A DNA stretch of 64,000 nucleotides, taken from an uncultured Nitrospinota bacterium (GTDB lineage: Bacteria; Tectomicrobia; Entotheonellia; J063; CAVPRW01). The notes under the pieces are model-generated. The model was not told where the DNA came from. It ran no database searches and saw nothing but the letters and a program-made list of their open reading frames with translations. Positions within the stretch are counted from its first letter, which is position 1, and each line of letters starts with the position of its first letter. The position numbers and the translations under genes were made by a program. Below are positions 1-64,000 of this stretch, in pieces. The stretch covers positions 5,793-69,792 of the forward strand of contig CAVPRW010000004.1 of the NCBI GenBank assembly GCA_963707985.1, written 5' to 3'.

Positions 1-102
1 GGAGGCTGTGTGAGCCCACGAGCGCCACGATCTGTGGACGCGGCACCTGGCCGGTGGCGCCTGCCCGAGTGGCGCAGCGCCAGAGCGCCTGGGGGGGCAT
101 GA

Positions 103-1030
103 GCCAGGTGGGGAGCGCGTGTTGGGCCTGAGTGGTGCACGCCGTATCACGCGGGTTCCGCACGTGGGGCCCCGCGGGGCCTCACGTGCCTGGGGCGCGG
201 CGGTGACATCGGGCTGGTGACCCGGGGTGGCGGTGGCGACGGTGGTGGCACCGCGGCAGGGGCTGACCCGGGTGAGCACCGGCCGGTTCCCAGGGCTCAG
301 GACGCCGTCCGAGCGGACGGTGCGGCAGCGGTCCGGCAGCCCGTGCGGCAGCAACCGGCGCCGGACCGCCTCGGCAGGCACCGTCGAGGTGGTGACCGGA
401 GCCGTGGCCGCGTCCTTGTCCGGCAACGTGCCGTGGCCCTCTTCCCGCGTGAGGACACGGGTGTGGCGGAGGGCCACGCGCACGCTGGACGGGGCCAGGT
501 CTCGGAAGGCGGCCGCGCCACGGCCGACGGGCGCGCAGGGCACGACCCCGTCCGTATGCCAGACGTGGGCCTCGACGAGCGGGCACAGGGCGGTCGGTTG
601 TCGGGACGCGCGGAACGTCGCGCGGAAGCGTCCCGACCGGGGGGTGACGTGGACCAGGCCGTCTGGGCGGGAAGGCCCCCAGGCGCCCACGGCCGAGCAG
701 CGTTCGCACCGCTTCGAGGCTCAAGAGCACTGGCCGTTTGTTCGCGCGCGGGGCGCGCACACAGCTGCGGGGAGTCCAGTCGCGGTGGAGGGTGGACGCG
801 CAGCCGCACGTGAGGCCGTACCGTGCCATCATGCTGGCGCTCCGAGCGGACGGCTTGACAGGCGTGAGGTCCCGGAACTCCTGGCGGAGTGCTTCCGCGG
901 TGCTCACGTCTGGGGACTGGTGAGCGTGCTCCGCCAGTCGGCGTACGGCCCTGACGTCTCGCACCTGGGTACGTGCAGACACGCCCCGGAGCTGAAGGCC
1001 CTCGAGCATGCGCTGGCGCCGCGCGGTCAT
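103..1030 (-). mobile_element. Decayed IS91-like element: N-terminal part of the tyrosine recombinase (SAM-like domain, ~1030-690) joined by internal deletion to the C-terminal part of a Y2 (HUH) transposase (~680-103)
   Basis: Minus strand reads MTARRQRMLEGLQLRGVSARTQ..SPD..LRQ (integrase N-terminus, family type MTxLRQRMIEDLQLRGLSxRTQ). After a frame change it reads FRDLAPSSVRVALRHTR and RRLLPHGLPDRCRTVRSDG (family type FRYLAPYIFRVAISNNR and RRFLQHVLPxxFxKVRYYG), then a degenerate CxxC (GPTCG) and terminal RSPP. Confidence 0.85.
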
Positions 1031-1150
1031 GGCGATCCCGCCTCTGAGGTGGGTGATGGAGCGCACCGGAAGGAGCGGTCTACTGGGCTCGCGACCGCCT
1101 GAGGAGGCGTCACTTAGGGGTGGGCCGTGCCCAACTGCGCGCAGCGCTTA

Positions 1151-1213
1151 GTTCAACCACTTGCTGGAGCGGATGCGCAAACAGCCGCGCGCCGGTGAGC
1201 TTGGCCGTTCTTG
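1151..1213 (+). other. Degenerate attC-like recombination site (solitary)
   Basis: R'' GTTCAAC (matches RYYYAAC), 5-nt spacer, L'' GCTGGAGC, inner stem GGATGCGC/GCGCGCC, L' GGTGAGC, 6-nt spacer, GTT. The 63-bp length and 5/6 spacing fit attC. R' (GTTCTTG) and two L-box bases deviate. RBS GAGGAGG plus ATG follows at ~1250-1260. Confidence 0.45.
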
Positions 1214-1448
1214 CGACACGAGGGTGCAAGTTGCACGGCTGGACAGGAGAGGAGGCTATGAGCCAGGCGTACGCCCCCGGAGTCGCCCATGCGCACGCAC
1301 GGGGGACGGCGGAGCCGGTACGGGACGCGGGAGGAAGCGAAGGCTGGCCTGTCATGGGGCCGAGAGGGGGGCATGGCCCCATAGGCGCGCACTTAAGCGC
1401 TTCAATAATGCAACGAGGACCAGCATAGCCATGTCTGTCAGATGATGG

Positions 1449-2130
1449 TTGCCACACCATCACCCTCTTCCGGAGGTGTCTCTGCTGCTCTTGCCGCATC
1501 ATCCCGACCGTGCCGTCGAAGCACCATTGGCGCGTGTGGAGGACACGTGGACGACCGAGGTGGTGCCGCGCGTGCCCGTGGACCTCGCCGCGCCGGCTCG
1601 CACCCTGAAAGCCTTCCAGCGCGTCCGTCGTCTGGCCACGCCGTACGAGCGGCTCCGGGCCGTGCTCGCGTCTGTCCTGGGCCCCTGGTCTCTGCGCCGC
1701 CTGGGGGCGTGGGCGGTGCTGATCGGGCTCGCGGATCGCTCCGAGGCCGCCTGGCGCAAACGGCTGCGGGCCTGTCGTCCCTGGTGACGCTGGCTCCTCA
1801 GTGAACTGGTGGCGACCCCGCGGGTTGTGGACCCGCCGCCCCCTCAGGCCCTGGGGCGTGTGCTCCTGGTGGATGCCAGCAGGCTCCGGCAGCCCGGCGG
1901 CACCGGGGATGACTGGCGGCGACATCTGGCCGATGACTGCACCGCTGGCCGGCTTGGGCCGGTGCGGGTGACGGACCGGTACGGGGGCGCACAGCCTCGT
2001 GTTCAAACGGATGCAACAACGGCTCCGGCTCAATCAGATCCGGAGCACGCACCTCGCGAGTGTCGAAGCCACCGTGCGGGCGTGGCTCATCGCCTGGGCC
2101 TGGCCAGAAGGGGCCATGGCGACCATCCGC
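1449..2130 (+). mobile_element. Decayed IS4-family DDE transposase with in-frame stop (1785-1787) and large internal deletion (~1990)
   Basis: Recognisable blocks [52 protein letters not shown] (first catalytic Asp region), VRVTDRYGG, then a jump to LVFKRMQQRLRLNQIRS..VEATVRA (C-terminal catalytic region). Confidence 0.8.
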
Positions 2131-2365
2131 CAAGTCTAACTACTACACCGTGGCCGTTGTCCGCTGTCCAGAGCAGGGCGAGGGGGAGGCCCAAGACGTC
2201 GCACGTGACATGATCCCATAACGGCGACCTTCTGGGACACACCTACGAGAAGCGACAACGTTGACATCAGACCAGCCACACGTTCAGAGTGGAGCATCCA
2301 GGAGCAAACATTCCTGAAAGGGGAGCCATGGCATGACATCGAACCAACATTCACACGGGCTACCG

Positions 2366-2782
2366 ATGCGTGTGTATACCATCGGCTATGGAGGGCGCTC
2401 CCCAGGTGATTTTGTGGCACTACTTCAACAGGCGAACATTCCGCTCGTGGTGGACGTGCGCCTGCGGCCAGACAAATCCAGTATGGGAGTTTACGTCAGG
2501 GCCAGGACCGCGGATAAAGGCATCCAGGCCTTATTGGCTCGCGCCAACATTACATACGTGTCAGCGGTGGAGCTCGGAAACCTCTTTATGAATTGTGAGG
2601 ACTGGCGTGAGCGCTATCGGCGCTTGTGGGATTACGCCGGAGACATACTGGCTGAGCGCCTGCGCCAGCTTCCCACCCCCTTCTGCCTGATGTGTGCGGA
2701 GCAGCATGCAACCGAGTGCCATCGTCAGTTCATCGCAGCCTATCTTCTCCAACACGGGTATACCGTCGAACACCTTGAGTAA
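2366..2782 (+). CDS. DUF488 family protein
   Basis: VYTIGYGGRS, VVDVRLRP, ELGN and CLMCAE...CHR motifs typical of DUF488. Confidence 0.85.
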   Translation: MRVYTIGYGGRSPGDFVALLQQANIPLVVDVRLRPDKSSMGVYVRARTADKGIQALLARANITYVSAVELGNLFMNCEDWRERYRRLWDYAGDILAERLRQLPTPFCLMCAEQHATECHRQFIAAYLLQHGYTVEHLE

Positions 2783-2857
2783 CCCCACAACCCGGAGGTT
2801 TGTATTGCCCCACCGCACTCGACCAGTGCGGCAACTGGCGGAACGTTTCTCCGGTGT

Positions 2858-3124
2858 TTAGAGAGCAGCGCTATGTATGGTGATAAGCCAGGATTGCCCG
2901 CCACCCTGTGCCACATGCTCAAGGGCAGATTCCGTCTGTGCTGGACGGAATCGCTCCCCTCGACTATCCCAGACTCGTAGGAGCGTCATCCGGAGGGCCG
3001 CTGTGCGGTTCTCGGACCCCCCAGCCAGCCACTGCCCGATGCGCTGGAGCCAATGTCCTCGTGCATATTGGGTTGACTTGCCAACATGGGTTCCCCACAA
3101 GATCGTCTGGCCATGTGCTGACAT
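2858..3124 (-). CDS. Small hypothetical protein (88 aa, MSAHGQTILWG...)
   Basis: Clean ORF with strong RBS GAAGGAGA 6 nt before ATG; no recognised domain. Confidence 0.55.
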   Translation of the reverse strand: MSAHGQTILWGTHVGKSTQYARGHWLQRIGQWLAGGSENRTAALRMTLLRVWDSRGERFRPAQTESALEHVAQGGGQSWLITIHSAAL

Positions 3125-3250
3125 GTGATCTCTCCTTCAATTGTGGTGTGTATGATACTTGCACACTTCCGCGGCTTGGACTTCACCTCCACCCTTGTGT
3201 CCAAGCACTTGGTGGGCAATATAGACCTCGACCATCAAAAGAACCAACGG

Positions 3251-3279
3251 ATTGTTTTCATGGCATTCATGAAAACAAT
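3251..3279. promoter_or_regulatory. 11-bp perfect inverted repeat ATTGTTTTCAT-N7-ATGAAAACAAT (candidate operator or terminator stem)
   Basis: AT-rich perfect IR between the hemW 3' end and the start of the 88-aa gene. Confidence 0.4.
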
Positions 3280-3368
3280 TGATGGACCAAGCAGACGACC
3301 AGACGTTTAATTACCGGCAGCATGGGGGTACGACACCGGGGACGAGACTAGGGAGGGACCTGACCAGG

Positions 3369-4628
3369 TCACGAGATGTTCTGTGAGGAAGGCTGCTCCG
3401 CCGCCACTGGCGTGGCGGCATCATCGGCGGCAACAAGCCGGGCAAGCACTGCATCGATCACCAGACGGCCTCGGTCGGTAAGGCACAGGTGGCCGTCACG
3501 GTACCGCAGATGGCCAGAGTCTATCAGCTCGGCGATGGGCTCAGCATAAGCGCCGGGGAGATGAACGCCGTATGCACGTGTGAAGACTTCGAGGTCGATC
3601 CCTTCTCGGAGCCGCAGGCCTACCATGAGGCCCTCATGAAAGCGACGTGTCCGATCGATGCGCTCAGGCACACCTGCGGCACTACCGTCCGTTGAGATCG
3701 CACGGATATATCGTCTAGGCAGTCGCTCATTCTCGCGGCGATAACCATGCAGATAGGCATGCGCCCCGGCGCCAAAGCCAAGGTATTCGCCGTGCTGCCA
3801 GTAGTGCAGGTTATGGCGCGAGCGCCAGCCCGGCAATGCGTAGTTCGAGATCTCATAATGCACGTAACCGGCAGGGGACAACAGCTGATCAGCGCGCTCG
3901 AACATCGCCACCTGCACCTCCTCATCGGGTAGGGTCAGCTCGCCGCGTTGTTGTCGTCGATAGAATGGTGTGCGCTCCTCGATGCTGAGACCATACACGG
4001 CAATATGCGTCGGAGTGACGGCAAGAGCCTCGTGCAGGCTCCTCTCCCAGGTGGGGAGGGATTGCTCTGGTAGGCCGAACATGAGGTCCAGATTGAGGTC
4101 CATGAATCCCGCCTGTCGTGCCCATACGAGGACACAACGCGCATCGACCGCCGAGTGCAAGCGGTCGAGTCGACGCAGAAGGGCATCGTCAAAGGCCTGC
4201 ACGCCAATGCTGATGCGATTGAAGCCACCCGCACGCAATACTTCAAGGCCGACCAGGTCGATCGTGCCGGGGTCGGCCTCAAGCGTAATTTCCGCATCCG
4301 CTGACACGGGAAAGCTGTCCCGAATCAGGCTGAGCAGGCTGGTAAGATCGGCGGGAGCGAGCGTGGAAGGCGTGCCCCCACCAAAATAGACGGAAGGCAC
4401 ATGATAGCTCATCCATGGGCGCTCGCTGGCGGTGTGCTCAATCTCGCGTCGTAGGGCGGAGATGTACATCTGGGCTGTGTCACGGCGATACAGGTAGGCG
4501 TTAAAATCGCAATATCCACACTTCTGGATGCAGAAGGGAATATGCACGTAGATTGTCAGGGCCTGCGTCGCTCTCCGGCGTAGCACCGGCAACACCGCGC
4601 CTGCACGGGCGGTGTCATCACCATCCAT
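3369..4628 (-). CDS. hemW: Radical SAM heme chaperone HemW (HemN-like)
   Basis: YVHIPFC-IQKC-GYC (CxxxCxxC), YFGGGTPS, YEISNYA and HNLHYW (HNxxYW, typical of HemW). Start uncertain (4628 or 4655). Confidence 0.88.
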   Translation of the reverse strand: MDGDDTARAGAVLPVLRRRATQALTIYVHIPFCIQKCGYCDFNAYLYRRDTAQMYISALRREIEHTASERPWMSYHVPSVYFGGGTPSTLAPADLTSLLSLIRDSFPVSADAEITLEADPGTIDLVGLEVLRAGGFNRISIGVQAFDDALLRRLDRLHSAVDARCVLVWARQAGFMDLNLDLMFGLPEQSLPTWERSLHEALAVTPTHIAVYGLSIEERTPFYRRQQRGELTLPDEEVQVAMFERADQLLSPAGYVHYEISNYALPGWRSRHNLHYWQHGEYLGFGAGAHAYLHGYRRENERLPRRYIRAISTDGSAAGVPERIDRTRRFHEGLMVGLRLREGIDLEVFTRAYGVHLPGAYAEPIAELIDSGHLRYRDGHLCLTDRGRLVIDAVLARLVAADDAATPVAAEQPSSQNIS

Positions 4629-4678
4629 CAATAGGCTTTGCAGCAACGCAGGCATCCACGTGTTTCCCCGCTATGCGC

Positions 4679-4879
4679 TTAGGCGGTTTTAGCCGCCTGC
4701 CGTGTCCGGTAGTGGTAATCGATATTCTGGATACCGCCGTCTGTCGACATGATATAGCAAAAATACACACCACGGATGGCCATGGTTTCGGTATCCCGCA
4801 CTAGCAGGTTGCCGTTTTTCAGCTCGTCCAGCAGTTCCAGGTCAGACGCTTCGAGCACGGCTTTTTGTTTCTCGGTCAT
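4679..4879 (-). CDS. Small hypothetical protein (66 aa, MTEKQKAVLEASDLELLDELKNG...)
   Basis: RBS GAGGGAGG upstream of ATG 4879; co-oriented between addA and hemW, overlapping the addA 3' end. Confidence 0.5.
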   Translation of the reverse strand: MTEKQKAVLEASDLELLDELKNGNLLVRDTETMAIRGVYFCYIMSTDGGIQNIDYHYRTRQAAKTA

Positions 4880-7800
4880 GGTCGTTTCCTCCCTCATCAT
4901 TTTCCTCTCCCGAGTGGAGAGGGCTATCCTGGCGCCCCCAGCAGAAGGGGCGAAAGCCACAGCGCGCCAGCTCACACTGCTCGCGTGCGATGCGTGGCCA
5001 GGCACTGACCTCGCGGGCATGCCGCCGTTCGACGTATACCTGCGCCAATTGTAGCAGACGCTCTTCGACACGATCCGTTGCACGAATGGTTCGACGCTCC
5101 GTAGGATACACGCGACTGCGTAGAAAACTCAACTGTACTTCTGCGGATGGGCTATCCATGGCACGCATGGCGGCTAAGGCGTAGATCGCCATCGGCACTT
5201 CATAGCCCGCTTCTTTGTGGCGATCGAAATAGGCGTACTTATGGTCGATCACTACCGGCGTCTCATCGCTACTGATCACCGCGTCCATCCGTCCGCGCAC
5301 GAAGAGCTCTAGCGCTTCTCCTTGAATATGCAGGTGAAATGGCACCTCGCGGCGAAGATGTGGACTGTGCCGCAGGGCTTGCCAGGTGGGGCTATGCAGA
5401 TAGCGTTCGAGGTCTTGCCCCAGCTCTTCAACATCGGCGGCCGTCAGGAGAAACGCCCCCGGCTCCCCACGAATTAGCTCTCGCACGCGGCCGGCCAGGG
5501 CTGCGACGGGGAGGTCCATCTCGATGCGTTCGAGCACGGCATGGACGATGCGCCCCTTATCCACTGCCGGCAGACCCCCGTCCTGCCCCGGCGGCTGTTC
5601 CTCCAGACCCGCCAGGTCGTGGAGAAAAAAATAGCGCGGACATTTGGCCAGTGTCGCCAACGCGGTGGGCGACAATTCCACCGTTTGTGGTAGCGGCGGC
5701 TGCCACCCCCAGACGCGCTGATCAATCGCGTGCAGCTCGTCAGCCGTTGAGGTGGGCAGGGATGGGGTTTCGACCACCTGAATCACCGGCTGTTGCGCCA
5801 GTGTACCGGCATGTCTGAGCTCGATGGTGACCTCGTCCAGGGTCACATCTGCCGATGGCAACGTCCCTGAACGCACCTGGGCAACGACCGCCGCCCGCTC
5901 CGGCTCGGCGAGCAGCCTCCCCATCACCCAAGTATGCCATGGGCCTGGCCTCTTGCTCGCACCTTCGCCCAGGACCAGGAGGTGTTGTGGTCGAGTCAGC
6001 GCCACGTAAAGCAAGCGCTTGAGCTCTTCCACCTCTTTATCGCGTTCCACCACTTCTGCTTCGAGCATCAGCGGGTGCAGCAGGCGCGCGCGATTGATGC
6101 CATACGCTGCTGCACACATCATCCCCCAATGCTCATCGAACATGACCCGACTACCGCGTTCACCTCTGCCCTCATGGGCCAGATCTGGGACGAAGACCGC
6201 CGGAAACTCCAGCCCCTTCGCCTGATGAATGGTCATGATGCGTACCACATCTTCCTCTTCGCTCATGATCTGCGCGTCTGGTGTGCGTGCGGCGTCGTCA
6301 CCGATGTGGTCGCGTAGATAGGCCACAAATTCGTACAGGCCGGCGAGCCCTTTACGACTGAAATCACGGGCCAGATCGAGCAGCTTGTCCACATTCGCGA
6401 CCTGCTGCTCGCCATCGGCTTGTGCCATGAGCACCGCATCGTAGCCGGTCTCACCAATGGCCCATTCCAGCAGCTCAGCAGGGTCCAGTCGATCACACAG
6501 GTGTAACAGCCGCCCGGCCAGACTGACAAAGGGCGCCAGACGTTCTTGTAGCGGAGCGGGCAAGCTGGCCATGCGCTCGGGGGCAAGGACATCCGAGAGC
6601 ATGGCACCGGGTGCCCGTATCTCACACAAGCGATACAGATCGGCAAAATCCAGACCTGCCAGCGGCGACGTCAACACCTCGGCAAGTGCCAGATCATCAC
6701 CGGGATCGACCAGAAAGGTCAGCAATGCCGCAAGGTCCCCCACTTCCTGACGTTGAAAGAAACCGCCCCCTTTGACCCGGTAATAGGGAATACCGCGCTC
6801 GCGCAGCGCCTTCTCATACAGTGGCCCGAAACTATGAGTCTTCACCAGAATGGCGGCGTCGCGATAACTTGCCAGCGTGCCATCGCCATGCGCCTCGGCG
6901 ATGAACTCGGCAAAGGCTCCGGCCTCCAGGGCGCGGCCGACCTCTGCTGCTTGTCCCTCCCCACCCAGGATTAAGATCAAGCGTCCAGTTGTGTGAGAAA
7001 CCTGACCCGGCTGCAGATGGTCTTGCTCGGCATAGCGGAGGCGATGGCGAGTATCCGTGTGCGCTGGCAGCGATTGCGCGCCGGCTCCATCCATCACGGC
7101 GCTGAATAGTGTATTGGCGAAGGTCAGCAGGCTAGCGGTCGAGCGATAATTTTCCACCAGGGCGATGCCGTTGCCGCCGCTGCCCACGATCTTTTCTGCC
7201 ATGGTCACGAAGACGCCCACATCGGCGCGACGGAAACGGTAGATCGACTGCTTCGGATCGCCGACGATGAAGAGGCGCTGGTCGTCGAGGACAATCTGCT
7301 CCAGCAGCGTGCGATAGCGGTCGAATGCATGAAAGGTTCGTTCCTGGCCGCGCACCTCCGCCAGCAGACAGATGATTTCTCCTTGCAGCTCATCGGTATC
7401 CTGAAATTCATCCACCAGAATCGCCCGGAAGCGCTCCTTGTAGCGTCGACGCACGGTCGGATGGAATTTCAAGAGATTGCGGGTATGTGTCAACAAGTCG
7501 TCGAAGTCGAGGCTGCGTGCCACCGTCTTGCGGCGGCGATATTCGGCCTGGATCTGGTCCACTAACACGATCAGCTGGCGCGTCAATTCGACGCTTTTTC
7601 CGCCGGCGAAACAAGCTTTGAGCCCACCATCGACAGCCCTGTCGCCAAGCCAGCGCCGCAGTGTCTCGTGGCCGGCGCGGAGAGCGACGTCAGTCGGGTG
7701 AGACCCCAAATTTCCGGCTTTCAGGAGATCCGCCAGGCTATCGCACACGCTGGCCATGTCGGCCGGGGCATCCAGCGTCAGGCGATCCAACTCGGCTGCG

Positions 7801-8579
7801 ATATTCGCAAACTCGGCTTTGATGCGTTGCAGCAGCTTTTGGGCGTTCTTCCCATGGGCGCGCTCGATGGCGGCCATGGCGCCGAAGGCCAGGCGCACCT
7901 CATGGTGTCCCTGTGCAAAGCGCTCGTGCACGTCGGCGAGCTTGATGCGTTGGGCGGCAAAACGCTCTTCAAGCCAATTGCGCCCCTGGGGATCGCGCCG
8001 CTGCAGGTCCACTCCCAGGCCATTGAGCCAGCGCAGCGCGGCCTCTACGACCTCGGCGAGATGTCTGGGGGCATGGCGCGAGGCTTGCGTGAGCTGCAGG
8101 TCGCGAAATAGGGCCTGCACGCCAGGGTGACCGGCACAGATGTGTGTCTGGATGATGGTGAGGATGACCTCACGTCGCACCGAGCCGCTTTCATCCTCAT
8201 CCCAGATGACGAAATGCGGATCGACTCCAGCCTCCAGGGGATTTTCTTTCAGAAGCCCGGCGCAGAATGCATGGATGGTCGAGATGGGTGCATTGGCAAG
8301 ACCGGTCAGCACTCGCCGCCAATCAACCTCTGGTCCACTGCCGGTAGACACGCCCGAGACACGATCCAGCACCTGCCGCTTGAGGCGGTCGCGCATTTCG
8401 GCCGCCGCCTTCTCGGTGAAGGTGATGGCCAAGATCTGTCCTGGCGGGATGCCCTGCTTGAGCTGCGACAGATAGGCACCCACCAGTGTGGCGGTCTTAC
8501 CCGTGCCAGCGCTGGCGTTGACGACAGTATTGCGCGTGAAGGCCACGGCTTCCTGCTGCCTTGGGTTAAACGTGAGCAT
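4842..8579 (-). CDS. addA: AddA-like UvrD/SF1 helicase with C-terminal PD-(D/E)XK nuclease domain
   Basis: Walker A ASAGTGKT, ILVDEFQDT, VGDPKQSIYRFR, MTIHQAKGLEF, LLYVALTR; C-terminal SPTAL..CPRYFF, RGRMD, IDHK and a Cys cluster. Confidence 0.88.
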   Translation of the reverse strand: MLTFNPRQQEAVAFTRNTVVNASAGTGKTATLVGAYLSQLKQGIPPGQILAITFTEKAAAEMRDRLKRQVLDRVSGVSTGSGPEVDWRRVLTGLANAPISTIHAFCAGLLKENPLEAGVDPHFVIWDEDESGSVRREVILTIIQTHICAGHPGVQALFRDLQLTQASRHAPRHLAEVVEAALRWLNGLGVDLQRRDPQGRNWLEERFAAQRIKLADVHERFAQGHHEVRLAFGAMAAIERAHGKNAQKLLQRIKAEFANIAAELDRLTLDAPADMASVCDSLADLLKAGNLGSHPTDVALRAGHETLRRWLGDRAVDGGLKACFAGGKSVELTRQLIVLVDQIQAEYRRRKTVARSLDFDDLLTHTRNLLKFHPTVRRRYKERFRAILVDEFQDTDELQGEIICLLAEVRGQERTFHAFDRYRTLLEQIVLDDQRLFIVGDPKQSIYRFRRADVGVFVTMAEKIVGSGGNGIALVENYRSTASLLTFANTLFSAVMDGAGAQSLPAHTDTRHRLRYAEQDHLQPGQVSHTTGRLILILGGEGQAAEVGRALEAGAFAEFIAEAHGDGTLASYRDAAILVKTHSFGPLYEKALRERGIPYYRVKGGGFFQRQEVGDLAALLTFLVDPGDDLALAEVLTSPLAGLDFADLYRLCEIRAPGAMLSDVLAPERMASLPAPLQERLAPFVSLAGRLLHLCDRLDPAELLEWAIGETGYDAVLMAQADGEQQVANVDKLLDLARDFSRKGLAGLYEFVAYLRDHIGDDAARTPDAQIMSEEEDVVRIMTIHQAKGLEFPAVFVPDLAHEGRGERGSRVMFDEHWGMMCAAAYGINRARLLHPLMLEAEVVERDKEVEELKRLLYVALTRPQHLLVLGEGASKRPGPWHTWVMGRLLAEPERAAVVAQVRSGTLPSADVTLDEVTIELRHAGTLAQQPVIQVVETPSLPTSTADELHAIDQRVWGWQPPLPQTVELSPTALATLAKCPRYFFLHDLAGLEEQPPGQDGGLPAVDKGRIVHAVLERIEMDLPVAALAGRVRELIRGEPGAFLLTAADVEELGQDLERYLHSPTWQALRHSPHLRREVPFHLHIQGEALELFVRGRMDAVISSDETPVVIDHKYAYFDRHKEAGYEVPMAIYALAAMRAMDSPSAEVQLSFLRSRVYPTERRTIRATDRVEERLLQLAQVYVERRHAREVSAWPRIAREQCELARCGFRPFCWGRQDSPLHSGEENDEGGNDHDRETKSRARSV

Positions 8580-8590
8580 GGTGCACCGTC

Positions 8591-11500
8591 TCATGTCCCC
8601 TCATCGGCTAGCCCATCATCGCGCCAGGATTCTGCACCGGCGCCGCTGGTCCAGTACCGGCAGAGCGCGGCATAGCTGCAATAGGTGCAGGTGTGCTTCG
8701 ACTCCAGGGGCTGTGGCACAAAGCGGCCAGCCATGGCCAGCTCAGCAATGCGCTGCATGCCGTGTGAGAGCCCCCCGACCTGGTCGGGCTCGAAGAAGGT
8801 GCGGCTCACCTCAACGTCCCAGACCTTGCGCTTGGGGTCCTTGAGCAGCAAGTACTGCAGATGTAGCTCCGCGTCAGGGGTAAGTTGGTACCCATCCTGC
8901 GCCAACTGCTGCAGGGTCAGATAGAGATAGACAGGCAATTGGAACGACGACTGCCCGAGGGCCTCCAGCGCAAGTCGCTCACGATAACGCCCAACGCTAC
9001 CACTATACTTAAAATCCTGCACCAGCACCGCGTCGATCCCCGATGGTCCTTCCCGGACAGCCACCCGGTCGACACGGCCCTTGAGGGCGACCGACCAGGG
9101 GCCGCAGGTCACGGCTCCTGCGAGATCGTACTCATGGTAGCGCGTGCGATAGACATCCGACTGTCGTGTCGCCAGATATACTGCCAGATCGTCGAGGACC
9201 GCCATCAACTCGGCTTTGCGGACGTGCCAGAAGCCGGGATGCCCAAGTCCAGGGTCGTGGCGGCGCCTGGCCAGCAGCTGGTCCGCAATGGCCCGCATGT
9301 GCTGCACTGCAGCCTCGGCCCGGCGGGGAGGGTCGGTATGAAAAAACTCAGACAAGATGCCATGCGCCAACTCCCCCAGGGTCGCCGGACTGACATCGTA
9401 GTCAGGCTCTGTACGGGATGTCAGTCGCAGCACATGTTTGCTGAAGAACGCAAACGGACACGCGGCAGCATCCTCCAGCATGGTGGGAGACCACGGCCGT
9501 TGCGGATCGAGAAAGCGGCCACGCAGATCGATCTGGCGACCGATATCGCCAAACGGCGCAGGGTCTATGTCCGGTGCTGGGCGAGAGCTTAACAGGTAAT
9601 CCTTGCGCCGAGCCTCGATCAACGCCAACGCGCGTAGGCGCTCGACTACCACCCCACGCCAGCGCAGCACCCTATCCAAGGCAATGGTGTCAGGGCCGCA
9701 GGTTGTCTCGCCCGTCGTCCCCCACGCGAGCGCGGCACGTCGCAACAACTCCCCAGGCTCCAGACACTGGGCCGGGAGTGGTACCGAGGGCAGGGCTGGT
9801 AGGCGCTGGAATACTGGCCCCGGACCATCGACTTCAGGAAAATGGCGTTGCACCTCATCGACGAAGATCGAGGGGAAGATCGCTTCGCCATTGGCCGTGC
9901 GGCGTCGGGTACGATAGCATGCATGTCTGATTGGCTGCTTCCAGGGCCAGAAAGAAGAGCAAGGGTTCTTCACGGGCCTTGTCGATCGCCGTGAACAGGA
10001 CTTTACCGAGGAGGCGGCGATCCAGGATGCCTGAGAATTTCTCTATCAACACCACGCGGGCCGCTGGATTGAAAGCGCGACGAGCACCGTCGTCAAGCAC
10101 TGGATGGTCGCTATAGTGCCGTGGGAACTCCGTATCCGCCAGGCCAGGGACATACACGTGGTCGAAATCGAGGCCCAGGGTATCCTGGACGCCGAGGACG
10201 CACACCGCCCCCTCCGCCTGCCGTGGCTGATCGAGCGTGACCTCGCGCAGGAGGTCGATCGCCAGCAGACGGAATTCCTGGAACGTGAGTGGCGCATCAC
10301 CCAGTAGGTGCAACGCTTCAGCCCCTGTCCAGAGCGTGTCGAAGAGCGACCAGAGCGCTTCGCGATCACGCTGGATGACCGGCAGCGGAACGGCGGGGTG
10401 CATCCCCATGGCCCGGAAAAAGCCTAGCTGTGTCAGAAGCGATTTGAGGCGCTCGAGATATGCCAGGAAGGGCCGTGATGCCTCGACCAGGTCGTCGAGC
10501 GCCGCGTGCAGCGCATCAACCCAGTCAGCCAGAGCCGTGATCCGCTGAGTGTCTTCCGCGGTTGGTTGCTGGCGACGCACATACGCTGCGAGTTGCGCGG
10601 GCAGGGGGGCATGACTACGATCGAGATAACCCACGGCATTGACCAGTCCCACCACGTCGTTGGGCCAGAGCCCGTCGGGTCGCAGATAGGCACTGGTCAG
10701 GAGCTTTAAGAGAGCCGTCCGGGGATAGGTACTATCGGCTAATTCGAGGACGCTGAACACGGTCTTGGTCAGCGGGACATGAAACAGCGGCAGTCCCCGG
10801 CGGAACCATAGTGTAATCCGATAGCGGCGGCAGACCGACTCCAGCAGATCGCCATACTGGTCAAGATTCCGCACCACGATGGCAATGCGCTCAGGGAAGA
10901 CCCCACGCGCCAGGAGCTCGCGGATACGACGCGCGATGGTTTCCACTTCACGTGCACGACCGGGGGCGGCGATCACTGTGAACGTCTCGTCGGGGACAAT
11001 GGCTTCCCCCACAGCCCCCCTGCCGAACAAGCGCTCGCTCAGGGCTTCTAGATTGCCGCCACGGGCTCTGGGTCTGGCAAATTCCGGCAGTACCAGCGCA
11101 GCCAGGCTTTCGTCGGCAACGAAGCGTTGCCAGGTGAATTCCGCGAAGGTCACCGCATCGATGTTCAGCCCGCTGGAAAAATGCTGGAGTATGCCGCCGT
11201 CAGCGACCAGCTTGATGAGCAAGGACACCAGGGCGTAATGCACCAGGGAGAGATGGTAGATATCGTGGACGACGATGCGCCGTATCCCCCGCAGCAACAC
11301 TGGCGTCGTCCCAGCGGTCAGATGCTGCTGGAGCCGAAACAGGATGGCCAGGTCTTGGTCACCTCGGTCAACCAGGCCGGCCTTGGCCAGGTAACTTTGG
11401 TAGCAGCGCCATACTTCGAGGAGCCGATACAAGGCCTGACGGGTCGTTGGAGAGACCGTGGGGTCCAACAGGTCAAGGCTCGCCGCAAAATCCTCGACCC

Positions 11501-11780
11501 CTAACCCGGCTCCCTTGAGCTCACCGATCACACCGCGAAATTCAGCCACCAGACCGGGCGATGGGGCCTCCCCCAACGATGCTGTGAGGCTGTGGCGCAC
11601 GAGCACGGTATGGGCGGCAGGCTCGATGAGTCGACCTGGCAAGCCTTCGCTGCGGAAGAGCCGTTCGCTCAGCTCGACATAGGTAAAGTAGCGATGATCG
11701 AAGAGGAGCCCACGGGCGCGTGTGCTTTCGCGCATGGCCCGATCGCGGCTGAGCGTTGTGGGATAGAGGTGGAGATCCAT
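8591..11780 (-). CDS. addB: AddB-like inactivated helicase / PD-(D/E)XK nuclease; one frameshift near 9902
   Basis: ORFs 9855-11795 and 8591-9973 join at SYPT/RTANGEAIFPSIF. Contains REVETIARRI, IAIVVR, WSPTMLE..ACPF, KGRVDRV, QDFK, QLPVY and CTYCSYAALC; directly upstream of addA. Confidence 0.82.
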
Positions 11781-11838
11781 GTGATAACCGTCCATGACGT
11801 CTTCGAGAATTTCACTTGAACGGAACCACGTCTGCGTT

Positions 11839-11867
11839 AGGTTACACTAAAGCGCCGCGCTGAGCAA
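11839..11867 (-). promoter_or_regulatory. Candidate sigma70 promoter for addB-addA-hemW
   Basis: TTGCTC-N17-TAACCT on the minus strand ~60 nt upstream of the addB ATG. Confidence 0.4.
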
Positions 11868-11974
11868 GCGGATCGACCTCGGATCGAGCGTCATCGCCAG
11901 CGGAGCACCTGTCGTGTTTCTCAAGAGAGCTTCGTACGTGATTTCGTACGTGATGCTGTATGCCCAAAAAAGTC

Positions 11975-12180
11975 ATGCGGCCTTGCGCATGAACTCGTGC
12001 GATGTGCCGGTCTTCTGGCGTTCGGCAGCAGGGGGAAGACTGCGGCGCTTGAGAATGTTGCACCGGTCTGATCACTGATGCCATAGCCCAGATGCGCCAG
12101 GGCCCCCACAATACGGTCATAGCCCCAAGAGCGATTGTCCTGCGCCAGCCAAACGACGAGGTCTTCGAGTTCCTTTTAAG
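11975..12180 (-). pseudogene. Transposase remnant (HTH/linker of an rve integrase-core transposase)
   Basis: KELEDLVVWLAQDNRSWGYDRIVGALAHLGYGISDQT, frameshift, then NILKRRSLPPAAERQKT; no catalytic core present. Confidence 0.7.
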
Positions 12181-12215
12181 CGCCATAGCCGGAGGGTTCA
12201 AACCCCGAAGTGATG

Positions 12216-12249
12216 GACATTGACAATGTCGGAGGCATTAGGTTACGGT
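12216..12249 (+). promoter_or_regulatory. Candidate sigma70 promoter of the liv operon with a palindrome over the -35 box
   Basis: TTGACA (12220-12225)-N18-TACGGT; palindrome GACATTG-A-CAATGTC (12216-12230) overlaps -35. Confidence 0.5.
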
Positions 12250-12329
12250 AAGCGCGCGATGTTGGGTCGTCAGTCGCGCACTGTACGTACACGTTGAGTG
12301 GCCCCTCACGACGGGAAAGGAGGCGGAGG

Positions 12330-13568
12330 ATGAAGGCCTGGAGGGATTCGCCATGGAGCTTATGGGGTGTTATAGTCTTCCTAACCTTGAGTGCGGTCCC
12401 TACCTTCGCCGGCGAGCAACCGAAGGGCGTCCTGAAGCTTTATACGAGTTGGCCAATGCAGGGCGCGATGATTCCGGAAGGGACGGCTATGAAACGCGCC
12501 GTCGATTTAGCGATCGAGCATGGGGGTAGTATGGTAGCGGGGTATAAGCTCGAGGTGGTGAATCTCGACGATGCCTCTCCGGTCACCGGCAGTTGGGATG
12601 GCACCGTCGAAGCCGAAAACGCCCAAAAGGCCATCGCCGACGCCGATGCCATGGTCTATATCGGTACATACAATAGTGGCGCGGCAAAGGTCAGCATGCC
12701 GATCACGAACAAGACCGGTATGGCGCAGGTGACCGTCGCCAACACCTACCCCGGTCTGACCAAGCCGGGAAATGCGCCAGGAGAACCCGGCATCTATCGC
12801 CCTTCCGGCAAAGTCAACTACTTCCGCCCTTTTCCGTCTGATGACATCCAGGGCGCGGCCGCTGCCAAACTGGCGCAATGCCTGGGGTTCAAACGGGTAT
12901 TTATTCTCGACGACCGCCAACTCTATGGCAAAGGCATCGCGGATGTTTTCGAAAAGACTGCCAAGGAGCTGGGTCTTCAAGTGGTGGGCCATGAAGGTGT
13001 GGAGTCGGTCGACATCGATTTCCGTGCCCTGTTGACCAAGGTCAAAGCGGCCAACGCCGATTTGATTTATGGAGGGTTCGTGATCGATTCCGGTGGCCCG
13101 CAGGTCATCCAGCAGATGAAGGCGCTTGGGCTGTTCGATGCCGGCGCCAAGTTTATGGGCCCTGATGGTCTGTACTCCCCGGCGCTGGTCGAGCAGGCCA
13201 CTCCCGCAGCGGTGAATAACAATGTCTATGTGACATTTGCCGGTCTGCCCCCTGATCAACTCCCCACCGACCTGGGCAAGCGCTTCTACACCGATTACAA
13301 GGCGAAGTACAAGGATGAACCCATCGGCTGGGCCATGTACGCCTACCAGGCCACCATTGTCACCGTCGACGCGATCAACCGCGCCGGAGCCAAAGATCGA
13401 GGCAAGATCCTAGAAGCGTTACGCAATACGAAGAACTTCGAGGGTATCACCGGTCGTTTCAGCTTCGACGACAATGGCGACACGGACCGCACCGACATGG
13501 GTGGGTTTCAGGTCAAAGATCATAAGTTCCAGTTCGTCGGGCTGATCAGCAAGGATAAGTGTCCATGA
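12330..13568 (+). CDS. livK: Branched-chain amino acid ABC transporter substrate-binding protein (LivK/LivJ family)
   Basis: Signal peptide, LDDASP, IGTYNSG, RPFPSDDIQG, LDDRQLYGKG, FEGITGRFSFDDNGD; leads livHMGF. The true substrate is unknown. Confidence 0.85.
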   Translation: MKAWRDSPWSLWGVIVFLTLSAVPTFAGEQPKGVLKLYTSWPMQGAMIPEGTAMKRAVDLAIEHGGSMVAGYKLEVVNLDDASPVTGSWDGTVEAENAQKAIADADAMVYIGTYNSGAAKVSMPITNKTGMAQVTVANTYPGLTKPGNAPGEPGIYRPSGKVNYFRPFPSDDIQGAAAAKLAQCLGFKRVFILDDRQLYGKGIADVFEKTAKELGLQVVGHEGVESVDIDFRALLTKVKAANADLIYGGFVIDSGGPQVIQQMKALGLFDAGAKFMGPDGLYSPALVEQATPAAVNNNVYVTFAGLPPDQLPTDLGKRFYTDYKAKYKDEPIGWAMYAYQATIVTVDAINRAGAKDRGKILEALRNTKNFEGITGRFSFDDNGDTDRTDMGGFQVKDHKFQFVGLISKDKCP

Positions 13569-13575
13569 TCGATGA

Positions 13576-13678
13576 GCGCTGAGTGGCGGGGGCTGTATGG
13601 AAGCACACGGCTGCACACGCATAGGCACTAAATCATCTGCATGTATCTGTGTGCAGCCGCGGGTACCATCCTCAGCGC
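13576..13678. repeat. Intergenic imperfect hairpin (REP-like) between livK and livH
   Basis: CGGCTGCACAC (13608-13618) / GTGTGCAGCCG (13649-13659) plus outer GCGCTGAG / CTCAGCGC. Confidence 0.5.
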
Positions 13679-13709
13679 GTCGTGGACGATCTTCTGCACA
13701 TAGGTGACC

Positions 13710-14648
13710 ATGACTGGCTCCGAGGTATTCCTCCAGCAAGTCCTCAATGGCTTGACCGTCGGTTCCTACCTCGCCCTCATCGCCCTGGGTTACACCATGG
13801 TTTATGGCATCATTGAGCTCATCAACTTCGCTCACGGCGATGTCTACATGATGGGGTTTTTCATCTCGCTCAGCTTCCTGGGGTTACTCGGGGCTACCTC
13901 CACCCTGTCCGGCTTTACGCTGCTGTGGGTCATCGCTGCGGTGATGCTCGCCACCATGGTGTGCACCGGTATGATCAACCTGGCCCTCGATCGTATCGCC
14001 TATAAACCGTTACGACGCGCCCCCCGGCTGGCTCCGCTGATTACCGCGGTCGGTGCCTCGTTTGTGCTGACGAATATCGCCCAGAATTGGAAAGGCCCTA
14101 GTCAGGTGCGCTACCCCGATATCTTCCCCACCGTCGACGTCCTACGTGATCTCATGGGCCTCGAAACGCAGGTGTTGTTTACCACCAAGGATATCTTTCT
14201 CATCGGCGTAACCGTGCCGCTGATGGTGGCTCTGCACCTGTTCATCCGGCACTCGACACTCGGCAAGGCCATGCGCGCCACGGCACAGGACCGGGAGGCC
14301 GCGGCGATGATGGGGATCAACGTCGAGCGCATTATCATGTTGACCTTCTTCATCGGGGGAGCGCTGGCTGGCGCTGCCGGCATGGTGTTCGGCCTCTATC
14401 TCAATACCGGACGCTACCTCATGGGTTTCGAGGCCGGCCTCAAAGCCTTCACAGCCGCCGTGCTGGGGGGCATCGGCAACATTCCCGGCGCCGTACTGGG
14501 GGGCTATCTGATTGGACTGCTCTCGGCCTTCAGCGATCAATACCTGTCATCGGCGTGGACGCGGGCCTCGGTGTTCTTGATCCTGGTGTTAGTGCTGGTG
14601 TTCAGGCCGACGGGGATTTTGGGGGAACGCACAGCCGACAAAGTATAG
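13710..14648 (+). CDS. livH: Branched-chain amino acid ABC permease
   Basis: QQVLNGLTVGSYLALIALGYTMVYGIIELINFAHG; GKAMRATAQD; KAFTAAVLGGIG. Confidence 0.92.
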   Translation: MTGSEVFLQQVLNGLTVGSYLALIALGYTMVYGIIELINFAHGDVYMMGFFISLSFLGLLGATSTLSGFTLLWVIAAVMLATMVCTGMINLALDRIAYKPLRRAPRLAPLITAVGASFVLTNIAQNWKGPSQVRYPDIFPTVDVLRDLMGLETQVLFTTKDIFLIGVTVPLMVALHLFIRHSTLGKAMRATAQDREAAAMMGINVERIIMLTFFIGGALAGAAGMVFGLYLNTGRYLMGFEAGLKAFTAAVLGGIGNIPGAVLGGYLIGLLSAFSDQYLSSAWTRASVFLILVLVLVFRPTGILGERTADKV

Positions 14649-14652
14649 CCGG

Positions 14653-15792
14653 ATGGTGGATGGGAGGCTCGCGCGGGTGGCATGGCAGCCATGGCTCAAG
14701 GGCATTGGGATCGCCGCGATTGTACTTATTTACCCCGTTCTGGACCGGGCCCTCGGCTTGCAGACGCTCAACGCCGTGACCGATTCCGCCGTGTACGTCG
14801 TGCTCGCCCTCGGACTGAACATCGTCGTGGGCTATGCTGGGTTACTCGATCTGGGCTATGCCGCCTTCTTTGCCATTGGCGCCTATACCGTGGGCATCTT
14901 CACCTGGCCGGGGCATGGGCTGGAGTGGAATTTTTGGCTGGTGCTGTGGATCAGCGTCGCAGTGTGTGCCCTCTTCGGCGTCATCATCGGCTCGCCCACC
15001 TTGCGCCTGCGCGGCGATTATCTGGCCATCGTCACACTTGCCTTCGGCGAGATCGTCCCCATTTCGATCCGCAATCTGTGGCATATCGACCTGCGCTTCG
15101 GCGACTGGGTGCTGGTGGAGAATTTTAATTTGACCAATGGCCCACAGGGCTTGAATCCGGTCGGGCGGCCGACGCTCTTCGGTTTCGAGTTCGGTTTCGA
15201 TCCGCTGCCCTGGTATTACCTGATCCTGAGTATTGCCTGCCTGACGGTCTACGTCTCCCATCAGCTCGAACGCTCACGGCTAGGGCGGGCGTGGATGGCC
15301 ATCCGCGAGGACGAGACGGCTGCCGACTGCATGGGCATCAACCCGATTCGTACCAAATTGATGGCCTTCGCGCTGGGAGCGGCCTTCTCCGGCCTGGGAG
15401 GGGCGATCTTCGCCGCCAAGCTGCAGGCGATTTTCCCCGAGTTGTTCCGCTTTCAGGTCTCGATTATGCTGCTCTGTATGGTCATCCTCGGGGGCATGGG
15501 TAACATCAGCGGCGTAGTGATCGGTGGCATGATCATCCTTTTGTTCGATCGCGTCATCCTGGCGCAGTCCACGCAATTGGTCCGCGGTGTCGGACAGCTG
15601 CTGTCGGTCCCGGCGCTGCAGCAGGTTGATTTACAGCTGTGGCGCTGGTTTTTCTTCGGCGCCACGCTCATCATCGTGATGTTACTGCGCCCCGAAGGGC
15701 TGTTTCCCAGCTCCCGACGTGCCGCCGAACTACACCCAGACATGGAGGAGGCCGGCGACCACGATGCCGCTGTTGGAAGCCCGTCGGCTTAG
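14653..15792 (+). CDS. livM: Branched-chain amino acid ABC permease
   Basis: LGLNIVVGYAGLLDLGYAAFF; LRLRGDYLAIVTLAFGE; GRAWMAIREDE; MVILGGMG; RPEGL. Confidence 0.92.
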   Translation: MVDGRLARVAWQPWLKGIGIAAIVLIYPVLDRALGLQTLNAVTDSAVYVVLALGLNIVVGYAGLLDLGYAAFFAIGAYTVGIFTWPGHGLEWNFWLVLWISVAVCALFGVIIGSPTLRLRGDYLAIVTLAFGEIVPISIRNLWHIDLRFGDWVLVENFNLTNGPQGLNPVGRPTLFGFEFGFDPLPWYYLILSIACLTVYVSHQLERSRLGRAWMAIREDETAADCMGINPIRTKLMAFALGAAFSGLGGAIFAAKLQAIFPELFRFQVSIMLLCMVILGGMGNISGVVIGGMIILLFDRVILAQSTQLVRGVGQLLSVPALQQVDLQLWRWFFFGATLIIVMLLRPEGLFPSSRRAAELHPDMEEAGDHDAAVGSPSA

Positions 15793-16537
15793 CAAGACCT
15801 TCGGCGGCCTCGTCGCCGTCAACGCTGTCGAGTTTTCCCTCGAGCCGGGGATGATCGCCGGCCTGATCGGACCAAATGGCGCCGGCAAGACCACCGTCTT
15901 CAACATGATCACCGGTCTCTATGCTCCGAGCCAGGGCGAAATTTTCTTCGATGGACATAACATCTCTGGCTGGCGTCCGAATCGTATCACCGCGCGCGGC
16001 ATCGGTCGCACGTTCCAGACCATTCGCCTGTTCAACAATATGACCGCCGAAGAAAATGTCCTGGCGGGGATGCATTGTCGTCTGAAGGGAAGCTGGATCG
16101 GCGCTATTGTGAAATCGTCGTGGGTGCGAAGAGAGGAGGAGCGAGCCCGTCAACGAGCTACCGAACTCCTGGCGTATATGGGCTTGCACGGACGGGATGG
16201 AGTCCTGGCGAAACACCTCCCCTATGGCGATCAGCGCCGCCTGGAGATCGCTCGGGCGTTGGCCACGGATGCCAAGCTCTTGCTGCTCGATGAGCCCACG
16301 GCGGGGATGAATCCCCTGGAAACTCAGGAGATGATGCGGCTGATTCAACGGCTCCGCGACGAGCGCGGCCTCACCATTCTGCTCATCGAGCACGACATGC
16401 GGGTGGTCATGGGCATCTCCGAGCGTATCACAGTGCTGGATTATGGGGTCAAGATCGCCGAGGGTTCACCTGCCGAGATTCAGCAGCATCCGCAGGTGAT
16501 TGAAGCCTATCTCGGCCGACGACATGTGGCAATTTGA
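15764..16537 (+). CDS. livG: Branched-chain amino acid ABC ATP-binding protein
   Basis: GPNGAGKTT, RTFQ, LPYGDQRRLEIARALA, LLLDEP, IEHDM, AYLG. Confidence 0.92.
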   Translation: MPLLEARRLSKTFGGLVAVNAVEFSLEPGMIAGLIGPNGAGKTTVFNMITGLYAPSQGEIFFDGHNISGWRPNRITARGIGRTFQTIRLFNNMTAEENVLAGMHCRLKGSWIGAIVKSSWVRREEERARQRATELLAYMGLHGRDGVLAKHLPYGDQRRLEIARALATDAKLLLLDEPTAGMNPLETQEMMRLIQRLRDERGLTILLIEHDMRVVMGISERITVLDYGVKIAEGSPAEIQQHPQVIEAYLGRRHVAI

Positions 16538-16584
16538 GAATGCATGCTGGCCGCCGTGGAGGAAGCTTAATGTGGAGGGAAGCC

Positions 16585-16902
16585 ATGGCAACAGAGGAGA
16601 AAACCCTCAAGAAGCTGCGATATCTTGAGACGCTCTATCACCAAGGGTACCGCAGTGACATGATCGATCGGTCGCTCGATAAGATCATTGCTCTGGAACG
16701 TGCGAGTGCGCAGCGGGAGTTAGGCGATCTCAGAAATCGATTGCAGGACTTCGAGGCTCGATATCACATGTCTTCGGAAGATTTTTATCGCCGTTTTCGA
16801 GCGGGGGGATTGGGTGATGCGATGGATTTTGTTGAATGGAGCGTCTTCTATGAAATGTGGGAGTCTGTGTGTAAACGCCTTGAAATGCTTGAAGCTGAAT
16901 AG
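16585..16902 (+). CDS. Putative antitoxin (TumA-like; YxMSSEDFYxxFxxGxLGDxxDFxEW motif)
   Basis: RBS GGAGG; helical 105 aa; the motif is recalled as the usual partner of DUF6516. Confidence 0.6.
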   Translation: MATEEKTLKKLRYLETLYHQGYRSDMIDRSLDKIIALERASAQRELGDLRNRLQDFEARYHMSSEDFYRRFRAGGLGDAMDFVEWSVFYEMWESVCKRLEMLEAE

Positions 16903-16907
16903 GAATA

Positions 16908-17306
16908 ATGGCTCCACAAGATTACTTGACTGAAATAAAAGCTAAGTTAATAACTAGCTCTATCATCATCTCAATCACAGTTGTCGAGGAATATGTGCTG
17001 CCAGACCGAGGCTACTTTCGTGCCCGTTTGGGGCTCAGTAATAATGATTTCCTCGAAGTTGCAGAGTATTTTGTGCTTGAGGATGGGATGTGTGTGACAA
17101 GACGATATCGCTATCAATGGATGGATCAGTCACAACAAGTGCTCAGAAAACGTTGGGATAATGTCGAGCATTACCGCAATTTACCAAATTTCCCGTATCA
17201 TATTCACGTCGGTGAAGAATCAATAGTCGAGCCCGGCCAGTTGGTAAGCATTATCGAATTGCTCGATATTCTTGAACAGGTGCTCAGCTCCTCGGGGACC
17301 TCCTAA
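16908..17306 (+). CDS. DUF6516 / TumE-like putative toxin
   Basis: RRYRYQW, KRWDNVEHY, FPYHIH motifs; AT-rich relative to the liv genes. Confidence 0.7.
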   Translation: MAPQDYLTEIKAKLITSSIIISITVVEEYVLPDRGYFRARLGLSNNDFLEVAEYFVLEDGMCVTRRYRYQWMDQSQQVLRKRWDNVEHYRNLPNFPYHIHVGEESIVEPGQLVSIIELLDILEQVLSSSGTS

Positions 17307-17309
17307 GGT

Positions 17310-18017
<708 letters not shown>

Positions 18018-18216
18018 CCCTCAGCACATTGACTCCCACTGTGGCCCATGCTACAAGGGTGCAACATTCTGATTCAACGTTGCCCTCCACACTATGAACG
18101 TTTAGCTCATGTGCCATGACCGTGCTGAGTAGGGGATCACTGGGAGATGATTGGCTTCCCGAGCACTGCAAGGCTGGACGATAGCCTCTGCGCCATCTGG
18201 ATGGAGGGGGTCGATC

Positions 18217-20698
18217 ATGGACTTTTACGCGGTGCTGGATCAGGTCCTCGCGCTGCTGCGCCAGCGAGGTCGCGTCTCGTACCGGGCGCTCCAGCGCCAA
18301 TTCGACCTCGATGACGCCTACCTTACCGACCTGAAAGACGCCCTTGTGTTCGCAGAACCCCGTGTGGTGGAAGACGAGGGGCGCGGCCTTGTCTGGGTGG
18401 GGGCACCCCCCGCCGCGGAGCCAGACTCCCGCCAGCAGCCCGAGGTCGAGCGACAGCTCTACACGGTGCTCCTCGCGGTGACAGCGCTGCTCCAGCGCGA
18501 AAAGCGTGTCACCTATCGCACCCTGCACTACATCTTCGGCGTTGACGAGGCGTGCCTGCACGCTGTGCGGGATGAGCTGAGCTTCCGACAGCTGGGGCGC
18601 GAGGACGGCTGCCAGGGGCTTGTCTGGACAGGGGAAGATCCGCCGGATGCGGCCACCGCTACCGCCCTGCGCGCCGCGCCCGACACCGGCATGGCGCCGT
18701 TCCCTGTTCCCTCACGTCCGCCGCTGCATTCCCCAGAGGTGCCTCGACCGCTGAATGGACTGACTCCAGCACTGGATGGGGTGTCGTCTTTCCCCTTGGA
18801 CGACGTAGTGCCACACACGCCAGACGACGTGCCAGTCATCATCCCTGAGTTAGCACGCAGCGCTCCTGACGCGGAACGGCGACAACTCACGGTGCTGTTC
18901 TGTGACCTGGTCGGCTCGACCCAGCTCTCCGGCCAGCTCGACCCCGAAGACCTGCGCGCGGTGGTGCGCGCCTACCAGGAGGCCGCGGCCGAGGTCATCC
19001 AGCCCTACGCGGGCCATATCGCTCAATATCTCGGGGATGGGCTGCTGGTCTATTTTGGCTACCCCGCGGCCCATGAAGACGATGCCCGGCGTGCCGTGCA
19101 TACTGGTCTTGGCATCGTCCAGGCGATCGCCACCCTGAATACCCGTCTGGCGGCACAGTACGGAGTGCCACTCGCCGTGCGGCTCGGCATCCACACCGGC
19201 CCCGTCGTCGTGGGGGAGATGGGTGGGGGTGGGCGGCACGAACACCTGGCGCTCGGGGAAACGCCCAATCTCGCGGCGCGGCTCCAAGCTCTCGCTCCGG
19301 CCAATGCGGTGGTCATCAGCGCCGTGACGGCACGGCTGGTGCGCGGCACCTTTGCCCTGGAAGATCTGGGGACTCACGCGCTCCACGGGGTCGCAGAGCC
19401 GATGGCGCTCAGCCGTGTGCGTGGCTTATTGGCGACGCCCAGCCATGACGAGGAGTTTGTGACTGCCGGAGTGCCTGTCCTGGTGGGCCGGGAAGAGGAA
19501 AGCGGGCTGCTGCGCCGACGCTGGGACCAGAGCAAAGCCGGGTTGGGGCAGGTCGTCTTCGTCAGCGGCGAGGCCGGCATTGGCAAGTCGGCCCTGGTGG
19601 AGCGGCTGCGGGCGCAGGTGCGCGCCGAGGGGTTGCCGCGTATGGCCTTTCGCTGTTCGCCCTATCACACCACCAGTGCCCTCTATCCCATAATCACCCA
19701 CCTCGAGCGCCTGTTGCAGTTTGAGCCGGACGATGCCCCTGCCACCAGGCTGGCCAAATTGGAGGCGGGGCTGCGGCCCTATCGCCTGCCGCTGGCCGAG
19801 GTGGTGCCGCTGTTGGCTGGGCTGCTGTCAGTGCCGCTGCCGGCAGAGCGCTATGCGCCGTTGACGCTGACGCCGCAGCAACAGAAACAGCAGACGCTGG
19901 ACGCGCTGCTGGCGTGGCTCGTGGCGGAGGCCGAGCGACAGCCGGTGCTGCTGGCGTGGGAAGACCTGCACTGGGCCGACCCCACCACGCTGGAGGTGCT
20001 CGGGCTGGTGATCGAGCAGGCGCCCACCGTGCCCATGTTGCACGTGCTGACGTATCGCCCGGAGTTCAGCCCGCCCTGGCCGCCACGCTCCCACATGACC
20101 CCTCTCGTGCTCAACCGCCTGGAGCGCCAGCAGGCCGAGGCACTGATCACCCTGCGGGCGGGAGGCAAAATCCTCCCAGCCGAGCTGGTACAGTACACCG
20201 TGGCCAAAACGGATGGGTGCCGCTGTATGTCGAAGAGCTGACCAAGATGCTGCTGGCTCCACTGCTACGGGAAGAGGCGGACCAGTATGTGCTCACCGGG
20301 CCGCTGCGCACGGTGGCGATTCCGGACACCTTACAGGATGCGCTCATGGCCCGGCTGGATCAGCTCCAGACGGCCAAAGAGGTGGCGCAGCTCGGGGCAG
20401 TGCTGGGGCGGGAGTCTATACGCTCGCCTCCGGGGCGTCTTGCTCCTGCGGCAGACGAGGACGCCACAGGCGGAGGCGGAAACCTGGTTGCAGCGGGCAC
20501 CTCGACATCGCCCGCCGCCAGGAGGCGAAATCACTGGAGCTGCGGGCCGCCACGAGCCTCAGCCGCCTCTGGCAGCAGCAGGGCAAGCGTGCCGAAGCCC
20601 ATGCGCTGCTGGCGCCGATCTACGGCTGGTTCACCGAGGGCTTTGACACCGCCGACCTGCAGGACGCCAAGGCACTGCTGGAGGAGCTGGGCTGCTGA
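18217..20698 (+). pseudogene. Class III nucleotide cyclase-AAA(STAND)-TPR copy 1; duplicated N-terminal head domain, most of the TPR region deleted, several frameshifts
   Basis: [31 protein letters not shown], Walker A GEAGIGKS, Walker B WEDLHW. Frameshift ~20215; LGRE is joined directly to the (E)VYRLRG region at ~20415; ends [22 protein letters not shown]. Confidence 0.85.
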
Positions 20699-20872
20699 TA
20701 AAGCATAGTCAAGTTTGGATTGGGCTTGATCTTGTATTCAGCACCAGGAGAATATGAGGTATCATGGGCTGTCAATCGTCAGCCGACCGTTGTAGAATCG
20801 CCACCTCCAATCCGTCAGCGCTGCGTACAAGGGCACAAGGCAAAGGGCAAAAGGCTGGAGGAAAGGGCAGAG

Positions 20873-21124
20873 ATGGCTGTGAACACCTGGACTGAGCGCG
20901 ACACGGAAAGAGCACAGGAAGTCTGGGGTGCATATCAACGCCAGCATGACATCTCGGATCGGATTGGCCAGACGGCGGGCATTGATCCGGTCAGCGGCCA
21001 GATCTGGTTTGGGGCTTCGGCAAAAGATATCGTGGCCCAGATGGAAGCCGAAGGGATAGCGACTCCCCTCTATTTTGTCCGGGTCGGCACCGACTATTAC
21101 CTGCGGAAAGGCCGCTGCCGGTGA
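20873..21124 (+). CDS. Small DUF5678-like protein (putative antitoxin/partner)
   Basis: 83 aa, AGIDP..IWFG.SAKD..PLYFVRVG; stop overlaps the next start (GTGA). Confidence 0.55.
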   Translation: MAVNTWTERDTERAQEVWGAYQRQHDISDRIGQTAGIDPVSGQIWFGASAKDIVAQMEAEGIATPLYFVRVGTDYYLRKGRCR

Positions 21125-21477
21125 TTGCCGGGACCGTGACGGACAACGGAGTGCCAATCATCATGCTCCTGGTGGCTGGTCAGACGTGGCAGGGTATCAT
21201 CGACACTGGCTTTAATGGAGACCTGGAGCTGCCAGAGGCGTTGCGTGCGACGGTACGGCCACGGTTTATTGGTCGTATATCTTCTGCGCTGGCTGGGGGA
21301 CAGCGCCTTGAGGAAGACGTGTATCTTGTCGATTTCCCCTTCGACGGCCGCACCGTCCATGCGGAGACGACCTTTGTACCAGGCAACGAGATCCTCATAG
21401 GGACGCAACTGTTGCGCCCCTATCGCCTGGAGATACATTTTCCCGAACGGACCGTGCTGCTCGATCGCGTGGCATGA
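21121..21477 (+). CDS. Clan AA (retropepsin-like) aspartic protease
   Basis: IIDTGFNGDLELP catalytic DTG motif and ILIGTQLL; 118 aa single domain. Confidence 0.8.
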   Translation: MIAGTVTDNGVPIIMLLVAGQTWQGIIDTGFNGDLELPEALRATVRPRFIGRISSALAGGQRLEEDVYLVDFPFDGRTVHAETTFVPGNEILIGTQLLRPYRLEIHFPERTVLLDRVA

Positions 21478-21492
21478 TGTAAACCTGTTGTG

Positions 21493-21563
21493 GCGTGTGT
21501 CGTCATCGGAGTTCCCTTTGCTTTGCCAAGGACGCCATCGTGGAGAATGATAGCCTGCATGGC
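21493..21563 (-). repeat. Orphan inverted copy of the promoter/RBS/start of the antitoxin-like gene at 22253
   Basis: Manual alignment with 22196-22266: 53/71 identical; both read ...(K)(G/D)(T/I)PMTTHA. Confidence 0.75.
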
Positions 21564-21612
21564 AGGCGACTCCCGTACCATCCAAGGCTGTGAGCGGTGT
21601 GGAGGGTCGGCA

Positions 21613-22164
21613 ATGACCTTCGAGGAGATGCTGGACCAAGCGCTGGCCATGCTCCAGCGCCGCGGCCGCGTGACCTATCGTGCCCTCAAGTTGCAGTTCC
21701 GTCTGGACGACGACCACCTGGAGGCGCTCACGGAGGAGCTCCTCTACGCCCACCCACCCCTCGTCGAGGACGACGGCCGTGGCCTCATCTGGACCGGAGA
21801 AACCCGTCCGACCCCGACGTCAGGATCGCCCCCGGCCCCCGACCAGGAGCGGGCGCCGCTGTCGTATACCCCCGCACATCTGACCGAAAAAATCCTGGAG
21901 GCTCGTCCGAGCCTGGAAGGCGAGCGCAAGCAGGTCACCGTCCTGTTCGCTGATCTCAAGGGCTCCATGGAGTGGCTGGCCGACCGCGACCCGGAAGAAG
22001 CCCGGACCATCCTCGATCCCATCCTTGAACGCATGATAGAGGCTGTGCACCGCTACGAGGGGACTGTCAATCAGGTCATGGGCGATGGGATCATGGCGCT
22101 CTTTGGGGCCCCGATCGCGCATGAAGACCACGCCATCCGGGCCTGCTATGCGGCGCTGGCCATG
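21613..22164 (+). pseudogene. Cyclase-STAND copy 2: 5' fragment only (head domain plus half of the cyclase)
   Basis: [22 protein letters not shown]..., ERKQVTVLFADLKGS, NQVMGDG; homology ends abruptly after CYAALAM. Confidence 0.85.
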
Positions 22165-22203
22165 CCCTCCCCCTTTCCGTGCCCTGGGGTTCCTCGCAAT
22201 ACA

Positions 22204-22212
22204 TGCTATAAT
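22204..22212 (+). promoter_or_regulatory. Extended -10 promoter (TGcTATAAT) for the antitoxin-like/HNH pair
   Basis: TG-N-TATAAT ~40 nt upstream of ATG 22253, with RBS AAAGGA. Confidence 0.55.
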
Positions 22213-22252
22213 GCACCAAAATGGCGTCATTGGTACAGCAAAGGACATCCCT

Positions 22253-22666
22253 ATGACTACACATGCTGTCACGCTACAATTACCGGAGCACGTCTACTTG
22301 CGTCTGCAACTCATTGCCCAGGCAACGCATCAATCGTTTGATGACGTTGCGCTCCGTGCCATCCAAGTCGGTGCTCCTCCCAGTTGGGAAGACGCACCGG
22401 CCGAATTTCAGGCGGACCTCGCCGCGCTCGATCGCCTGGACGATGCCGCATTGTGGCACATCGCGCGCCGTCGCCAGACCGCAGCAGATATGGTGCGGTA
22501 CCAGGAACTCCTTGAGAAGAACGCCAACGACACCCTCTCTGAGGCTGAACGGGCTGAGCTGACCCAATTACGCACTGCTGCCGATCGCTTCATGCTCCGG
22601 AAAGTGCAGGCTGCTGCTTTGCTGCGCTGGCGCGGCCATCACATTCCTCCCGCCGACAAATTATAG
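22253..22666 (+). CDS. Putative antitoxin-like protein (RHH-like N-terminus, LSxxExxEL helix)
   Basis: VTLQLPEHVYLRL...; RYQELLEKN...LSEAERAEL; 7 nt upstream of an HNH gene. Confidence 0.65.
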   Translation: MTTHAVTLQLPEHVYLRLQLIAQATHQSFDDVALRAIQVGAPPSWEDAPAEFQADLAALDRLDDAALWHIARRRQTAADMVRYQELLEKNANDTLSEAERAELTQLRTAADRFMLRKVQAAALLRWRGHHIPPADKL

Positions 22667-22673
22667 AACCTCA

Positions 22674-23099
22674 ATGAGCACATACCTGTCTGCCGAATTG
22701 CGCCGTCGACTGGTTGAAGTGGACGACCACCGTTGTGCCTATTGTCAGACAACCGAAGCCAATACCGGCCAGCCAATGGTTGTAGACCACATCATCCCCG
22801 GAGCACAAGGCGGCGAAACCACGTTTCACAACCTGTGTTTTGCCTGCCGCCGGTGCAATGAATTCAAAGGGCCAACCACCAGGATACAGGAGCCACTTAC
22901 CGGCGAACCGGTGCCCATATTTCACCCCCGTCAGCACGCATGGACCGACCACTTCGCCTGGGATGCAGCTGGGATACGTCTTATAGGGCTGACAGCTATT
23001 GGTCGGGCCACCATTATCGCCCTCAACATCAATAACGAGTTCATCGTTGATGCGCGACGTCGCTGGGTCGGTGTCGGCTGGCATCCGCCGGCGCTGTGA
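22674..23099 (+). CDS. HNH endonuclease (zinc-binding)
   Basis: RCAYC, VDHIIP..QGG, NLCFACRRCNEFK, IFHPRQHAWTDHF, WHPP. Confidence 0.88.
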   Translation: MSTYLSAELRRRLVEVDDHRCAYCQTTEANTGQPMVVDHIIPGAQGGETTFHNLCFACRRCNEFKGPTTRIQEPLTGEPVPIFHPRQHAWTDHFAWDAAGIRLIGLTAIGRATIIALNINNEFIVDARRRWVGVGWHPPAL

Positions 23100-23120
23100 A
23101 CAATAGCGCCGAAAAATACA

Positions 23121-26100
23121 TCACGGCTCCTCCCCTAAGGTATCGAGCAACGCCTTGGCCTCTTGCAGGTCCGTCGGTGTCAAACCCCTCGGTGAACCAG
23201 CCGTAGATCGGCGCCAGCAGCGCATGGGCTTCGGCCTGCTTGCCCTGTTGCTGCCAGAGGCGACTGAGGCTCATGGCGGCCCGCAGCTCCAGCGATTTCG
23301 CCTCCTGGCGGCGGGCGACGTCCAGGGCCCGCTGCAACCAGGTTTCCGCCTCCGCCTGCGACGTCCCCGGCTGCCGCAGGAGCAAGACGCCCCGCAGGCG
23401 ACAGACTTCCGCTTCCCACCAGCGTTCCTCATGCTGCTCCACCAGGGTGTGGGCCTCGACCAGCGCCTGAAGGCCGTCTTCCGGGTGGCCCAGGTGGGCA
23501 GAGACGTCCGCCAGCAAGGTGCAATAGTATGCGACGAGCAGAGGTGCCTCAGTGGCTCGGTAGGCGGCGATCCCCTGGCGGACCTGGCTCAGCCCCTCCT
23601 CGCCCTGGCCCTGCATGGCCAGCGCCCACCCGCGCAAGATCGTTCCCGCGGCCGCCCAGAATGGAAAGCCCTGCTCGATCGAGAGCGCGACGGCGGCCTC
23701 TGCCTGCTCGTGCACGGCTGGCACGTCCCAGCGAAACTGATAGACGTAGGCCGCCCAACACCGCGCACGCGCCAGACTATAAGGATGCGGCAGCTCGTGC
23801 GCCAACGCCAGGGCCTCGTGGAGGCGGGCCAGGGCTTGCTCCGGATACCCCAGTAACCAGAGGGTCACAGCGGCATGGCCTCGGCAGGCAACACCCGGAT
23901 CCTGGCCCATACGGAATACCGGAGCACGGTGCTGGTCTGGTGTGTCGCGTGCGATGGCTTCCTCCAGGTGCTGGCGGGCAACAGGCAACGCGCCCAGGCA
24001 GAACGACGTAAACCCGAGGGCAGAGTGGGCGACGACCGTGAGCGCGGGGTCGTCGGCACGTTGCGCCAGGCGCAGCAAGGTTTCGCCGATCTCCCGCGCT
24101 GTGTGCAACTGTAGCCGTCCTACATAAAACCGGTACAGACCATACAGGACCGGGACCAGCTCTGGGGTCTCGCCCACCTGCTGACACAACGCGTGTGCCT
24201 GGATGTAGGCGTGCTCCACCTCGGGCGCTCCCTGTCCTTTGGCCATCACCAGTGCTGCGCCGAGGGCTGTGTACAGGGTTAAGGCTTGCTGGGTATGCTC
24301 AGGCGTCTCTGGCAGGGTCGTGAGCAGCTCGATCCCGGTGGTGCAAGTGGCTGATGGCTTCCACATGGGCCGAGCGGTCACTGGCCTGTTGGCCCGCCCG
24401 CAGCCAGTAGACCACCGCCTGCTCGGCGCAGCCCGCCGCGGTGTAGTGCTGGGCGACCAGCTCTGGTTGCGTCGCGACGGTCTCCGGGAACTGCGCCTCC
24501 AACGCCTGGGCAATACGCTGGTGGTACTGCTGGCGGGTGCTCCGCAACAACGACTGATAGGCCACGTCCTGGATGAGCGCATGCTTGAACGTGTAGGTGG
24601 CCTGCGGCGGCACCCCCCGCTGGTACAGGAACTCCGCTGCCACCAACTGGTGCAGTCCCTGCTGCACGATCCCCTCCTCCCACGGGGCCACGGCGCGCAG
24701 CAGCGCGTAGGAAAACTCGCGCCCCAGGGTGGCCCCGAGTTGGGCCAGGGCCTTCACCGCCGCGAGGCGGTCGAGCCGCGCCATGAGCGAGTCGTGCAGC
24801 GTGGCGGGAATGGCCAGCGGGTGCAGGGGCCCGGTCAGCGCATAGCGCTCGTCCCGCTCCTGGAGCAGTCCCGACTCCAGCACCATCTTGGTCAATTCCT
24901 CGACAAACAGGGGCACCCCATCGGTCTTGGCCACGATCTGCTCGACCACCTCGGGAGGCAACACCTTGCCGTGGGCCACCTGGCGAATCACCTCCACGGC
25001 CTGTCGTCGGGGCAAGCGGTTGACCGTGAGCTGGGTGAGATGGGCCCGCCCCGTCCAGGGCGGGCTGAAGTCCGGCCGACAGGTGAACAGCGTCAGGATG
25101 CGGGCGGTGGGGCCTTGATCGACCAGGAGGCTGAGCAGCTCGAGCGTGGACGGATCGACCCAGTGCAGGTCTTCCATGACAAAGAGCACGGGCTGCTGGG
25201 CGGCGATGCGCAGCAGGATCGTCAACAGGACGTGGAGGGTCTGCTGCTTCTGCTGCTCAGGCGACACCGTCACGGGCGCATAGTCCGCCGGCAGCGGCAG
25301 GGAGAGGAGGGCGGCAAAGAGGGGCACGGCCTCCGCCAGTGGCAGGCCATACTGCACCAGGAACCCCTCCAGTTTGCCCACCTTCTGCTGGGGCGACTCC
25401 TCCCGGTCGAAGCGCAGGACCACCCGCTCCAGCAGGTCGATCAGCGGATACAAGGCGGTGTGCTGGTGGTAGGGCGAACACTGACACGGGGTGAGCCAGG
25501 CCCGGGGCTCGGCGGCCACCTGGTCCGTCAGCACCTGCACCAGGCGCGATTTGCCGATGCCGGCTTCGCCGCTGAGGAGCACGACCTGTCCGAGGCCGTC
25601 TTTGACCTGCGCCCAGCGCTCGAGCAGCACCCCGATTTCCTGCTCCCGACCCACCAGCGGGGTCCACCCGGTACTGCTGGCGGCTTCCAGGCGACTGCGG
25701 GCCATACTCTCATAGAGCACGCGATAGACCGCCAGCGGCTGCGCCAGGCCTTTCAGGAGCGGCGTGCCGAACGGCTGGCAGGCAAAGAACCCACCGAGGA
25801 GCTGAAAGGTCGCCGCACTGATCACCAGGGTATTGGGGGCGGCGAGGCCTTGCAGGCGGGCCGCCACGTTGGGGGTCTCGCCGAGGGCCAGCTGTTCCTG
25901 GCGCGCCCCGTCCCCCACGTCGCCCACCACCACCAGCCCGGTATGGATCCCCAGGCGCACGGCCAGATGCACCTCTCGCTCCGGCCCCAGGGAGGTATGG
26001 AGTTGTCCCATGGCCTCGACGATCCCCAGCCCGGCCCGCACCGCCCGCTGGGCGTCATCTTCGTGCGCCAGGGGGTAGCCGAAGTAGACCAGGAGACCAT

Positions 26101-26575
26101 CACCGAGGTACTGGGCGATATGCCCCTCGAAGCGGGCGATCACTTTGGCGCAGGTGGCTTGATAGGCCTGCACCACCTGGCGCAGCTCTTCCGGGTCGAG
26201 CTGGCTCGCCAGGCGCGTCGAGTCCACCAGATCACAGAACAGGACGGTGAGCTGCCGGCGTTCGGCATCAGGAGGGTGAGGTGTGGTGGGTGGGGAAGCC
26301 CCCTGGGGGGAGTAATCTTTCTGGCTGACAGGCGGTGGGGGGTATTGGGGTGCTGGAGGAGCTAGCGTCTGGGGCGCTGCTGTGTCATCGGTCCAGCGTA
26401 AGCCACGACCCGCGTCCTCGACCACCTGTGGATGCGCGTAGAGGAGTTCGTCCTTGAGGACCGCCAGCTGCTCGTCGTCCAGGTGGAACTGGAGCTTCAG
26501 CGCGCTATAGGTCACCCGGCCTCGGCGCTGGAGGAGGGCCACGACTTGGTCGAGGACATCATAAAAATCCATCAT
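23121..26575 (-). CDS. Cyclase-AAA(STAND)-TPR copy 3, full length, with frameshifts near 24340 and 23172
   Basis: Head domain, [51 protein letters not shown] helices, C-terminal [15 protein letters not shown]. Confidence 0.88.
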
Positions 26576-26717
26576 GGCTCCTCCAGCCGTGTCAGCCAGT
26601 GGGGGTCTCGTCGGATGCGGTAGCCGCCAGACGCGCCCCTGTCCACCCCTGTGGTTACGTTGCATTCCTGTGGACCGTGTATTATCCCGCCTGCGCCAAC
26701 GTCACTTCCGCTTGGAG

Positions 26718-26777
26718 CAGCCAGAGAGGTCATCTCCATGGCGCGGTACCGCGCCATGGAGATGACCTCTCTGGCTG
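26718..26777. repeat. Perfect 60-bp palindrome with no spacer
   Basis: CAGCCAGAGAGGTCATCTCCATGGCGCGGT|ACCGCGCCATGGAGATGACCTCTCTGGCTG; the 30-bp arms are exact reverse complements. Confidence 0.97.
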
Positions 26778-26871
26778 TCCCAGGCCAAGGCCGCGCTGGC
26801 TCAGATCTTGTGAGGCATCGGGGAGAAGACCGAGTGCTGGACGGTATCAATCAGTCAAGCCGTCCGGCTTC

Positions 26872-27279
26872 CTATCTGATTCCCAGCCGGATCAAAAACC
26901 GGCGTGTAGTCAACGCATGGGTCGAGTTGAGCGCGAGAGCCGCCACCGCTGCCCGGCCAACTGGCGTCAAGCCCTGTATTTCGCCGGTGTCGCGGTCCAG
27001 CACGAGGTGCTCAGACCATGGTTGCGTGCGCGGGTTGAAGAGCGGCACCGTCTCGCCGGTCACAGGATCAGCGGCCTCGGTTTTCACATGCTTGTGCAGA
27101 TTACACGAGCGGCAGCACAACGCGAGATTATCTATGCTGGTGCGACCACCCCTGGCCTCTGGGATGATGTGATCGGTCTCCAAGGGCGTGCTGCTCGCGG
27201 CTTCGGGATAGCCACAGTACTCACAGCGATAGCGGGCGCGGCGTGCAACCTCGGCGTGATGGCTTTCCGCTGCGGCCAT
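26872..27279 (-). CDS. HNH endonuclease
   Basis: RCEYC, TDHIIP..RGG, NLALCCRSCNLHK, LFNPRTQPWSEH, GLTPVGRA. Confidence 0.88.
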   Translation of the reverse strand: MAAAESHHAEVARRARYRCEYCGYPEAASSTPLETDHIIPEARGGRTSIDNLALCCRSCNLHKHVKTEAADPVTGETVPLFNPRTQPWSEHLVLDRDTGEIQGLTPVGRAAVAALALNSTHALTTRRFLIRLGIR

Positions 27280-27288
27280 GGTCAGCCT

Positions 27289-27639
27289 TCAACGCCCTAA
27301 AGCAGCGGCCAGGCGTTGGAGGCTTTCGACTTCGAGGGCATCGGCTTCCGACATCAGGGCGTGCAGCTCATGCGCTTCGTTATGAGACAAGGCTCGAGAT
27401 TTGCGTACCTGAAGGAGCGCGCTCAGCCGTTTGGCTTTCTCTGGCTCTATGCGCTGAAAGCCAAGCGAATCCAGGGCGGCAGCAAGCAGCATGTGGGGTT
27501 CAGCCACGGGAGCTGACGGACTCGCTTCGGGAAAGAGTCTGTCCAGAATCCACTGCTCGGGTGACTTGTGGGCTGAGCCAGCCTCAGCGGCAATCCGCTC
27601 ATAGGTCGTATCGGGGAGATGTAAGATGATCTCTTTCAT
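27289..27639 (-). CDS. Putative antitoxin-like protein upstream of HNH
   Basis: IILHLPDTTYERI (RHH-like); RLSALLQVRKSRALSHNEAHEL resembles the 22253 protein. Confidence 0.6.
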   Translation of the reverse strand: MKEIILHLPDTTYERIAAEAGSAHKSPEQWILDRLFPEASPSAPVAEPHMLLAAALDSLGFQRIEPEKAKRLSALLQVRKSRALSHNEAHELHALMSEADALEVESLQRLAAALGR

Positions 27640-27687
27640 GACGTCCACCGTGACCGCAGTTTCTCCACCTAAGAGGCGAGCTTGATT

Positions 27688-27716
27688 AGAGTATCGCACA
27701 AGAGCGTATATTGCAA
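27688..27716 (-). promoter_or_regulatory. Candidate sigma70 promoter for the 27639/27279 pair
   Basis: TTGCAA-N17-TACTCT. Confidence 0.5.
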
Positions 27717-27816
27717 GGAGGGTGTGGCAACACAGTCATGACTCTGTCTGCCTTTCCCTCTTGGCGAGTCCGGGACGGGTTCCTACACACCTTTCCTCTG
27801 GCGCACTCCGGTCAAT

Positions 27817-28813
27817 TCAGAATGGGGCTACGCGTTCGCCCTTGAGCTTGGGGTCGAGGACGTCTCTGAGAGCATCGCCCAGCAGATTGAAGCCGAAGAC
27901 GGCGAGACTTACCACGAGGCTGGGGAAGATCACCAACCAAGGCGAGACCTCCACATACTTTTGCCCGCTGATCGACAGCATCCCACCCCAGGATGGGACG
28001 TCTGGCGGCGTGCCCACTCCCAGGAAACTGAGCGCGGCTTCGACGACTATCGCGTACCCCAGATTGGCAGTGGCAAAGATGATATAGGGGGGGCAGCGCA
28101 GTTCGGCACCATGTGCCGGAAGATCATACGCCACGGGCCTGCTCCGGCCGCGCGTGCGGCCTGGACATAATCCATCTCTTTACTTCCAGCGTCGCCGAGC
28201 GGGTGACCCGGGCGGTGAAGTTGATCTCGAAGAAGGCCAGCGCCAGGGTGGGAAAGATCATCTGTTGGAAGTTTGTCCAAGGATCCTCCCATAAGAAGGT
28301 ATACCCCAACGGCGGAAACCAGCCAAACACACGGATGAGCACGTAGATCACGGTGAGGCCGATGACGAAAATGGGGATGCTGATGCCCGCAAACGTGAAT
28401 AATCTGGCCACGTAATCGAGCAGGGTATCCTGCTTGACCGCCGACAGCACCCCTAACGGCACAGCCAATACCACGCTGCCGAACACCGCCAGGAACGCCA
28501 GCTCAAGCGTCGGCGGAATCCGGGGCCCGAGCTCTTTCACGATCGGCGTACGGTAGTACAGCGACGTGCCTAGATCTCCATGCAGGAGTCCCCACATCCA
28601 ATTGGCGTACTGGATATAGATGGGGCAATCCGTCCCCAGCTCGTGCCGCAGATGTTGCAGGTCTTCTTGCGTGAACGTTCCATCCCCAGAAACCCCGGCT
28701 AAAATCAGCAGTGCTGGGTCGCCCGGAATGACGCGCATCAGCAGGAATACCATTAACGTCACCGTGAAGACGGCAGGGATAGAAAGCAGGAGGCGCTTGG
28801 CGATATAGAGCAC
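27817..28813 (-). pseudogene. Chimeric peptide ABC permease: DppB-type N-terminus fused at the EAA loop to a DppC-type C-terminus
   Basis: RLLLSIP..MRVIPGDPA..GDLGTS..ARVTRSATLEV (DppB), then KEMDYVQAARAAGA..RHMVPN..EAALSFLGVG..SWGGML..FNLLGDALRDVLDP (DppC); frameshifts ~28182 and ~28090 (C7 run). Confidence 0.8.
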
Positions 28814-28854
28814 AATTCGTCTCGGGTATGTGTTCAACGGTCAAAAATACGGGT

Positions 28855-28889
28855 GATGAACGTCGAACGTTGTACCTCGAACCTTGAAC
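28855..28889. repeat. Five degenerate 7-bp tandem units (GATGAAC GTCGAAC GTTGTAC CTCGAAC CTTGAAC)
   Basis: Period-7 repeat in the SBP-permease spacer. Confidence 0.6.
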
Positions 28890-28892
28890 GCC

Positions 28893-30518
28893 TTATTTCT
28901 CTATCCAGACATGTTCCCATTTCAGCATCACCTGCGCCGTGCTTGCAGGCAGGAAAGGCCCCGCTTCGGTGCGCACTTTGTCGCTCACCAGATAGCTCCA
29001 CCGCGCCCAGAAGAGCGGCACGTATGGCTCTTCGTGGGTCAGCAGAAACTTCTCCATCTGGCGCAGGGTCTGCTGGCGCTTGTCTCGATCTAACTCGCAC
29101 CGTTGTTGGTCGAGTAACTTCAGGAACGCGGGGTTTTGCCAACGCGTGAAGTTTCGCGATCCGGGGCCGTAGATCGCGGTGACGTAGTCGTCAGGATCAT
29201 CGATGTTATAGGCATAGCCCCAACTCCCCAGGTCATAGTCGCCTGAGACCCAGGTGTTCACGGCCGTAGGAGCGTCAACGAGCTTGATTTCGATCTCCAG
29301 GCCCAAGTTCCTTCGCATCTGCGCCACCCATAGCTGCGCCACATCGGGCCAATACAATATATTGGGAGCGGTCAGCACTCGCTTGCCCAATTTCGCGGGG
29401 GGATCGTAGCCAGCCTCCTTGAGCAACGCCTTGGCGGCCTCGATATCCTTCAGCTTGGGCTGGCTGTAACCGGGGAGTTTGGCCAGTTCTTCGTCGCTGC
29501 TGCCCCACCAGGCCCCAGGCGGGAATGGCGCCCCCAGCAGATAATGTCCCGAGCCAAAGGCCTTTTGCAGCTCATAGCGGTCCGTGGCGAGCCGCAGCGC
29601 CTTGATGAGGCGCAGATCCTTCCAGGGCTCGCGCTCCACATTCCCGAAGAAATGCTCCACGTTACTTGGGGGCTGCCAGTAGACGCTGTATTTCCCCTTC
29701 AAGTCCATTTCGAGCTTCAGCACGTCGTCGACCTCGAGCCCGGTGATGGCCGTCGTCAACTGGATCTTGCCTGCCTTGATGGCTGCGGCTGCCGTGCCCT
29801 TATCGTTGATGACGACGATGCTCAGTGCGTCGAGATAGGGACGCCCCTTCTTGAAATAGTTCGGGTTCTTTTCATGATGCACCGAATCACCTCGGCGTGC
29901 CGACTTGATCTTGAACGGGCCGCTGCCCACAATATTGTCCCAGATGTTGATATCTACTCCCGCTTCAATGATGTGTTTGGGGACGATTTTCATGTAGTCG
30001 ACGGCCAGCAGCTGGAGAAAAGCTGGCGCGGGAAAATTCAGCTCGATCTTGACCGTGTTACGATCGACCGGCTCAACCACTTTGATGTAGGGCCGCAGTA
30101 GTCCGACGCGAGGTCGGGGTTTTCCCGGCTCGATCATACGCTTCAGGCTAAAAACCACATCCTCGGCGGTGAGATCCTTGCCATCCCACCACTTGACATT
30201 CTCATGCAGGTAGAAGGTGTAGATGAGGCCGTCGCTCGATACCTCCCAGCGCTGCGCCAGGTCGCCCGTGATCTCGGTGGGGTTGAGTGGGTTGAACTCG
30301 ACGATCTGGTTATAGAGGGGACTGAACGCCGCCAAAGGGCCGATGGTGCCGGCGAGGTGAGGGTCCCAGACTTCGGGATAAAACACATTGAGTACCGTTG
30401 CATGCCCTCCGTACACCGGTGCCGACGCCGCTGTACTCGCCCAGAAGAGCGTCATGAGGACCATCAGGAGTGCCACCAGTCCCAGGAACACTCGCAACTT
30501 CCCTTGGCATCTCAACAT
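28893..30518 (-). CDS. Peptide/nickel ABC transporter substrate-binding protein (family 5)
   Basis: Signal peptide; GDLAQRWEVSSDGLIYTFYL, TAEDVVFS, VGSGPF, GRPYLD; RBS AGGAGG favours ATG 30518. Confidence 0.9.
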   Translation of the reverse strand: MLRCQGKLRVFLGLVALLMVLMTLFWASTAASAPVYGGHATVLNVFYPEVWDPHLAGTIGPLAAFSPLYNQIVEFNPLNPTEITGDLAQRWEVSSDGLIYTFYLHENVKWWDGKDLTAEDVVFSLKRMIEPGKPRPRVGLLRPYIKVVEPVDRNTVKIELNFPAPAFLQLLAVDYMKIVPKHIIEAGVDINIWDNIVGSGPFKIKSARRGDSVHHEKNPNYFKKGRPYLDALSIVVINDKGTAAAAIKAGKIQLTTAITGLEVDDVLKLEMDLKGKYSVYWQPPSNVEHFFGNVEREPWKDLRLIKALRLATDRYELQKAFGSGHYLLGAPFPPGAWWGSSDEELAKLPGYSQPKLKDIEAAKALLKEAGYDPPAKLGKRVLTAPNILYWPDVAQLWVAQMRRNLGLEIEIKLVDAPTAVNTWVSGDYDLGSWGYAYNIDDPDDYVTAIYGPGSRNFTRWQNPAFLKLLDQQRCELDRDKRQQTLRQMEKFLLTHEEPYVPLFWARWSYLVSDKVRTEAGPFLPASTAQVMLKWEHVWIEK

Positions 30519-30922
30519 GCTCATCCTCCTATCCGGAGAAATTCACGCGTTCACGCTCATCAGGGTCTAAAAACTTCGATTGTGATCAGTGGAGAGAGAT
30601 GACGGTACGGATAGGGGTGCCTTCCTCCCCTCAGGAGGAGCTTACAGGCGTACCAGGAGTTGCGGCCGTGTCACGAAGCGGGATGGCGTCGCCAGGTCGG
30701 TTCGGGCGGAACACCGTGAGACTGGATAGAGACAACAAACGGCATCCATTGGGCGCTTCCTAACGCATCGTCAACCCAAGCGATAGGCCTATCCTCGCAG
30801 CCCTGCAGGCGCAGCCAGCCATGCAAATGAGAGCCAAGCCACCATCGAAGTGAGCCGCTTGTCAACTCCGCTACAGGCTTGGGGTGTGCGTCAAAGTTTG
30901 ATACTGGTGGCGAATTCACGTC

Positions 30923-31423
30923 ATGCGCCTCGTAAAGGGGGGTTGGATTTGGGAGGATGGCCCCCTCGGCCGCCCTGCTGATCCACTCCCCCCAACCGCT
31001 GCCCCACTGTCAACCGCACCTTCTGTCAGAGACACGGCAGAAGCGCCACTCGCCTACACGCTGCCGTACCTTACCGAGCGGATTCTCGCCTCCCGCGCCG
31101 CCCTCGAAGACGAACGCAAGCAGGTGACCGTCCTGTTTGCTGATCTGAATGGCTGGCTCGTCCTCCAGGCCGGCTCGGTCTCGTACGGCCAGGCAACAGT
31201 CGAAGCGCGCTACGGCGCCGCCATGCCCCTGGCCGACGAGCTCGGGATGCGCCCGCTCCAGGCGCACTGTCACTGTGGCCTCGGCACCCTATACGCCACG
31301 ACTGGCCAGCCAGAGCATGCCCGTGCTGAATTATCGATCGCGATTGAGCTGTACCGCACCATGGAGATGAGCTTCTGGCTGCCCCAGGCGGAGGCGGCAC
31401 TGGCGCGGGTGGAGGGGCGGTGA
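30923..31423 (+). pseudogene. Cyclase-STAND copy 4: in-frame patchwork mini-gene
   Basis: APLAYTLPYLTERIL..ERKQVTVLFADL (cyclase start) + GWLVLQAGSVSYGQAT (post-Walker A piece) + LADELGMRPLQAHCH..FWLPQAEAALA (C-terminus) in one 166-aa ORF. Confidence 0.75.
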
Positions 31424-34061
31424 TGGACTTTTATACGGTGCTCGATCAGGTGGTCGCCCTGCTGCGCCGCCGCGGGCGGGTGTCCTATCGGGCGCTGAAG
31501 CGACAATTTGCCCTGGATGATGAGCTGCTCGCCGACCTCACGGCTGAACTGCGCTATGCGCGCTATCCGATCGTCGAGGACGATGACCAAGGCCTGGTTT
31601 GGACTGGGGAGACGGCGCCACCATCGGAGCACACTCCTCCACTGCCTCGGCCCGAAGCCGAGCACGCCCCACACTCCGACCGGCCACCGGCCGAACCGCA
31701 TGCACCAGAGGCCGAACGCCGCCAGCTCACGGTGCTGTTCTGCGACCTGGTGGACTCCACCGTACTGGCCAGTCAGCTTGACCCGGAAGAGCTCCGCGAG
31801 ATGGTGCGGGCATATCAAAGCACGTGCGCCGCTGTTATTCAGCGCTATGACGGGCATATTGCGCAGTATCTCGGCGATGGTTTGCTCGTCTACTTTGGCT
31901 ATCCCCAGGCGCACGAAGATGACGCGCAGCGGGCGGTGCGGGCTGGGCTCGGGATGGTGGAGGCCATGGGACAACTCAGTACCCGCCTGGGGCAGGAGCG
32001 AGGGGTATCCCTAGCCGTACGCCTGGACATCCATACCGGTCAGGTGGTCGTGGGCGAGATCGGAGGTGGGGCGAAGCATGAACAGTTGGCCCTCGGCGAG
32101 ACGCCTAACCTCGCCGCCCGCCTGCAAGGGATTGCGGCGCCCAATACGCTGGTGATCAGTGCCGCGACCTCACAGCTGCTCGGCGGCTTCTTTGCCTGCC
32201 AGTCGCTCGGCACCCCGCTCCTGAAAGGCTTCGCTCAGCCGCTAGAGGTCTATCAGGTGCGGTATGAGAGTATGGCTCGTAGTCGTCTGGAAGCCGCCGG
32301 CAGCTCCAGCCTGACCCCACTCGTGGGCCGGGAGCAGGAAGTAGGGCTGTTGCTGGAGCGCTGGGCGCAGGTCAAGGAGGGGCTCGGGCAAGTGGTGCTG
32401 CTCAGCGGCGAAGCCGGCATCGGCAAATCGCGTCTCGTGCAGGTACTGACGGCACAGGTGGCCACTGAGCCCCAGGCCTGGCTGACGCCGTGTCAATGTT
32501 CGCCCTACTACCAGAATACCGCGTTGTATCCCATGATCGATCTGCTGGAGCGGGTGGCGCTGCGCTTCGAGCGGGAGGAATCGTCGCCGCAGAAGCTGAA
32601 CAAACTGGAGGGATTCCTCGTGCAGTATGGCCTGCCGCTGGCCGAGACCGTGCCCCTCTTCGCCGCCCTCCTCTCCCTGCTGCGCAGGTGTTGGAGGCCC
32701 GCTTTCCCGAGCTCTGTGAGGCCCAGCCCGAGCTGCTGGCCCAGCACTACACGGCGGCAGGCTGTGTCGAGCAGGCGGTGCGCTACTGGCAGCGGGCGGG
32801 CCAACACGCCAGCGACCGCTCAGCCAATGTGGAAGCCATCAGCCACCTGAGCACAGGGATCGAGCTGCTCAAGACGCTCCCAGAGACGCCCGAGCGTATC
32901 CAGCACGCCGTGACCCTGCACATCGCCCTCGGCGCGGCATTGCAGATGGCGAAAGGGCTCGCAGCACCCGAAGTGGAGCACGCCTACACCCAGGCACGCG
33001 CGTTGTGTCAGCAGGTGGGCGAGACCCCAGAGCTTATCCCGGTCCTGTATGGTCTGTGGCGGTTTTATACCGTACGGTTGCAGTTGCACACAGCACGAGA
33101 TCTCGGCGAAACACTGTTGCGCCTGGCACAACGTGCCCACGACCCCATGCTCTCCGTCGTTGCCCACCATGCCCTCGGATGGACGAGGTTCTGTTTTGGC
33201 GCGTTGCCGGCTGCCCGCCAGCACCTGGAGGAAGGCATCGCACACTATACGCCAGACCAGCGCACGGCGTTGGCATTCCGCATGGGCCAAGACCCGGGTA
33301 TTGCCTGCCGAGCCTTGGCCGCGATGACCCTCTGGTTACTGGGGTACCCGGAGCAAGCCCTGGCCCGCCTCCATGATGCCCTGGCGTTGGCACACGCGCT
33401 GTCGCATGCCTATAGTCTGGCGTTTGCGCAGTGGTTGGCGGCCATCGTCTATCAGTTTCGCCGGGACGTGCCAGCCGCGCACGAGCAGGCAGAGGCCGCC
33501 GTCGCGCTCTCGACCGAGCAGGGATTTCCACAGTGGGCGGCCTATGGAACGAGCTTACGTGGGTGGGCGCTGGCCATGCAGGGCCAGGGTGAGGAGGGGC
33601 TGGCGCAGGTCCGCCAGGGAATCGCCGCCTGGCGGGCCACCGGGGCGGCGTTGTTGGTCCCATACTTGTATACCTTGCTGGCGGAAGTCTGTGCCCATCT
33701 GGGCCACATGGAAGATGGCCTCCGGGCGCTGGCCGAGGCCCACACCCTGGTGGAGCAGCATGAGGAACGCTGGTGGGAAGCGGAAATCTCTCGCCTCCGG
33801 GGCGTCATGCTCCTGCGGCAGCCGGGGACGCTGCCGGCGGAGGCGGAGACCTCCTTTCATCAGGCCCTGGCCGTGGCCCGCCGCCAGGAGGCCAAGTCGC
33901 TGGAGCTGCGGGCCGCCATGAGCCTCGCTCGCCTGTGGCGGCAACAAGGCAAGCGGGATGAAGCGCGCGAGCTGCTGGCACCCATCTACGCCTGGTTCAC
34001 CGAGGGCTTTGACACCGCCGACCTCCAGGAGGCGAAGGCCTTGCTCGCGGAGTTGTCGTGA
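31420..34061 (+). pseudogene. Cyclase-AAA-TPR copy 5; ~260-codon internal deletion with frameshift at 32680
   Basis: Head, cyclase and Walker A are present. LLSL is joined to AQVLEARFP, so Walker B and the helical linker present in copies 3 and 6 are missing. TPR region and C-terminus intact. Confidence 0.85.
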
Positions 34062-34069
34062 AGTCGTGT

Positions 34070-34315
34070 CTACACCAGATCACGGTCAGGCTGAACACCC
34101 TCAAGCTGCAAATCCTTGAGATCGATACCAAAGGCTTGGGCTTGCTGCTGCATGAGGGAAACAACCCTATGAAAACCCTGGACATACCCGTCGTAGAACT
34201 CCTGCGCGGCTCGATCGCTCTGCTTCTCCCGCTCCACTACCGCGGCCAGCGCATACTCCTTGATGAGTCCCCCCAGGTCAAAGAGGTAGTTTTTAACTGT
34301 ATCGTCGTCTTTCAT
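34070..34315 (-). CDS. Putative immunity protein (81 aa)
   Basis: FYDGYVQGFHRVVSLMQQQAQAFGIDLKDLQL pattern recalled from RHS/CDI immunity genes; start overlaps the upstream stop (TAATG). Confidence 0.55.
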   Translation of the reverse strand: MKDDDTVKNYLFDLGGLIKEYALAAVVEREKQSDRAAQEFYDGYVQGFHRVVSLMQQQAQAFGIDLKDLQLEGVQPDRDLV

Positions 34316-34611
34316 TACTGGATACCCCTTTCTTGCAGTATCCCCCGCATGACATCGGCCAACTCCTGGTTGCGGATCAGATCCTGCTGCCAGTGCCGTA
34401 GGAGCCCCGGCTGAGCACGAGGACTCTTCCTGACCCAATCTTGGACGAACCTCTCCGGGCTGCTCATCTTCTGCCGATGCAGCGCCGCCTGTCTCTCATA
34501 GCTCCGCAACGCCCGCTGAATTTCCTCCACGCTTTTCCCCTGGTATAGCCGCAGGAGACCTGCATGCCGCCCTCCCTGCTTGGCAACCTCATAAGCGCTC
34601 CATTCCGCCAC
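34315..34611 (-). CDS. Free-standing polymorphic-toxin-like domain (~98 aa, AYEVAKQGGRHAG...)
   Basis: RBS GGGAGG then GTG (34611; TTG 34617 alternative); the motif pattern is recalled from RHS C-terminal toxin domains. Confidence 0.55.
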   Translation of the reverse strand: MAEWSAYEVAKQGGRHAGLLRLYQGKSVEEIQRALRSYERQAALHRQKMSSPERFVQDWVRKSPRAQPGLLRHWQQDLIRNQELADVMRGILQERGIQ

Positions 34612-34669
34612 ATCCAACCTCCCCCCATCCAGAAGAGCGCCTGAGGTTGATATTCACCACTCCAGTAGA

Positions 34670-34957
34670 TCACTCCCCCGTCGTCGGTTGCCGGGCACCA
34701 ATGTTTGTGGTCGGTAAGTCGCGGCCTTCAAGTGCTGCGTAGAGATCACGTACGCCTAGCCCGAGCTCTTGCGCAAAAAATCCAAGGCTGATCTCCCCCT
34801 CCTCGAATCGCCGATAGAGTTGTTGCAGGCGATGCTCAAAGCCCAGGTCGATCAATTCGGCCAGAAACTGAGCGATCCCTTCACTGCCCTCCGCTGCCTT
34901 GCGGCGCTCCGCCGCCCGTAGAATCTCCTCCTTCACCGGCACCACGGCTCTCGGCAC
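34670..34957 (-). CDS. UPF0175-like HTH protein (putative antitoxin/regulator)
   Basis: LYRRFEEGEISLGFFAQELGLGVRDLY motif; RBS GGAGGTG. Confidence 0.65.
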   Translation of the reverse strand: MPRAVVPVKEEILRAAERRKAAEGSEGIAQFLAELIDLGFEHRLQQLYRRFEEGEISLGFFAQELGLGVRDLYAALEGRDLPTTNIGARQPTTGE

Positions 34958-35305
34958 GTTGTTTCACCTCCTGCAGGCATGCCAAATAGCAGATAGTCAA
35001 TCACAAGCACGCCTTGTACCTCAAATTTGCACGCCGTGATGAGCGGCGCCGGACCCTTCTCCCTGTCTCCGGAATGGCGATGGTGGGATGCCATCGCTCC
35101 AGAGTACATACCGCCTTCATGGTACAGGCGGTCTCCTATTCTGACAAGAGCATTGCCGTTGCTGTCAGGGTACCACTGTAATGTCGGCCCAGGGGAAATG
35201 CCGCCATGATATAATGCCGGGGCAATTCTTCCGCGAGGAGAAGAGCGTTTTGCGAGCCAAACAGTGAAGGTTGTGAGCTCTGGCCCTGGCCGGTGCGGAG
35301 GGTGG

Positions 35306-38300
35306 ATGATGGATTATGAAGCGATCCTGTCACAGATCGTCGCCCTCCTGCAGCGGGAAGGCCGCATCGCCTATCGTGTCCTCAAGCGACGGCTGCAGCT
35401 CGATGATGACCTGCTGGAAGATCTGAAGGATGATCTGATCTATGCGAAGAAGCTTGCCAGCGATGAGGAGGGGAAGGTGCTGGTGTGGGCTGGTGCACAG
35501 GCGGAACCATCACCCCCAAGCGGCTCCCCCTCGCCCGAAGCTCCCCCTCTAGAGGCCGAACGACGTCAGCTCACCGTGCTGTTTTGTGACCTGGTGGACT
35601 CGACCGAGCTGGCCAGCCAGCTCGACCCCGAAGAGTGGCGCGAGGTGGTGCGGGCCTATCAAGAGACGTGCGCCAAGGTGATTGCCCGCTATGAGGGGGA
35701 GATCGCCCAGTATCTCGGCGATGGCCTGCTGGTCTACTTCGGCTACCCCCTGGCGCACGAGGATGACGCCCGGCGGGCGGTGCGCGCCGGCCTCGGGATG
35801 GTGGAGGCCATGGGGCAACTCAATGCCCGCCTGGCGCGCGAGCACGGGGTGCAACTAGCCGTGCGTCTGGGCATCCATACGGGTCAGGTGGTCGTGGGCG
35901 AGATCGGGGGCGGGGCGAAGCATGAGCAGTTGGCCCTCGGCGAGACGCCCAATGTCGCCGCCCGCCTGCAAGGGATCGCTGCGCCCAATACGCTGGTGAT
36001 CAGTGCCGCGACGCTTCACCTGCTCAGCGGCTTCTTTGCCTGCCAGTCGCTCGGCACCCCACTCCTGAAAGGCGTCACCCAGCCGCTGGAGGTCTATCGG
36101 GTGTTGTATGAGAGTATGGCCCGCAGCCGCCTGGAAGCGGCCGGGAGCGCTAGTCTGACCCCGCTGGTGGGCCGCGAGCAGGAGGTGGCGTTACTGCGGG
36201 AGCGCTGGGCACAGGTCAAGGACGGTCTCGGAGCAAGTGGTGCTGCTCAGCGGCGAGGCGGGCATCGGCAAATCGCGCCTGGTGCAGGGGCTGACCGAAC
36301 AGGTGGCCAGCGAGCCCCAGGCTTGGCTGACCCCATGCCAATGTTCGCCCTATCATCAGAACAGCGCCTTGTATCCGCTGATCGACCTGCTGGAGCGGGT
36401 GGTGCTGCGCTTTGATCGGGACGAGCCCCCCCAGCAGAAGCTTCGCAAGCTGGAGGGGTTCGTGGTGCAGTATGGCCTGCCGCTGGCAGAGGCCGTGTTC
36501 CTCTTGGCCACCCTCCTCTCGCTCCCACTCAGCACCGACTATGCCCCACTGGCCTTCTCGCCCGAGCAGCAGAAGCAGAAGACCCTGCAAGCCCTCCTGA
36601 CGATCCTGCTGCGTATTGCCGCCCAGCAGCCCGTGCTCTTCGTCATGGAAGACCTGCATTGGATTGATCCGTCCACGCTGGAGCTACTCACCCTCCTGGT
36701 GGACCAAGGCCCCACCGCCCGCATCCTGGCGCTCTTCACCTGCCGGCCGGACTTCAGCCCGCCCTGGACGGGGCGGGCCCATCTCACCCAGATGACGCTC
36801 AACCGCTTGCCCCGACGACAGGCCGTGGAGGTGATCCGCCAGGCGGCCCACGGCAAGGTGCTACCTCCCGAGGTGGTCGAGCAGATCGTGGCCAAGACCG
36901 ATGGGGTGCCCCTGTTTGTGGAGGAATTGACCAAGATGGTGCTGGAGTCGGGACTGCTCCAGGAGCGGGACGAGCGCTATGAGCTGACCGGGCCCCTGCA
37001 CCCGCTGGCCATTCCCGCCACCCTGCACGACTCGCTGATGGCACGGCTCGATCGCTTGGCATCGGTGAAGGGCCTGGCGCAACTCGGGGCGACGCTGGGG
37101 CGCGAGTTTGCCTATGACCTGCTACAGGCCGTCGCCCCCTGTGACGAGGGCACCTTGCAACGGGGGCTGCACCAGCTGGTGGAGGCGGAGTTCCTCTACC
37201 AGCAGGGGCTGCCGCCGCAGGCGACGTACCGCTTCAAGCATGCCCTGATTCAGGATGCCGCCTATCAGTCCGTACTGCGGAGCACCCGCCAGCAGCACCA
37301 TCAGCGCATTGCCCAGGTGTTAGAGACACGGTTCCCGGAGACTGCCGAGACGCAACCAGAGCTGGTGGCGCACCACTACACCGAGGCCGGGCGCACAGAG
37401 CAGGCCATCCCTTATTGGCAGCGGGCAGGCCAGCGCGCGGTTGAGCGCTCGGCCAATCTGGAAGCGGTGGCACACCTCACGAAAGGGCTGGAGGTGCTCG
37501 CCACCCTGCCAGACACCCCCGAGCGCGCTCAGCAGGAGCTGCTCGTGCAGACCACCATGGGCCCAGCGTTGATGGCTACCAAGGGCTATGGGTCCCCTGA
37601 GGTGTTACGCACCTATGCCCGGGCGCGAGAGCTCTGCCAGCAGGTAGGGGAGACCCCGCAGCTCTTCCAGGTGCTACGGGGATTGTGGTACTTCTACCTC
37701 ATACGGCTGGAGTTACGGACAGCGCGGGAGCTGGGGGAGCAGCTCCTCACCCTGGCCCAGCATGTCGGCGACTCGGCGCTGCTCTTGGAGTCCCACTATG
37801 CCTTAGGGAACACCTTGAACTATCTGGGCGAGTTCGCCGCTGCCCGGGCATACTTGGAGCAGGGCATCGCCCTCTACGACCCCCAGCGGCACCGTGCCCA
37901 TGCCTTCCGCTACGGGCAGGACCCCGGGGTGGCTTGCCGATCCTATGCCGCCGTGACCCTGTGGTGGCTGGGCTATCCAGACCAAGCCCTGCAGAGGAGC
38001 CACGAGGCGCTGACGCTGGCCCGGGAGGTGGCACACCCCTTCAGCCTGGCATACGTTCTGTTCTTTGCCGCCCTTCTCCATCACTTCCGCCGGGAGGGGC
38101 AACTAACCCAGGAGCGGGCCGAGGAAGCAGGTCGCGCTCTCTAGCGAGCATGGGTTTCCGCAGCTGTTGGCGGGGGGAAGATTCTTCCAGGGCTGGGCGT
38201 TGGTCGAGCAGGGACAGGGAGCGGAGGGGATGGCACAGATGCATCAGGGCATGGCCGCCTGGCGGGCGACGGGGGCCGAGGTGGTTTGGCCGTATTATCT

Positions 38301-38691
38301 TGCCCTGCTGGCCGAGGCCGATGCTAAGGGGGGACAGGTCGAGGAAAGTCTGACGCTGGTGGCCGAGGCGCTGGCGGCGGCAAACAACAGGGAGGAGCGC
38401 CGCTGGGACGCCGAGCTGTATCGGCTCAAGGGCGAGCTGCTGCTGCAGGATTCGGCAGCCCACCAGGTGGAGGCGGAGGAGAGTTTGGAGCAGGCCCTCG
38501 CCGTGGCCCGCCGCCAGGAGGCCAAGTCGTTGGAGCTGCGGGCCGCCATGAGCCTCAGTCGCCTCTGGCAGCAGCAGGGCAAGCGAGCCGGAGCCCATGC
38601 GCTGTTGGCGCCGATCTACGGTTGGTTCACCGAAGGATTTGACACGGCGGATCTACGAGAGGCCAGGGCATTGCTGGAGGAGCTCGCGTAA
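35306..38691 (+). CDS. Cyclase-AAA(STAND)-TPR copy 6, full length, with frameshifts near 36230 and 38130
   Basis: Same domain order and motifs as copy 3; extended -10 TGaTATAAT at 35207-35215. Confidence 0.88.
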
Positions 38692-38761
38692 AGGTCTGTT
38701 CCATCGCTAGTCATGGGCCGGCACAGCCGTTAACGTTGAACCCTTTCGGAGGAGGGTGGTA

Positions 38762-40059
38762 ATGGCACGACGAGATGTGATGGAGGGCGGCAGCCGATCC
38801 CTCGATCGACGTACATTCCTCAGGGGGCTGAGTGTGGCCACAGGCGCGTGCCTGATCGAGATCCCGACGCTACGCCTGGTTGCAGCGCAAGGCACCATGA
38901 AACTCGGCACGCTTATACCGCTGACCGGACCGCTGGCCGAATTCGGCCCAAACTTCCGGAAGGCGGCCGATCTCGCTGCCGGCCATCTCAAAGAAGCAGG
39001 CCTGAACCTACAGCTCATCCATGCCGATGATGAGACCGCCGCCATTCCCGCCGTGGCGGCTGCCCGCAAGCTCGTCGATGTGGACAGGGTACCAGCAGAT
39101 CATCGGCGCCGCGGCCAGCGGGGTCACCGTTCCAGTGGCGGAATCGGTGACCATCCCCAATAAAGTGTTGCAGATCACCAACGCTTCCACCTCACCGCTC
39201 ATCACTGTCCTGCCCGCCGACCAGGGTCAGGATTTTTTATTCCGGACTTGTCCCTCCGACGCCCTGCAGGGAGTTGTGCTCGCCAAGCTGGCCGTGGAGC
39301 TGGAGTACAAGACGGCCGCCGCCATCTACGTGAACAACCCATATGGCCAGGGTCTGGCGGACCAGTTTAAAAAGTCCTTTGAGAAACGGGGTGGGAAAGT
39401 GGCGGCCCTGGTCCCTCATGATGAGGCACCGGCCCCTAGCTATGTTGCTGAGCTGCGCAGGGCCACCCAGGGCAAGCCGGACGTCCTCGCAGCCATCAGT
39501 TATCCAGGGCATGCCTCGATCTATCTGCGTGAGGCTATCGAAGGCAACTACATCAAGACATTTATGTTCTGTGATGGCACCAAATCCCTCGAAGTCGTGA
39601 AAGCGATCGGGGAGAAGAATGCCGAAGGGATGATGGGGACGGCCCCTGGTTCGGTGTTGACCAACGGCTATAACGTCTTCGTGGCTGAGTACGGCAAGGC
39701 ATATGGTGAAGTCCCGCCGCTCCCTTACATGACCAATATGTACGATGCCGTCGCCCTCGTTGGCCTGGCGATGAAGGCTGCACAAGTTGGAGGGTGTGAA
39801 GGAAATGACTGGCGTCGCCATCCGTGACCACCTGCGGCAAGTGGCCAATCCGCCGGGCGAGGTCGTCGGTCCAGGTGCCACCGATCTGAAAAAAGCCATA
39901 CAATTGCTGGAGGCCAAGCAGAAAATCAATTACGAAGGGGCGGCCGGCTCCTGCGACTTCGACGAGAACGGCGATGTCATGACGGCTATTGAGATCTGGA
40001 AATTCGCCGCCGGAAAGATCGTTACCGTGCGGCTGGAGTATGACATTCCGAAGTTGTGA
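38762..40059 (+). CDS. ABC substrate-binding protein (type I periplasmic, Liv-like) with Tat-type signal; frameshifts ~39085 and ~39790
   Basis: DRRTFL twin-Arg; GTLIPLTGPLAEFG; FFRTCPSDALQG; NNPYGQGL; YDAVAL; INYEGAAG..FDENGD. Confidence 0.82.
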
Positions 40060-40206
40060 GCTGCCAGACTGTAGTCACGTCCACTGTGCTGGCGGCTATC
40101 TACGATGAACTGAGGAGCACTGTCGCAAGGGGTCTTCCCGACGCATCTCAAGTCCTTCGATCAGGGGCCACGTCGAGGTGTTCTGCAGAGGGGTTCCCTT
40201 CCCGCA

Positions 40207-41736
40207 CTACGAAAGTTCCTGCGTAACGTGTTCACCCTTTTGAACCATCCGTGGGAATGCTGCGAGTAGTTCTTCAGCTTGGCCGGCGAAAGACAGCGCC
40301 TTTTCCCGATCACCCAGGTCGCTATATACTTCCGCCAGCAACAGGAGGGTCACCCCCTGGTTGTACTTGTCATCGAGGCTGGCGTAGATCTCAAACGCTG
40401 CAGAATATAGCTGTTCCGCTTCCGCATAAGCCTCCTGCTGGCGCTTGACCTGCCCCAGCCTGGCCAGGGAATGGGCCTCACCCAGGCGATCGCCGCTCTC
40501 CCGGTAGGTCGCCAGTGCCCGCTGGTAAAGGGCCTCCGCCTCTGCATAGACCCCCTGCACCCGCTTCAGATGCCCCAGGCTGTGCAGGGCATCAGCCTCA
40601 CCCAGGCGATCGCCCCTCTCCCGGTAGGTCGCCAGTGCCCGCTGGTAGAGGGCCTCCGCCTCCGCATAGGCCCTCTGCATCTGCTTGACATCCCCCAGCC
40701 TCTGCAACGCATGGGCCTCACCCAGGCGATCGCCCCTCTCATGATAGATCGCCAGTGCCCGCTGGTAAAGGGCCTCCGCCGCCGCATAGGCCCTCTGCAT
40801 GTACTTGACATCCCCCAGGCTCTGCAGGGCATCAGCCTCGCCCAGGCGATCGCCGCTCTCCCGGTAGGTCGCCAGCGCTTTTGCCAGATTCTCCGCAGCC
40901 TTGACCTGATTGTCAGCGAGATAATATATGTCTGCGATTGCCTTTAAGACCGCTGCTTCTCTGCCTTTTTCCTGAAGGTCGCTATAGATCTTGAGCGCTT
41001 GCTCCAGATACATGAGCGCTTCCGTTCGGTATATTTTATCCCTATAACTGCGGGCCACTTCCTCGAGCAATTCCCCATACGCCATTCTGTCGCGCTGCTC
41101 TATACGGTCTTCGTCCTTTTGATATCTCTCCAATTGATCGAGGAGGAAGGCCTCCCGGCTTTTAGACCTGCGTGCCTGGTCGAACCGTGTCGTATAGTCT
41201 CTGGGGATAGTATCGCGACTTATCCAAGGCTGGCTGTCCCTGGTACTCTTAAAGTTGAACACTGTATGCCGGAAGTCATAGAAATCTGGCGCCTCCCGAG
41301 CGATGACGGTCAGCGCGAAATTCGACACCCAGAAGAGCAGGGGGCAGTGGATTTCCCGTGAGATGAGGTCGCGCTGAATATTTAATGAGGCAAGCAAGGA
41401 CCCCTTGAGAGAAGCTTCAATTCCCGTTACGATAATCGCCGCAGGGTAGTTTTGACGGCACTCTTCTTTCAGGGTGCTGTAGAGATCCGTCACTTCTCGA
41501 TAGGTCAGATCGATCTGGCGCAGATAGATGCCTTTTTCTCTGAGGAGATCGGCAAGAGAAGCCAACACACCCTGCCGCTGACGGCGATCTTCACCGCAGA
41601 TGAAGGCCAGGGCAAATCGTTCCTGAAAGGTGACGATGAAGCGGAGGAGCTTGTCAAATTCGGTGGGGCGGGGAGCCTCCAACTTCCCGTTCACCTTACT
41701 TGTTGGCTTTTTTCGTCCGCGTCCTTTTGCCACCAC
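40207..41736 (-). CDS. TPR-repeat protein with N-terminal degenerate NTPase-like domain
   Basis: N-terminal IIVTGIE..LNIQRD..PLLFWV..APDFYDFR..F block; C-terminal ~40-aa TPR-like repeats; start overlaps the ATPase end. Confidence 0.75.
   Translation of the reverse strand: MVAKGRGRKKPTSKVNGKLEAPRPTEFDKLLRFIVTFQERFALAFICGEDRRQRQGVLASLADLLREKGIYLRQIDLTYREVTDLYSTLKEECRQNYPAAIIVTGIEASLKGSLLASLNIQRDLISREIHCPLLFWVSNFALTVIAREAPDFYDFRHTVFNFKSTRDSQPWISRDTIPRDYTTRFDQARRSKSREAFLLDQLERYQKDEDRIEQRDRMAYGELLEEVARSYRDKIYRTEALMYLEQALKIYSDLQEKGREAAVLKAIADIYYLADNQVKAAENLAKALATYRESGDRLGEADALQSLGDVKYMQRAYAAAEALYQRALAIYHERGDRLGEAHALQRLGDVKQMQRAYAEAEALYQRALATYRERGDRLGEADALHSLGHLKRVQGVYAEAEALYQRALATYRESGDRLGEAHSLARLGQVKRQQEAYAEAEQLYSAAFEIYASLDDKYNQGVTLLLLAEVYSDLGDREKALSFAGQAEELLAAFPRMVQKGEHVTQELS
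40473..40880 (-). repeat. 120-bp coding tandem repeats (40-aa units) in the TPR gene
   Basis: CCCAGGCGATCGCC recurs at 40481, 40601, 40721 and 40841 with near-identical flanks. Confidence 0.92.
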
Positions 41737-43049
41737 CGAGACTCCTGATTTCCCTCTGGAACTCTGGCATGTCATAGATGAGAGGGTGGACATCCACCCA
41801 ACGGTCCCCATTATACTCCAGCGCATAACGATAGAAGAGAATACTGCGCTGATCTGCAGTGTTGTCAGTCTGTTTACCCTGATGGATCTTAGCCAATTCA
41901 GCGAAAAAGGTTTGCGGCATGGGACGGGTCAACTCCGCCCGTACATTCACGATCGCCTTCTCGATCGCTGCTGCATCGATCCTGTCCCCCATGGTTTCCA
42001 GACAGGCCTCCTGGATCAATCGCATGAGCTCGCGTAGAGAACCACCACTGTTCAAGACAAGCTTCTTCACCAGATTGGCATGAGAAAAGACCCTGTCGAT
42101 GTCGATCCTCTGCTTGAACACTTCTATAAGCTTCTCGATACCCAATGGAAACGTTTGATTCCACCGCTGATCTTTGCCTCGGATTTTGATCATCGGCAGC
42201 ACGACACTCTTAAACACGTCGGGGAGTGCTTCCCTCCTTGGCTCATAGATCAGGGAGATTGGCACAGTGATAGATGATATTGCAGCGCAGCCGCTTCAGA
42301 TTGTCGGCCTGCTCGATAAGCACTTTGTGCACCGTATCCGGCGGATACCGATCCAGGTTGTCGAAGATCAATAATAACTCGTCGTAGGGTCCTCCTGCCC
42401 GAATCGCTCGATGACATTCGTCGAGGATGAGATTGACGCTGAAGATGAGCTGATCGGGACTTTTCAGCACCCTTTGACGGATTTCTTTTCTCGACTCCTC
42501 GGTGCCCTTGATGAGCGCCGTTATCTTAGCCAGGATGCTCGCCAAAAAGGGCACCTTTGCCCCCGCTTCTGCCGAAGTTTGCAGCTCAAGCTCTTTCTTG
42601 ACCGTCGTCGTATCGATCTCGGTGATCTCGGTAAACCAATTCGTCATCTGCTCCAACAGTTTCTCATCGAGTGGAAACTGCTTGCCAACGTCCGCAACCA
42701 GGACCTTAGAGGCTGCCAGCAGAAGATCCGAGTATTCGAGATCAGTGATATCAAGCTCCTCGTTGGCCTGACAATAGACCACAAAGAAGCGGTTTTCTCT
42801 GAGGACTTCTCCTACCCGTAGAAGCTCGGTCGATTTGCCACAGCCACGGTGACCCGCAAAGGTGATATGCGAAAAAAGACCCCTGGCACTCTCGGGCTTG
42901 ATCAGCAGCCTTTTGAGGCGTTCCTGGACGTCAGTCCCGCGGATCTCCTTGAAGTCCACCCAACGAGGGTCTCCTCCCGCCAATGGGGTCAGCTCACAGG
43001 CCCATTGGGTTTCCTGGACTGTGGCGGCTCGTCTAAATTCCGTCTCCAT
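41696..43049 (-). CDS. P-loop ATPase (AAA+/STAND-like); frameshift near 42255
   Basis: Walker A GHRGCGKST, Walker B LLIFDNLD, SGGSLRELMRL, WVDVHPL; ORFs 42243-43049 and 41696-42265 join at IIY(T)/(V)PISL. Confidence 0.82.
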
Positions 43050-43107
43050 TGTATGCTCCGTCGTTCATCAGCTATGGACCTTTGCCACTCCCCAGTCAGT
43101 GGTCCCG

Positions 43108-44688
43108 TCACGTCGACGCACGCCCGCGGCGTAGGGCGCGCCCGGCCATGATGCCGGTGTGCTGGCCCTTGTCGACCACCACCTTGCCGTTGACGATGAC
43201 GTACTCGATGCCGATCGGGAACTGCTTGGGATCGGTACGCGTCGCCGGGGCTCTGACACGTTGGGCATCGAAGACCACGAGATCGGCCTTGAATCCATCC
43301 CGTAGCAGGCCCCGGTCAGGTAGCCCCAGGCGTTGTGCCGGGAACGACGTCATCTTGCGGATGGCATTTGGTAGGTCCATGAAGCGCTCCTCGCGTGTAT
43401 ACTCGGCGAGGATGATCGGGAACGTGCCATAGGTACGTGGGCTGGGATAGTCGCCAAGGAGCACGGCATCGCTGCCGACCATGGAGAGTGGGTGGCTGAC
43501 GAACTTCGGGAGGGTGGCCATATTGGCGCCGGCAGAGACATACGAAATCTGCAGATCCTCCGCTAACAGCAAGTCACATAGGGCGTCGACCACATCCTTT
43601 CCTGTCATTTCTGCCACCTGAGCGATCGAACGTCCCTCAAAGCGATGGTTTTCCCGGCGCTTGAAATATGTCAGCCACATGTCTTGCCAGGAAGCCGCAC
43701 GCGGCTCCATCTCCTGCCGAATGCGCTCACGCCCCTCGGGCGAGCGCAACACCTCCTTCAGCCGCTCGGGACCGCCATTGTGCGCCCACTGTGGGATGAT
43801 GATGAGCAACCGGGTGCTGCTGTATTGGTACGGATAGCTATCAAAGGTCACATCCAGCCCGCCATCGCGCGCATCCTCGACCAGGCCCAGCATCTGCGCC
43901 GCTCCGCCAGGGCTGGTGGTGCGCTGGTAAAAATGCGTGATGTGGATCGGAATGCCGCTCTGCTGCCCGATTTCCAGAGCTTCTTTAAATGGGTCGAGGA
44001 AACGATCCCCCAGGCTATACCGCACATGCGTGTGGTAGATACCCCCAAGCCGCATCGCTTCCCGGCTGAGCTCGATCAACTCGGCGGTATCGGCATAGCT
44101 TCCAGGAGGGTAATCCAGGCCCGTCGACATGCCGAATGCCCCCTCCTCCAGACCCTCCCGCAAGATCGCCTGCATGTTGGCCAGTTCTTTCGCGGCGGGG
44201 GGACGGTCATCCCAGCCCATGGCGCAGATCCGCACCGGCGAGTTGCCCAGAATGTAGGCGACGTTCACTGCGACGTGATCGGTAAACATCGACAAATACT
44301 GGTCGACCGTGGACCATTTCTTCCCCGCCAGTGGCGGGTTGCCATCCAGTCCCGAATTGAGCTCCACGAAGCGCAGGAAGTCCTCATGCGAGTGGAAGGG
44401 AGCATAGGAGTTGCCATCGACGCCAATCAATTCGGTTGTCACCCCCTGGCGGACCTTGGGCTCATGGTGCGGTTCGGCCAGCATGACGAGACCTGAATGC
44501 GCGTGCATGTCGATGAAGCCGGGGCAGACGATATACCCCTCGGCATCGATGACCCGAGCGGCCTCAATGCCAACGAGGTCACCCCGTAAAATCCGCACGC
44601 GCTCTCCTTCAACTCCCACGGCTCCATAAAATCCGGGATTACCGGTGCCATCGATGATCATACCATCACGAACGAGCAGATCGAGCAT
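43108..44688 (-). CDS. N-acyl-D-amino-acid deacylase (D-aminoacylase family amidohydrolase)
   Basis: IIDGTG, CPGFIDMHAHS, RQGVTTE, GAFGMSTGL, YHTH, GSDA, PRTYGTFP, GFKADLVVFD. Confidence 0.9.
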   Translation of the reverse strand: MLDLLVRDGMIIDGTGNPGFYGAVGVEGERVRILRGDLVGIEAARVIDAEGYIVCPGFIDMHAHSGLVMLAEPHHEPKVRQGVTTELIGVDGNSYAPFHSHEDFLRFVELNSGLDGNPPLAGKKWSTVDQYLSMFTDHVAVNVAYILGNSPVRICAMGWDDRPPAAKELANMQAILREGLEEGAFGMSTGLDYPPGSYADTAELIELSREAMRLGGIYHTHVRYSLGDRFLDPFKEALEIGQQSGIPIHITHFYQRTTSPGGAAQMLGLVEDARDGGLDVTFDSYPYQYSSTRLLIIIPQWAHNGGPERLKEVLRSPEGRERIRQEMEPRAASWQDMWLTYFKRRENHRFEGRSIAQVAEMTGKDVVDALCDLLLAEDLQISYVSAGANMATLPKFVSHPLSMVGSDAVLLGDYPSPRTYGTFPIILAEYTREERFMDLPNAIRKMTSFPAQRLGLPDRGLLRDGFKADLVVFDAQRVRAPATRTDPKQFPIGIEYVIVNGKVVVDKGQHTGIMAGRALRRGRAST

Positions 44689-44829
44689 GGGCAATCTCCT
44701 AGCCAACAGGTGCTGAGTGCGCCGTCATAGGTGCAAAGAAATGCGTCATTTTCACAAGGATGCAGTGGTTTCTTAAGGCCAGGCGCCGCAATTTTTCCCC
44801 CACTCAGCCTCCACCCTCGGGCCTTTCTT

Positions 44830-47800
44830 TTACGAGACCGGTGCGCGTAAAATTGCTTCCCTCGCGGCACGTGCCAGGGCACTATAGCGTGGTAAGGGCA
44901 GATGTTCGATTTGCTGCAGCAACTCCGCGGTCTGCAGGATCAGGCGCTCGAGGTCTCCCTCATCGATCCCAGCCCAACTCACCAGTTGTGACCAGGGAGC
45001 GCCCGTGGCCCAGCGATGTAGGCAGGCCGCACGCCGCTCTCCAGCCGAGGGCAGGGGTTTCCCTGGCTTGCGTGAGCGGCTGAAGTCGGGCTCTTCGTCC
45101 TCGTCCTCCCCAACATCCAGCCAACGTTGTGCGACTGGTGTCAAGATGAGGCTCAGCTGCGGTGAGGGAAGTCCATGCTGCTGTTCGAGACGCTGCAGAT
45201 CACGGATCAGCTCGGGTAAGCCAAATAAGATCGGATGCCCGATCAGCCGTCGCGGAGGTCGCTCGGTGGTGAGAGCCGCGAGTAAGGCAGCAAACTCTTC
45301 AGCCTTCGCGGTGAGGGCCAGTTGTCGGCGCAACAGCTCGCAGACCACGAGCTCATTGGGATGGCGGATCTCGCGGGCCCAGCGTCCAGCAGGGCTGAGC
45401 TCTCCCTGCTCAGTGACGTACCCCAGGCGTTGGAGGAGTCGCAGGCGCCGTTCAAACTCTCCCCCAGCCTTGGCCTGCAGCGTGGTGATGGTGTTCAACA
45501 GTTCGCGTCGGTGGCGAGTCAAGGTTTCTAGGGAGTGTAGCGACGTATCGCATGCCGCTTGCAGGGCGCAACGCAGACAGGGAAGCTCTTGCAAGCGGGC
45601 CTGGGGAGGAGATTGGTCGGGGGGGGGCTGACGCCCCAGGAATGGGGTGGAGGAGGTGCGGGCGACATCACGTAATTGCGCCAGTAGGGGCTCGATGACG
45701 GCCTGGTTATAGGTCTGAACGAAGCGTATGCGACGCATGGCGCAGGTGATGAGCTTCCCGCCGTCGAGCTGAATCACGGCCAACCCACGTAGCCGGCTAC
45801 CTTCTATGCCCACGAGTCTGCCGCGGTTCGGACGACGTCCTGTCACTGTTGCACGTTGTCCAATCAGCAGGCTTGGTTCAAAGGCCAGGGGGAGTGGAGG
45901 GTGGAGCCGTTCGACAGGATAATAGCTGTCAATCTGGTCTAGACGACAGGTTTCAACTCGACCATCAACGCGCAACACTTCAAGCACCGTGGTCGGCCCG
46001 CGTCGCCATACACGGTGCACAACGGCCAGACGTCCGGACTGACGCAGGTGCACGAGTGACCCGACGGCAAAAGGCGTGAACGCATTGACTGCTTCAGGGG
46101 GCGGCAATTGTTTGTGGGCAGAATAGCGGGGTGACGACATGGTCGCTGAGGCGAATGTCACTCATGTCGAGCAGACGGGCCGAAACGCTCACGATGTCAT
46201 TGGCCATACAGAGTCGACGCGCGCCACCACTGGCCAGACACTCCCATCGTTGCTCTGCATGAGCCACTGGCGGTAGACGCCGGAGGAGGACCGCCAGATG
46301 CCCGTCAGCCAGCGTCACCACACGACCTGGACGGAGCTGGAGTGCTGCGGGCCGCTGCGGTTCGGTCAACTGCAACTGCGCCAGGTGGCGCTGCAGGGCA
46401 TGAAAGCGATGGCGTGTCACGAGCCGGTCGTTGCAGGGTCGCCCCTCTAGCGGGTCATCAGGAAGTGTCTCAAGCTGACGTTGCAGGGCTAGAATGGTGG
46501 CCCGTTGTTCATAGGCGGCGAAGGTCTGCGACCAGAACTCACGCGCCTCGCGCAGCGCGAACCGGCCCAGCAGCGCGAGGATCTGGCCATACGAGACCTG
46601 AAACGCGGAGTGCAGCGGTTCCGCAGCTGAGGCCATGAGGGTTTGTGCGGTATATAGGGCTTCCTGATCCTCGGGTAAGAGCAAGACAAATCCGACGCGA
46701 TCTTTGCCCCGTCGTCCGGCGCGTCCAACCATCTGATGGAATTCGAGCGCGCTCATGGCCCGTGGTCCAGCCGTATCCCAAACGTTGAGATTGGGCAGCA
46801 CCACGGTTCGGACCGGCACATCGAGCCCGGCTGCAAGGGTCGTGGTCGCGAAGACGAGCGACAGGAGTCCATTGCGTAGCAACTCCTCAACCACAATCCG
46901 CCACGCCATTAGGTGCCCGGCGTGATGTGGGGCGATTCCGGCGCCGATGAGCGTGTGTCGCAAGGGGTGGCTCCCGAGGAGGGGATATTCATGAGCCAGT
47001 TCGTGATACGCGTCGGCACGCTCACCCGCTCCTGGCAGACGCACGTCATGGAAGGCAGCGGCCGCTTCGTCACATGCCCGCCGCGTCGGCCAGAAAATAA
47101 TGGCTGGGAGTAACTGTGAGCCGCGCAGGGTATGCAAGATGCCGGGCAAGTGGTGGGCTTGCAGGGCGCGAAACGCCATCGGCGTGAGCAGATATGGCGC
47201 CAAGCCCATGGGGAGCACAGAGCGCTGCTCACCAAGCCATCCATAGCGCAAGGGCACTGGGCGCACTTCAGTGGTGATGAGTTCCGGTCGCCGCGGTCTG
47301 ATGCTGGCCATCCAGTCGGCCAGGATCTCAGCATTGGAAATGGTGGCTGACAGGAGCAACAGGAAACTCGTCGGTGGCGTCAACACCATGACCTCTTCCC
47401 AGGCGGAGCCGCGGTCGGGATCGGCCAGATAGTGGGCCTCGTCGAGAATGATCAATTCCGGGAATGGGCCTTGTCCATAGAGTTGATTGCGCAAAATCTC
47501 GGTGGTGGCCACAACGATGGGCGCGTGCGTGTTTTCCCGCCGTTCGCCGGTCAGGAGACCGACGCTATGATAGCCAAAGAGGGCGCGAAAACGCCGGAAT
47601 TTTTGATTCGAGAGCGCCTTCAACGGGGTGGTGTAACACACCGTCTGGCCATTTGCCAACGCACGGGAGATGGCGCGTTCCGCAATCCAGGTCTTGCCCG
47701 AACCTGACGGCGCCACGACCACCACATCAGAGTCCAGGCTAGCGGTCACCGCTGCCTGTTGAAATGGATCGGGGATGAGTGGCACACGGGCGGCCTCGCC

Positions 47801-48262
47801 TAGCCCTGACAGGAACGCCCGTGAAATGGGCTCATAGCGCATACGAGTGAGGGGCTCTGCGACTGTGGCCAGGGTGGCCTCAGACAACTCCGCCAGGCGC
47901 CGTTGAATGTTCAGTCGACGTCTAAGGAGCTCCGCAGCCACGACCACTTGCCGGGCAGGAGCACTATTGCCAGAGGAAGAAATTGGTAGCACCTCGGTCT
48001 GCACTAATTGCCGCAGGGTGGCAGGAGAAATATGCAGCACGGCGGCCACCTGGTCGAGTGTGAGAAACACTTGACCGAGCAGACGCGACCGCAGCACTGG
48101 TATAGCTTCCAAGATGCTCACGACGGCTTCGTCCAGAAGGCGGTGATGCGGGACCGAGCCGAGTCCCAGTTCAGCCAGCGTCGCCTGAATGGTCGCTGGA
48201 GGCACCAAAGGTATGAGTGCGCGTAGGAGGTCAGTATCGGTGGGGTATAAGATTGTGTCCAT
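44830..48262 (-). CDS. Ski2/HelY-like DEAH helicase with N-terminal HTH and DSHCT-like C-terminus; split near 46130
   Basis: APSGSGKT, TPLKALSNQKF, ILDEAHY, LSAT, HHAG, QMVGRAGRRG; second ORF RLGYV..G.LSPAG..EIRHPNEL..W.TGAPW..DEGDL; N-terminal LTLDQVAAVLHISPATLRQL. Confidence 0.8.
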
Positions 48263-48575
48263 GGCGGGCTACCCTCAGCCATTGGACTGCCACCCCCTCT
48301 GTCGGCGAGGGGAGAAAGGCATCAACGTCGCTTTCAATCTAATCGGTTTGCCTGGGGTTCGTCAACAAGACATCTGTGCTTTTTACCCTCTGTAGCATGA
48401 GTGCCAATTGCTGAGGCGCCTCGGGGGCTCTGCAGCTGTCCATGGGACTACTTGGTCAAAGGCGGCAGCGGATGTTCCGCTGCTTATTCTCCTCTCCTCT
48501 ACACACCCCCTGCGAGTGCGGCCCCGATGATGGGTGCTACCCAAAAGGGCGTGCTCCCGATCTGCGATGTTCAAT

Positions 48576-49809
48576 TCACATCAGCGCCCCGAGCAGCTTG
48601 AGCAGGGTCTCCTTCACCGGCACCTCGATGGCAAGTACCGGGATCATCGGTAGCAGGGCGGGAACCACGATGGCGACAAGCGACTGCTTGCCGAGTGGCA
48701 CCGGTTTGATACGCTTAACCGCCTCATACATCGATATCGTGTCTGCCACCGGACCGAGCTCCGGGGCATCGAGCAGCCCTTTGTCTTCCACTCGCTCACC
48801 CAGAATCCAGCGCTGCTGCACCAGCCAGCCGTGTTGGCCCACCAGCGCGCCATACTCGAGGAGACTCCGGCGCTTCAGTCGCCGCAGTGGTGGAGAGAAC
48901 AGCAGAAGCGGCCCGAGGAAGATGACGAGCATGGCAGCCACAAACACCGCTATTGGAAGCTTGAGGGAGGCGACGTGGAGTTGGTGGTAGAGGATCTGGT
49001 GTGCCCAGTCCGAGGCGAGCACCGCCGAGATGCCCAGGACGATGGGACTGAAGGCGGTCGGTGCCAGCTCCAAAAACCCGAGACCGCCGGCGCGATCGGG
49101 ATGTGTGGGCACCAGCCGCAAATCAAGATGCGTGATCCGCCAGAAGACGACCACCGCGATGAACAGCCGCCAGAGCCAGTGGAGCAGGAAGAAGGTGAAT
49201 ATCGGGCGCACCACGAGCACGAACCACCATCCCCCGAATCCCCACCTGAGGCTGGCCGGTCTCGCGGTTCACGGCTCATGACAGCGCGTCCTCGTGCAGC
49301 GCCTCGCCGACACCCGTGAAGTGCCATGCCAGCAGCACTGATAGAACCACCAGGATGGCCCACGCCCGCCAGGAATCACGCATCCCCGCAGCCTGACGCA
49401 AGATGTCGACGAAACGAGATCGCAATGCCGCAGTCACCAATCCCGAGGTGACGAAGTAGGGGAACAGCCGTTGACTGACCGCCTCAACAACGGCCTCCGC
49501 CGCGATGAACAGCGGAATTGCCACCAGGCAACGCACATGGACGCCAAAGTGCTGTAACAGCGGCTCGGAGGCGACTCCGGCAAACACCCTGTGGGTCACG
49601 ATCGCCCAGAGCAAGATTGGCACCCATGTGAGGAGCATGAAAAAGAGCAGGCGTCGTGGGATGCCAAGCCCTGTCCTGGGGATGAGCCCCAATGTTTGCT
49701 GGATGCGATAGGGCGGTCCGCCCTGCACCAGCGAAAAGCTCGTGTCGTCGCTGTGAGAAGCGTCGGCGGTCAATTCCGTCATCGCGCTACCGTTCGGTGT
49801 CTGTGCCAT
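48576..49809 (-). CDS. Conserved hypothetical membrane protein; frameshift near 49275
   Basis: FSLVQGGP, HVRCLVAIPL, hydrophobic segments, HPDRAGGLGFL, APELGPVAD; the two ORFs read as halves of one protein. Confidence 0.7.
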
Positions 49810-49997
49810 GATGCAGTCATTGCCTCCCATGCGGGGGGTGCTGGGTTATCGCCTAACGGATAAGCCATATCCTGGCAATTATTGCACATCGGGGTCGCGA
49901 TGTTGGTTTCTCGGCGGCTATGGCCTTGGCGTCGTTCCAGGAAATCGTTGAGCACTTCCTTGACGGCGCGGGGTGTCGACCGACGCGATGGTCCTTC

Positions 49998-50306
49998 TCA
50001 TGCTGCCGTGACCACGCTCAGTCGATCCCAGCGGTCGCCGAGAATACGCACCAGGCCACGCGCTTTGCGCACATCAATATAGCTGGCCTTATCGATCGCA
50101 TGCCGCAAGAACAGGTAACCAGGAAACATGAGCATGGAGATGAGACGTCGTTTCCCCACTCGTTGCGACCACGCGTCAATCCTGGGGAGGAAGATGTGGA
50201 AACCTTTTGCTGCCAATTGATCGCAGACCAACTGCTCACAATGGCTCCGCGTGTAGAGTGCATACCACAGCGGGATCGACCGATCCTCAGGGCAGTCTTT
50301 GCACAT
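49998..50306 (-). pseudogene. Truncated NusG-paralogue (UpxY/LoaP/RfaH-like) NGN domain, no KOW
   Basis: WYALYTRSHCEQLV..L..KGF..FLP..MFPGYLF..GLVRILG; stops after SVVTAA. Confidence 0.7.
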
Positions 50307-50534
50307 AGCTTTGTTTATCCACGACCTCTGCTCTGCCTTTCACGATCGCAGGTAAGGCTCAGCAAGGGTTCCTCGTCCGGACCGCCTTCCTTGGTGACAT
50401 TAGGCGACAAACGAGAGAATTGCGGCCTTGCCCACACCCTCGTTTCAGGATGGCAAGGGATCACGCTGGGCCAAGGCCGCACTCACCCTCCTACGACCGC
50501 GATTTACACACTGTATCCCAGTCTCATGAGGCTC

Positions 50535-51530
50535 TCACCACCCGATACTCACGACGGCGGTCAGCCGCCAATCGAAGGGCTCTGGGTGCGTCACCGGAAT
50601 TTCCACGCCCGTAATAAAGTAGGTGCTCCAGCCCAGGTAGGTACGAATGCCCGGCGTGACGCTGAACGTGGTCGTGTCCGGCCCATTCCCGATGTCTTGA
50701 GAGAGAGTCATCGACACATACGGGGTCAAATCGCCGAGAGGGGCCGATGCATGGGCACTGAGCGTCGTGCCGAGGGCTAGGTTGGCACGAAACACCGCAT
50801 CGGGGAGTGTGCTGGCCCCGCCGGTGAATACATCTGCCCCGATCCCCCCGCGGGCTTGCCATTTGGCACCAAGGTCACGCCAAAACGCGATGAAGGGGCT
50901 CACGGCGGTCACCCCATTGCCGGTCGTCTGCTCCCCCGTCGGCATACGAACGCCGGCGCCGAGAGAAAGCGACAGGTCTTGGGTCTCTTGCAACATCACC
51001 TTCGGCGTGAAGACGATGTCACCTAAACCGCCGGCGGCATTCCTGCTGCCATTCGCACTCGCCAGGATGTCCACAAACGGAATGGCAAGGCCAAGTTCCA
51101 GGCGACGGTTCACGGGTGTAAGATAGGCGGCGGCACCGACATGTTCGTCACGTCCCCCGGACGCGGCGGACGTGAAACTATAGGAAGGATCGATTTCGCG
51201 GCTGAAGAAGGCGGAGAAGGTGTTCACCCAGCCACCCCGCAATGCGCCGCTTGAGCCATTCGGTGGCGCAATCCACGGCTGAAGCCAGCCGTCACCAAAG
51301 TCACGCAACCGCAGCGGGGTGAAGGTCGCTGGATCGCTTAGGCCGAAGACTGACAACTTCACCACGTCTCCGAAGGTATAGGGCTGGTGGGTCGCCGCGC
51401 GTGTGGCCTGCGGCGCCACGCTTTGCGCCCAAGCCGGCCAAGTTCCGACTATGCTGATCAGGACTAGGAGCACGCAGGATGCCGCCAGTCTACAGCCTGC
51501 CCATTTGCTGAAAGACGAAAGGTGTCTCAT
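50535..51530 (-). CDS. Putative exported beta-barrel transporter (MetA-pathway-like)
   Basis: Signal peptide ending AWA-Q; alternating amphipathic strands; GGLGDI, GVRMPTG, SVTPGIR, C-terminal W. Confidence 0.6.
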   Translation of the reverse strand: MRHLSSFSKWAGCRLAASCVLLVLISIVGTWPAWAQSVAPQATRAATHQPYTFGDVVKLSVFGLSDPATFTPLRLRDFGDGWLQPWIAPPNGSSGALRGGWVNTFSAFFSREIDPSYSFTSAASGGRDEHVGAAAYLTPVNRRLELGLAIPFVDILASANGSRNAAGGLGDIVFTPKVMLQETQDLSLSLGAGVRMPTGEQTTGNGVTAVSPFIAFWRDLGAKWQARGGIGADVFTGGASTLPDAVFRANLALGTTLSAHASAPLGDLTPYVSMTLSQDIGNGPDTTTFSVTPGIRTYLGWSTYFITGVEIPVTHPEPFDWRLTAVVSIGW

Positions 51531-51739
51531 AGATTCTCCACTCTCCTTTGCTTGCGGTAGGTTGGCCCCCAAGGGCCCATGGTTTCTGGCAGAGTCGAGG
51601 CATCGTTCCGCACCGCATTCGAGGCCCGCTCCCAGACTCACATGATCGGTCCATCCATCCAGCCATGCCTCTTCTCTGCCGATCGATGGTACGGTAGTCC
51701 CGCGACGACTGTCAACACCAGAGCCATACATAGAGTCCA

Positions 51740-52801
51740 TCATGCTCTGGGCCTCCTCTTCCTACCCAAGGTCTGTTGACTCTGAATCTTGCAGGGGTTA
51801 CCTTGCGGCCTGATGAGAATCCTGTTCGACAATGTCACAGGGCTTACTATGCGCTCCCATGTTTGATCGGGATTGAATTGCCTCATGGCGCCAACGCGGG
51901 CCGCCGTGTCGGGTCCGAGGTCCTTCTGGTACACGAAGCCATCGTGGTTGACGAGGAAGGTCATGACGCCCGAGGTGGCCCAACTCGCCGGATAGGCCAC
52001 CAAAGCAAAGCCCCCGATCATCTGGCCGCGTACCACATAGTCGTATGCGCCGCCCGGTGCATCGGGGCCTTGCGCTTTGAGGATGCGATAGTAATAGCCA
52101 TGATAGGCCAAGGGTTTGCCTCCCTTCCCTCTGGCATAGCCCTCGCCTCTGGCGCCAGCGATCTGCGGACCCAGCGGACTGAGCCCCTCGTCTGCCTTCG
52201 CGGCCCAGTACAGGCCGTCGCGCTTCCCCTTCGTGCTCAGAAACTTCTGCGCATAGTGCAGCAGGGCGCTGTGCATCGGGTTGCGCAGGTAATACTCACG
52301 CTGGGCGTCCACGTAAGCCCGGCAGACCTCGATGGCCGCCAGCTCGTCGCGTCCGATGCGGCGATTGAGAATTTCCTCTTTCCCCGCCTGTATGTCGAAA
52401 GACCAGCCCGCATTATTTTGGACCAGGGGGATGGGAAAGGGCCAGTCATCGTTGCCAACCTGCAGGACGGCTTTCGTCTCCCCTGACATCGCCAGGCGAT
52501 GGGCTTCTTCGTAGGCCCGCACCACGTAGTCGCGCTCGTGCCGGTCCACCACCGGATCACCGGAGACCACTAGCGACCGTGCCTCTGGACCTAGCACCTG
52601 GAGGAGAGCCTTCGAATCATCCGCTTTGAGCGCGTCGATCAAGGCCTGCACCCCTGCCTCGGCCGAGGTAAAGTGCTGCAGCTCGCCTGCAGCGGCGAAC
52701 GTGGACGGAATCCACACCCCAGGGCACGTCAGCAAGACCGCCAACCCTGCGGCGATAGACCGCCGCAGACGTCTCAACACAGAGCCCCATGACGGTATCA
52801 T
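51740..52801 (-). CDS. DUF2950 family protein
   Basis: DWPFPIPLV, GKEEILNRRIGRDEL, YAQKFLST.GKRDGLYW, YHGYYYRIL, GGFALVAYP, SGVMTFLVNHDG.VYQKDLG. Confidence 0.9.
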   Translation of the reverse strand: MIPSWGSVLRRLRRSIAAGLAVLLTCPGVWIPSTFAAAGELQHFTSAEAGVQALIDALKADDSKALLQVLGPEARSLVVSGDPVVDRHERDYVVRAYEEAHRLAMSGETKAVLQVGNDDWPFPIPLVQNNAGWSFDIQAGKEEILNRRIGRDELAAIEVCRAYVDAQREYYLRNPMHSALLHYAQKFLSTKGKRDGLYWAAKADEGLSPLGPQIAGARGEGYARGKGGKPLAYHGYYYRILKAQGPDAPGGAYDYVVRGQMIGGFALVAYPASWATSGVMTFLVNHDGFVYQKDLGPDTAARVGAMRQFNPDQTWERIVSPVTLSNRILIRPQGNPCKIQSQQTLGRKRRPRA

Positions 52802-52879
52802 CTTCACCTCCCAACCGTGTTGCCTTCGTCATCGCGTGGGCTAGCAGGCCATGCGACTCCACAGTACCCCGCCCCTAAC

Positions 52880-54359
52880 TCAGCGACCTTTGGAGCCGCC
52901 TCGACGACCGCCCTCGCCGCGACCACCACCACGCGCCTCATGACCACCACCACGCGCCTCATGGCCACCACCACGCGCCTCATGGCCACCGGCACGACCA
53001 CCGCCCCCGCCGCTGACGGATGCTCGCGAGGCGGCGGCACTTTGACGGCTCGCCACGCCACGCTCGCTATCTCGACGTACCTCGTGACCCTTTACCGACG
53101 CCTTGAAATGCACTCGCCTGGTGGGTGCGCTCGAGGCCCTGCCGCTCACGTGCGCCACTTTTTCGGGGTTCCTGGCCGATCTGTCGGCGCTCCTGCCCGG
53201 TTTGCCGGCTGGCGGTTCGATCCCTGTCGGGAAGGTCGGGGGTCCTCCGCGCCTCCGGGCGGTCGCGACTCTCCGCCCCCGGGCGACCTCGCTCGGCATC
53301 GCCTCGTCCCCCCTCCACACGGCCGCGTTCTGCTCCCACACGACCTTTTTCGAGATCACGCCGTATCTCATCGCCGCCGCGCGCCAGCTCTCGCTGGCCG
53401 CTCTCCGCTCGCCCGCGGAAGGCTTCGCGCCCATCACCGCCGGTACGCGTCGCGCGGTTGTATTTTTGCTGGCTCACCGAGTCACGATACTGCACGCCTT
53501 TGCGATGTTGGACGTTGTGCTCCCATTTCCCGCTGGTGATGTTCGTCTTGTTGAAGCTGTTGTAGCGGTTGACGTTCACGTCTACGTCTCCGTGGCCCCA
53601 ATCGAAATCGCCCCACAGCGCGGAGCCGACCGCCATCCCGGCCCCAAAAGACAAGAGTGAGGTCACGGCCGTCGTCGCGGCGTACCCAGGGGGATAATAG
53701 GCATACGGCGGGTAGGCGGGATATGGCCACCCCCCATAGACCGCCGTCGGGTTGTAGGTAGGGACATAGACCACTTGTGGGTCTGCCGGTTCGATCCTGA
53801 TGACCGTGGTCTGGCTCACGGATGGCTGCTCAACGATGACTTCCTGTTGCGTGGTTTGGAGCGCCGGCGGCTCCTCGACAATGACCCGCTGTTGCGGCGT
53901 GGTCTTCAGACTGCCCTGGGCCTGCGCCTTGGCGCGCAGCCGCTGGATGGCGTCCATGACGTCTTTCTGCTGGGCGAGGCAGGCGTCCCCCAGCTTCTGC
54001 GTCAGATCCAGCTTCTCATTCATCATCGTCAATACTTGGGGAAACGCGGTCAGAGACTTGACGCTCGCATCCCACGGTTGTTTCTGCACAGCGTCCGCCA
54101 GGGCCTGATCCTTCAATTTGGGATTCGCCTTCGCCCACCGCGCCGCCTCGACAACCTCCAGCGGATACGTCGACGCCATCAGGATCTGCGCCAGCAAGGC
54201 ATCCGGGTAGAGCGCGATTGGGGCCACCAGTTGCTCGATCTCTTCCGGCCTGAATAACGCCGCCGGGGCGCTGCCTTGGGCAGCGGTAGGAGATGAGCAC
54301 GGCGACAAAACCAGTGTAACGAGCAGCCAGAGCATGCTGATCCTGAACACGTGAGTCAT
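52880..54359 (-). CDS. DUF3300 family protein with Gly/Arg-rich tail; frameshift near 53090
   Basis: QLVAPIALYPDALLAQILMASTYP, WDASVKSL..FP, LGDA.L.Q..DVMDAIQRLR, VYVP.YNP..VYG.W; the tail continues in ORF 52880-53437. Confidence 0.88.
52922..52984 (-). repeat. 3 x 21-bp coding tandem repeat (GGGHEAR) in the DUF3300 tail
   Basis: (A/G)CCACCACCACGCGCCTCATG three times. Confidence 0.9.
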
Positions 54360-54492
54360 GTGCTCTCCTCTACTCTCCTCTCCCGCACTGCCGATCTCAC
54401 CCCGCCCCTTTCTTGGACGCGCATGGCACAGCAACGCCCCAGGCTGCGTGCACGCGTCTCTCGCTCCGACACCCCGAGGCGGTCGGGTCGGT

Positions 54493-54699
54493 TCACGGGG
54501 CTGTGGGTGGACTCTGGGCGCCGGTCAAGAGCCGGCGCACGAACGCCAGCAGTTCCTCCTGGGAGTCGAAACGCAGAGCCTCCCCAGATACCAGGTGTTC
54601 GACGCGTCCTTCCCAGCGCAGCGGGGTACCTTTTTGTTGCGCCCGAAACTGCACGACAAAGGCATGGTTCGCTGGCAGTGAGGGCGTCCCCTGGGACAT
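54493..54699 (-). CDS. Small hypothetical protein (68 aa, AFVVQF..GRVEHLVSG...F.S.EELLAF)
   Basis: RBS GGAGG; divergent from the wHTH-AAA-TPR gene. Confidence 0.7.
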   Translation of the reverse strand: MSQGTPSLPANHAFVVQFRAQQKGTPLRWEGRVEHLVSGEALRFDSQEELLAFVRRLLTGAQSPPTAP

Positions 54700-54781
54700 G
54701 CGTCGCCTCCAAGATACCGATACGGTTGTCCACACATCTGAGTTGCGTGCGTAACTGAAAGAAATATATAATCGGCTACCC

Positions 54782-54840
54782 GTTCATGGACACCCACGCA
54801 GCGTTCATAGGCCACGCCAAACTGTTCACGCGCTGTTCCA
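54782..54840 (+). promoter_or_regulatory. Phased direct repeats GTTCA/GTTCC (candidate wHTH regulator sites)
   Basis: Cores start at 54782, 54803, 54824 and 54835 (spacing 21, 21, 11). Confidence 0.5.
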
Positions 54841-54863
54841 TTTTGGCAACACGGGGAGAGGCG

Positions 54864-57761
54864 ATGGAGCCAACACACGAGGTGCACTTCGGGCCATTCC
54901 GGTTGGACGCCGTGCAAGGGCGCTTGTGGCGGGGGGACCAGCCGATCGTGCTGCGGCCGCGGGCCTTGGCGGTGTTGCACTATTTGGCCGCACACCCAGG
55001 CCGCCTGATCCCGAAGGCCGAGCTGGTGCAGCAGGTCTGGAGTGGCGTGCATGTGACGAACACGGTGCTGCGCGTGTGTATCCGGGATATCCGCGCCGCC
55101 CTGGGCGACGACGCGGCAGCGCCACAGTACGTCGAGACCGTAGGCCAAGAGGGCTATCGGTTTGTGGGCGACTGGGACGACATCACGCCCCCGGTAGATC
55201 GCGCACGCCCTGTGGTGGGGCGGCAACGGGAGGTGGCCGCGCTGCAGCGTCTGTATGCGCAGGCAGCCGGCGGCGACCGACAGCTGGTCATGCTCAGCGG
55301 TGAAGCGGGAATTGGTAAGACGACGGTGGTTGATCTGTGGCTGGCTCAACTGGCGGGGTGGGGTGGGATCCGCATCGGGCGCGGGCAGTGCGTAGAACAC
55401 TATGGCGAGGGCGAGCCGTACTTGCCGGTGTTGGAGGTCCTGGGGTCATTGGGACGGCAGCCGGACGGTGATCGCCTGGTGGCGGTACTGCGGCGCCAGG
55501 CGCCACTGTGGCTGGTGCAGCTGCCAGCGCTGGTGGTCGAGGCAGACTGGGAGGGGTTGCAGCGCCGGGTGCAGGGGGCGACGTCGACGCGCATGCTGCG
55601 GGAGCTGGCCGACGCCCTGGAGGTGTATGCCGTCGAGACGCCGCTGGTGGTGGTGCTGGAGGACCTGCACTGGAGCGATACGGCGACTGTGGAGCTGCTG
55701 GCGTATCTAGCACAGCGCCGGGAGCCAGCGCGATTGTGCATGCTCGGGACCTATCGCCCGGCGGACGCGGTGGTGCGGGCCCATCCGATCCGAGGGATAA
55801 TCCAAGAGCTGCGCGGGCGTGGGCTGTGCACGGAGATCGGACTGGAGTTACTGACGGCGGCGGACGTCGCGGCCTATGTGGCGGGGTGCCTGGGCGGGCC
55901 AGTCGCACCCGCGCTCGCTGAGCGGGTCTATCGGCACACCGAGGGCAACGCGTTGTTCATGGTGAATGTGCTGGAGGACCTCGGTCAGCGAGGCCTTTTG
56001 GCGCAAGTGGACGGGCAGTGGACGCTGGGCGGGGACCCCTCGGCAGCACTCATCCTGCCGGAGCGCCTCCAGCCGCTCCTGCTGCGACGGCTGGAGGCGC
56101 TGCCCGAGGTCACGCGGCAGGTGCTCGAGGCCGGCGGCGGTGCAGGGCGAGGCGTTCGCGGTGGCGGCCGTGGCGGCCGCGGTGCAACGGCCCGTCGACG
56201 CGGTGGAAGCGGTCTGTGAGACGCTAGGGGCGCACGGGCAGTTCGTGACCCCGACGGGCCTGGTGTGCTGGCCGGATGGCACGGTGAGCGGGGGCTATCG
56301 GTTTCAGCACGCCCTGTACCGCGCGGTGCTCTATGAGCATGTGGGTGAGGTGCGACGTCTGCACCTACACGCGCAGCTGGGGCACCGGCTGGAGGCGGGG
56401 TATGGGGCCCGGGTGGCGGAGATCGCGGCCCAGCTCGCGGTTCACTTCGAGCGGGGGGGCGATGCCGAACGGGCCGTCCACTATTGGCAGCAGGCGGGCG
56501 AAAATGCCGCCCAGCGGCAGGCCTATGCCGACGCGATCGGCGCCATAAGCCACGCGTTGACGCTGCTGGTGACGCCGCCGGACACCCCCGAGCGCACACG
56601 CCATGAAATCACGCTACAGTGCAGCCTGGGCGAGCTCCTGATGGCCACGAAGGGCGTCCCAGCGCCGGAGGCGGCAGCGGCCTTCACCCGGGCTCACGAG
56701 CTGTGCCAGCTGGTGGAGGAGACGTCGCTGCTTCCCCGAGTGCTCTGGGGGCTCATTCTGTTTCATACCTCCCAGGTGCAGTTGCGCACCGCTGGCGCGT
56801 TGTGCCAGCAGCTGTTCCACCTGGCACAACGCGAGCATGATTCAGACCTACTGCAGGAAGCGCATTTGGCCTTAGGGCGTGTTGAACTGTATCGTGGCCA
56901 TGTGGTGGTGGCCCGTGCCCACCTGGAGCAGAGCCTCCCCCGCGGCGACACACCGCCGCTCTGCTCCCCCCTCTTTCCCGGGGGATATATGCTGAGGGTG
57001 ATTCACCTCACGTCGTTCGCGCATGCCCTGTGGGCGTCGGGCTACACCGACCAGGCGCAGCAGCGCGTTCAGGAGGCGCTCGACCTGGCCCACCAGGAGG
57101 AGCATCCACCCAGTCTGTCGTGGGCAGAAGCCTCTGCCGCCCTGGTGGCCCAGTACCGCCGCGATGTGGCCGCCACGCGGGCCCAGGCCGAGGCCTTGAT
57201 GGCCTTCGCAGCCGCGCAAGGCTTTAGGTCGCGCCTCGCGCAGGGACGCATGCTGCGCGGCTGGGCACTGGCTATGCAGGGGGATGGCTGCCGAGGGCCT
57301 GGTGCAGATCCAACAGGGATGGGCGGTGCATCAGTGCTGTCGGACCCAAGCGCTTCCAAACCTATTTTCTCGCGTTGCTCGCGGAGGCCTCTGGGCAGGC
57401 GGGGCAGCCCGAGGTCGGCCTGGACGTCCTGGCGGAGGCTGTGCGGCTGTTGCATACGACGGAGGAGCGCTGGTGGGAGGCTGAGGTGTACCGACTCCAG
57501 GCGGAGTTGCTACTCCTCCTCCCGCGCCCCAGGGTCCACGAGGCAGAAGCCTGGTTGCACCGGGCTCTCGACGTGGCCCACAGCCAGCAGGCCAAGACGT
57601 TGGAGCTGCGCGCCGCACTGAGCCTGAGCCGCCTGTGGCAGCGCCAGGGCAAGGGCGACGAGGCCCGACAGCTGCTGACCCCCCTCTATGGTTGGTTCAC
57701 GGAGGGCTTTGACACGCCCGATCTGCGGGAGGCCACGGCGCTGCTCGACGGCCTGCCGTGA
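54864..57761 (+). CDS. OmpR/CadC-type winged-HTH - AAA(STAND) - TPR regulator; frameshifts ~56135 and ~57300
   Basis: FGPFRLD..L.VLHYL..PGRL.PK.EL..VWS..LRVCIRDIR.ALGD..YVETV..GYRF; GEAGIGKT; VLEDLHW; C-terminal [16 protein letters not shown]. Confidence 0.85.
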
Positions 57762-57991
57762 ACGCTGCCGCGCAGGGTTAGGGTGGGGTGACTCGGCAGG
57801 GGACAATACTCGAACGCATGTCCACGCCCCTATGCAATCCATCCCAGCCGTCCGCCTATCACGTCTTTGCTGGCCGTGCAGTTTCGGTCGACCATGTCCT
57901 GCGCCTTGTCGACCACCACACCTGCGTAGCCCATGCCGCCAGCGTCGTGACGGTGGTTGCCATCCCTATCAATGTTCTTCCCATGTTCTTA

Positions 57992-58069
57992 CTACTTCTC
58001 AGTGACTGTCACGGTCATCATCTCGATCTTTCCGGTAAAGCGGAACGGGCAGCGCTCGAAGTAGTAAGA
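57992..58069 (-). pseudogene. 3' remnant of a third arylsulfatase
   Basis: SYYFERCPFRFTGKIEMMTVTVTEK* resembles the C-termini DYFDRRPFRFNGTIDTVKISLE* and DYYDQAPFAFNGTIGTTKIAYPKK* of the two sulfatases in this window. Confidence 0.55.
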
Positions 58070-58112
58070 CCTCGGTGTGTGACATAGGTGATCTGCATAT
58101 TTCTGCCTGGTT

Positions 58113-58979
58113 TCAGGCCTCGACCGCACCGACGCTCCCGGCGTGCCGGCGCCAGGCCAGGTACGGTATGGACACGATGGCGCTCACGAGCAGATACAAT
58201 AGCACTGCAGCGAGCACGAGCTTCTGCCCTGGAAAGCTGGCGTGCGCAATGGCCAGCGCTATTCCAGGATGCCGACAAGCGGTGGACAGCGCCAGCACAG
58301 CACGGTCTTCCGGGTCTGGCCCGCCGAGCAGATGACCGACTGCAAGCCCTACTAAAACGAATCCAGCAAGGGCGACAATGGTCCCGTTGCCAGTCAGAGA
58401 CACAAGCGCCGGCCACGCCGTGAACAGGATAGGGAGGGCGCTGGCGATGAGTAGCACCGTTGCCCCCAGAGAGACCGACCGGGCAATGCGCTCTGCGAAC
58501 GAGGCTGCCAGGCTACGTACGGCAATGCCCACTGCAAGTGGCACGAGCACCGTACTCAAGACGATCAGCGCAACCGCTCCGGGCGACATGTGCGTGGGCT
58601 TCCCGAAGGCTCTCCCAAGCAGCTCTACAGCGACTGGCACGATCACGATCGCAAGCACCGCCGCGGCCACGACCAGGCCGATCGCGTACGACGCTTCACC
58701 CCCCGCCTTCAGCGTCTTCTTCGGGAGCAGGGGCGGAATGGGCGACACTGCCAGCGCCACCAGCGCGATCTTCACCGCCGGGTGGAGATCGAAGTTGACC
58801 GCCAGCACCGTCGCGCACAGCAGCATGACGACGTGCATCGCCAGCAGCGAGCGTAGGAGTTGGTTCGGCCTGCGGAAGAGATAGGTGGCGTCCTGCGCAC
58901 TGGCGTTGAGCCCGAGGCCGATAACGTTGAGAACGATACTCGCCTTCAGTACAAGCGGTATCAGTGTTGCGAGACTCAT
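58113..58979 (-). CDS. BASS/SBF-family sodium-dependent symporter
   Basis: About 9-10 hydrophobic segments; GLGLNAS, RPNQLLRSLLAM, AVSPIPP, LSTACRHPGIAL. Confidence 0.8.
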   Translation of the reverse strand: MSLATLIPLVLKASIVLNVIGLGLNASAQDATYLFRRPNQLLRSLLAMHVVMLLCATVLAVNFDLHPAVKIALVALAVSPIPPLLPKKTLKAGGEASYAIGLVVAAAVLAIVIVPVAVELLGRAFGKPTHMSPGAVALIVLSTVLVPLAVGIAVRSLAASFAERIARSVSLGATVLLIASALPILFTAWPALVSLTGNGTIVALAGFVLVGLAVGHLLGGPDPEDRAVLALSTACRHPGIALAIAHASFPGQKLVLAAVLLYLLVSAIVSIPYLAWRRHAGSVGAVEA

Positions 58980-59141
58980 TCCTATCTTTTCCTCAAAGGA
59001 TGGGCTCCTGGAAGAGGAACCAGTCGTTGTAGGTCGTTGCGAAAGGTCATTCCCGCTTGTGACTTTGGCTCAAGTGCTCTGCCAACCACGTGCGCAGATG
59101 CTCTGGCACAGATGGGGCCAGGGGCCAGAGCGTCCTCGCCA

Positions 59142-61554
59142 CTACTCCAGGCTGATCTTGACCGTGTCGATTGTGCCATTAAACCGGAATGGGCGCCGGT
59201 CGAAGTAGTCGAGGGACACGGGCGAGCCCGAGGTCGACACCGACGTCGAAGGTCTCGCTGGCGGTGAAGGCCGCCGGAACCGTGCGGCTCACCGTCGTGC
59301 GGCCGACTTCCTGACCGTCCACCTTGAGCACGACCTCGGCGGGCGAGAGCGGTTGCTTGTCGTTGAATGTCGTGCGTCACTTCGATGCGGTGTTTCCCCG
59401 GCAGCAGCCTGTCGTCGGCTGCGGGCGGTGTAGCGCTCGATGATCATCATGTTGTATTCGTAGACCAGGTGGCCCTTGTCCATGAACAGGGTGAGGCCGC
59501 CGGAAGCGCCGCCCAGGGCATAGAGGACGCCCGAGGCGTTCTCGCCGAGCTGCGGCGTCGATGGTGACGTGGTTGCTTTCGCGGCCCAGGCCCGGCGCGG
59601 TGAACTCCGGCATGCGGGTCGTCGTGGCGTCGAAGCGCCAGCTCGTGTAAGGCGTCTTGATCCGGTCTTCGGGGTGGAGTCGGAGCCAGATGCCGGCGCC
59701 GATGGGGAAGACCTTGTTCTCCTTTGCTTCAGCCAGAAAGAGGTCCTTCATCTCGGCCAGGCGCTTCGGTTCCTTCGCGGCCAGGTCCTCGGCCTGCGAG
59801 AAGTCGGTGGTGAGGTTGTAGAGCTCCCAGACGTCCTTGTTGGCATCCCAGGTGGCCAGCCCGGGGCTCACGGTCAGCCACGGCGTCAACGGTCCAAAGG
59901 TGCAGGCATACCAGCCGTCGTGGTAGATGCCGCGGCTGCCGTTGTTGTCGAAGTACTGCGTGCGTTTCCGTCCGGGTGCCTTCGCGTCGGCGAAGGTATA
60001 GACCATACTCGACGCCGTCGATCGGGTCCTGCTTGAAGCCGTCCACCATCTGCGGCGGCTTGATGCCGAGGATCTCGTAGAGGGTCGGGACGATGTCGTT
60101 GACGTGGTGGAACTGCGACGCGCGGTGTCTTGTCGGCTTGATGCCCTTGGGCCAGGAGATGACCAGCGGGTTGCGCGTGCCGCCGAAGTGCGAGGCGATG
60201 AGCTTGGTGTGCTGGAACGGCGTGTTGCCGGCCCAGGCCCAGCCGGCGTGATACATGTTGTCGGTCTTGGGACTGCCAAGCGCGTCCAGTCCGCCGAGCT
60301 GCTCCAGCGCCTCGAGCTGCTGCTGGATGGTGTTGGGGATCTGGTTCTGGGCCAGCAGTTCGCTGATGCTGCCATGCTGACCTTCGGCGCTGGAGCCGTT
60401 GTCGCCCCAGATGTAGAAGACGATGGTGTTGTCGCGCAGTCCGAGCTGGTCGAGTCCGTCGATGAGCTTGCCCGCCTGGGCATCCACGTGCTCGACAAAA
60501 CCGGCAAACACTTCCATCAAGCGCCGCTGAAAGGGCCGCTCCGCCTCGGGGATGCTGTCCCACGCGGCCATGGATGCGGCCCGCGGCGTGAGTTTCGTGT
60601 TGGCAGGAATCCAACCGAGCTCCTTCTGGCGCGTGAAGATCGCGCTCCCGCATGGCATCCCAGCCGTCGTCGAACCTGCCTTTGTACTTGTCGGCCCAGG
60701 CCTTGAAGATGTGGTGCGGGCCGTGCGCGGCGCCGGGCGCCCAGTACATGAGGAAGGGTTTGTCGGGGGAAAAGGCCTGGTGCCGCTTCAGCCACGTCGA
60801 CCGCCTTGGCTGCCATGTCCTCGCTGAGGTGGTAGCGCTCGTCGTGCGGCGGCTCGACCGGGTTGAGATTCTCGTAGAGCCGGGGCTCCCACTGCGAGGT
60901 TTCGCCGGCGAGAAAGCCGTAGAAGTAGTCGAACCCGTGTCCGGTCGGCCAGCGGTCGAACGGGCCCATGGCCGTGGTCTGGTCCGCAGGCGTGTTGTGC
61001 CATTTGCCGAAGGCCGCCGTCTTGTAGCCGTAGTGGCGTAACGTCTCGGCGATGGTGGCGGACGTCTTCGGGATGACGCCGGTGTAGCCGTCCCAGTCCA
61101 CGGCGCGTTCTGCGATGGTGCCGGAGCCGACGCGCTGGTGGTTGCGCCCGGTCAGCAGCGCGGCGCGCGTGGGCGAGCAGATGGACGTGGTGTGAAAGGC
61201 GTTGTAGCTGATGCCCTCGTTGGCCAGACGCGACAGCGTCGGCGTGTGGATCACGCCGCCGAAGGTCTCCGGCAAGCCGAAGCCGACATCGTCGAGCAGG
61301 ATGATGAGGATGTTGGGCGCATCTTTCGGCAGGCGGTTCGGCTCAACACGCCGCTGGTGCGTGGATTCCTGCAAGGTCGGTCCGGCGATGCTGGCGGACG
61401 GCGTCGGCGGAAACGGCAGCACGGAGCCATCGGACTGCACAGGGGCCGCCTTGTCCTGTGCCAACGCATCCGCCAGCCAGCCAGGCGCGACCGGCCAGCC
61501 GAGGAGTCTCCCGAGCACGACAACCACGGCTATCAAGAAAGTAGTTCGCTTCAT
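59142..61554 (-). CDS. Arylsulfatase (Cys-type), several frameshifts (~60660, ~60010, ~59570, ~59380, ~59250)
   Basis: Signal peptide, ILLDDVG, CSPTRAALLTGR, FGKWH, YWAPGAAH, WGDNG, HFGGTRNP, GSRGIYHDGW. Confidence 0.88.
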
Positions 61555-61640
61555 CGTGTTACCTCTCTGAAAACGGGACGTGCTATCGTCTTGTTCAATC
61601 CGCACCTACTTGGCCTGGTGCGCTTCGGGGAACTTCCACT

Positions 61641-64000
61641 CTATTTCTTCGGATAGGCGATTTTCGTCGTGCCGATGGTGCCGTTGAACGCGAACGGCGC
61701 CTGGTCGTAGTAGTCGAGCGACACGGGCGAACCGAGGTCGCTGCCGAGGTCGAGGCAGTCGTTCGAGGTGAAGTGGTATCCGGCAGTCAGCGGCACCTGG
61801 CCTTGCGCCACGATCTGGCCATTCACCTTCATGGTGATGTCCATCGGCCCACCGATCTTGGCGGTCAGCTTCGACTCGACCTCGATTTTCACCTTGCCGG
61901 TCGGCAGCTTGTCCTTGGCCCTGATCTTCGTGCGAGAGACCTCGAAGAGGTTGTATTCGTAGCTCAGCACGCCGTCCTTCACGTACACGGTGAGGCCGCC
62001 GGAGAACGCGCCGAAGGCGTAGAGCACGCCGTTGGCGTTGGCGGGCACATCCACTTCCATGCTGACCGTGTTGTCGAACTTGCCCAGTTTGGGCGCGGCG
62101 GTCTCCGGCACCCGGTTCATGGCGCCGGTGAAGGTCCATTCCGAGTATGGTGTGGCGGGCGCGTCCTCCGGGTGGAACATCACCGTGGACCACAGGCCGC
62201 CGCCGATGGGCAGGTTCTTGTTCTTGGTGGATTCGAGCAGGAAGAGGTCCTTCATCTGCGCGAGCTTTTCCGGCATCTTCGCGGCGAGGTCGTTGGCCTG
62301 GCTCCAGTCTTCGTCCAGGTTGTAGAGTTCCCACTTGTCCTTTTCGGGCGACCATTCGTGCGCGCCCTTCGGCACGCCGGACACCCACGGTTCGCGCGGG
62401 CCCATGGCGCTGGCAAACCAGCCGTCGTGGTAGATGCCGCGGCTGGCCATGATGTCGAAGAACTGCGTCTTCCGCCGGCCCGTGGCCTTCGCGTCGGCAA
62501 AGGTGTAGGCCATGCTGACGCCATCGATCGAATCCTGCTGGCACGCCGTTGACCACGCGCGGCGGGGTGATCTTCGTCAGTTCGTAAATCGTCGGCACGA
62601 TGTCGATGACGTGGTGGAACTGCGAACGCGGCGTGGCGTCGGGCTTGATGCCCTTGGGCCACGAGACGGCCATCGGCTGGCGGGTGCCGCCGAAGTGCGC
62701 ACCGACGAGTTTGGTGGACTTGTATGGGGTGCTGCCCGCCCAGGCCCAGCCGGCGTGATACATGTTGTCGGTCTTCGGCGAGCCGAGCGCATCGAGCCCG
62801 CCCAGTTCCTTCAAGGCTTCAAGGTGCTGGGAGATCTTGGTCGGAATCCCGTTCTGCGCGAGTTTCTCGCTGATGGTGCCGTTCAGGCCTTCGGCGGAGG
62901 AGCCGTTGTCGCCCCAGATGTAGAAGATGAGCGTGTTGTCCAGTTTCCCCTGCCGCTCGATTTCATCAATGATCCGTCCCGCGTTGTAGTCGGCGTGCTC
63001 GGTGAAGCCGGCGAAGACTTCCATGAGGCGGCGCTGGAAAGGTCTTTCATCCTCGGGGATCGATTCCCAGGAGGCCATGGTGGCGGGACGCGGCGTGAGT
63101 TGGGCGTTCTGTGGAATCCAGCCCTTCTCCTTGGCGCGCTTGAAGACGCGCTCGCGGTACGCGTCCCAGCCGTCGTCGAACTTGTCCTTGTATTTGTCGG
63201 CCCATTGCTTCATCACCTGGTGCGGGCCGTGCGATGCGCCCGGGGCCCAATACATGAGGAACGGCTTGTCCGGCGCGAAGGCCCGCTGTTCGCGCAGCCA
63301 CTTGATGGCGTCCTCCGCGATGTCCTCGGTGAGGTGGTAACCTTCGCGGTGTAACTCGTGCGGGCTCACCTGGGTGGTGTTGCGCACCATCTGCGGTTCA
63401 TACTGCGAGGCCTCGCCGGCGAGGAAGCCGTAGAAATACTCGAAGCCGTAACCGGTCGGCCAGTAGTCAAACGGCCCCTTGGAAGTGATCTGTTCCTCGG
63501 GCGTGTTGTGCCACTTGCCCCAGGCCCCGGTGTTGTAGCCGTAGTTCTTGAGCACTTCGGCGACGGTCGCCGACGATTTCGGGATGGTGCCGCTGAAGCC
63601 GTCGAAGTCGTTGGCCAGTGCGGCGATCTGGCCGTTACCGACGCGCGTGTGATTGCGCCCGGTCAGCAGCGCTGCCCGCGTGGGCGAGCACATGGCCGTG
63701 GAGTGGAAGCGGTTGTAGGAGACGCCTGTCTTCGCCACGCGATCGAGCGTCGGCGTGTTGATTTCGCCACCATAGGTCGAGGGCGTACCCGGCCCGACAT
63801 CGTCCATCAGGATGATGAGGATGTTCGGCGCGCCCTCGGCCAGGCGCTTTGGCTCGACGCGTTTCTTGTAGATGGAATCCTGCATCGTCAGCCCCGCAGT
63901 GGAGCCGGACGGTGCGGGTGGAAAGGGCAGGACTTCTTGTGCCGTCGCCGTTGCCGCGAACACCATGCCCAGCGCGAGGGTGAGGACGGATAGTCGCTTG
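61641..64000 (-). CDS. Arylsulfatase (Cys-type), start just outside the window; frameshift near 62525
   Basis: ILMDDVG, CSPTRAALLTGR, WGKWH, WGDNG, HFGGTRQP, ASRGIYHDGW; paralogue of 59142-61554. Confidence 0.9.

What the first reader, a model, noticed from the sequence alone, without database searches (positions are those of the whole stretch)
103..1030. IS91-like relic eroded almost exclusively by A:T->C:G transversions
Seen: conserved motifs remain alignable, but nearly every changed codon differs from the family residue only by A->C or T->G. FRYLAPYIFRVAISNN becomes FRDLAPSSVRVALRHT (507-460): TAC>GAC, TAC>TCC, ATC>AGC, TTT>GTG, ATC>CTC, AGC>CGC, AAC>CAC, AAC>ACC. HVLP..FIKVRYYG becomes HGLP..CRTVRSDG (345-304). 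The codon after terminal RSPP is GGC, which would be TGA with T>G and A>C. I count 84 A/T in 241-600 (~77% GC) against 27-28 A/T per 60 nt in two spot-checked lines of livK and addA; most reading frames are open here. Known: IS elements are usually AT-richer than their host, bacterial pseudogenes usually decay by C>T/G>A transitions, and A:T>C:G is the MutT-deficiency (8-oxo-dGTP) signature. Inference: either this lineage has an extreme MutT-minus-like spectrum visible only in unselected DNA, or a process targets mobile/repeated DNA, as fungal RIP does but with different chemistry. Ancestral residues are recalled family consensus, not an alignment.
Basis: partly seen in the sequence, partly recalled or inferred. 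Interest (0 to 1): 0.85.

Follow-up and report, generated by a model that had tools for sequence, protein, structure and literature searches.

The report
Jumping genes rewritten A:T to C:G
A dead IS91-type jumping gene, like many other mobile elements in this bacterial genome but not its ordinary genes, has had up to ~40% of its A:T base pairs turned into C:G pairs with almost no other change, a mobile-DNA-restricted hypermutation for which I found no precedent in bacteria.

Summary
Window ~1-1192 (minus strand) is a dead IS91-family element, made of an integrase gene (orfA) and a Y2 transposase gene, with a 1,019-bp internal deletion.

Alignment to four paralogues in the same genome, and to an intact relative from an independent public metagenome, shows nearly pure A:T>C:G change:
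- 68 of 80 substitutions on the branch leading to the relic.
- About 87 of 90 differences over 500 bp against the metagenome copy.

The same one-directional, strand-symmetric, motif-free signature marks IS91, IS630, IS3 and IS66 copies. In all, 193 loci (286 kb) are involved.

Core DNA is normal. Across 82 kb of orthologous sequence and 8,686 four-fold sites compared with a sister species, 56-60% of differences are transitions. Duplicated cellular genes are also normal. MutT-like and Fpg genes are intact.

The two relic copies (C4 and C29) have since diverged with a normal spectrum, so the change came in bursts before the relic's last duplication.

A lineage-wide MutT-like spectrum, GC-biased gene conversion and import from a GC-rich donor are all rejected. 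Restriction to mobile DNA stands, but what localises it is unknown.

The parts
1..102 (-). 3' non-coding tail of the IS91-family relic. It continues about 238 bp beyond the window's left edge, to C4:5554.
   Evidence: Homology to the C29 copy (96.8%) and the C43 copy (86%) runs from window -238 to 1192. A<->C/G<->T differences continue through this tail.
103..105 (-). Former stop codon of the transposase. It is TGA in intact relatives and now reads GGC (T>G and A>C).
   Evidence: L120 and the C22 paralogue end ...PP-TGA at the homologous codon. C4, C29 and C43 read GGC.
106..693 (-). Remnant of the C-terminal ~195 codons of the Y2 (HUH) transposase, hypermutated.
   Evidence: Pfam PF04986, 22.6 bits. 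It aligns codon for codon with the intact L120 transposase. About 87 of 90 differences in 500 aligned columns are A:T>C:G (hand count on alignment A1).
693..694 (.). Junction of a 1,019-bp internal deletion. The deletion removed most of the integrase catalytic domain and the first ~170 transposase codons. It lies at a CTCGGC microhomology.
   Evidence: The C43 and C22 copies carry the extra ~1 kb. The C29 copy shares the same junction.
694..1030 (-). N-terminal part of orfA, a tyrosine recombinase (SAM-like domain). The start ATG is at 1030-1028.
   Evidence: Weak PF13495 hit (17.3 bits, below the cut-off). The full orfA is readable in the C43/C22 copies and in a sister family (PF00589).
1031..1192 (-). 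5' leader and element end. It contains the conserved terminal block TGGTTGAACTAAGCGCTGCGCGCAG (window 1159-1135).
   Evidence: The block is conserved in all five paralogues. Homology to C29 ends at 1192.

Best explanation
SHOWN. The region is a dead, internally deleted IS91-family element (integrase orfA plus Y2 transposase). Its sequence went from about 60% GC, the composition of its intact relative and of the host, to about 75% GC. The change is almost entirely A:T>C:G and hit roughly 40% of its A:T pairs. It is strand-symmetric, scattered over the whole element, has no motif, and ignores codon position. It happened on the element's lineage before its last duplication. It is one case of a genome-wide pattern confined to mobile DNA: IS91, IS630, IS3 and IS66 copies, and a cargo gene in an IS91-linked unit. 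Core genes, their silent sites and duplicated cellular genes are untouched.

INFERRED. The chemistry is G being placed opposite A. This is the signature of 8-oxo-dGTP misincorporation that MutT normally prevents, or of an equivalent lesion on A or T. It acts locally and in bursts inside this host lineage, on element copies rather than on the chromosome at large.

I favour an in-cell process directed at, or coupled to the copying of, mobile-element DNA. It resembles RIP (repeat-induced point mutation in fungi) in logic and magnitude but uses different chemistry. Burst sizes of 1-5% up to >20% of A:T sites per branch are too large for ordinary polymerase error.

My odds: the pattern is real and restricted to mobile DNA, about 0.88. 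An in-cell, element-directed process is the cause, about 0.5.
For: Evidence from the relic and its relatives:
- Paralogue alignment and parsimony give 68/80 AT>CG on the relic branch.
- About half of the apparent GC>TA changes are parallel AT>CG hits.
- Against the independent intact relative L120 from a JGI metagenome, about 174 of about 197 differences to C43 are AT>CG, with only 2 in the reverse direction. About 87/90 differences to the window relic over 500 columns are AT>CG (hand counts; ORF; L120 GC 0.57-0.63).
- Other metagenome relatives (L124, L125) diverge from L120 in an ordinary mixed, mostly silent way.

Evidence from other elements:
- IS630, polarised with an outgroup from another genus: the dead copy has 97 AT>CG of 127 changes, spread evenly over codon positions and non-coding DNA.
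- Among repeat pairs of >=93% identity, 27 of 79 show A<->C/G<->T excess at p<1e-4, usually in one direction only (e.g. 37 vs 2, 122 vs 2).
- These pairs are IS families by Pfam. The normal-spectrum pairs are GroEL, ABC-transporter binding protein, glycogen phosphorylase and similar.
- 193 loci (286 kb) are involved.

Controls and further properties:
- GC is 0.665 inside the elements and 0.556-0.584 in the flanks.
- Core DNA compared with the sister species G001: 82 kb gives 60% transitions. 8,686 four-fold sites give 1366 transitions and 454 A<->C/G<->T differences, split 249 vs 205 by direction.
- C4 vs C29 differ by 10 transitions, 7 A<->C/G<->T, 4 C<->G and 1 A<->T.
- No strand-coordinated runs.
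- Only a weak 3'-A preference.
- MutT-like and Fpg genes are intact.
Against:
- An exact 42-mer of the hypermutated relic was not found in public metagenome contigs. The mutated forms therefore rest on this one assembly.
- A<->C and G<->T are also the classic Illumina channel-confusion pairs.
- No enzyme is known that converts A:T to C:G, and no candidate gene was identified.
- The two 96.8%-identical relic copies were not hit again, and duplicated cellular genes are spared. Simple repeat-triggered targeting therefore does not fit.
- The neighbouring IS4-like relic shows only a modest AT>CG share (16/94 and 13/31).
- Sharp boundaries at element ends could equally arise if copies were mutated elsewhere and then transposed in.
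Confidence: 0.5

Rival explanations
1. The elements acquired the changes while being replicated in a MutT-deficient-like setting outside this chromosome. That setting could be an extrachromosomal replicon with its own permissive polymerase, or another host lineage lacking 8-oxo-dGTP sanitation. Afterwards they transposed, or were mobilised in trans, into their present sites.
For: - The signature is exactly that of a mutT mutator acting over many replication rounds: pure AT>CG, both strands equal, random positions.
- Boundaries coincide with element ends, and flanks are normal.
- Already-mutated copies were later copied to new loci: C4/C29, and three IS3 copies that share 12-13 changes.
- After insertion the decay is normal (C4 vs C29).
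- It affects all IS families regardless of transposition chemistry.
Against: - No GC-rich or skewed contig is present; all 48 contigs are 57-61% GC.
- The nested series C22 < C43 < C4/C29 all sits in this one genome, while metagenome relatives are unmutated.
- A 630-bp patch inside a 7-kb duplicated unit is hard to explain by residence of the whole unit elsewhere.
- Dead copies would have to be mobilised repeatedly.
Confidence: 0.28
2. Sequencing or assembly artefact. Systematic A/C and G/T miscalls (Illumina dye-channel confusion or green-channel loss) were built into the consensus of hard-to-assemble multi-copy elements.
For: - The two affected classes, A<->C and G<->T, are the known Illumina cross-talk pairs (own knowledge).
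- Only repeats are affected, and several affected copies lie at contig ends.
- Reads could not be inspected.
- The hypermutated 42-mer is absent from public metagenome contigs.
Against: - Loads of 5-17% of all sites, in one direction, are far beyond consensus error.
- Two copies at different loci (C4, C29) share all 68 derived states and the same deletion. They still differ at 22 sites with a normal spectrum.
- Mutated copies also carry indels and frameshifts.
- Unique flanks and core genes are clean.
- IS copies from separately assembled genomes (G001, G011, G008) show milder versions of the same excess.
Confidence: 0.07
3. Lineage-wide MutT-minus-like mutation spectrum that shows only in unselected DNA.
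For: The affected DNA is largely dead IS copies. In the IS630 copy the changes ignore codon position.
Against: - Four-fold sites (8,686) and 82 kb of core DNA compared with the sister species are transition-dominated, with no directional excess.
- The dead C4/C29 copies diverge normally.
- The AT>CG:transition ratio ranges from 68:1 to 1:4 between branches.
- MutT-like and Fpg genes are intact.
Confidence: 0.03
4. Ordinary causes of high GC: import of the elements from a GC-rich donor, or GC-biased gene conversion among copies.
For: IS copies are GC-richer than the host. 105 of 143 islands of >=70% GC overlap repeats.
Against: - Both causes predict many A:T>G:C transitions, and these are almost absent (1 of 80; 4 of 127).
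- The intact relative has host-like GC.
- Changes are not concentrated at silent positions.
- Gene conversion cannot create states that are unique to one copy.
Confidence: 0.02

Closest known systems
MutT (8-oxo-dGTPase) deficiency mutator spectrum, the E. coli mutT / Treffers mutator
   Same: Near-exclusive A:T>C:G transversions on both strands with little sequence context. It raises GC content.
   Different: The mutT effect is genome-wide. Here it is confined to mobile elements, the core genome is normal, and a MutT-like gene is intact.
Repeat-induced point mutation (RIP) of fungi
   Same: Heavy, one-directional point mutation that kills transposable elements. Tens of percent of the target base are changed, limited to the element and not its flanks.
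   Different: RIP is C:G>T:A with a CpA preference. It needs a cytosine-methyltransferase-like enzyme and a sexual phase, and it hits any duplicate. Here the change is A:T>C:G, the organism is a bacterium, and cellular duplicates and one repeat pair are spared.
Diversity-generating retroelements (adenine-specific mutagenesis)
   Same: Mutation is aimed at adenines.
   Different: DGRs change A to any base, on one strand, in a short variable repeat copied from a template by a reverse transcriptase. Here both strands change, only to C/G, over whole elements, with no template/variable repeat pair.
IS91 family (rolling-circle HUH Y2 transposase), subgroup with an upstream tyrosine-recombinase orfA
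   Same: Gene content and order. Y2_Tnp and Zn_Tnp_IS91 domains are present in intact relatives. The family can mobilise adjacent DNA and deletion derivatives in trans.
   Different: This copy is dead: it has a 1-kb deletion, frameshifts, and has lost its stop codon.

Membership tests
IS91 family insertion sequence | Y2 HUH transposase (Pfam PF04986) | tested here: met
   The relic ORF scores 22.6 bits against a 20.9 cut-off. It aligns along its length with the intact 365-aa L120 transposase. L120's 98%-identical cluster P0001 carries PF14319+PF04986.
IS91 family insertion sequence | N-terminal zinc-binding domain (PF14319) | tested here: not met
   It is deleted from the window copy by the 1,019-bp deletion. 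It is present in the C43/C22 paralogues and in L120. The relic is therefore a derivative, not an autonomous member.
IS91 family insertion sequence | Distinct ori/ter ends without inverted repeats; tetranucleotide target | not tested
   Only a conserved 5' block (window 1159-1135) was seen in all copies. The ends were not mapped to the base.
MutT-deficient mutator genome | A:T>C:G nearly exclusive | tested here: met
   68/80, 97/127 and about 174/197.
MutT-deficient mutator genome | Effect is genome-wide, including silent sites | tested here: not met
   Core DNA and four-fold sites are normal.
MutT-deficient mutator genome | Loss of mutT | tested here: not met
   An intact 130-aa Nudix protein with a MutT-like box is present. 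It scores 83.6 bits against TIGR00586 (cut-off 97.9; only 3 of 14 control genomes exceed the cut-off).
RIP-like repeat-targeted hypermutation | Restricted to repeated DNA, sparing unique flanks | tested here: inconclusive
   Mobile repeats are hit and flanks are normal. However, duplicated cellular genes and the C4/C29 pair are not hit.
RIP-like repeat-targeted hypermutation | C:G>T:A transitions with dinucleotide preference | tested here: not met
   The change is A:T>C:G, with only a weak 3'-A preference (0.30 vs 0.17).
Diversity-generating retroelement | A>N on one strand between a template and a variable repeat | tested here: not met
   A>C and T>G occur in equal numbers and are interspersed. 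Changes go only to C/G and span the whole element.

The most novel reading that the evidence does not exclude
This bacterial lineage has an active system that recognises transposable-element DNA and inactivates it. It does so by converting A:T to C:G pairs across the whole element in bursts. This would be a prokaryotic counterpart of fungal RIP with an unknown adenine- or thymine-directed chemistry.
Probability: 0.25. Interest if true: 0.97.

Novelty: categorically new. Interest (0 to 1): 0.86.

Why it matters
Bacteria are thought to control insertion sequences through deletion, selection and ordinary decay. No element-restricted point hypermutation is known in them. Spontaneous mutation in bacteria is also generally AT-biased.

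Here mobile DNA is driven the opposite way by a single mutation class, at RIP-like intensity, while the rest of the genome is untouched. If this is real, there are two possibilities:
- a new genome-defence or transposition-linked mutagenic pathway, with possible use as an A:T>C:G mutator tool; or
- mobile elements cycling through a hidden replication compartment with a MutT-less spectrum.

Either would change how the age, origin and composition of IS elements are read in genomes. The 193 affected loci also provide a natural data set for dissecting the process.

Tried and rejected
- Organism name: the genome's own records are withheld from the look-up of encoding contigs and the search for related loci. 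The nearest named IS relative is from a Chloroflexota MAG (metagenome-assembled genome).
- Exact 42-mer of the hypermutated relic in metagenome contigs: no hit.
- Motif search around 306 mutated A:T sites: only a weak 3'-A excess and 3'-C deficit.
- Strand-coordinated clusters, as from damage to single-stranded DNA: absent.
- A GC-rich 4.8-kb liv-like operon (C9:25.2-30 kb) was examined as a possible non-IS victim. It has no close relative for polarisation and appears to have open genes, so it was dropped.
- Other genera: IS630 and IS91 pairs in G004, G006, G009 and G014/15 are normal. G010 copies are identical. G001, G011 and G008 show only moderate excess.
- The IS4-like neighbour gives only a modest signal.
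- Literature: two full-text searches and one paper read (PMC13212565) found no report of IS-restricted A:T>C:G.

Full report
WHAT IS THERE. The window is C4:5793-69792 of an 8.28-Mb, 48-contig genome with 59.2% GC. On the minus strand, ORF 1..690 hits Pfam Y2_Tnp (22.6 bits against a 20.9 cut-off). ORF 182..1066 weakly hits the integrase SAM-like domain.

A BLAST of the region against the whole genome finds four paralogues:
- C29:123238-124646, 96.8% identical, with the same architecture.
- C43:21909-24413, about 85% identical, carrying an extra 1,019 bp.
- C22:192392-194601, 72-77% identical.
- C23, 68-71% identical.

The element is therefore an IS91-family unit: a tyrosine-recombinase orfA followed by a Y2 transposase. 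It runs from window about 1192 down to about -238. An internal deletion at window 693/694 lies at a CTCGGC microhomology. All genomic copies are frameshifted.

THE SPECTRUM, MEASURED. I aligned the five copies with MAFFT and polarised the changes by parsimony.
- Branch to the ancestor of the C4 and C29 copies: 80 changes, of which 68 are AT>CG (37 A>C, 31 T>G), 8 are GC>TA, and 1 is a transition.
- C43 branch: 62 changes, of which 24 are AT>CG, 37 are apparent GC>TA, and 1 is a transition.
- A further outgroup shows that about half of those apparent GC>TA sites are parallel AT>CG hits.
- The two tips, C4 and C29, differ by only 22 substitutions with an ordinary spectrum: 10 transitions, 7 A<->C/G<->T, 4 C<->G and 1 A<->T.

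INDEPENDENT OUTGROUP. A degenerate pattern search of public metagenome contigs returned one contig, L120 (Ga0075431_100336665). It encodes an intact 365-aa transposase ending ...RPNTRSPP-TGA. It contains CRYLAPYIFRVAISNNRV and HVLPDRFIKVRYYG, and its GC is 0.57-0.63.

I counted by hand on alignment A1:
- L120 to C43: about 174 AT>CG, about 16 transitions (several are L120-specific), 3 GC>CG, 2 AT>TA and 2 GC>TA, over about 1.5 kb.
- L120 to the window relic, columns 1601-2100: 87 AT>CG, 1 GC>TA, 1 GC>AT and 1 GC>CG.

That means roughly 40% of the A:T pairs in that stretch were converted. Two other metagenome relatives (L124, L125; 86-89% amino-acid identity) differ from L120 in an ordinary mixed, mostly silent way.

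NOT JUST THIS ELEMENT. I ran a self-BLAST of the genome. Among repeat pairs of >=93% identity the spectrum is bimodal. In 27 of 79 pairs the A<->C/G<->T share exceeds the core share (0.194) at p<1e-4. The excess is usually one-directional:
- C10:18579 vs C24:79202, 37 vs 2.
- C17:381642 vs C30:23, 122 vs 2.
- C1 vs C20, 20 vs 1.

Pfam places the affected elements in IS91 (Y2_Tnp plus Zn_Tnp_IS91), IS66, IS3 (rve), IS630 (DDE_3) and an IS91-linked integrase. The normal-spectrum pairs are cellular genes such as GroEL, an ABC-transporter binding protein, glycogen phosphorylase, methyltransferases and a dehydrogenase.

For IS630, I polarised with a copy from another genus (G008). The dead C17 copy has 127 changes, of which 97 are AT>CG. 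These affect 19-27% of A:T sites equally at codon positions 1, 2 and 3 and outside the ORF. The intact C30 copy has host-like GC (0.557).

In total, 193 loci (286 kb, on 44 contigs) take part in at least one pair with excess at p<1e-6. Of the 143 islands with >=70% GC, 105 overlap repeats.

PROPERTIES OF THE PROCESS.
- A>C and T>G occur in equal numbers and are randomly interspersed. There are no strand-coordinated runs (pooled z = +1.45).
- Changes are scattered along whole elements.
- Context is weak. A 3' A is enriched (0.30 vs 0.17) and a 3' C is depleted (0.18 vs 0.34). There is no motif.
- GC is 0.665 inside mutated copies and 0.556-0.584 in the 400 bp outside them.
- Already-mutated versions were later copied to new sites. 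Examples are C4/C29, three IS3 copies sharing 12-13 changes, and three copies of another family sharing about 18.
- The AT>CG:transition ratio varies from 68:1 to about 1:4 between branches, so the process is episodic.
- One 7-kb duplicated unit linked to an IS91 copy (C19/C20) has a normal spectrum except for a 630-bp patch. In that patch the C20 copy of an unknown ORF carries 22 A>C/T>G changes. The ORF stays open, and the changes fall mostly at codon positions 3 and 1.

WHAT IT IS NOT.

(a) It is not a lineage-wide spectrum. Against a same-genus genome (G001), 82 kb of orthologous DNA shows 6,698 transitions, 2,167 A<->C/G<->T, 1,777 C<->G and 543 A<->T differences. Across 8,686 four-fold sites there are 1,366 transitions and 454 A<->C/G<->T differences, split 249 vs 205 by direction. 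The oxidised-guanine repair genes are present: an intact MutT-like Nudix gene, an intact fpg, and a mutY-like gene that has the catalytic domain only.

(b) It is not GC-biased gene conversion or import from a GC-rich donor. A:T>G:C transitions are almost absent, and the intact relative has host-like GC.

(c) It is unlikely to be an artefact, given the load, the single direction, and the derived states shared by two loci that otherwise differ normally. The mutated 42-mer is also absent from metagenome contigs. I keep about 7% for this.

MECHANISM. It is shown that the change is an A:T>C:G-specific, strand-symmetric, element-confined, bursty process acting on mobile DNA of several unrelated transposition chemistries. 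It is inferred that G is paired opposite A, as with 8-oxo-dGTP or an equivalent lesion.

Two localisation models remain:
- An in-cell process aimed at, or coupled to the copying of, element DNA. I favour this (about 0.5). The reasons are the size of the bursts, the nested series of copies within this one genome, and the sub-element patch.
- Passage of element copies through a MutT-less replication setting, either another replicon or another host, followed by re-insertion (about 0.28).

No candidate gene was identified.

BREADTH. IS pairs in several other genera of the same class are normal. Copies in G001, G011 and G008 show moderate A<->C/G<->T excess. The neighbouring IS4-like relic (window 1449-2340) shows only a modest AT>CG share.

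PRECEDENT. Two literature searches and one paper read found no report of the phenomenon. Earlier notes of this scan describe strand-specific C>A or G+T conversion in IS copies of other genomes. Those are leads only and were not tested here.

Noticed in passing
window 1449-2340: IS4-like relic next to the IS91 relic. It has a 98.9% copy at C23:161670-162421 and 77-79% copies on C2, C9, C10, C19 and C45. The AT>CG share is only modest here (16/94 on its own branch, 13/31 on the C9/C10/C45 branch).
   Followed up: partly
G000 C19:48300-49314 (L089 301-1314): The mutY-like gene encodes only the catalytic HhH/FeS domain. It stops where the 8-oxoG-recognition C-terminal domain should begin. It is also read through from an upstream ABC-ATPase fragment. 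A MutT-like gene lies 4 kb downstream.
   Followed up: partly
G000 C19:54400-61600 vs C20:52050-58850: A 7-kb duplicated unit that starts with an IS91 copy and carries a TIR-domain gene. It looks like IS91-type mobilisation of adjacent DNA. A 630-bp A:T>C:G patch lies in one unknown ORF (C19:60547-61175).
   Followed up: partly
G010 (loci L103, L109, L114, L117 and others): At least eight identical IS91-family copies, each with one in-frame TAG inside the Y2_Tnp match. This could be a recent burst of a disrupted element or programmed read-through.
   Followed up: no
G000 C9:24934-30281 (L080): A 4.8-kb block of 66-72% GC encoding a liv-like ABC transporter operon, bounded by 188-bp inverted repeats that are 95% identical. 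It is possibly a composite mobile unit.
   Followed up: partly
window 23144-26586: This stretch matches dozens of places in the sister genome G001 at 65-89% identity.
   Followed up: no
G000 C4:3016-4497 (just upstream of the window): Another repeat, 99.4% identical to C19:18586-20067. The start of contig C4 is a cluster of mobile-element copies.
   Followed up: no

Follow-up and report, generated by a model that had tools for sequence, protein, structure and literature searches.

Why do base changes of a single class, A:T→C:G, make up most of the damage in a dead insertion sequence of an uncultured bacterium, and what kind of process could have produced them? The question is raised by an IS4-family relic near the start of the window, by which we mean the whole stretch of DNA analysed here (64,000 nucleotides, C4:5793-69792). 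The source genome is an uncultured metagenome bin assigned to Nitrospinota (8.28 Mb, 59.2% G+C, 48 contigs, 6% contamination), and the HemW protein encoded in the window is closest to that of an unclassified metagenome bin (85% identical) and then to those of Armatimonadota (~45%). G+C content is 65-78% over positions 1-2130 of the window and ~58% beyond. Further islands of 65-71% G+C lie at 18500-20500, 23000-26500, 31000-34000, 35500-38500 and 55000-57500; they may be natively G+C-rich paralogous genes or may bear the A:T→C:G signature. The features that the argument relies on are the following, in window coordinates.

1..1220, minus strand: IS91-family (Y2_Tnp) relic of 73-77% G+C, identified by Pfam Y2_Tnp and Phage_int_SAM_4.
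1379..2130, plus strand: dead IS4-family (DDE_Tnp_1) copy, identified by blastn to six other genomic copies, alignment, intact 450-aa PF01609 homologues and a tree.
1379..1401, plus strand: left terminal inverted repeat (CCATAGGCGCGCACTTAAGCGC...) with the G-run target before it, aligned to the left ends of all copies.
1482..1484, plus strand: former start codon, ATG changed to CTG (A>C); ATG in 6/6 intact outgroups.
1785..1790, plus strand: TTA>TGA stop and CTC>CGC, both T>G, by which WLLW became W*RW (codon comparison with L019).
1920..1940, plus strand: WRLHLAYDF changed to WRRHLADDC by three T>G (codon comparison with L019; motif conserved in 19 intact proteins).
1995..1996, plus strand: junction of a 452-bp internal deletion, found by alignment; the same deletion occurs in C23:161670-162732.
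2130..2131, no strand: truncation point of the relic; host DNA common to related genomes restarts at 2127-2274.
2131..4879, no strand: flanking host DNA (intergenic, DUF488, hemW) with an ordinary spectrum, used as a control through the changes private to this genome relative to 8 related loci.
2333..2782, plus strand: DUF488, within the control flank.
3369..4655, minus strand: hemW, within the control flank.

The region C4:1-7900, which includes window positions 1-2130, is an element graveyard with four or more different repeats next to one another (C4:3-1618, C4:3016-4497, the IS91 relic and the IS4 relic), and synteny with related genomes breaks there. The full IS4 element measures ~1513 bp, and the relic retains its 5′ 616 bp and 135 bp of its 3′ third. 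The inverted repeats of the element (CCCATAGGCGCGAACTTAAG... and ...CTTAAGTTCGCGCCTATGGG) are both found in the full-length copies on contigs C9, C45, C2 and C23 and in metagenome loci; the right repeat, ...CTTAAGT(T/A)CGCGCCTATGG in full-length copies, is missing from the window relic, the 3′ end of which was lost at 2130. Other genomic copies were located by blastn and alignment on C9, C45, C10, C2, C19 and C23, and none of those found is intact. The copies on C9, C45 and C10 have one unbroken frame that lacks ATG and contains TGA and TAG stops, and the C2 copy, which gives a weak PF01609 match (E = 1.3e-4), carries frameshifts. A sister copy at C23:161670-162732 is 98.9% identical to the window relic over 752 bp.

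A read-through query from the relic retrieved hundreds of intact 450-aa transposases with PF01609 from metagenomes. These intact homologues, in which PF01609 (DDE_Tnp_1) is present, are at most 93% identical to the query, and element DNA was retrieved for twelve of the metagenome loci. The relic is assigned to IS4 by its homology with intact members at the DNA and protein level, because its fragments alone give no Pfam match. No close IS relative was found in related genomes, and a profile search of genome contigs with the transposase alignment gave no match. Intact relatives conserve LLVDAS, AVADNGYGY and LYRARWQVELVFKRMK. The catalytic set (D, D, E plus Y-(2)-R-(3)-E-(6)-K) is incomplete in the window relic, where only LLVDAS and the tail LVFKRMQ are left: the 452-bp deletion takes out the second D and the E of the DDE triad, and the remaining IS4 catalytic motifs also fall inside it. 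As judged from its sequence, the window copy is a relic of an IS4 member and not a functional member. The element as such shares with the IS4 family its terminal inverted repeats, the single 450-aa DDE transposase of the intact relatives and short target duplications; the window copy differs in being a non-functional fragment, and its sub-family inserts between a G-run and a C-run. The target duplication is a perfect 8-bp GACAACAC at C2 and has a single mismatch at C9, and in the window the right end is lost. Copies of the sub-family are flanked in the form GGGGGG-N5-8 / element / N5-8-CCCCCC with the spacer duplicated, a setting seen at window 1340-1378 (left side), at C9, C45, C2, C19 and C23, and at L013-L022. 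The target seems to be a G-run/C-run palindrome, perhaps a REP-like hairpin. In a maximum-likelihood tree, the window relic and C23 adjoin the intact locus L019, C19 stands beside L020/L021, and C9/C45/C10 stand beside L018, followed by C2, L013 and L014.

Compared with L019 (protein P0021), the nearest intact relative, 26 of the 30 base changes in the part of the window relic that L019 covers are A:T→C:G. This confirms the A→C / T→G signature that the initial annotation had proposed from consensus motifs. The motifs were right, as WRLHLAYDF and WLLW are invariant or nearly so in 19 intact homologues, and the codon table against L019 recovers every replacement that was listed: CTA>CGA at 1920, TAT>GAT at 1932 and TTC>TGC at 1938 in the first motif; TTA>TGA at 1785 and CTC>CGC at 1788 in the second; Q>P by CAG>CCG at 1836 and 1959, with a further one at 1593; Y>S (TAT>TCT, 1671); L>W (TTG>TGG at 1686, 2083 and 2101); K>Q (AAA>CAA, 2014); and I>R (ATC>CGC, 1737). 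These derived residues are absent from intact family members, and the substitution classes are strongly skewed.

The direction of change was established by site-wise three-taxon counts with outgroups, and no ancestral sequence was built. On the lineage of the window relic and C23, A:T→C:G accounts for 23/27 changes unpolarised and 16/18 outgroup-polarised. Polarised counts for the other damaged lineages are 55/68 on the C9/C45/C10 stem, 25/41 for L018, 17/30 for C19 and 15/41 for C2, and 16 changes are common to the shared stem of L018 and the C9 group. The six intact-element branches, also polarised, have 2/47, 9/66, 8/68, 5/68, 6/77 and 1/12 (4-14%), and their total of 31:307 differs from the relic at Fisher p = 8e-18. 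Even at synonymous sites the intact branches show no A:T→C:G excess, and the effect must therefore be host-lineage specific. Other classes are scarce: G:C→A:T amounts to 1/18 on the relic stem and 5/68 on the C9 stem, and A:T→G:C to 0/18 on the relic, 4/68 on the C9 stem and 1/41 on L018, where A:T→C:G number 16, 55 and 25. GC-biased gene conversion was rejected on these counts, as it should favour all weak-to-strong changes.

In a four-lineage parsimony analysis restricted to genomic copies, the window lineage had seemed balanced (20/140), since live divergence and damage were mixed on its long branch. The apparent balance was resolved because the close intact relative L019 was found. Within genomic families, mutated versions often outnumber the others, and majority-rule polarisation fails for that reason. 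The base composition is likewise to be read against intact relatives. Intact IS4 elements have 65-67% G+C (ORFs 66-68%, third codon positions 76-80%, second positions 52-54%) and dead copies 67-72%; the relic's high G+C is mostly inherited, and the mutations contribute only 2-6 points.

The signature stops at the element end. Related loci, all without the relic, align from window 2127-2274 on, and the changes in 2131-4879 that are private to this genome include 26/170 A:T→C:G, with 9/39 over 735 aligned non-coding positions. The relic (23:4) differs from the adjacent intergenic host DNA (9:30) at Fisher p = 8e-7, and from all flanking host DNA (26:144) at p = 9e-13. The argument against a regional artefact held: DUF488, hemW and the 735 bp of flanking non-coding DNA are ordinary, and the independent assemblies L103, L104 and L018 carry the signature. 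The rve remnant at 11975-12180, which had been offered as a further control, proved unusable, its relatives in the genome being only 70-76% identical. A metagenome search with DUF488 returned relatives of at most 91% identity, none with the relic, so that an orthologous-insertion test was impossible.

Host DNA elsewhere behaves like the flank. L018 is flanked by DNA orthologous to C31 (92.6% identity), and the 630 differences there comprise 62% transitions and 19% A/C+G/T. At fourfold sites, which have 79% G+C, the 243 differences between L018 and C31 orthologues are 145 transitions, 45 C/G, 42 A/C+G/T and 11 A/T. Duplicated host DNA within the genome (24 pairs, 78 kb, 93-99.8% identity) shows 238/984 A/C+G/T differences (24%) and 554 transitions; the examined pairs of this clean class are mostly host genes, e.g. 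GroEL and glycogen phosphorylase. Clean repeats of the same assembly include a 6-kb pair (4/28), GroEL and a 7-kb pair (22/190). The size of the 6-kb pair suggests a putative rRNA operon. Ordinary genes at 94-97% identity with a normal spectrum are also found between C10:1-7034 and C11:119223-126271 and between C19:52-62 kb and C20:52-59 kb; these duplicates may be strain variants binned together (6% contamination) and not true paralogues. In the class-level relative G005, 20 IS3-type copies differ at 142 positions, of which 85 are transitions and 34 are A/C+G/T (24%). This control is clean, and the signature is therefore lineage-specific, neither general to IS copies nor produced by the method.

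To see how far the signature extends, the genome was compared with itself and recent duplicate pairs were sorted by their differences in the A/C+G/T class. Mobile-element pairs (28 pairs, 44 loci, 63 kb, each 0.7-2.1 kb) have 480/586 such differences. Affected are IS4, several IS91, IS3, IS66, IS630, IS1634, IS481, IS701 and IS1-like elements and three group II intron families. Against a C43 relative, the IS91 relic at the start of the window gives 118/128 A/C+G/T, and its stem 66/76. The supposition that the cause is not specific to one element is thereby upheld, by this IS91/Y2_Tnp relic (118/128, stem 66/76), at least eight further IS families and the group II introns. Pairs are often one-directional (37:2, 20:1, 2:28, 2:122), and pristine and heavily mutated copies of one family coexist. 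Mutated states are also shared, with 13 changes common to three IS3 copies and 55 to three IS4 copies. Independent assemblies give 35/41 for L103 (NCBI metagenome), 29/71 for L104 (JGI) and 25/41 for L018 (ENA). The window relic is thus one instance of a lineage process that affects mobile elements of at least ten families. The most extreme pair is an IS630 pair, C17:381642-382876 and C30:23-1257 (122:2, ~22% of A/T sites), in which 122 one-directional A:T→C:G changes within 1235 bp raise G+C from 55.7% to 64.5%; each of the two copies is located at the end of a contig.

The timing of the changes can be read from pairs of fixed copies. Two IS91 relics on C4 and C29 (1.4 kb, 96.8% identical) have 66/76 A:T→C:G on their stem and only 4/26 since their split. 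When the IS91 and IS4 lineages are combined, A:T→C:G makes up 144/171 changes on stems against 11/44 on terminal branches (p = 1e-13). In other families, many pairs that are still alike owe nearly all their differences to A/C+G/T (15/16, 18/20, 9/9). Together, the contrast between stems and terminal branches and these still-similar pairs indicate that the process is on in some phases of a lineage and off in immobilised relics. The word 'erosion', used in the initial annotation, is misleading in this respect, since the changes precede copy multiplication (144/171) and are rare after fixation (11/44). The pattern is neither slow decay in place nor a genome-wide bias, and is probably not an artefact. 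We infer that the process is tied to the active or mobile phase of an element and not to its time as dead DNA.

The C23 copy is a mosaic. Its window-homologous part has 23 A:T→C:G in ~150 A/T sites and the part beyond has 0 in ~105; its last ~330 bp are near-identical to L019, with only one transition. The simplest reading is gene conversion from the truncated window relic, which would explain the coincidence of the two boundaries.

The changes themselves are uniform in most respects. They are strand-symmetric (A>C 28, T>G 27 on the C9 stem, intermixed), as are those of the group II introns (A>C 9, T>G 10), and A>G and A>T are rare on the C9 stem. Strand-coordinated clusters, as from single-strand damage or a deaminase-like enzyme, were rejected by runs tests. 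Mutagenesis by a diversity-generating retroelement, which is adenine-specific and acts on one strand, was discarded on the intermixed 28 A>C and 27 T>G. Changes are spread uniformly along full-length copies (KS p = 0.29-0.84), and no indels were found on the C9 stem. In the relics selection was absent, because changes fall evenly over the three codon positions. All 16 trinucleotide contexts are mutated and no sequence motif was found around the changed sites; sites with a 5′-G are about half as prone (0.027, compared with 0.05-0.09 for other 5′ bases). The coldest contexts are GTC (6/301, 0.02), GTT (2/155) and GTG (11/392), and the hottest CTA, TTA and TTG. Templated misalignment was ruled out, as a neighbouring G is not enriched at T>G sites.

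Damage of one class in mobile elements and not in neighbouring host DNA suggests a previously undescribed mutational process that acts only on mobile DNA. Our preferred reading, to which we assign a probability of about 0.4, is that bases are misincorporated when element-length DNA is synthesised away from the normal replication fork, in a process coupled to element activity. Such synthesis could be transposition-associated copying, or gap and recombination repair; candidate chemistries are oxidised dGTP incorporated opposite A, or dCMP opposite T or an abasic T site, and the errors would evade proofreading and mismatch repair. Mutated copies would then be copied on, by mobilisation in trans or by gene conversion, and the window copy and C23 would be such a pair. 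Locus-restricted A:T→C:G from oxidised-nucleotide misincorporation has precedent (PMC12318082). Several observations stand against this synthesis reading: the context is opposite to the published Pol IV pattern (hot at GXC, where GTC here is 0.02), the GAA/TTC hotspot reported for mutT strains is missing (TTC 0.045, close to the mean), and the 9:10 symmetry of the introns would not arise from a single round in which the host synthesises one strand following reverse transcription. Near-identical triplets have 1-5 private changes each, which corresponds to ~1-3 errors per event if errors arise per transposition event; at that rate, stems with 55-126 changes need tens of serial events with the intermediates lost. 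The genome has MutS and one DinB homologue. Its best Nudix match reaches 83.6 bits, compared with the MutT cut-off of 97.9, a cut-off that only 3/14 control genomes reach, and the sole MutY-like gene (C19:48640-49330, 228 aa) comprises the catalytic domain alone, without the C-terminal 8-oxoG-recognition domain. The repair-gene content does not decide between the readings. The best MutT-scoring Nudix gene (C19:53356-53724) lies 4 kb downstream of the MutY-like gene.

Other explanations account for parts of the same evidence. A dedicated genome-defence hypermutator would recognise active transposons and group II introns, change A:T to C:G until the element is dead and then leave it to normal decay. 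Confinement to mobile elements of unrelated mechanisms, retroelements included, would follow, as would the sharp edge at the element end, the inactivity in immobilised relics, the loads of up to ~22% of A/T sites with few other changes (C17/C30, 122:2) and the absence from the IS copies of the class-level relative G005. We nevertheless regard such a system as unlikely: no candidate gene is known for it, the changes have no motif, homology cannot be the cue when the C4/C29 pair (4/26) and duplicated host genes are untouched, and mutated copies went on multiplying (13 shared changes in IS3 and 55 in IS4, three copies each). It also counts against defence that we know of no enzymatic route to pure strand-symmetric A:T→C:G on double-stranded DNA. 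A homology-triggered, RIP-like process was rejected, C4/C29 (4/26) and the host duplicates (24%) being untouched. Alternatively, the elements may have acquired the changes in another replication regime, for instance on a replicon such as a plasmid or phage, or inside mutT-type mutator cells, and have entered the chromosome later. Many replication rounds in a mutT-like background yield pure, strand-symmetric, broadly context-independent and indel-free A:T→C:G (PMC12318082), and the pattern described here fits such rounds. That the changes are older than the present insertions, and that pristine copies stand beside heavily mutated ones within one family (37:2, 20:1, 2:28), is in keeping with an origin elsewhere. 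What makes such an origin improbable is that copies with a heavy load are dead (start codon lost, stops, deletions) and would have to be mobilised in trans repeatedly, and that the signature persists in the terminal differences of many chromosomal pairs (15/16, 18/20, 9/9) and occurs on nested branches of two host genomes with 92.6% identity; the genome also has no contig of deviant composition.

Neutral decay of dead DNA under a lineage-wide mutT-like bias to G+C, visible only where selection is lacking, is hardly credible given the adjacent non-coding DNA (9/39 against 23/27 in the relic, p = 8e-7), the 42/243 A/C+G/T at fourfold sites beside 145 transitions, host duplicates of the same age as the IS pairs with 24%, and fixed relics with 4/26. 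In its favour are the even spread of relic changes over the three codon positions, with selection absent, the 79% G+C of fourfold sites, and a repair complement in which no Nudix protein reaches the MutT cut-off (83.6 vs 97.9 bits) and the MutY-like gene has no C-terminal domain. A genome-wide mutT-like bias was rejected on the flanks (26/170), fourfold sites (42/243), host duplicates (24%) and fixed relics (4/26). Loss of the green channel in two-colour Illumina chemistry causes T to be read as G and A as C, which matches the substitution class exactly, and mis-polished repeats in a long-read metagenome assembly are a related possibility; the source is a metagenome bin of 48 contigs with 6% contamination, and only repeats are affected. 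A sequencing or assembly artefact is nonetheless very unlikely, with identical changes at different loci and in NCBI, JGI and ENA assemblies, nested in a tree-like manner, and with other repeats of the same assembly clean (6-kb pair 4/28, GroEL, 7-kb pair 22/190); moreover, 5′-G is depleted and not enriched at T>G sites, and the C23 changes end exactly where homology to the window copy ends. MutY-driven biased gene conversion, in which A.G heteroduplex mismatches are repaired to C:G and rare alleles spread within a family, would suit the mutated states shared by several copies and the coincidence of the mutated part of C23 with the part homologous to the window copy (23 in ~150 vs 0 in ~105 A/T sites). 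Conversion, however, can spread an allele but not originate it; among 2-4 copies it could enrich a change by no more than a factor equal to the copy number, against an observed 20-100-fold excess, many changes are private to one copy (37:2), and C4/C29 show no drive, all of which leaves it scarcely plausible as the source.

Fungi, through RIP, and vertebrates, through editing enzymes, provide known cases of hypermutation limited to transposable elements. Literature searches returned no report of mobile-element-restricted hypermutation in bacteria or other prokaryotes. Similar to RIP in Neurospora and other fungi, one substitution class kills transposable elements here, is bounded by the element or repeat and spares unique genes. 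RIP, however, is C:G→T:A in a CpA context, needs duplication, affects both copies and belongs to a sexual cycle, whereas the present changes are A:T→C:G without a motif, often leave one member of a pair pristine and occur in a bacterial host. With APOBEC3 and ADAR, too, hypermutation is limited to mobile elements, but these enzymes deaminate single-stranded intermediates in a strand-specific manner (G>A or A>G); the changes found here are symmetric, intermixed transversions, and they extend to DNA transposons. The mutT mutator (8-oxo-dGTP opposite template A) resembles the pattern in its nearly pure A:T→C:G (16/18, 55/68, 66/76, 35/41) on both strands without indels, and differs in acting genome-wide, whereas here the host's intergenic DNA, fourfold sites and gene duplicates have an ordinary spectrum. 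A GAA/TTC hotspot has been reported for oxidised-dGTP mutagenesis (PMC12318082); TTC stands at 0.045 in our data, about the mean. In Pseudomonas aeruginosa, Pol IV (DinB) misincorporates oxidised guanine nucleotides and causes A:T→C:G at particular loci (PMC12318082). The concentration at loci and the dinB homologue in the genome are points of likeness, but the published hot context is 5′G and/or 3′C (GXC), where 5′-G is coldest here, and Pol IV was reported to act on host genes in regions that are difficult to replicate and not on mobile elements (PMC12318082). The IS4 element itself is ordinary; the pattern is RIP-like in outcome and mutT-like in chemistry, and fails defining features of both.

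A single rare class thus dominates the changes (80-90%) across ten or more unrelated families of mobile elements, and DNA a few bases outside is unaffected. If the defence reading were true, this lineage would have evolved a prokaryotic equivalent of RIP or APOBEC based on a new chemistry. Whether it is a defence or a by-product of error-prone synthesis, the process drives element lineages in this host to a mutational dead end and is relevant to the control of IS load in bacteria. The A:T→C:G load could mark the past activity of an element, and local G+C can increase against the usual AT-biased mutation pressure. On the practical side, public protein databases contain hypermutated pseudogene ORFs, listed as full-length or long 'transposases' (e.g. 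P0005 from L018, P0016 from L103, and P0040, P0004 (L104)); gene callers report such frames because high G+C keeps them open.

Follow-up and report, generated by a model that had tools for sequence, protein, structure and literature searches.

A decaying cluster of cyclase-STAND-TPR paralogues interleaved with small gene modules in an uncultured Nitrospinota bacterium

Introduction

When genes that look like bacterial counterparts of NLRs alternate with small toxin-like genes, do they form a defence locus? We addressed this question in a 64,000-nucleotide stretch of DNA from an uncultured Nitrospinota bacterium (hereafter the window), in which six members of one family, whose architecture combines a winged helix with a class III cyclase, a MalT-like STAND ATPase and TPR repeats, lie between 18.2 and 38.7 kb, and in which ORFs, Pfam matches and tblastn maps place a small gene module in each inter-copy gap. 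The family is among the largest uncharacterised STAND families of soil and sediment bacteria and is related to the cyclase/LuxR genes of M. tuberculosis. A preliminary description had viewed the locus as a diversifying array of TPR sensors, ATPase switches and cyclase outputs whose spacers collect toxic effectors, or else as a shared insertion hotspot.

Results

Domain architecture of the family

The cyclase domain matched Pfam Guanylate_cyc (PF00211; E 2e-18 and 8e-18), and alignment with the structurally solved cyclases CyaB (3r5g) and Cya2 (2w01) places both metal-binding Asp residues as well as the N..R pair, with Q and L at the purine-specifying positions. An AAA_16 P-loop STAND ATPase was likewise identified (Pfam E 8e-24), together with a C-terminal part that matched TPR_12, TPR_10 and TPR_MalT below or near their cut-offs (TPR_MalT was sub-threshold, E 2.3e-8). 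The model of the N-terminal winged helix reached a pLDDT of 90.6, and its top fold matches were all winged-helix domains. A Pfam scan of the last 513 residues returned TPR families only, with no C-terminal LuxR-type helix-turn-helix. The model for the TOMM system kinase/cyclase fusion (TIGR03903) scored 523.7 bits against a cut-off of 705.75, and the match begins at model position 282, the kinase part being absent. Taken together, these findings bear out the NLR-like arrangement of effector, STAND switch and TPR sensor that had been proposed. In an intact member, a ligand bound by the TPR part would free the ATPase switch, and ATP-driven oligomerisation may then pair two cyclase domains to yield a cyclic nucleotide. 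The six copies in the window are incapable of such switch-cyclase action because all of them are pseudogenes or fragments.

None of the six copies is intact

ORFs, Pfam (Guanylate_cyc, AAA_16 and TPR) and tblastn agreed with the preliminary description on six members of one family and on their positions, order and orientation, but not on their status as whole genes. Judged against an intact 1143-aa paralogue from the same genome (C45:2291-5722), none of the six is intact. A pair of 1-nt frameshifts interrupts each of two copies, two more have lost large internal segments, a fifth is reduced to an N-terminal stub and the sixth is a chimera of 166 codons. Neither these copies nor a seventh member in the window retain an uninterrupted frame of about 1050-1250 codons; intact members are found elsewhere in the genome.

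Copy 1 (18217..20689, plus strand) is a pseudogene with at least two frameshifts (tblastn frames 1, 3 and 2) that retains, by Pfam, a duplicated N-terminal winged helix, the cyclase and AAA_16. Its lesions follow AAA_16, where a deletion of about 440 codons fuses the ATPase to the final 60 codons. The tail is 93-94% identical to that of copy 3, and the core falls in a clade different from that of copies 3 and 5. Copy 2 (21613..22218, plus strand) consists of the first 202 codons of an X-type family gene; by tblastn it is 77% identical to the same segment (residues 1-202) in the intact X-type gene from L002. It is flanked by an inverted repeat of ~70 bp (21493-21563 and 22196-22266), visible as mirrored peptides in opposite-strand ORFs.

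Copy 3 (23145..26572, minus strand) is a Y-type pseudogene. DNA alignment to C45:2291-5722 located 1-nt insertions at about 24343 and about 23174 in the assembly, leaving ORFs 24299-26665 and 23041-24582, and its core protein is 99% identical to that of C45. A perfect 60-bp palindrome (26718..26777, inverted repeat I11), which the preliminary description had placed beside copy 3, can be read directly from the sequence between the start of this copy and the 3' end of the neighbouring HNH gene. No RNA family was matched by Rfam within the window.

Copy 4 (30923..31423, plus strand), delimited by tblastn with the L002 X-type protein, is the 166-codon X-type chimera; it has two internal deletions, and its junction fuses residues about 64-123 to residues about 1073-1145 of the X-type gene. 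Its stop codon overlaps the start of copy 5 (GTGA), and the equivalent X-Y junction is intact in L002. Copy 5 (31420..34061, plus strand) is a Y-type pseudogene that matches L002 at 92-93% identity over its first 300 nt and lacks codons about 423-684, out of frame, a deletion that removes the bulk of the ATPase together with its winged helix. Copy 6 (35309..38691, plus strand) is a pseudogene that joins a Y-type core to a different TPR type: in the TPR region, identity is 78-83% to L058 but only 62-67% to copy 3. DNA alignment located its 1-nt insertions at 36233 and about 38129 in the assembly. The seventh family-related gene (54786..57761, plus strand) encodes AAA_16-TPR, has no cyclase match and is split among tblastn frames 3, 1 and 3. 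Programmed FRAMESHIFTING was considered as an explanation and rejected, since the lesions differ by position and kind among copies and include kilobase deletions.

Turnover of the family across the genome

We defined the family with four queries; these replaced an earlier set of ten proteins that drew unrelated kinase and regulator matches. The genome contains about 40 near-full-length loci, and 19 of 39 are broken, compared to 0-27% for most other multicopy families. The dN/dS ratio was 0.16-0.22 for the core and 0.35-0.53 for the TPR part, with equal values for broken and intact pairs, indicating that inactivation is recent. Identity between copy 3 and C45 starts at 55-66% (first 300 nt), rises to 94-99% at nt 296-2285 and drops to 87-94% in the TPR part. 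Such mosaics in identity indicate gene conversion between copies. With its TPR part evolving fastest, at least three TPR types and mosaic identity among copies, the family is indeed diversifying, as had been suggested. We envisage three routes of change: birth and death of members, gene conversion among dispersed copies, and deletion between repeats.

Composition of the gap modules

The preliminary description had placed a different toxin-antitoxin (TA)-like module in almost every gap. Every gap is indeed filled, and the modules are mutually unrelated (two HNH genes with upstream partners, a weak retropepsin-like pair and an orphan triple), but most of the TA labels had no family match.

Gap 1 (20720..21477, plus strand) contains a small ORF (likely 20867-21124) overlapping a 118-aa retropepsin-like ORF (21121-21477). 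The only match in this gap was to TIGR03698 and was sub-threshold (34.9 bits, cut-off 57; E 1.5e-8), so that the label 'aspartic protease' retains one hit below cut-off and none in Pfam even at E<=5; 'DUF5678-like' likewise found no Pfam match at E<=5 and is unsupported. The 118-aa ORF has two paralogues on C48, beside an HNH gene. A gag-asp protease pair located beside an antiA homologue on a Promineofilaceae contig was considered as kin of the gap 1 pair and rejected, the two having no similarity.

Gap 2 (22253..23099, plus strand) contains antiA (22253-22666; 137 aa, all-alpha) followed by HNH_A (22674-23099; 141 aa; Pfam HNH, E 6e-11), and the two genes converge on copy 3, with about 45 nt between the 3' ends. 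More than 1150 homologues of antiA, with 67-94% identity, occur across phyla, usually with an HNH gene next downstream. The antiA model reached a pLDDT of 90, and its fold search against the PDB gave no match below E = 1. Gap 3 begins with a similar pair on the minus strand (26872..27699), comprising HNH_B (26872-27279; Pfam HNH, E 2.4e-16; 41% identical to HNH_A) and its upstream partner antiB (27289-27699), which is 30% identical to antiA in its N-terminal part and occurs once in the genome. Both pairs consist of small co-oriented genes 7-9 nt apart, and the pairing is kept in Desulfonema, Entotheonella and other MAGs. This arrangement makes antiA/HNH_A and antiB/HNH_B putative type II toxin-antitoxin pairs. 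The HNH genes of these proposed modules are thus solid by Pfam, but the 'antitoxins' were unmatched in Pfam, PADLOC, PHROGs and NCBIfam. The N-terminus of the HNH partner gives an RHH-like impression, by eye.

The remainder of gap 3 (27817..30524, minus strand) is a dpp-type ABC operon, its genes identified from ORF translations. The operon had been listed between copies 3 and 4 and is present there, but as a remnant: dppA (28893-30524) is intact, the dppB permease is frameshifted (ORFs 28124-28837 and 27817-28134) and dppCDF are absent. Gap 4 (34070..34957, minus strand) contains three co-oriented small ORFs (34670-34957, 34315-34617 and 34070-34315) labelled earlier as HTH, toxin and immunity genes. 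None of the three matched Pfam, PADLOC or PHROGs, and the immunity-like ORF (34070-34438), the one gap 4 ORF run on NCBIfam, had no match there. These ORFs are unique in the genome except for one distant paralogue of the first. Across all gap proteins, Pfam identified no cNMP-binding, CARF, SAVED, TIR-type or other nucleotide-sensing domain.

Linkage of TA modules to the family

The genome is very rich in TA genes: matches number 48 for PIN, 16 for HicA, 18 for MNT and 11 for PemK, and the modules total at least 170. We used three censuses, based on a-priori Pfam families, a broad jackhmmer search and far-seeded families, the broad jackhmmer census being ascertainment-biased because its seeds came mostly from near loci. 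Elsewhere in the genome, a TA-type module occupies 5 of 19 inter-copy gaps compared to about 0.9-1.3 expected, an enrichment of perhaps 2-5 fold with p ranging from 0.2 to 0.001 by census (p = 0.20 with the a-priori families; p = 0.008, with 1.3 expected, in a broader, ascertainment-biased census). The outer flanks of family loci had no TA excess (3 observed against an expected 3.2). Of 24 broken full-length loci, 13 have TA modules no more than 2 kb away, compared to only 3 of 18 intact ones (p = 0.02). By-eye Fisher tests are soft, because only 4 of 10 by-eye TA labels checked in Pfam matched the named family (DUF5615, DUF433 and TumE above cut-off, DUF2283 below); 2 of the others gave weak matches to other DUFs and 4 were unconfirmed. 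Our home-made gene caller served only to sample small ORFs, since it placed wrong-strand ORFs at the HNH genes and within copy 3.

No homologue of the window's gap modules was found in the flanks of 79 related cyclase-STAND loci in other genomes, where 1.13 Mb of sequence contained only 7 TA-like places, and the antiA-HNH pair occupies unrelated contexts in Entotheonella, Desulfonema and another MAG. The predicted enrichment of TA genes beside the family was upheld to a modest degree inside inter-copy gaps and not in the outer flanks. The idea of a shared insertion hotspot drew similarly modest genome-wide support, and in a related contig a different module (HEPN/MNT) fills the slot upstream of the copy-3 orthologue.

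We favour, with a probability of roughly 60%, the view that the locus is a recombining, decaying paralogue cluster in a TA-rich genome, in which independent modules have lodged and been retained and are not effectors of the cyclases. The gap modules, and with them the TumA/TumE pair upstream of copy 1, would then be independent selfish or addiction-type elements, kept in dispensable, recombination-prone DNA. The gap TA excess above simple random scatter in the ascertainment-biased broad census counts against this view, as do the proximity of TumE pairs to family loci and the conservation of the antiA-HNH/copy-3 unit in two related contigs, both described below.

That excess has a second possible source. 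In chromosomal integrons, TA cassettes are over-represented and lethal to cells that lose them by excision (PMC13108822); by analogy, and within the favoured view as well, an inter-copy deletion that removes such a module may be counter-selected. Under a survivorship alternative, recombination between paralogues keeps deleting gaps, only those with addiction modules persist, and the modules stabilise the array. The deletion chimeras within the array (copies 1, 4 and 5), the mosaic copies, the restriction of enrichment to inter-copy gaps and the integron precedent are all consistent with it. However, 2 of the 4 gaps in the window lie between inverted copies, where recombination gives inversion and not deletion, the gap enrichment is non-significant with a-priori families (p = 0.2), and the modules in question are putative, not proven, toxin-antitoxin pairs. 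On balance we consider this account unlikely.

Lesions, assembly quality and recurrent decay

Were the 1-nt frameshifts errors in a metagenome consensus, copies 3 and 6 would in truth be intact. The genome is MAG-like (completeness 95%, contamination 6.1%, 48 contigs), and the equality of dN/dS between broken copies and intact pairs would be expected if the breaks were spurious. Nevertheless, the four 1-nt insertions lie outside homopolymer runs, and lesions are not evenly spread but concentrated in the family: the window has at least 9 in 14.5 kb of family DNA compared to 3 in 28.9 kb of other genes (p = 0.004). Breakage also varies strongly by gene family (0 to 49%), many TA genes have in-frame stop codons, which are substitutions and not indels, and copies 1, 2, 4 and 5 show kilobase-scale losses. 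Finally, an orthologue on an independent metagenome contig (L091), 90% identical, contains a nonsense codon and a 22-codon deletion, and the adjoining HNH gene likewise has an in-frame stop. Assembly error is thus a rather improbable explanation, and the broken orthologue in L091 establishes that decay of the family is real and recurrent.

A bolder reading goes further. Broken copies might donate sensor and core segments to intact genes by conversion, addiction-type modules in the gaps (HNH pairs, TumAE and other TA pairs) might guard the recombination-prone array from collapse, and the HNH nucleases might even trigger the breaks behind conversion. If true, cyclase-STAND-TPR arrays would behave like eukaryotic NLR clusters, a scheme that we regard as speculative and decidedly improbable.

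The TumA/TumE pair

A TumA-like/TumE pair (16534..17306, plus strand) is inserted between livG and livF and precedes copy 1 by 0.9 kb. The pair passes the Pfam cut-off for the TumE family (PF20126; 68.6 bits against 23.4) described for TumE-TumA (PMC10584680) and has a small upstream partner; in NCBIfam, both the TumA and TumE matches were sub-threshold (TumA 39.9 against a cut-off of 100). Synteny with relatives gave no match in the one same-genus genome searched, and two class-level matches are on contigs that end before livG/livF.

Of the six TumE-family pairs in the genome, three are found no more than 3 kb from a family locus (post hoc p about 0.001), and in the relative L058 the TumE stop of a TumA/TumE pair overlaps the start codon of a copy-6-like cyclase gene. 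Proximity and overlap hint at a specific link to family genes. More generally, certain family genes might have TumA/TumE or antiA-HNH as functional partners, for instance through co-transcription linking toxin control to cyclase expression, and the retention of the antiA-HNH/copy-3 unit in L088 and L091 could be read in the same way. However, the TumE test was post hoc across about 15 families, livF separates the window's TumAE pair from copy 1, more distant antiA-HNH pairs have no cyclase neighbour, and conservation of the copy-3 unit at 78-90% nt identity can be plain synteny. We consider such partnerships very unlikely.

Comparison with known systems

The M. tuberculosis mclx genes (Rv0386, Rv1358 and Rv2488c; cyclase/ATPase/TPR/LuxR) share with the window family the order of class III cyclase, STAND-type ATPase and TPR. 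In Rv0386 the purine-specifying pair is non-canonical, as it is in the window family (Q and L). The Y-type clade is sister to a Mycobacteriaceae clade. Both groups are multicopy and both are repeatedly pseudogenised, the mclx genes by frameshift indels in natural strains (PMC4452763). Unlike mclx, the window family has an N-terminal winged helix and no C-terminal LuxR helix-turn-helix, and has undergone a far larger expansion (about 40 loci), with copies in arrays. MalT and LAL-type STAND regulators likewise combine an AAA_16 P-loop switch with a helical repeat sensor, suggesting by analogy that the window family may share MalT-like ligand-gated oligomerisation; its output is a cyclase instead of their transcription-activating domain.

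Integron arrays with TA cassettes (PMC13108822) resemble the window in being repeat-rich, dispensable and interleaved with diverse addiction modules, with enrichment inside the array and a proposed penalty on deletion. The likeness is one of layout: integrase and attC are not implicated, the repeats are 3-kb paralogous genes, the enrichment is weak and the modules are mostly putative TA pairs.

Antiviral STAND proteins (Avs, bNACHT) share the order of effector, STAND and TPR sensor together with a fast-evolving sensor. The PADLOC check proposed in the preliminary description gave domain-level matches only, to PycC for the cyclase (E 6e-20) and to PtuB for the HNH genes (E 7e-13). On the intact paralogue it returned PycC and two matches near E 0.01, and no Avs or other STAND defence model. 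Pycsar would require an adjacent cNMP-binding effector, yet no gap ORF has a cNMP-binding domain and the genome's 7 PF00027 loci do not lie beside arrays. The window cyclase is class III (PF00211) and not a CD-NTase, and no CBASS model was matched by PADLOC. The Septu-like resemblance of the HNH genes ends at the neighbouring gene, which encodes a 137-aa all-alpha protein and not a PtuA ATPase. Unlike Avs, bNACHT and Pycsar, the window family has no defence-island evidence and its copies are dead.

It is extremely improbable, and for this locus largely refuted, that TPR sensors switch on cyclases in a functioning NLR-like immune array with gap modules as toxic effectors, since against the antiviral-like architecture, the fast TPR part, the PycC and PtuB matches and a possible TA enrichment of gaps stand six of six broken copies, gap proteins devoid of nucleotide-sensing domains, only 7 cNMP-binding proteins in the genome (none beside an array), modules that are not conserved beside relatives and an intact paralogue that resembles no STAND defence model. 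The functional sensor locus first proposed does not survive these findings, and there is no indication of a working immune system at the window's locus.

Seen as a decaying, recombining cluster, the family displays its turnover within one genome: of roughly 40 loci half are dead, the copies are mosaics, the TPR part evolves fast and X-Y genes occur as coupled pairs. It also cautions that an NLR-like look combined with toxin-like neighbours does not equate to a defence system. Two leads emerge, namely the possible enrichment of addiction modules within arrays and the recurrent TumAE neighbours. A separate observation touches on the notion of broken copies as a silent archive: a tract of 2 kb, 96-99% identical, is common to copy 3 and intact C45.

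Decay of the cyclase-STAND-TPR array

The region is a paralogue cluster in birth-and-death turnover within a toxin-antitoxin (TA)-rich genome, an already known kind of thing, and its NLR-like family members within the window appear from their sequences to be pseudogenes only. The source genome (window C4:5793-69792) comprises 8.28 Mb in 48 contigs and belongs to a sparsely sampled lineage; with a completeness of 95% and a contamination of 6.1%, its assembly is probably metagenome-derived. Six members of one gene family occupy 18.2-38.7 kb of the window, and ORF maps and tblastn bore out the order and orientation assigned to them in a preliminary description. A seventh family-related gene, also split, lies at 54.8-57.8 kb. 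The NLR-like architecture proposed for the family was likewise borne out by Pfam, which recognized the cyclase, STAND ATPase and TPR parts.

An intact member of 1143 codons on another contig of the same genome (C45:2291-5722) encodes an N-terminal winged helix, a variable Pro-rich linker, a class III cyclase (PF00211), an AAA_16 (MalT-like STAND) ATPase and, by Pfam, a TPR part of ~450 residues, in that order. The winged helix of ~65 residues was modeled by AlphaFold with a pLDDT of 90.6 and the layout H-b-H-H-b-b, and its best Foldseek matches were all winged-helix domains, albeit with E values of only 0.009-0.1. In alignments with the solved CyaB and Cya2, the cyclase domain retains the two metal-binding aspartates as well as the transition-state Asn/Arg. 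Since the purine-specifying positions are Gln and Leu, the cyclase product cannot be named. Intact members would act as ligand-gated cyclases.

We used this intact paralogue as the reference for judging the integrity of the copies. Copy 1 (18217-20689) contains at least 2 frameshifts and is missing ~440 codons; copy 2 (21613-22218), of the X-type subfamily, retains the first 202 codons only; copy 4 (30923-31423) joins X-type pieces into a chimera of 166 codons; and copy 5 (31420-34061) has lost codons ~423-684 through an out-of-frame deletion. Copies 3 (23145-26572, reverse strand) and 6 (35309-38691) each bear 2 single-base insertions. If these lesions were assembly errors, then copies 3 and 6 would be intact in reality, a possibility we regard as unlikely based on five observations. 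None of the four single-base insertions falls within a homopolymer run. Lesions are clustered, with at least 9 in 14.5 kb of family DNA compared to 3 in 28.9 kb of other window genes (p = 0.004). The broken share depends on the family, at 19/39 for the cyclase-STAND-TPR family versus 0-27% for most other multicopy families. Many TA genes of the source genome contain in-frame stop codons. Finally, in the independently assembled related locus L091, the copy-3 orthologue is interrupted by an in-frame stop (NRLPRR*) and has lost 22 codons, and the HNH gene has an in-frame stop, too. Because of these observations, we take the decay as real and all six copies as broken. Inactivation is recent, since dN/dS for broken-versus-intact pairs equals that for intact-versus-intact pairs.

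The whole ~22-kb array stretch looks like decaying DNA. At the array edges, a livK-like substrate-binding gene (38756-40059) is frameshifted into three ORF pieces and the dppB permease gene (27817-28837) into two; on either side of the array the genes are intact (1-18 kb and 40-54 kb of the window). The pseudogene load of the source genome seems unusually high. Across the genome, broken members were frequent in further multicopy families as well, namely ABC substrate-binding genes (11/56), a ~415-aa family (7/26) and a ~765-aa family (4/22). An inverted repeat of ~70 bp brackets the copy-2 fragment (21493-21563 and 22196-22266). At the related locus L088 an X-type gene adjoins antiA in the opposite orientation, and copy 2 may therefore have been flipped by inversion between these repeats.

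Dispersed paralogues and mosaic identity

Using tblastn, we found 68 family intervals in the source genome. Approximately 40 are near full length, ~18-20 of them single ORFs of at least 950 codons. Judging by its relationships, the array is not a simple local amplification: the core of copy 3 shares 99% protein identity with the C45 gene, the nearest relative of copy 5 in the tree is a gene on contig C17, and copy 1 belongs to a clade separate from that of copies 3 and 5. The latter clade has orthologues in a related MAG. Its sister clade consists of Mycobacteriaceae and Nocardiaceae genes (support 100/99; 53-68% protein identity to copy 3; members listed: L004, L006, L008-L012, L017, L019, L020, L023, L024, L062 and L077), which suggests that the family was transferred between distant phyla.

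Nucleotide identity between copy 3 and the C45 gene is 55-66% over the first 300 nt, 94-99% over nt 296-2285 and 87-94% across the TPR part. One 200-nt block of copy 6 matches copy 3 at 96% within an 81-89% background, and the TPR type of copy 6 differs from that of copy 3. Such mosaic identity is the hallmark of gene conversion among dispersed paralogues. Since dN/dS was 0.16-0.22 for the cyclase-ATPase core compared to 0.35-0.53 for the TPR part, the putative sensor (TPR) part evolves fastest. Taken together, these comparisons indicate that the family has evolved by gene conversion and deletion.

In another genome, an X-type and a Y-type gene form an intact head-to-tail pair with overlapping stop and start (L002:6372-13433). 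Copies 4 and 5, which overlap at 31420-31423, are the wreck of such a translationally coupled X-Y pair. X-type and Y-type stretches also lie side by side at C9:89468-95640 and C17:189605-196254, seen there as adjacency alone. X-type and Y-type proteins could work together.

The closest described relatives of the family are the mclx genes of M. tuberculosis; like the window copies, these have become pseudogenes through frameshifts in natural strains (PMC4452763). Unlike mclx products, the family proteins here have no LuxR domain, and they are not mclx members.

Heterogeneous modules between the copies

The sole firmly identified gap genes are two HNH genes (Pfam E values of 6e-11 and 2e-16). 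Upstream of one, HNH_A, lies its partner antiA (22253-22666, 137 aa), which has >1150 homologues (P0001-P0120 among them) at 67-94% identity in Entotheonella, Anaerolineae, Desulfonema and others of several phyla. An HNH gene is directly 3' of the antiA homologues in most contexts examined. The antiA model was confident and all-alpha (pLDDT 90); a fold search of the PDB with it found nothing similar, and Pfam had no family for antiA. We consider antiA/HNH_A a putative TA pair, with an otherwise uncharacterised antiA family that is unusually conserved.

Other labels in the preliminary description fared less well. In gap 1 (20720..21477), 'DUF5678-like' had no Pfam match, and the match behind 'aspartic protease' exists but is sub-threshold. 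The three-gene module at 34070..34957 (reverse strand) matched nothing in any library run, and one gap holds a truncated dpp operon. Profile searches found no nucleotide-sensing domain in any gap protein; the source genome encodes only seven cNMP-binding proteins, none adjoining an array. With the copies all pseudogenes and the gap proteins devoid of such a domain, the proposed sensor-plus-effector system was not supported. Instead, the profile results indicate that the small modules are a mixed set with no connection to cyclic-nucleotide sensing.

Close relatives fill the same slot differently. Window 22227-26283 has a collinear counterpart in L091 (90% identity) that includes the antiA-HNH/copy-3 unit; this unit is also collinear in L088 (78% identity), where the antiA-HNH pair again sits between two family genes. 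Upstream of the copy-3 orthologue, L091 carries a HEPN/MNT pair versus HNH_B/antiB (26872..27699, reverse strand) and a perfect 60-bp palindrome in the window; thus, the module that occupies this one slot varies between related genomes. The palindrome (26718-26777) is spacerless, centred on GGTACC, and lies between the HNH_B 3' end and the copy-3 start. The antiA-HNH pairs that are more distant have unrelated neighbour genes. Paralogues of the window's retropepsin-like ORF adjoin an HNH gene on another contig, at C48:178594-182625, where there is no cyclase gene, so small modules are also grouped together at sites away from the family.

TA modules near family loci

The source genome is very TA-rich, with 48 PIN, 16 HicA, 18 MNT, 11 PemK and 7 ParE matches. 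Modules of a-priori families (n = 92) within 1/2/5/10 kb of family loci numbered 3/4/8/11 versus 1.4/2.7/5.9/10.6 expected (p = 0.17-0.49). A jackhmmer census of 170 modules gave 11/12/15/20 within 1/2/3/5 kb outside the window versus 2.7/5/7/10.9 expected (p ≤ 0.006), but is biased upward because most seeds came from near family loci. When seeds came from Pfam coordinates and far-away ORFs only, the 1-kb ratio was 2.2 (p = 0.11) and the 3-kb ratio 1.0. For housekeeping multicopy families the 1-kb ratio was mostly 0-1.8, with two exceptions (3.3 and 5.8).

The enrichment test suggested in the preliminary description was positive in part, and told more once inter-copy gaps and outer flanks were treated separately. 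Among 19 inter-copy gaps outside the window, 2 contained an a-priori module (p = 0.2) and 5 a module of the broad census (p = 0.008), while the outer 3-kb flanks had no excess (3 versus 3.2 and 9 versus 5.3 expected, respectively). In these gaps, Pfam confirmed DUF5615/DUF433, TumE, PIN and MNT in four, with a weak DUF2283 in a fifth; several TA labels assigned by eye were not confirmed. TA modules stood beside 13/24 broken versus 3/18 intact full-length loci (p = 0.02), or 8/19 versus 3/18 with the window excluded (p = 0.15). The flanks of 79 related loci from other genomes, 1.13 Mb in all, contained no counterpart of any gap module of the window and just 7 TA-like places. The TA excess is at most modest and confined to the inside of arrays, and TA modules are abundant throughout the genome.

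The gap modules would be selfish lodgers. By analogy with chromosomal integrons, where deletions removing TA cassettes are lethal (PMC13108822), selection may favour modules lying between repeats, since loss of an addiction module by deletion would be lethal.

Both the TA enrichment confined to inter-copy gaps and recurrent TumAE neighbours are leads for comparative study. A genuine pair of the experimentally validated TumA/TumE family (PMC10584680) lies just upstream of the array between livG and livF (16534-17306), and others adjoin family genes at C35:10261-10934 and C42:17654-18040 and, in another genome, at L058:9352-10022. Of the six TumE-family members of the source genome, three lie no more than 3 kb from a family locus (p ~0.001, post hoc). 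In L058, TumE is followed by a copy-6-like cyclase gene, and a 4-nt overlap joins the stop of the former to the start codon of the latter.

Follow-up and report, generated by a model that had tools for sequence, protein, structure and literature searches.

Genes 2 and 3 of the three-gene cluster at positions 34070-34957 of the window (the whole stretch of 64,000 nucleotides analysed here) are probably a free-standing toxin-immunity pair that has turned into an autonomous module resembling toxin-antitoxin (TA) systems, while gene 1, which precedes them, is probably the remnant of a foreign antitoxin. What is new here, as judged from the comparisons described below, is a toxin/immunity family that has not been listed before, together with a clearly delimited clade of stand-alone copies whose behaviour is that of a solitary TA cassette.

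The three genes run in the same direction on the minus strand (Table 1), and the gap between gene 1 and gene 2 is 52 nt. A previous sequence-only reading had described compact, co-oriented genes with translational coupling between genes 2 and 3, and this arrangement is present: in the TAATG at positions 34313-34317, the TAA stop codon of gene 2 and the ATG start codon of gene 3 have one base in common. The ribosome-binding site that it had assigned to gene 2 was also found. Comparison with 20 related loci showed that the GTG at position 34611 is the conserved start of gene 2, and purine-rich Shine-Dalgarno-like sequences occur at the equivalent position in other free-standing loci. The reading frame of gene 2 remains open for just 12 codons further upstream; therefore, the protein has no N-terminal extension. 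It is hydrophilic (GRAVY -0.84) and basic (pI 10.1), and the gene 3 protein is acidic (pI 4.5).

Table 1. Positions in the window of the three genes and of the associated sequence features
Feature	Position	Strand	Description
Gene 1	34670-34957	-	95 aa
Gene 2	34315-34611	-	98 aa from the conserved GTG (TTG 34617 would give 100 aa)
Gene 3	34070-34315	-	81 aa
Shine-Dalgarno-like sequence GGGGGGAGG	34618-34626	-	6 nt between its end and the GTG of gene 2
DUF3368 N-terminal remnant	34988-35051	-	Encodes APLITACKFEVQGVLVIDYLL; located by tblastn
DUF3368 C-terminal remnant	34881-34987	-	Same gene; runs into the beginning of gene 1 in a different frame, as at intact loci
Sigma-70-like promoter match TTGTCA-17-TACCAT	35119-35147	-	Consensus match only; upstream of the DUF3368 remnant

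Scans of all three proteins with Pfam, NCBIfam, PADLOC and PHROGs gave nothing significant. About 100-200 homologue clusters with identities of 60-96% were obtained for each of the three genes, and the median pairwise dN/dS is about 0.17 for gene 2 and about 0.10 for gene 3, values that are approximate, dS being saturated in many of the pairs. Since each gene has its homologue clusters and the ratios of genes 2 and 3 are well below 1, the genes are not chance open reading frames; as judged by these ratios, genes 2 and 3 are both under purifying selection.

A phmmer search with gene 2 against 1.84 billion representatives (E up to 1e-3) gave 919 matches, which are representative clusters at 50% identity. 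A word-indexed search yielded some 100 proteins that stand alone, have about 98 aa and are 60-95% identical to gene 2, and a pattern scan of named genomes, an insensitive method, detected only 2 loci. The domain corresponds to query residues 7-98 (about 92 aa). In the subset of 246 matches that could be re-aligned, it ends no more than 5 residues from the C-terminus in 225, and more than 50 residues precede it in 115. The long carriers contain RHS repeats (RHS_repeat), YD-shell, SpvB/TcdB or DUF637 (CdiA-like) regions; further domains in 87 longer homologues comprise RHS, PT-HINT, PT-TG, Phage_Mu_F and WXG100, and in the consensus of the longer members the end of the RHS core (GRFxxxD...NNPxxxxDPxG) precedes the tip. 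The tip itself was not covered by any Pfam model in these 87 proteins, nor does any Pfam or NCBIfam model, including the Ntox/Tox families, span the toxin domain. Its extreme C-terminal position combined with the diversity of its carriers is the signature of a polymorphic-toxin tip. We concluded from these matches that gene 2 is homologous to the C-terminal tips of RHS/CdiA-type polymorphic toxins. Such a resemblance to RHS/CDI toxins had been noted in the sequence-only reading, which proposed a homology search against RHS/CdiA C-termini, and the phmmer search found the homology.

The family also includes orphan arrays (loci L004 to L007). At L004, the gene 2-3 pair is located 3 kb downstream of a gene whose 3129-aa RHS/SpvB product ends in an Ntox44 tip; a Colicin_D cassette is part of this array too, and the orphan frame keeps the RHS core end ...NNPLRYTDPTGH, near-identical to that of the main RHS gene. 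This pair is, to judge from its layout, a classical orphan cassette. A core end (PxxxxDPxG[LH]) with a full RHS gene upstream, as seen at L004, was not found in the window. No trafficking domain, pre-toxin region or RHS core precedes the tip in the window protein (98-100 aa), and the protein has no signal peptide, in keeping with the earlier description of a gene lacking a signal peptide, an RHS core and a delivery domain. Among viral folds, gene 2 was matched best by a minor capsid protein of a siphovirus (401 aa; E 1.6e-3, TMq 0.74), which would fit a toxin of the MuF type.

The gene 3 family proved to be closely tied to that of gene 2. Homologues of gene 3, identified by phmmer or profile, are located directly 3' of gene 2 at 35 of the 37 loci analysed, as expected from the earlier suggestion that an immunity-type gene follows the toxin. 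These loci include two at which the toxin is fused to RHS (L034, with an 879-aa frame, and L035, with a 511-aa frame), and a class-level relative (L011) likewise has a gene 3 homologue after gene 2. The conserved core of gene 3 is HRVVSLMQQQAxAFGIxL, in which the QQA-containing tail named earlier for immunity proteins of this type can be recognised. Gene 3 is thus predicted to be the cognate immunity gene of gene 2. At four loci (L036-L039) the toxin is shortened and the immunity gene is whole, which indicates that some lineages retain the immunity gene. Gene 3 showed no recognisable DNA-binding domain and no family or fold match; without such a domain, autoregulation in the style of type II TA systems is not evident.

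The structures of both proteins were modelled with AF2. The model of gene 2 (pLDDT 93) is all-helical, with helices at residues 8-13, 19-26, 30-52 and 68-96, so that two short helices with a GG[RK]H loop are followed by a long hairpin (30-52 and 68-96); that of gene 3 (pLDDT 95) is a two-helix hairpin. Foldseek against the PDB returned no match with E<1 for either model, helical hairpins being uninformative in such searches, and a sequence profile search of the PDB with the gene 2 alignment gave chance coiled-coil matches only. Residue conservation was computed over 130 non-redundant gene 2 homologues. The conserved residues are A12, G15, G16, [RK]17, H18, G20, Y25, E32, S39, H47 and K50, followed by P54, W61, W76, D79, R82, E85 and G92, every one of which is present in the gene 2 protein of the window; the motif given for gene 2 in the sequence-only reading corresponds to real conserved columns of this alignment. 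A check by eye showed that the HEPN-type Rx4-6H motif is absent. The basic character of the toxin, the acidic one of its immunity protein and the invariant residues (His, His, Lys, Arg and acidic ones) point, by analogy with the nuclease tips of polymorphic toxins (Zhang et al. 2012, PMC3482391), to an enzyme that might act on nucleic acid, probably RNA, an assignment that we make only tentatively. Candidates for catalysis are the residues of the GG[RK]H loop, which is invariant, together with H47-x2-K50 and D79/R82/E85.

To place the window copy within the family, a tree of 171 gene 2 domain sequences was constructed. The copy falls in a clade that numbers 37-39 sequences at 85% non-redundancy, all of which are free-standing and none fused, with an SH-like support of 94, and the free or fused state changes 10 times on the tree, versus about 39 times when the labels are shuffled. 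The GTG start and a stop/start overlap of 1 or 4 nt with the immunity gene are common to the clade, and most of its members have a Shine-Dalgarno-like sequence. Across nearly all loci the overlap is ATGA, GTGA or, as in the window, TAATG. At four loci (L003, L017, L019 and L022) a TTGACA-N17/18-TAnGnT block was observed just upstream of gene 2; no clear block of this kind was found in the lineage of the window. On this tree and these gene structures, the clade of the window is judged to have lost the delivery part of a polymorphic toxin.

Different groups of loci share no more than the 60-100 nt or so that precede gene 2, and no conserved third gene was found across the gene 2-3 loci. The pairs occur singly, surrounded by housekeeping genes unrelated to them: at other loci the neighbours are genes for hydantoinase A/B, histidine kinases, HpaB, amidohydrolase and Uma2, and at L022 the cassette is inserted between hydantoinase A and hydantoinase B. 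Homologues with 67-76% identity are present in MAGs labelled Binatia, Tectomicrobia and Entotheonellia, and this high identity across such MAGs suggests horizontal spread. The genome to which the window belongs (8.3 Mb in 48 contigs, 95% complete) has a single copy of gene 2. No known defence model was matched by PADLOC, the neighbours being cyclase/ATPase/TPR or metabolic genes. In a genome of the same genus (G001), genes 2 and 3 are absent and so is an intact gene 1; thus, no empty site can be defined from it. Locus L040, where gene 1 adjoins a convergent cyclase/ATPase/TPR gene, was considered as an empty site and rejected: alignment of the DNA is confined to gene 1, and the two TPR proteins share 24% identity.

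Gene 1 appears to have a different origin. The window copy gave no match to PF03683 (UPF0175) at E up to 1 and is below every Pfam threshold, and a PDB profile search with the gene 1 alignment gave chance coiled-coil matches only; weak UPF0175 matches were, however, obtained for 23 of 29 gene 1 homologues (best E 8e-4). UPF0175 has been reported exclusively with the COG2405/DUF3368 family of PIN-like toxins (PMC5499597). At two loci (L040 and L041), gene 1 homologues with about 75% identity are overlapped by an intact DUF3368 gene upstream, and at a third (L042) the homologue is clustered with HicA/UPF0150 and NTP_transf_2/NTase_sub_bind pairs. In the window, two fragments of a DUF3368 gene remain (Table 1). 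By tblastn, the product of the N-terminal fragment matches residues 26-48 of the DUF3368 protein of L040 at 83% identity, and the ORF at 34881-35000 on the minus strand reads ...LQEVKQRAESRGAGEGG, corresponding to ...LQEVREHAESRGASQGG in L040. At the junction 35051/35052, 85 bp including the start codon are gone, and at the junction 34987/34988 about 402 bp are gone. Alignment to L012 and L013, in which the DUF3368 gene is nearly full-length but frameshifted, showed that both deletions are common to the window and L002. We concluded that gene 1 is predicted to be a divergent UPF0175-like antitoxin orphaned by the decay of its DUF3368 (PIN-like) toxin gene. The earlier designation of gene 1 as UPF0175-like therefore stands, weakly, through its homologues; its supposed role as the regulator of genes 2 and 3 is not supported, the partner elsewhere being DUF3368.

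The three genes had been proposed to form a tripartite module, in which the UPF0175-like gene 1 would serve genes 2 and 3 specifically, as their regulator or as a second antitoxin, either from the beginning or by co-option after the loss of DUF3368. Their common orientation and close spacing accord with this, as does the lack of any promoter-like or terminator-like site in the interval between gene 1 and gene 2, and gene 1 has stayed intact in the window, L002, L012, L013 and L015 despite the frameshift in, or deletions from, its DUF3368 partner. The distribution of gene 1 argues otherwise. It stands beside genes 2 and 3 only in the window, L002 and L012-L015, loci that have the same flanks and 91-98% nucleotide identity and therefore represent one syntenic lineage and a single event; about 30 other gene 2-3 loci lack it and have no other conserved third gene in its place, and gene 1 homologues elsewhere partner DUF3368. 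In addition, gene 1 of L014 contains an in-frame TGA at codon 50, whereas its genes 2 and 3 are intact, and the five further DUF3368 paralogues in the genome of the window could explain why an orphan antitoxin gene has been retained. With the DUF3368 fragments lying upstream as well, the tripartite proposal did not survive the comparison: we regard such a module as improbable, and gene 1 is judged, from this distribution, not to belong specifically to genes 2 and 3.

Two other explanations accept the pair and assign it to conflict between bacteria. The cassette might be a recombination spare for RHS genes, or might be kept mainly for its immunity gene, as a shield against the RHS toxins of neighbouring cells, with gene 2 as a silent passenger. 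Orphan arrays are indeed known in the family (L004-L007), standalone cassettes have been described for polymorphic toxin systems (PMC3482391), the genome of the window carries RHS genes, and the truncated toxins of L036-L039 are accompanied by intact immunity genes. However, gene 2 of the window, with its 12 open codons upstream, lacks the RHS-core homology needed for recombination, the RHS genes are located on contigs C31 and C37 only and not on the contig of gene 2, and the conserved start, the Shine-Dalgarno sequence and the dN/dS of about 0.17 in the free-standing clade are not expected of a silent passenger; we consider this explanation improbable. Lower still is the probability we give to a secreted cargo effector, exported by contractile injection or another route without a fused delivery domain, with gene 3 shielding the siblings. 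Antibacterial effectors that are small and free-standing and have an acidic, helical immunity protein do exist, Tse2/Tsi2 being an example, and the gene 3 model bears a weak, non-significant likeness to PA2703/Tsi2 (TM 0.53, E 7.3). Against this, no homologue of VipB/TssC (the T6SS sheath) was found in the 95%-complete genome, secretion, RHS and adaptor genes are absent from the surroundings of every free-standing locus examined, and gene 2 encodes no signal peptide; such an effector is therefore very improbable.

The reading that we favour, an autonomous toxin-immunity pair beside a foreign antitoxin remnant, may operate as follows. Within the cell that produces it, the pair would behave as a type II TA or addiction module of the toxin-first kind. 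Synthesis of the basic toxin would come first; translational coupling would then supply the acidic immunity protein, which would bind and neutralise the toxin, and loss or shut-off of the cassette would set the toxin free. The sigma-70-like match (35147-35119) is the sole promoter-like site on this strand, and its position upstream of the DUF3368 remnant makes read-through into genes 2 and 3 plausible, though accidental in origin. In the lineage of the window the former promoter of DUF3368 probably drives transcription of the pair along with gene 1, simply because of where the pair lies. In a broader version, which we put forward with considerable doubt, the gene 2 domain would represent a large toxin superfamily not recognised before, novel both in its helical-hairpin fold and in its catalytic site (the GG[RK]H loop with H47/K50 and D79/R82/E85). 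One of its branches would have changed from the tip of an interbacterial weapon to a horizontally mobile, promoter-bearing cassette for addiction or defence inside the cell, and the lineage of the window would contain a hybrid controlled by an orphaned UPF0175-like antitoxin.

These results describe a widespread toxin-tip family, of 919 representative clusters at 50% identity, outside the current domain libraries and the PDB. Since it comes with an immunity family as its partner, a structure predicted with confidence and a few residues that may be catalytic, it is ready for biochemistry. In the stand-alone clade, the passage from a polymorphic-toxin tip to an autonomous cassette of two genes is cleanly resolved by phylogeny, and this case bears on the exchange of parts between interbacterial weapons and intracellular TA modules. 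The locus also carries a caution for annotation, as adjoining small co-oriented genes may come from two modules with no relation to each other, of which one has decayed, and not from a tripartite system.

That toxin domains are common to polymorphic toxins and TA systems is an established concept, and standalone toxin cassettes have been described in polymorphic toxin systems (Zhang et al. 2012, PMC3482391). Like the tips of RHS/CdiA proteins, the gene 2 domain is homologous to, and found at, the extreme C-terminus of RHS, DUF637, PT-HINT, PT-TG, MuF and WXG100 carriers; as in those systems, the immunity gene follows immediately downstream and a basic toxin is paired with an acidic immunity protein, and a bona fide orphan with an RHS core end is found at L004. 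Unlike them, the window gene has no trafficking domain, RHS-core remnant or nearby RHS gene, possesses its own start and Shine-Dalgarno sequence and is kept by purifying selection in the form of a 98-aa protein, and its relatives show a promoter-like block. A phage connection can also be seen, since one gene 2 homologue carries a Phage_Mu_F domain and the best viral fold match is a minor capsid protein of a siphovirus. In L009 (Thiocapsa), a GWGCKCW-containing N-terminal region, which we take to be MuF-like, is located ahead of the tip. In contrast to phage MuF toxins, the window pair lies outside a prophage context and has no MuF domain attached.

The HigBA, HicAB and MqsRA modules are type II TA systems of the toxin-first type. 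Like them, genes 2 and 3 are small, overlap and point in one direction, with the predicted toxin gene ahead of the predicted neutraliser, and the pair is solitary and patchily distributed among unrelated genes. Small adjacent coupled genes forming an autonomous unit, as in type II TA systems, are what was found here, with overlaps, promoter-like blocks and unrelated contexts. Genes 2 and 3 differ from those systems in that gene 3 has no recognisable DNA-binding domain and the gene 2 toxin resembles no TA toxin family. Gene 1, for its part, is like the antitoxin of UPF0175 (COG2886)/DUF3368 (COG2405) pairs, its homologues matching UPF0175 weakly and those of L040 and L041 having an overlapping DUF3368 gene upstream, at the position where the window has the two fragments. 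It departs from those pairs in that its toxin gene has been destroyed by the 85-bp and ~402-bp deletions and gene 1 itself reaches no Pfam threshold.

Four decayed copies of the pair formed by gene 2 (the stand-alone RHS-type toxin) and gene 3 (the immunity protein) were found, in loci L036-L039. In each, gene 3 is full length and gene 2 is truncated or carries an internal deletion, its remnant covering residues 40-90 only, or 2-23 plus 71-100; in L036 and L037, the remnant and gene 3 form a single 202-aa open frame. The persistence of full-length gene 3 beside a broken gene 2 shows that some lineages have lost the toxin and kept the immunity.

In L003, L017, L019, L022 and L025-L030, the cassette is accompanied by a short conserved non-coding block in the roughly 60-100 nt that precede gene 2, with the sequence TTGACAAACCC...TAAGGTTTT or TAGGCTTT. 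It is likely a promoter or leader; in L003 and L017 no more than some 10 nt separate its -10-like hexamer from the GTG that starts gene 2.

Coordinates of decayed pairs, the upstream block and the apparently split flanking genes
Feature	Location	Strand	Remark
Decayed gene 2-3 pair	L036:170-775
Decayed gene 2-3 pair	L037:2516-3121
Decayed gene 2-3 pair	L038:435-826
Decayed gene 2-3 pair	L039:171-657
Conserved upstream block	L003:5955-5994
First cyclase/ATPase/TPR gene, ORF halves	31420-32850 / 32490-34061	+	different frames
Second cyclase/ATPase/TPR gene, ORF halves	35264-36415 / 36237-38144	+	different frames

Adenylate/guanylate cyclase + AAA ATPase + TPR genes lie on both flanks of the module (window 31420-34061 and 35264-38144, both +). 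Each is apparently split into two overlapping ORFs, as also called in the syntenic contig L002; the counterpart in L040, a gene-1 homologue locus with an intact DUF3368 gene, is one unsplit gene of >884 aa.

Homologues of gene 1, the UPF0175-like antitoxin, occur in other settings. One belongs to a cluster of TA-like pairs (L042:545-3291) comprising UPF0150 + HicA, NTP_transf_2 + NTase_sub_bind and split DUF3368 fragments. A second gene-1-like sequence in the window's own genome (G000:C16:90182-90388) has two in-frame TAG stops and resembles one in a same-genus genome (G001:C86:9830-10081); both are probably pseudogenised paralogues.

The gene 2-3 cassette of L022 (4983-5527) lies between hydantoinase/oxoprolinase A and B genes (region L022:2824-8152), as if it had inserted itself within a metabolic operon. 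In L004:1-9361 (also L005-L007), several small orphan cassettes are arrayed downstream of a 3129-aa RHS/SpvB/Calx-beta protein whose tip is Ntox44; the array contains the gene 2-3 pair together with a DDE transposase and a gene for a Colicin_D domain. The same orphan survives in degraded form at locus L008 of a Roseiflexaceae MAG.
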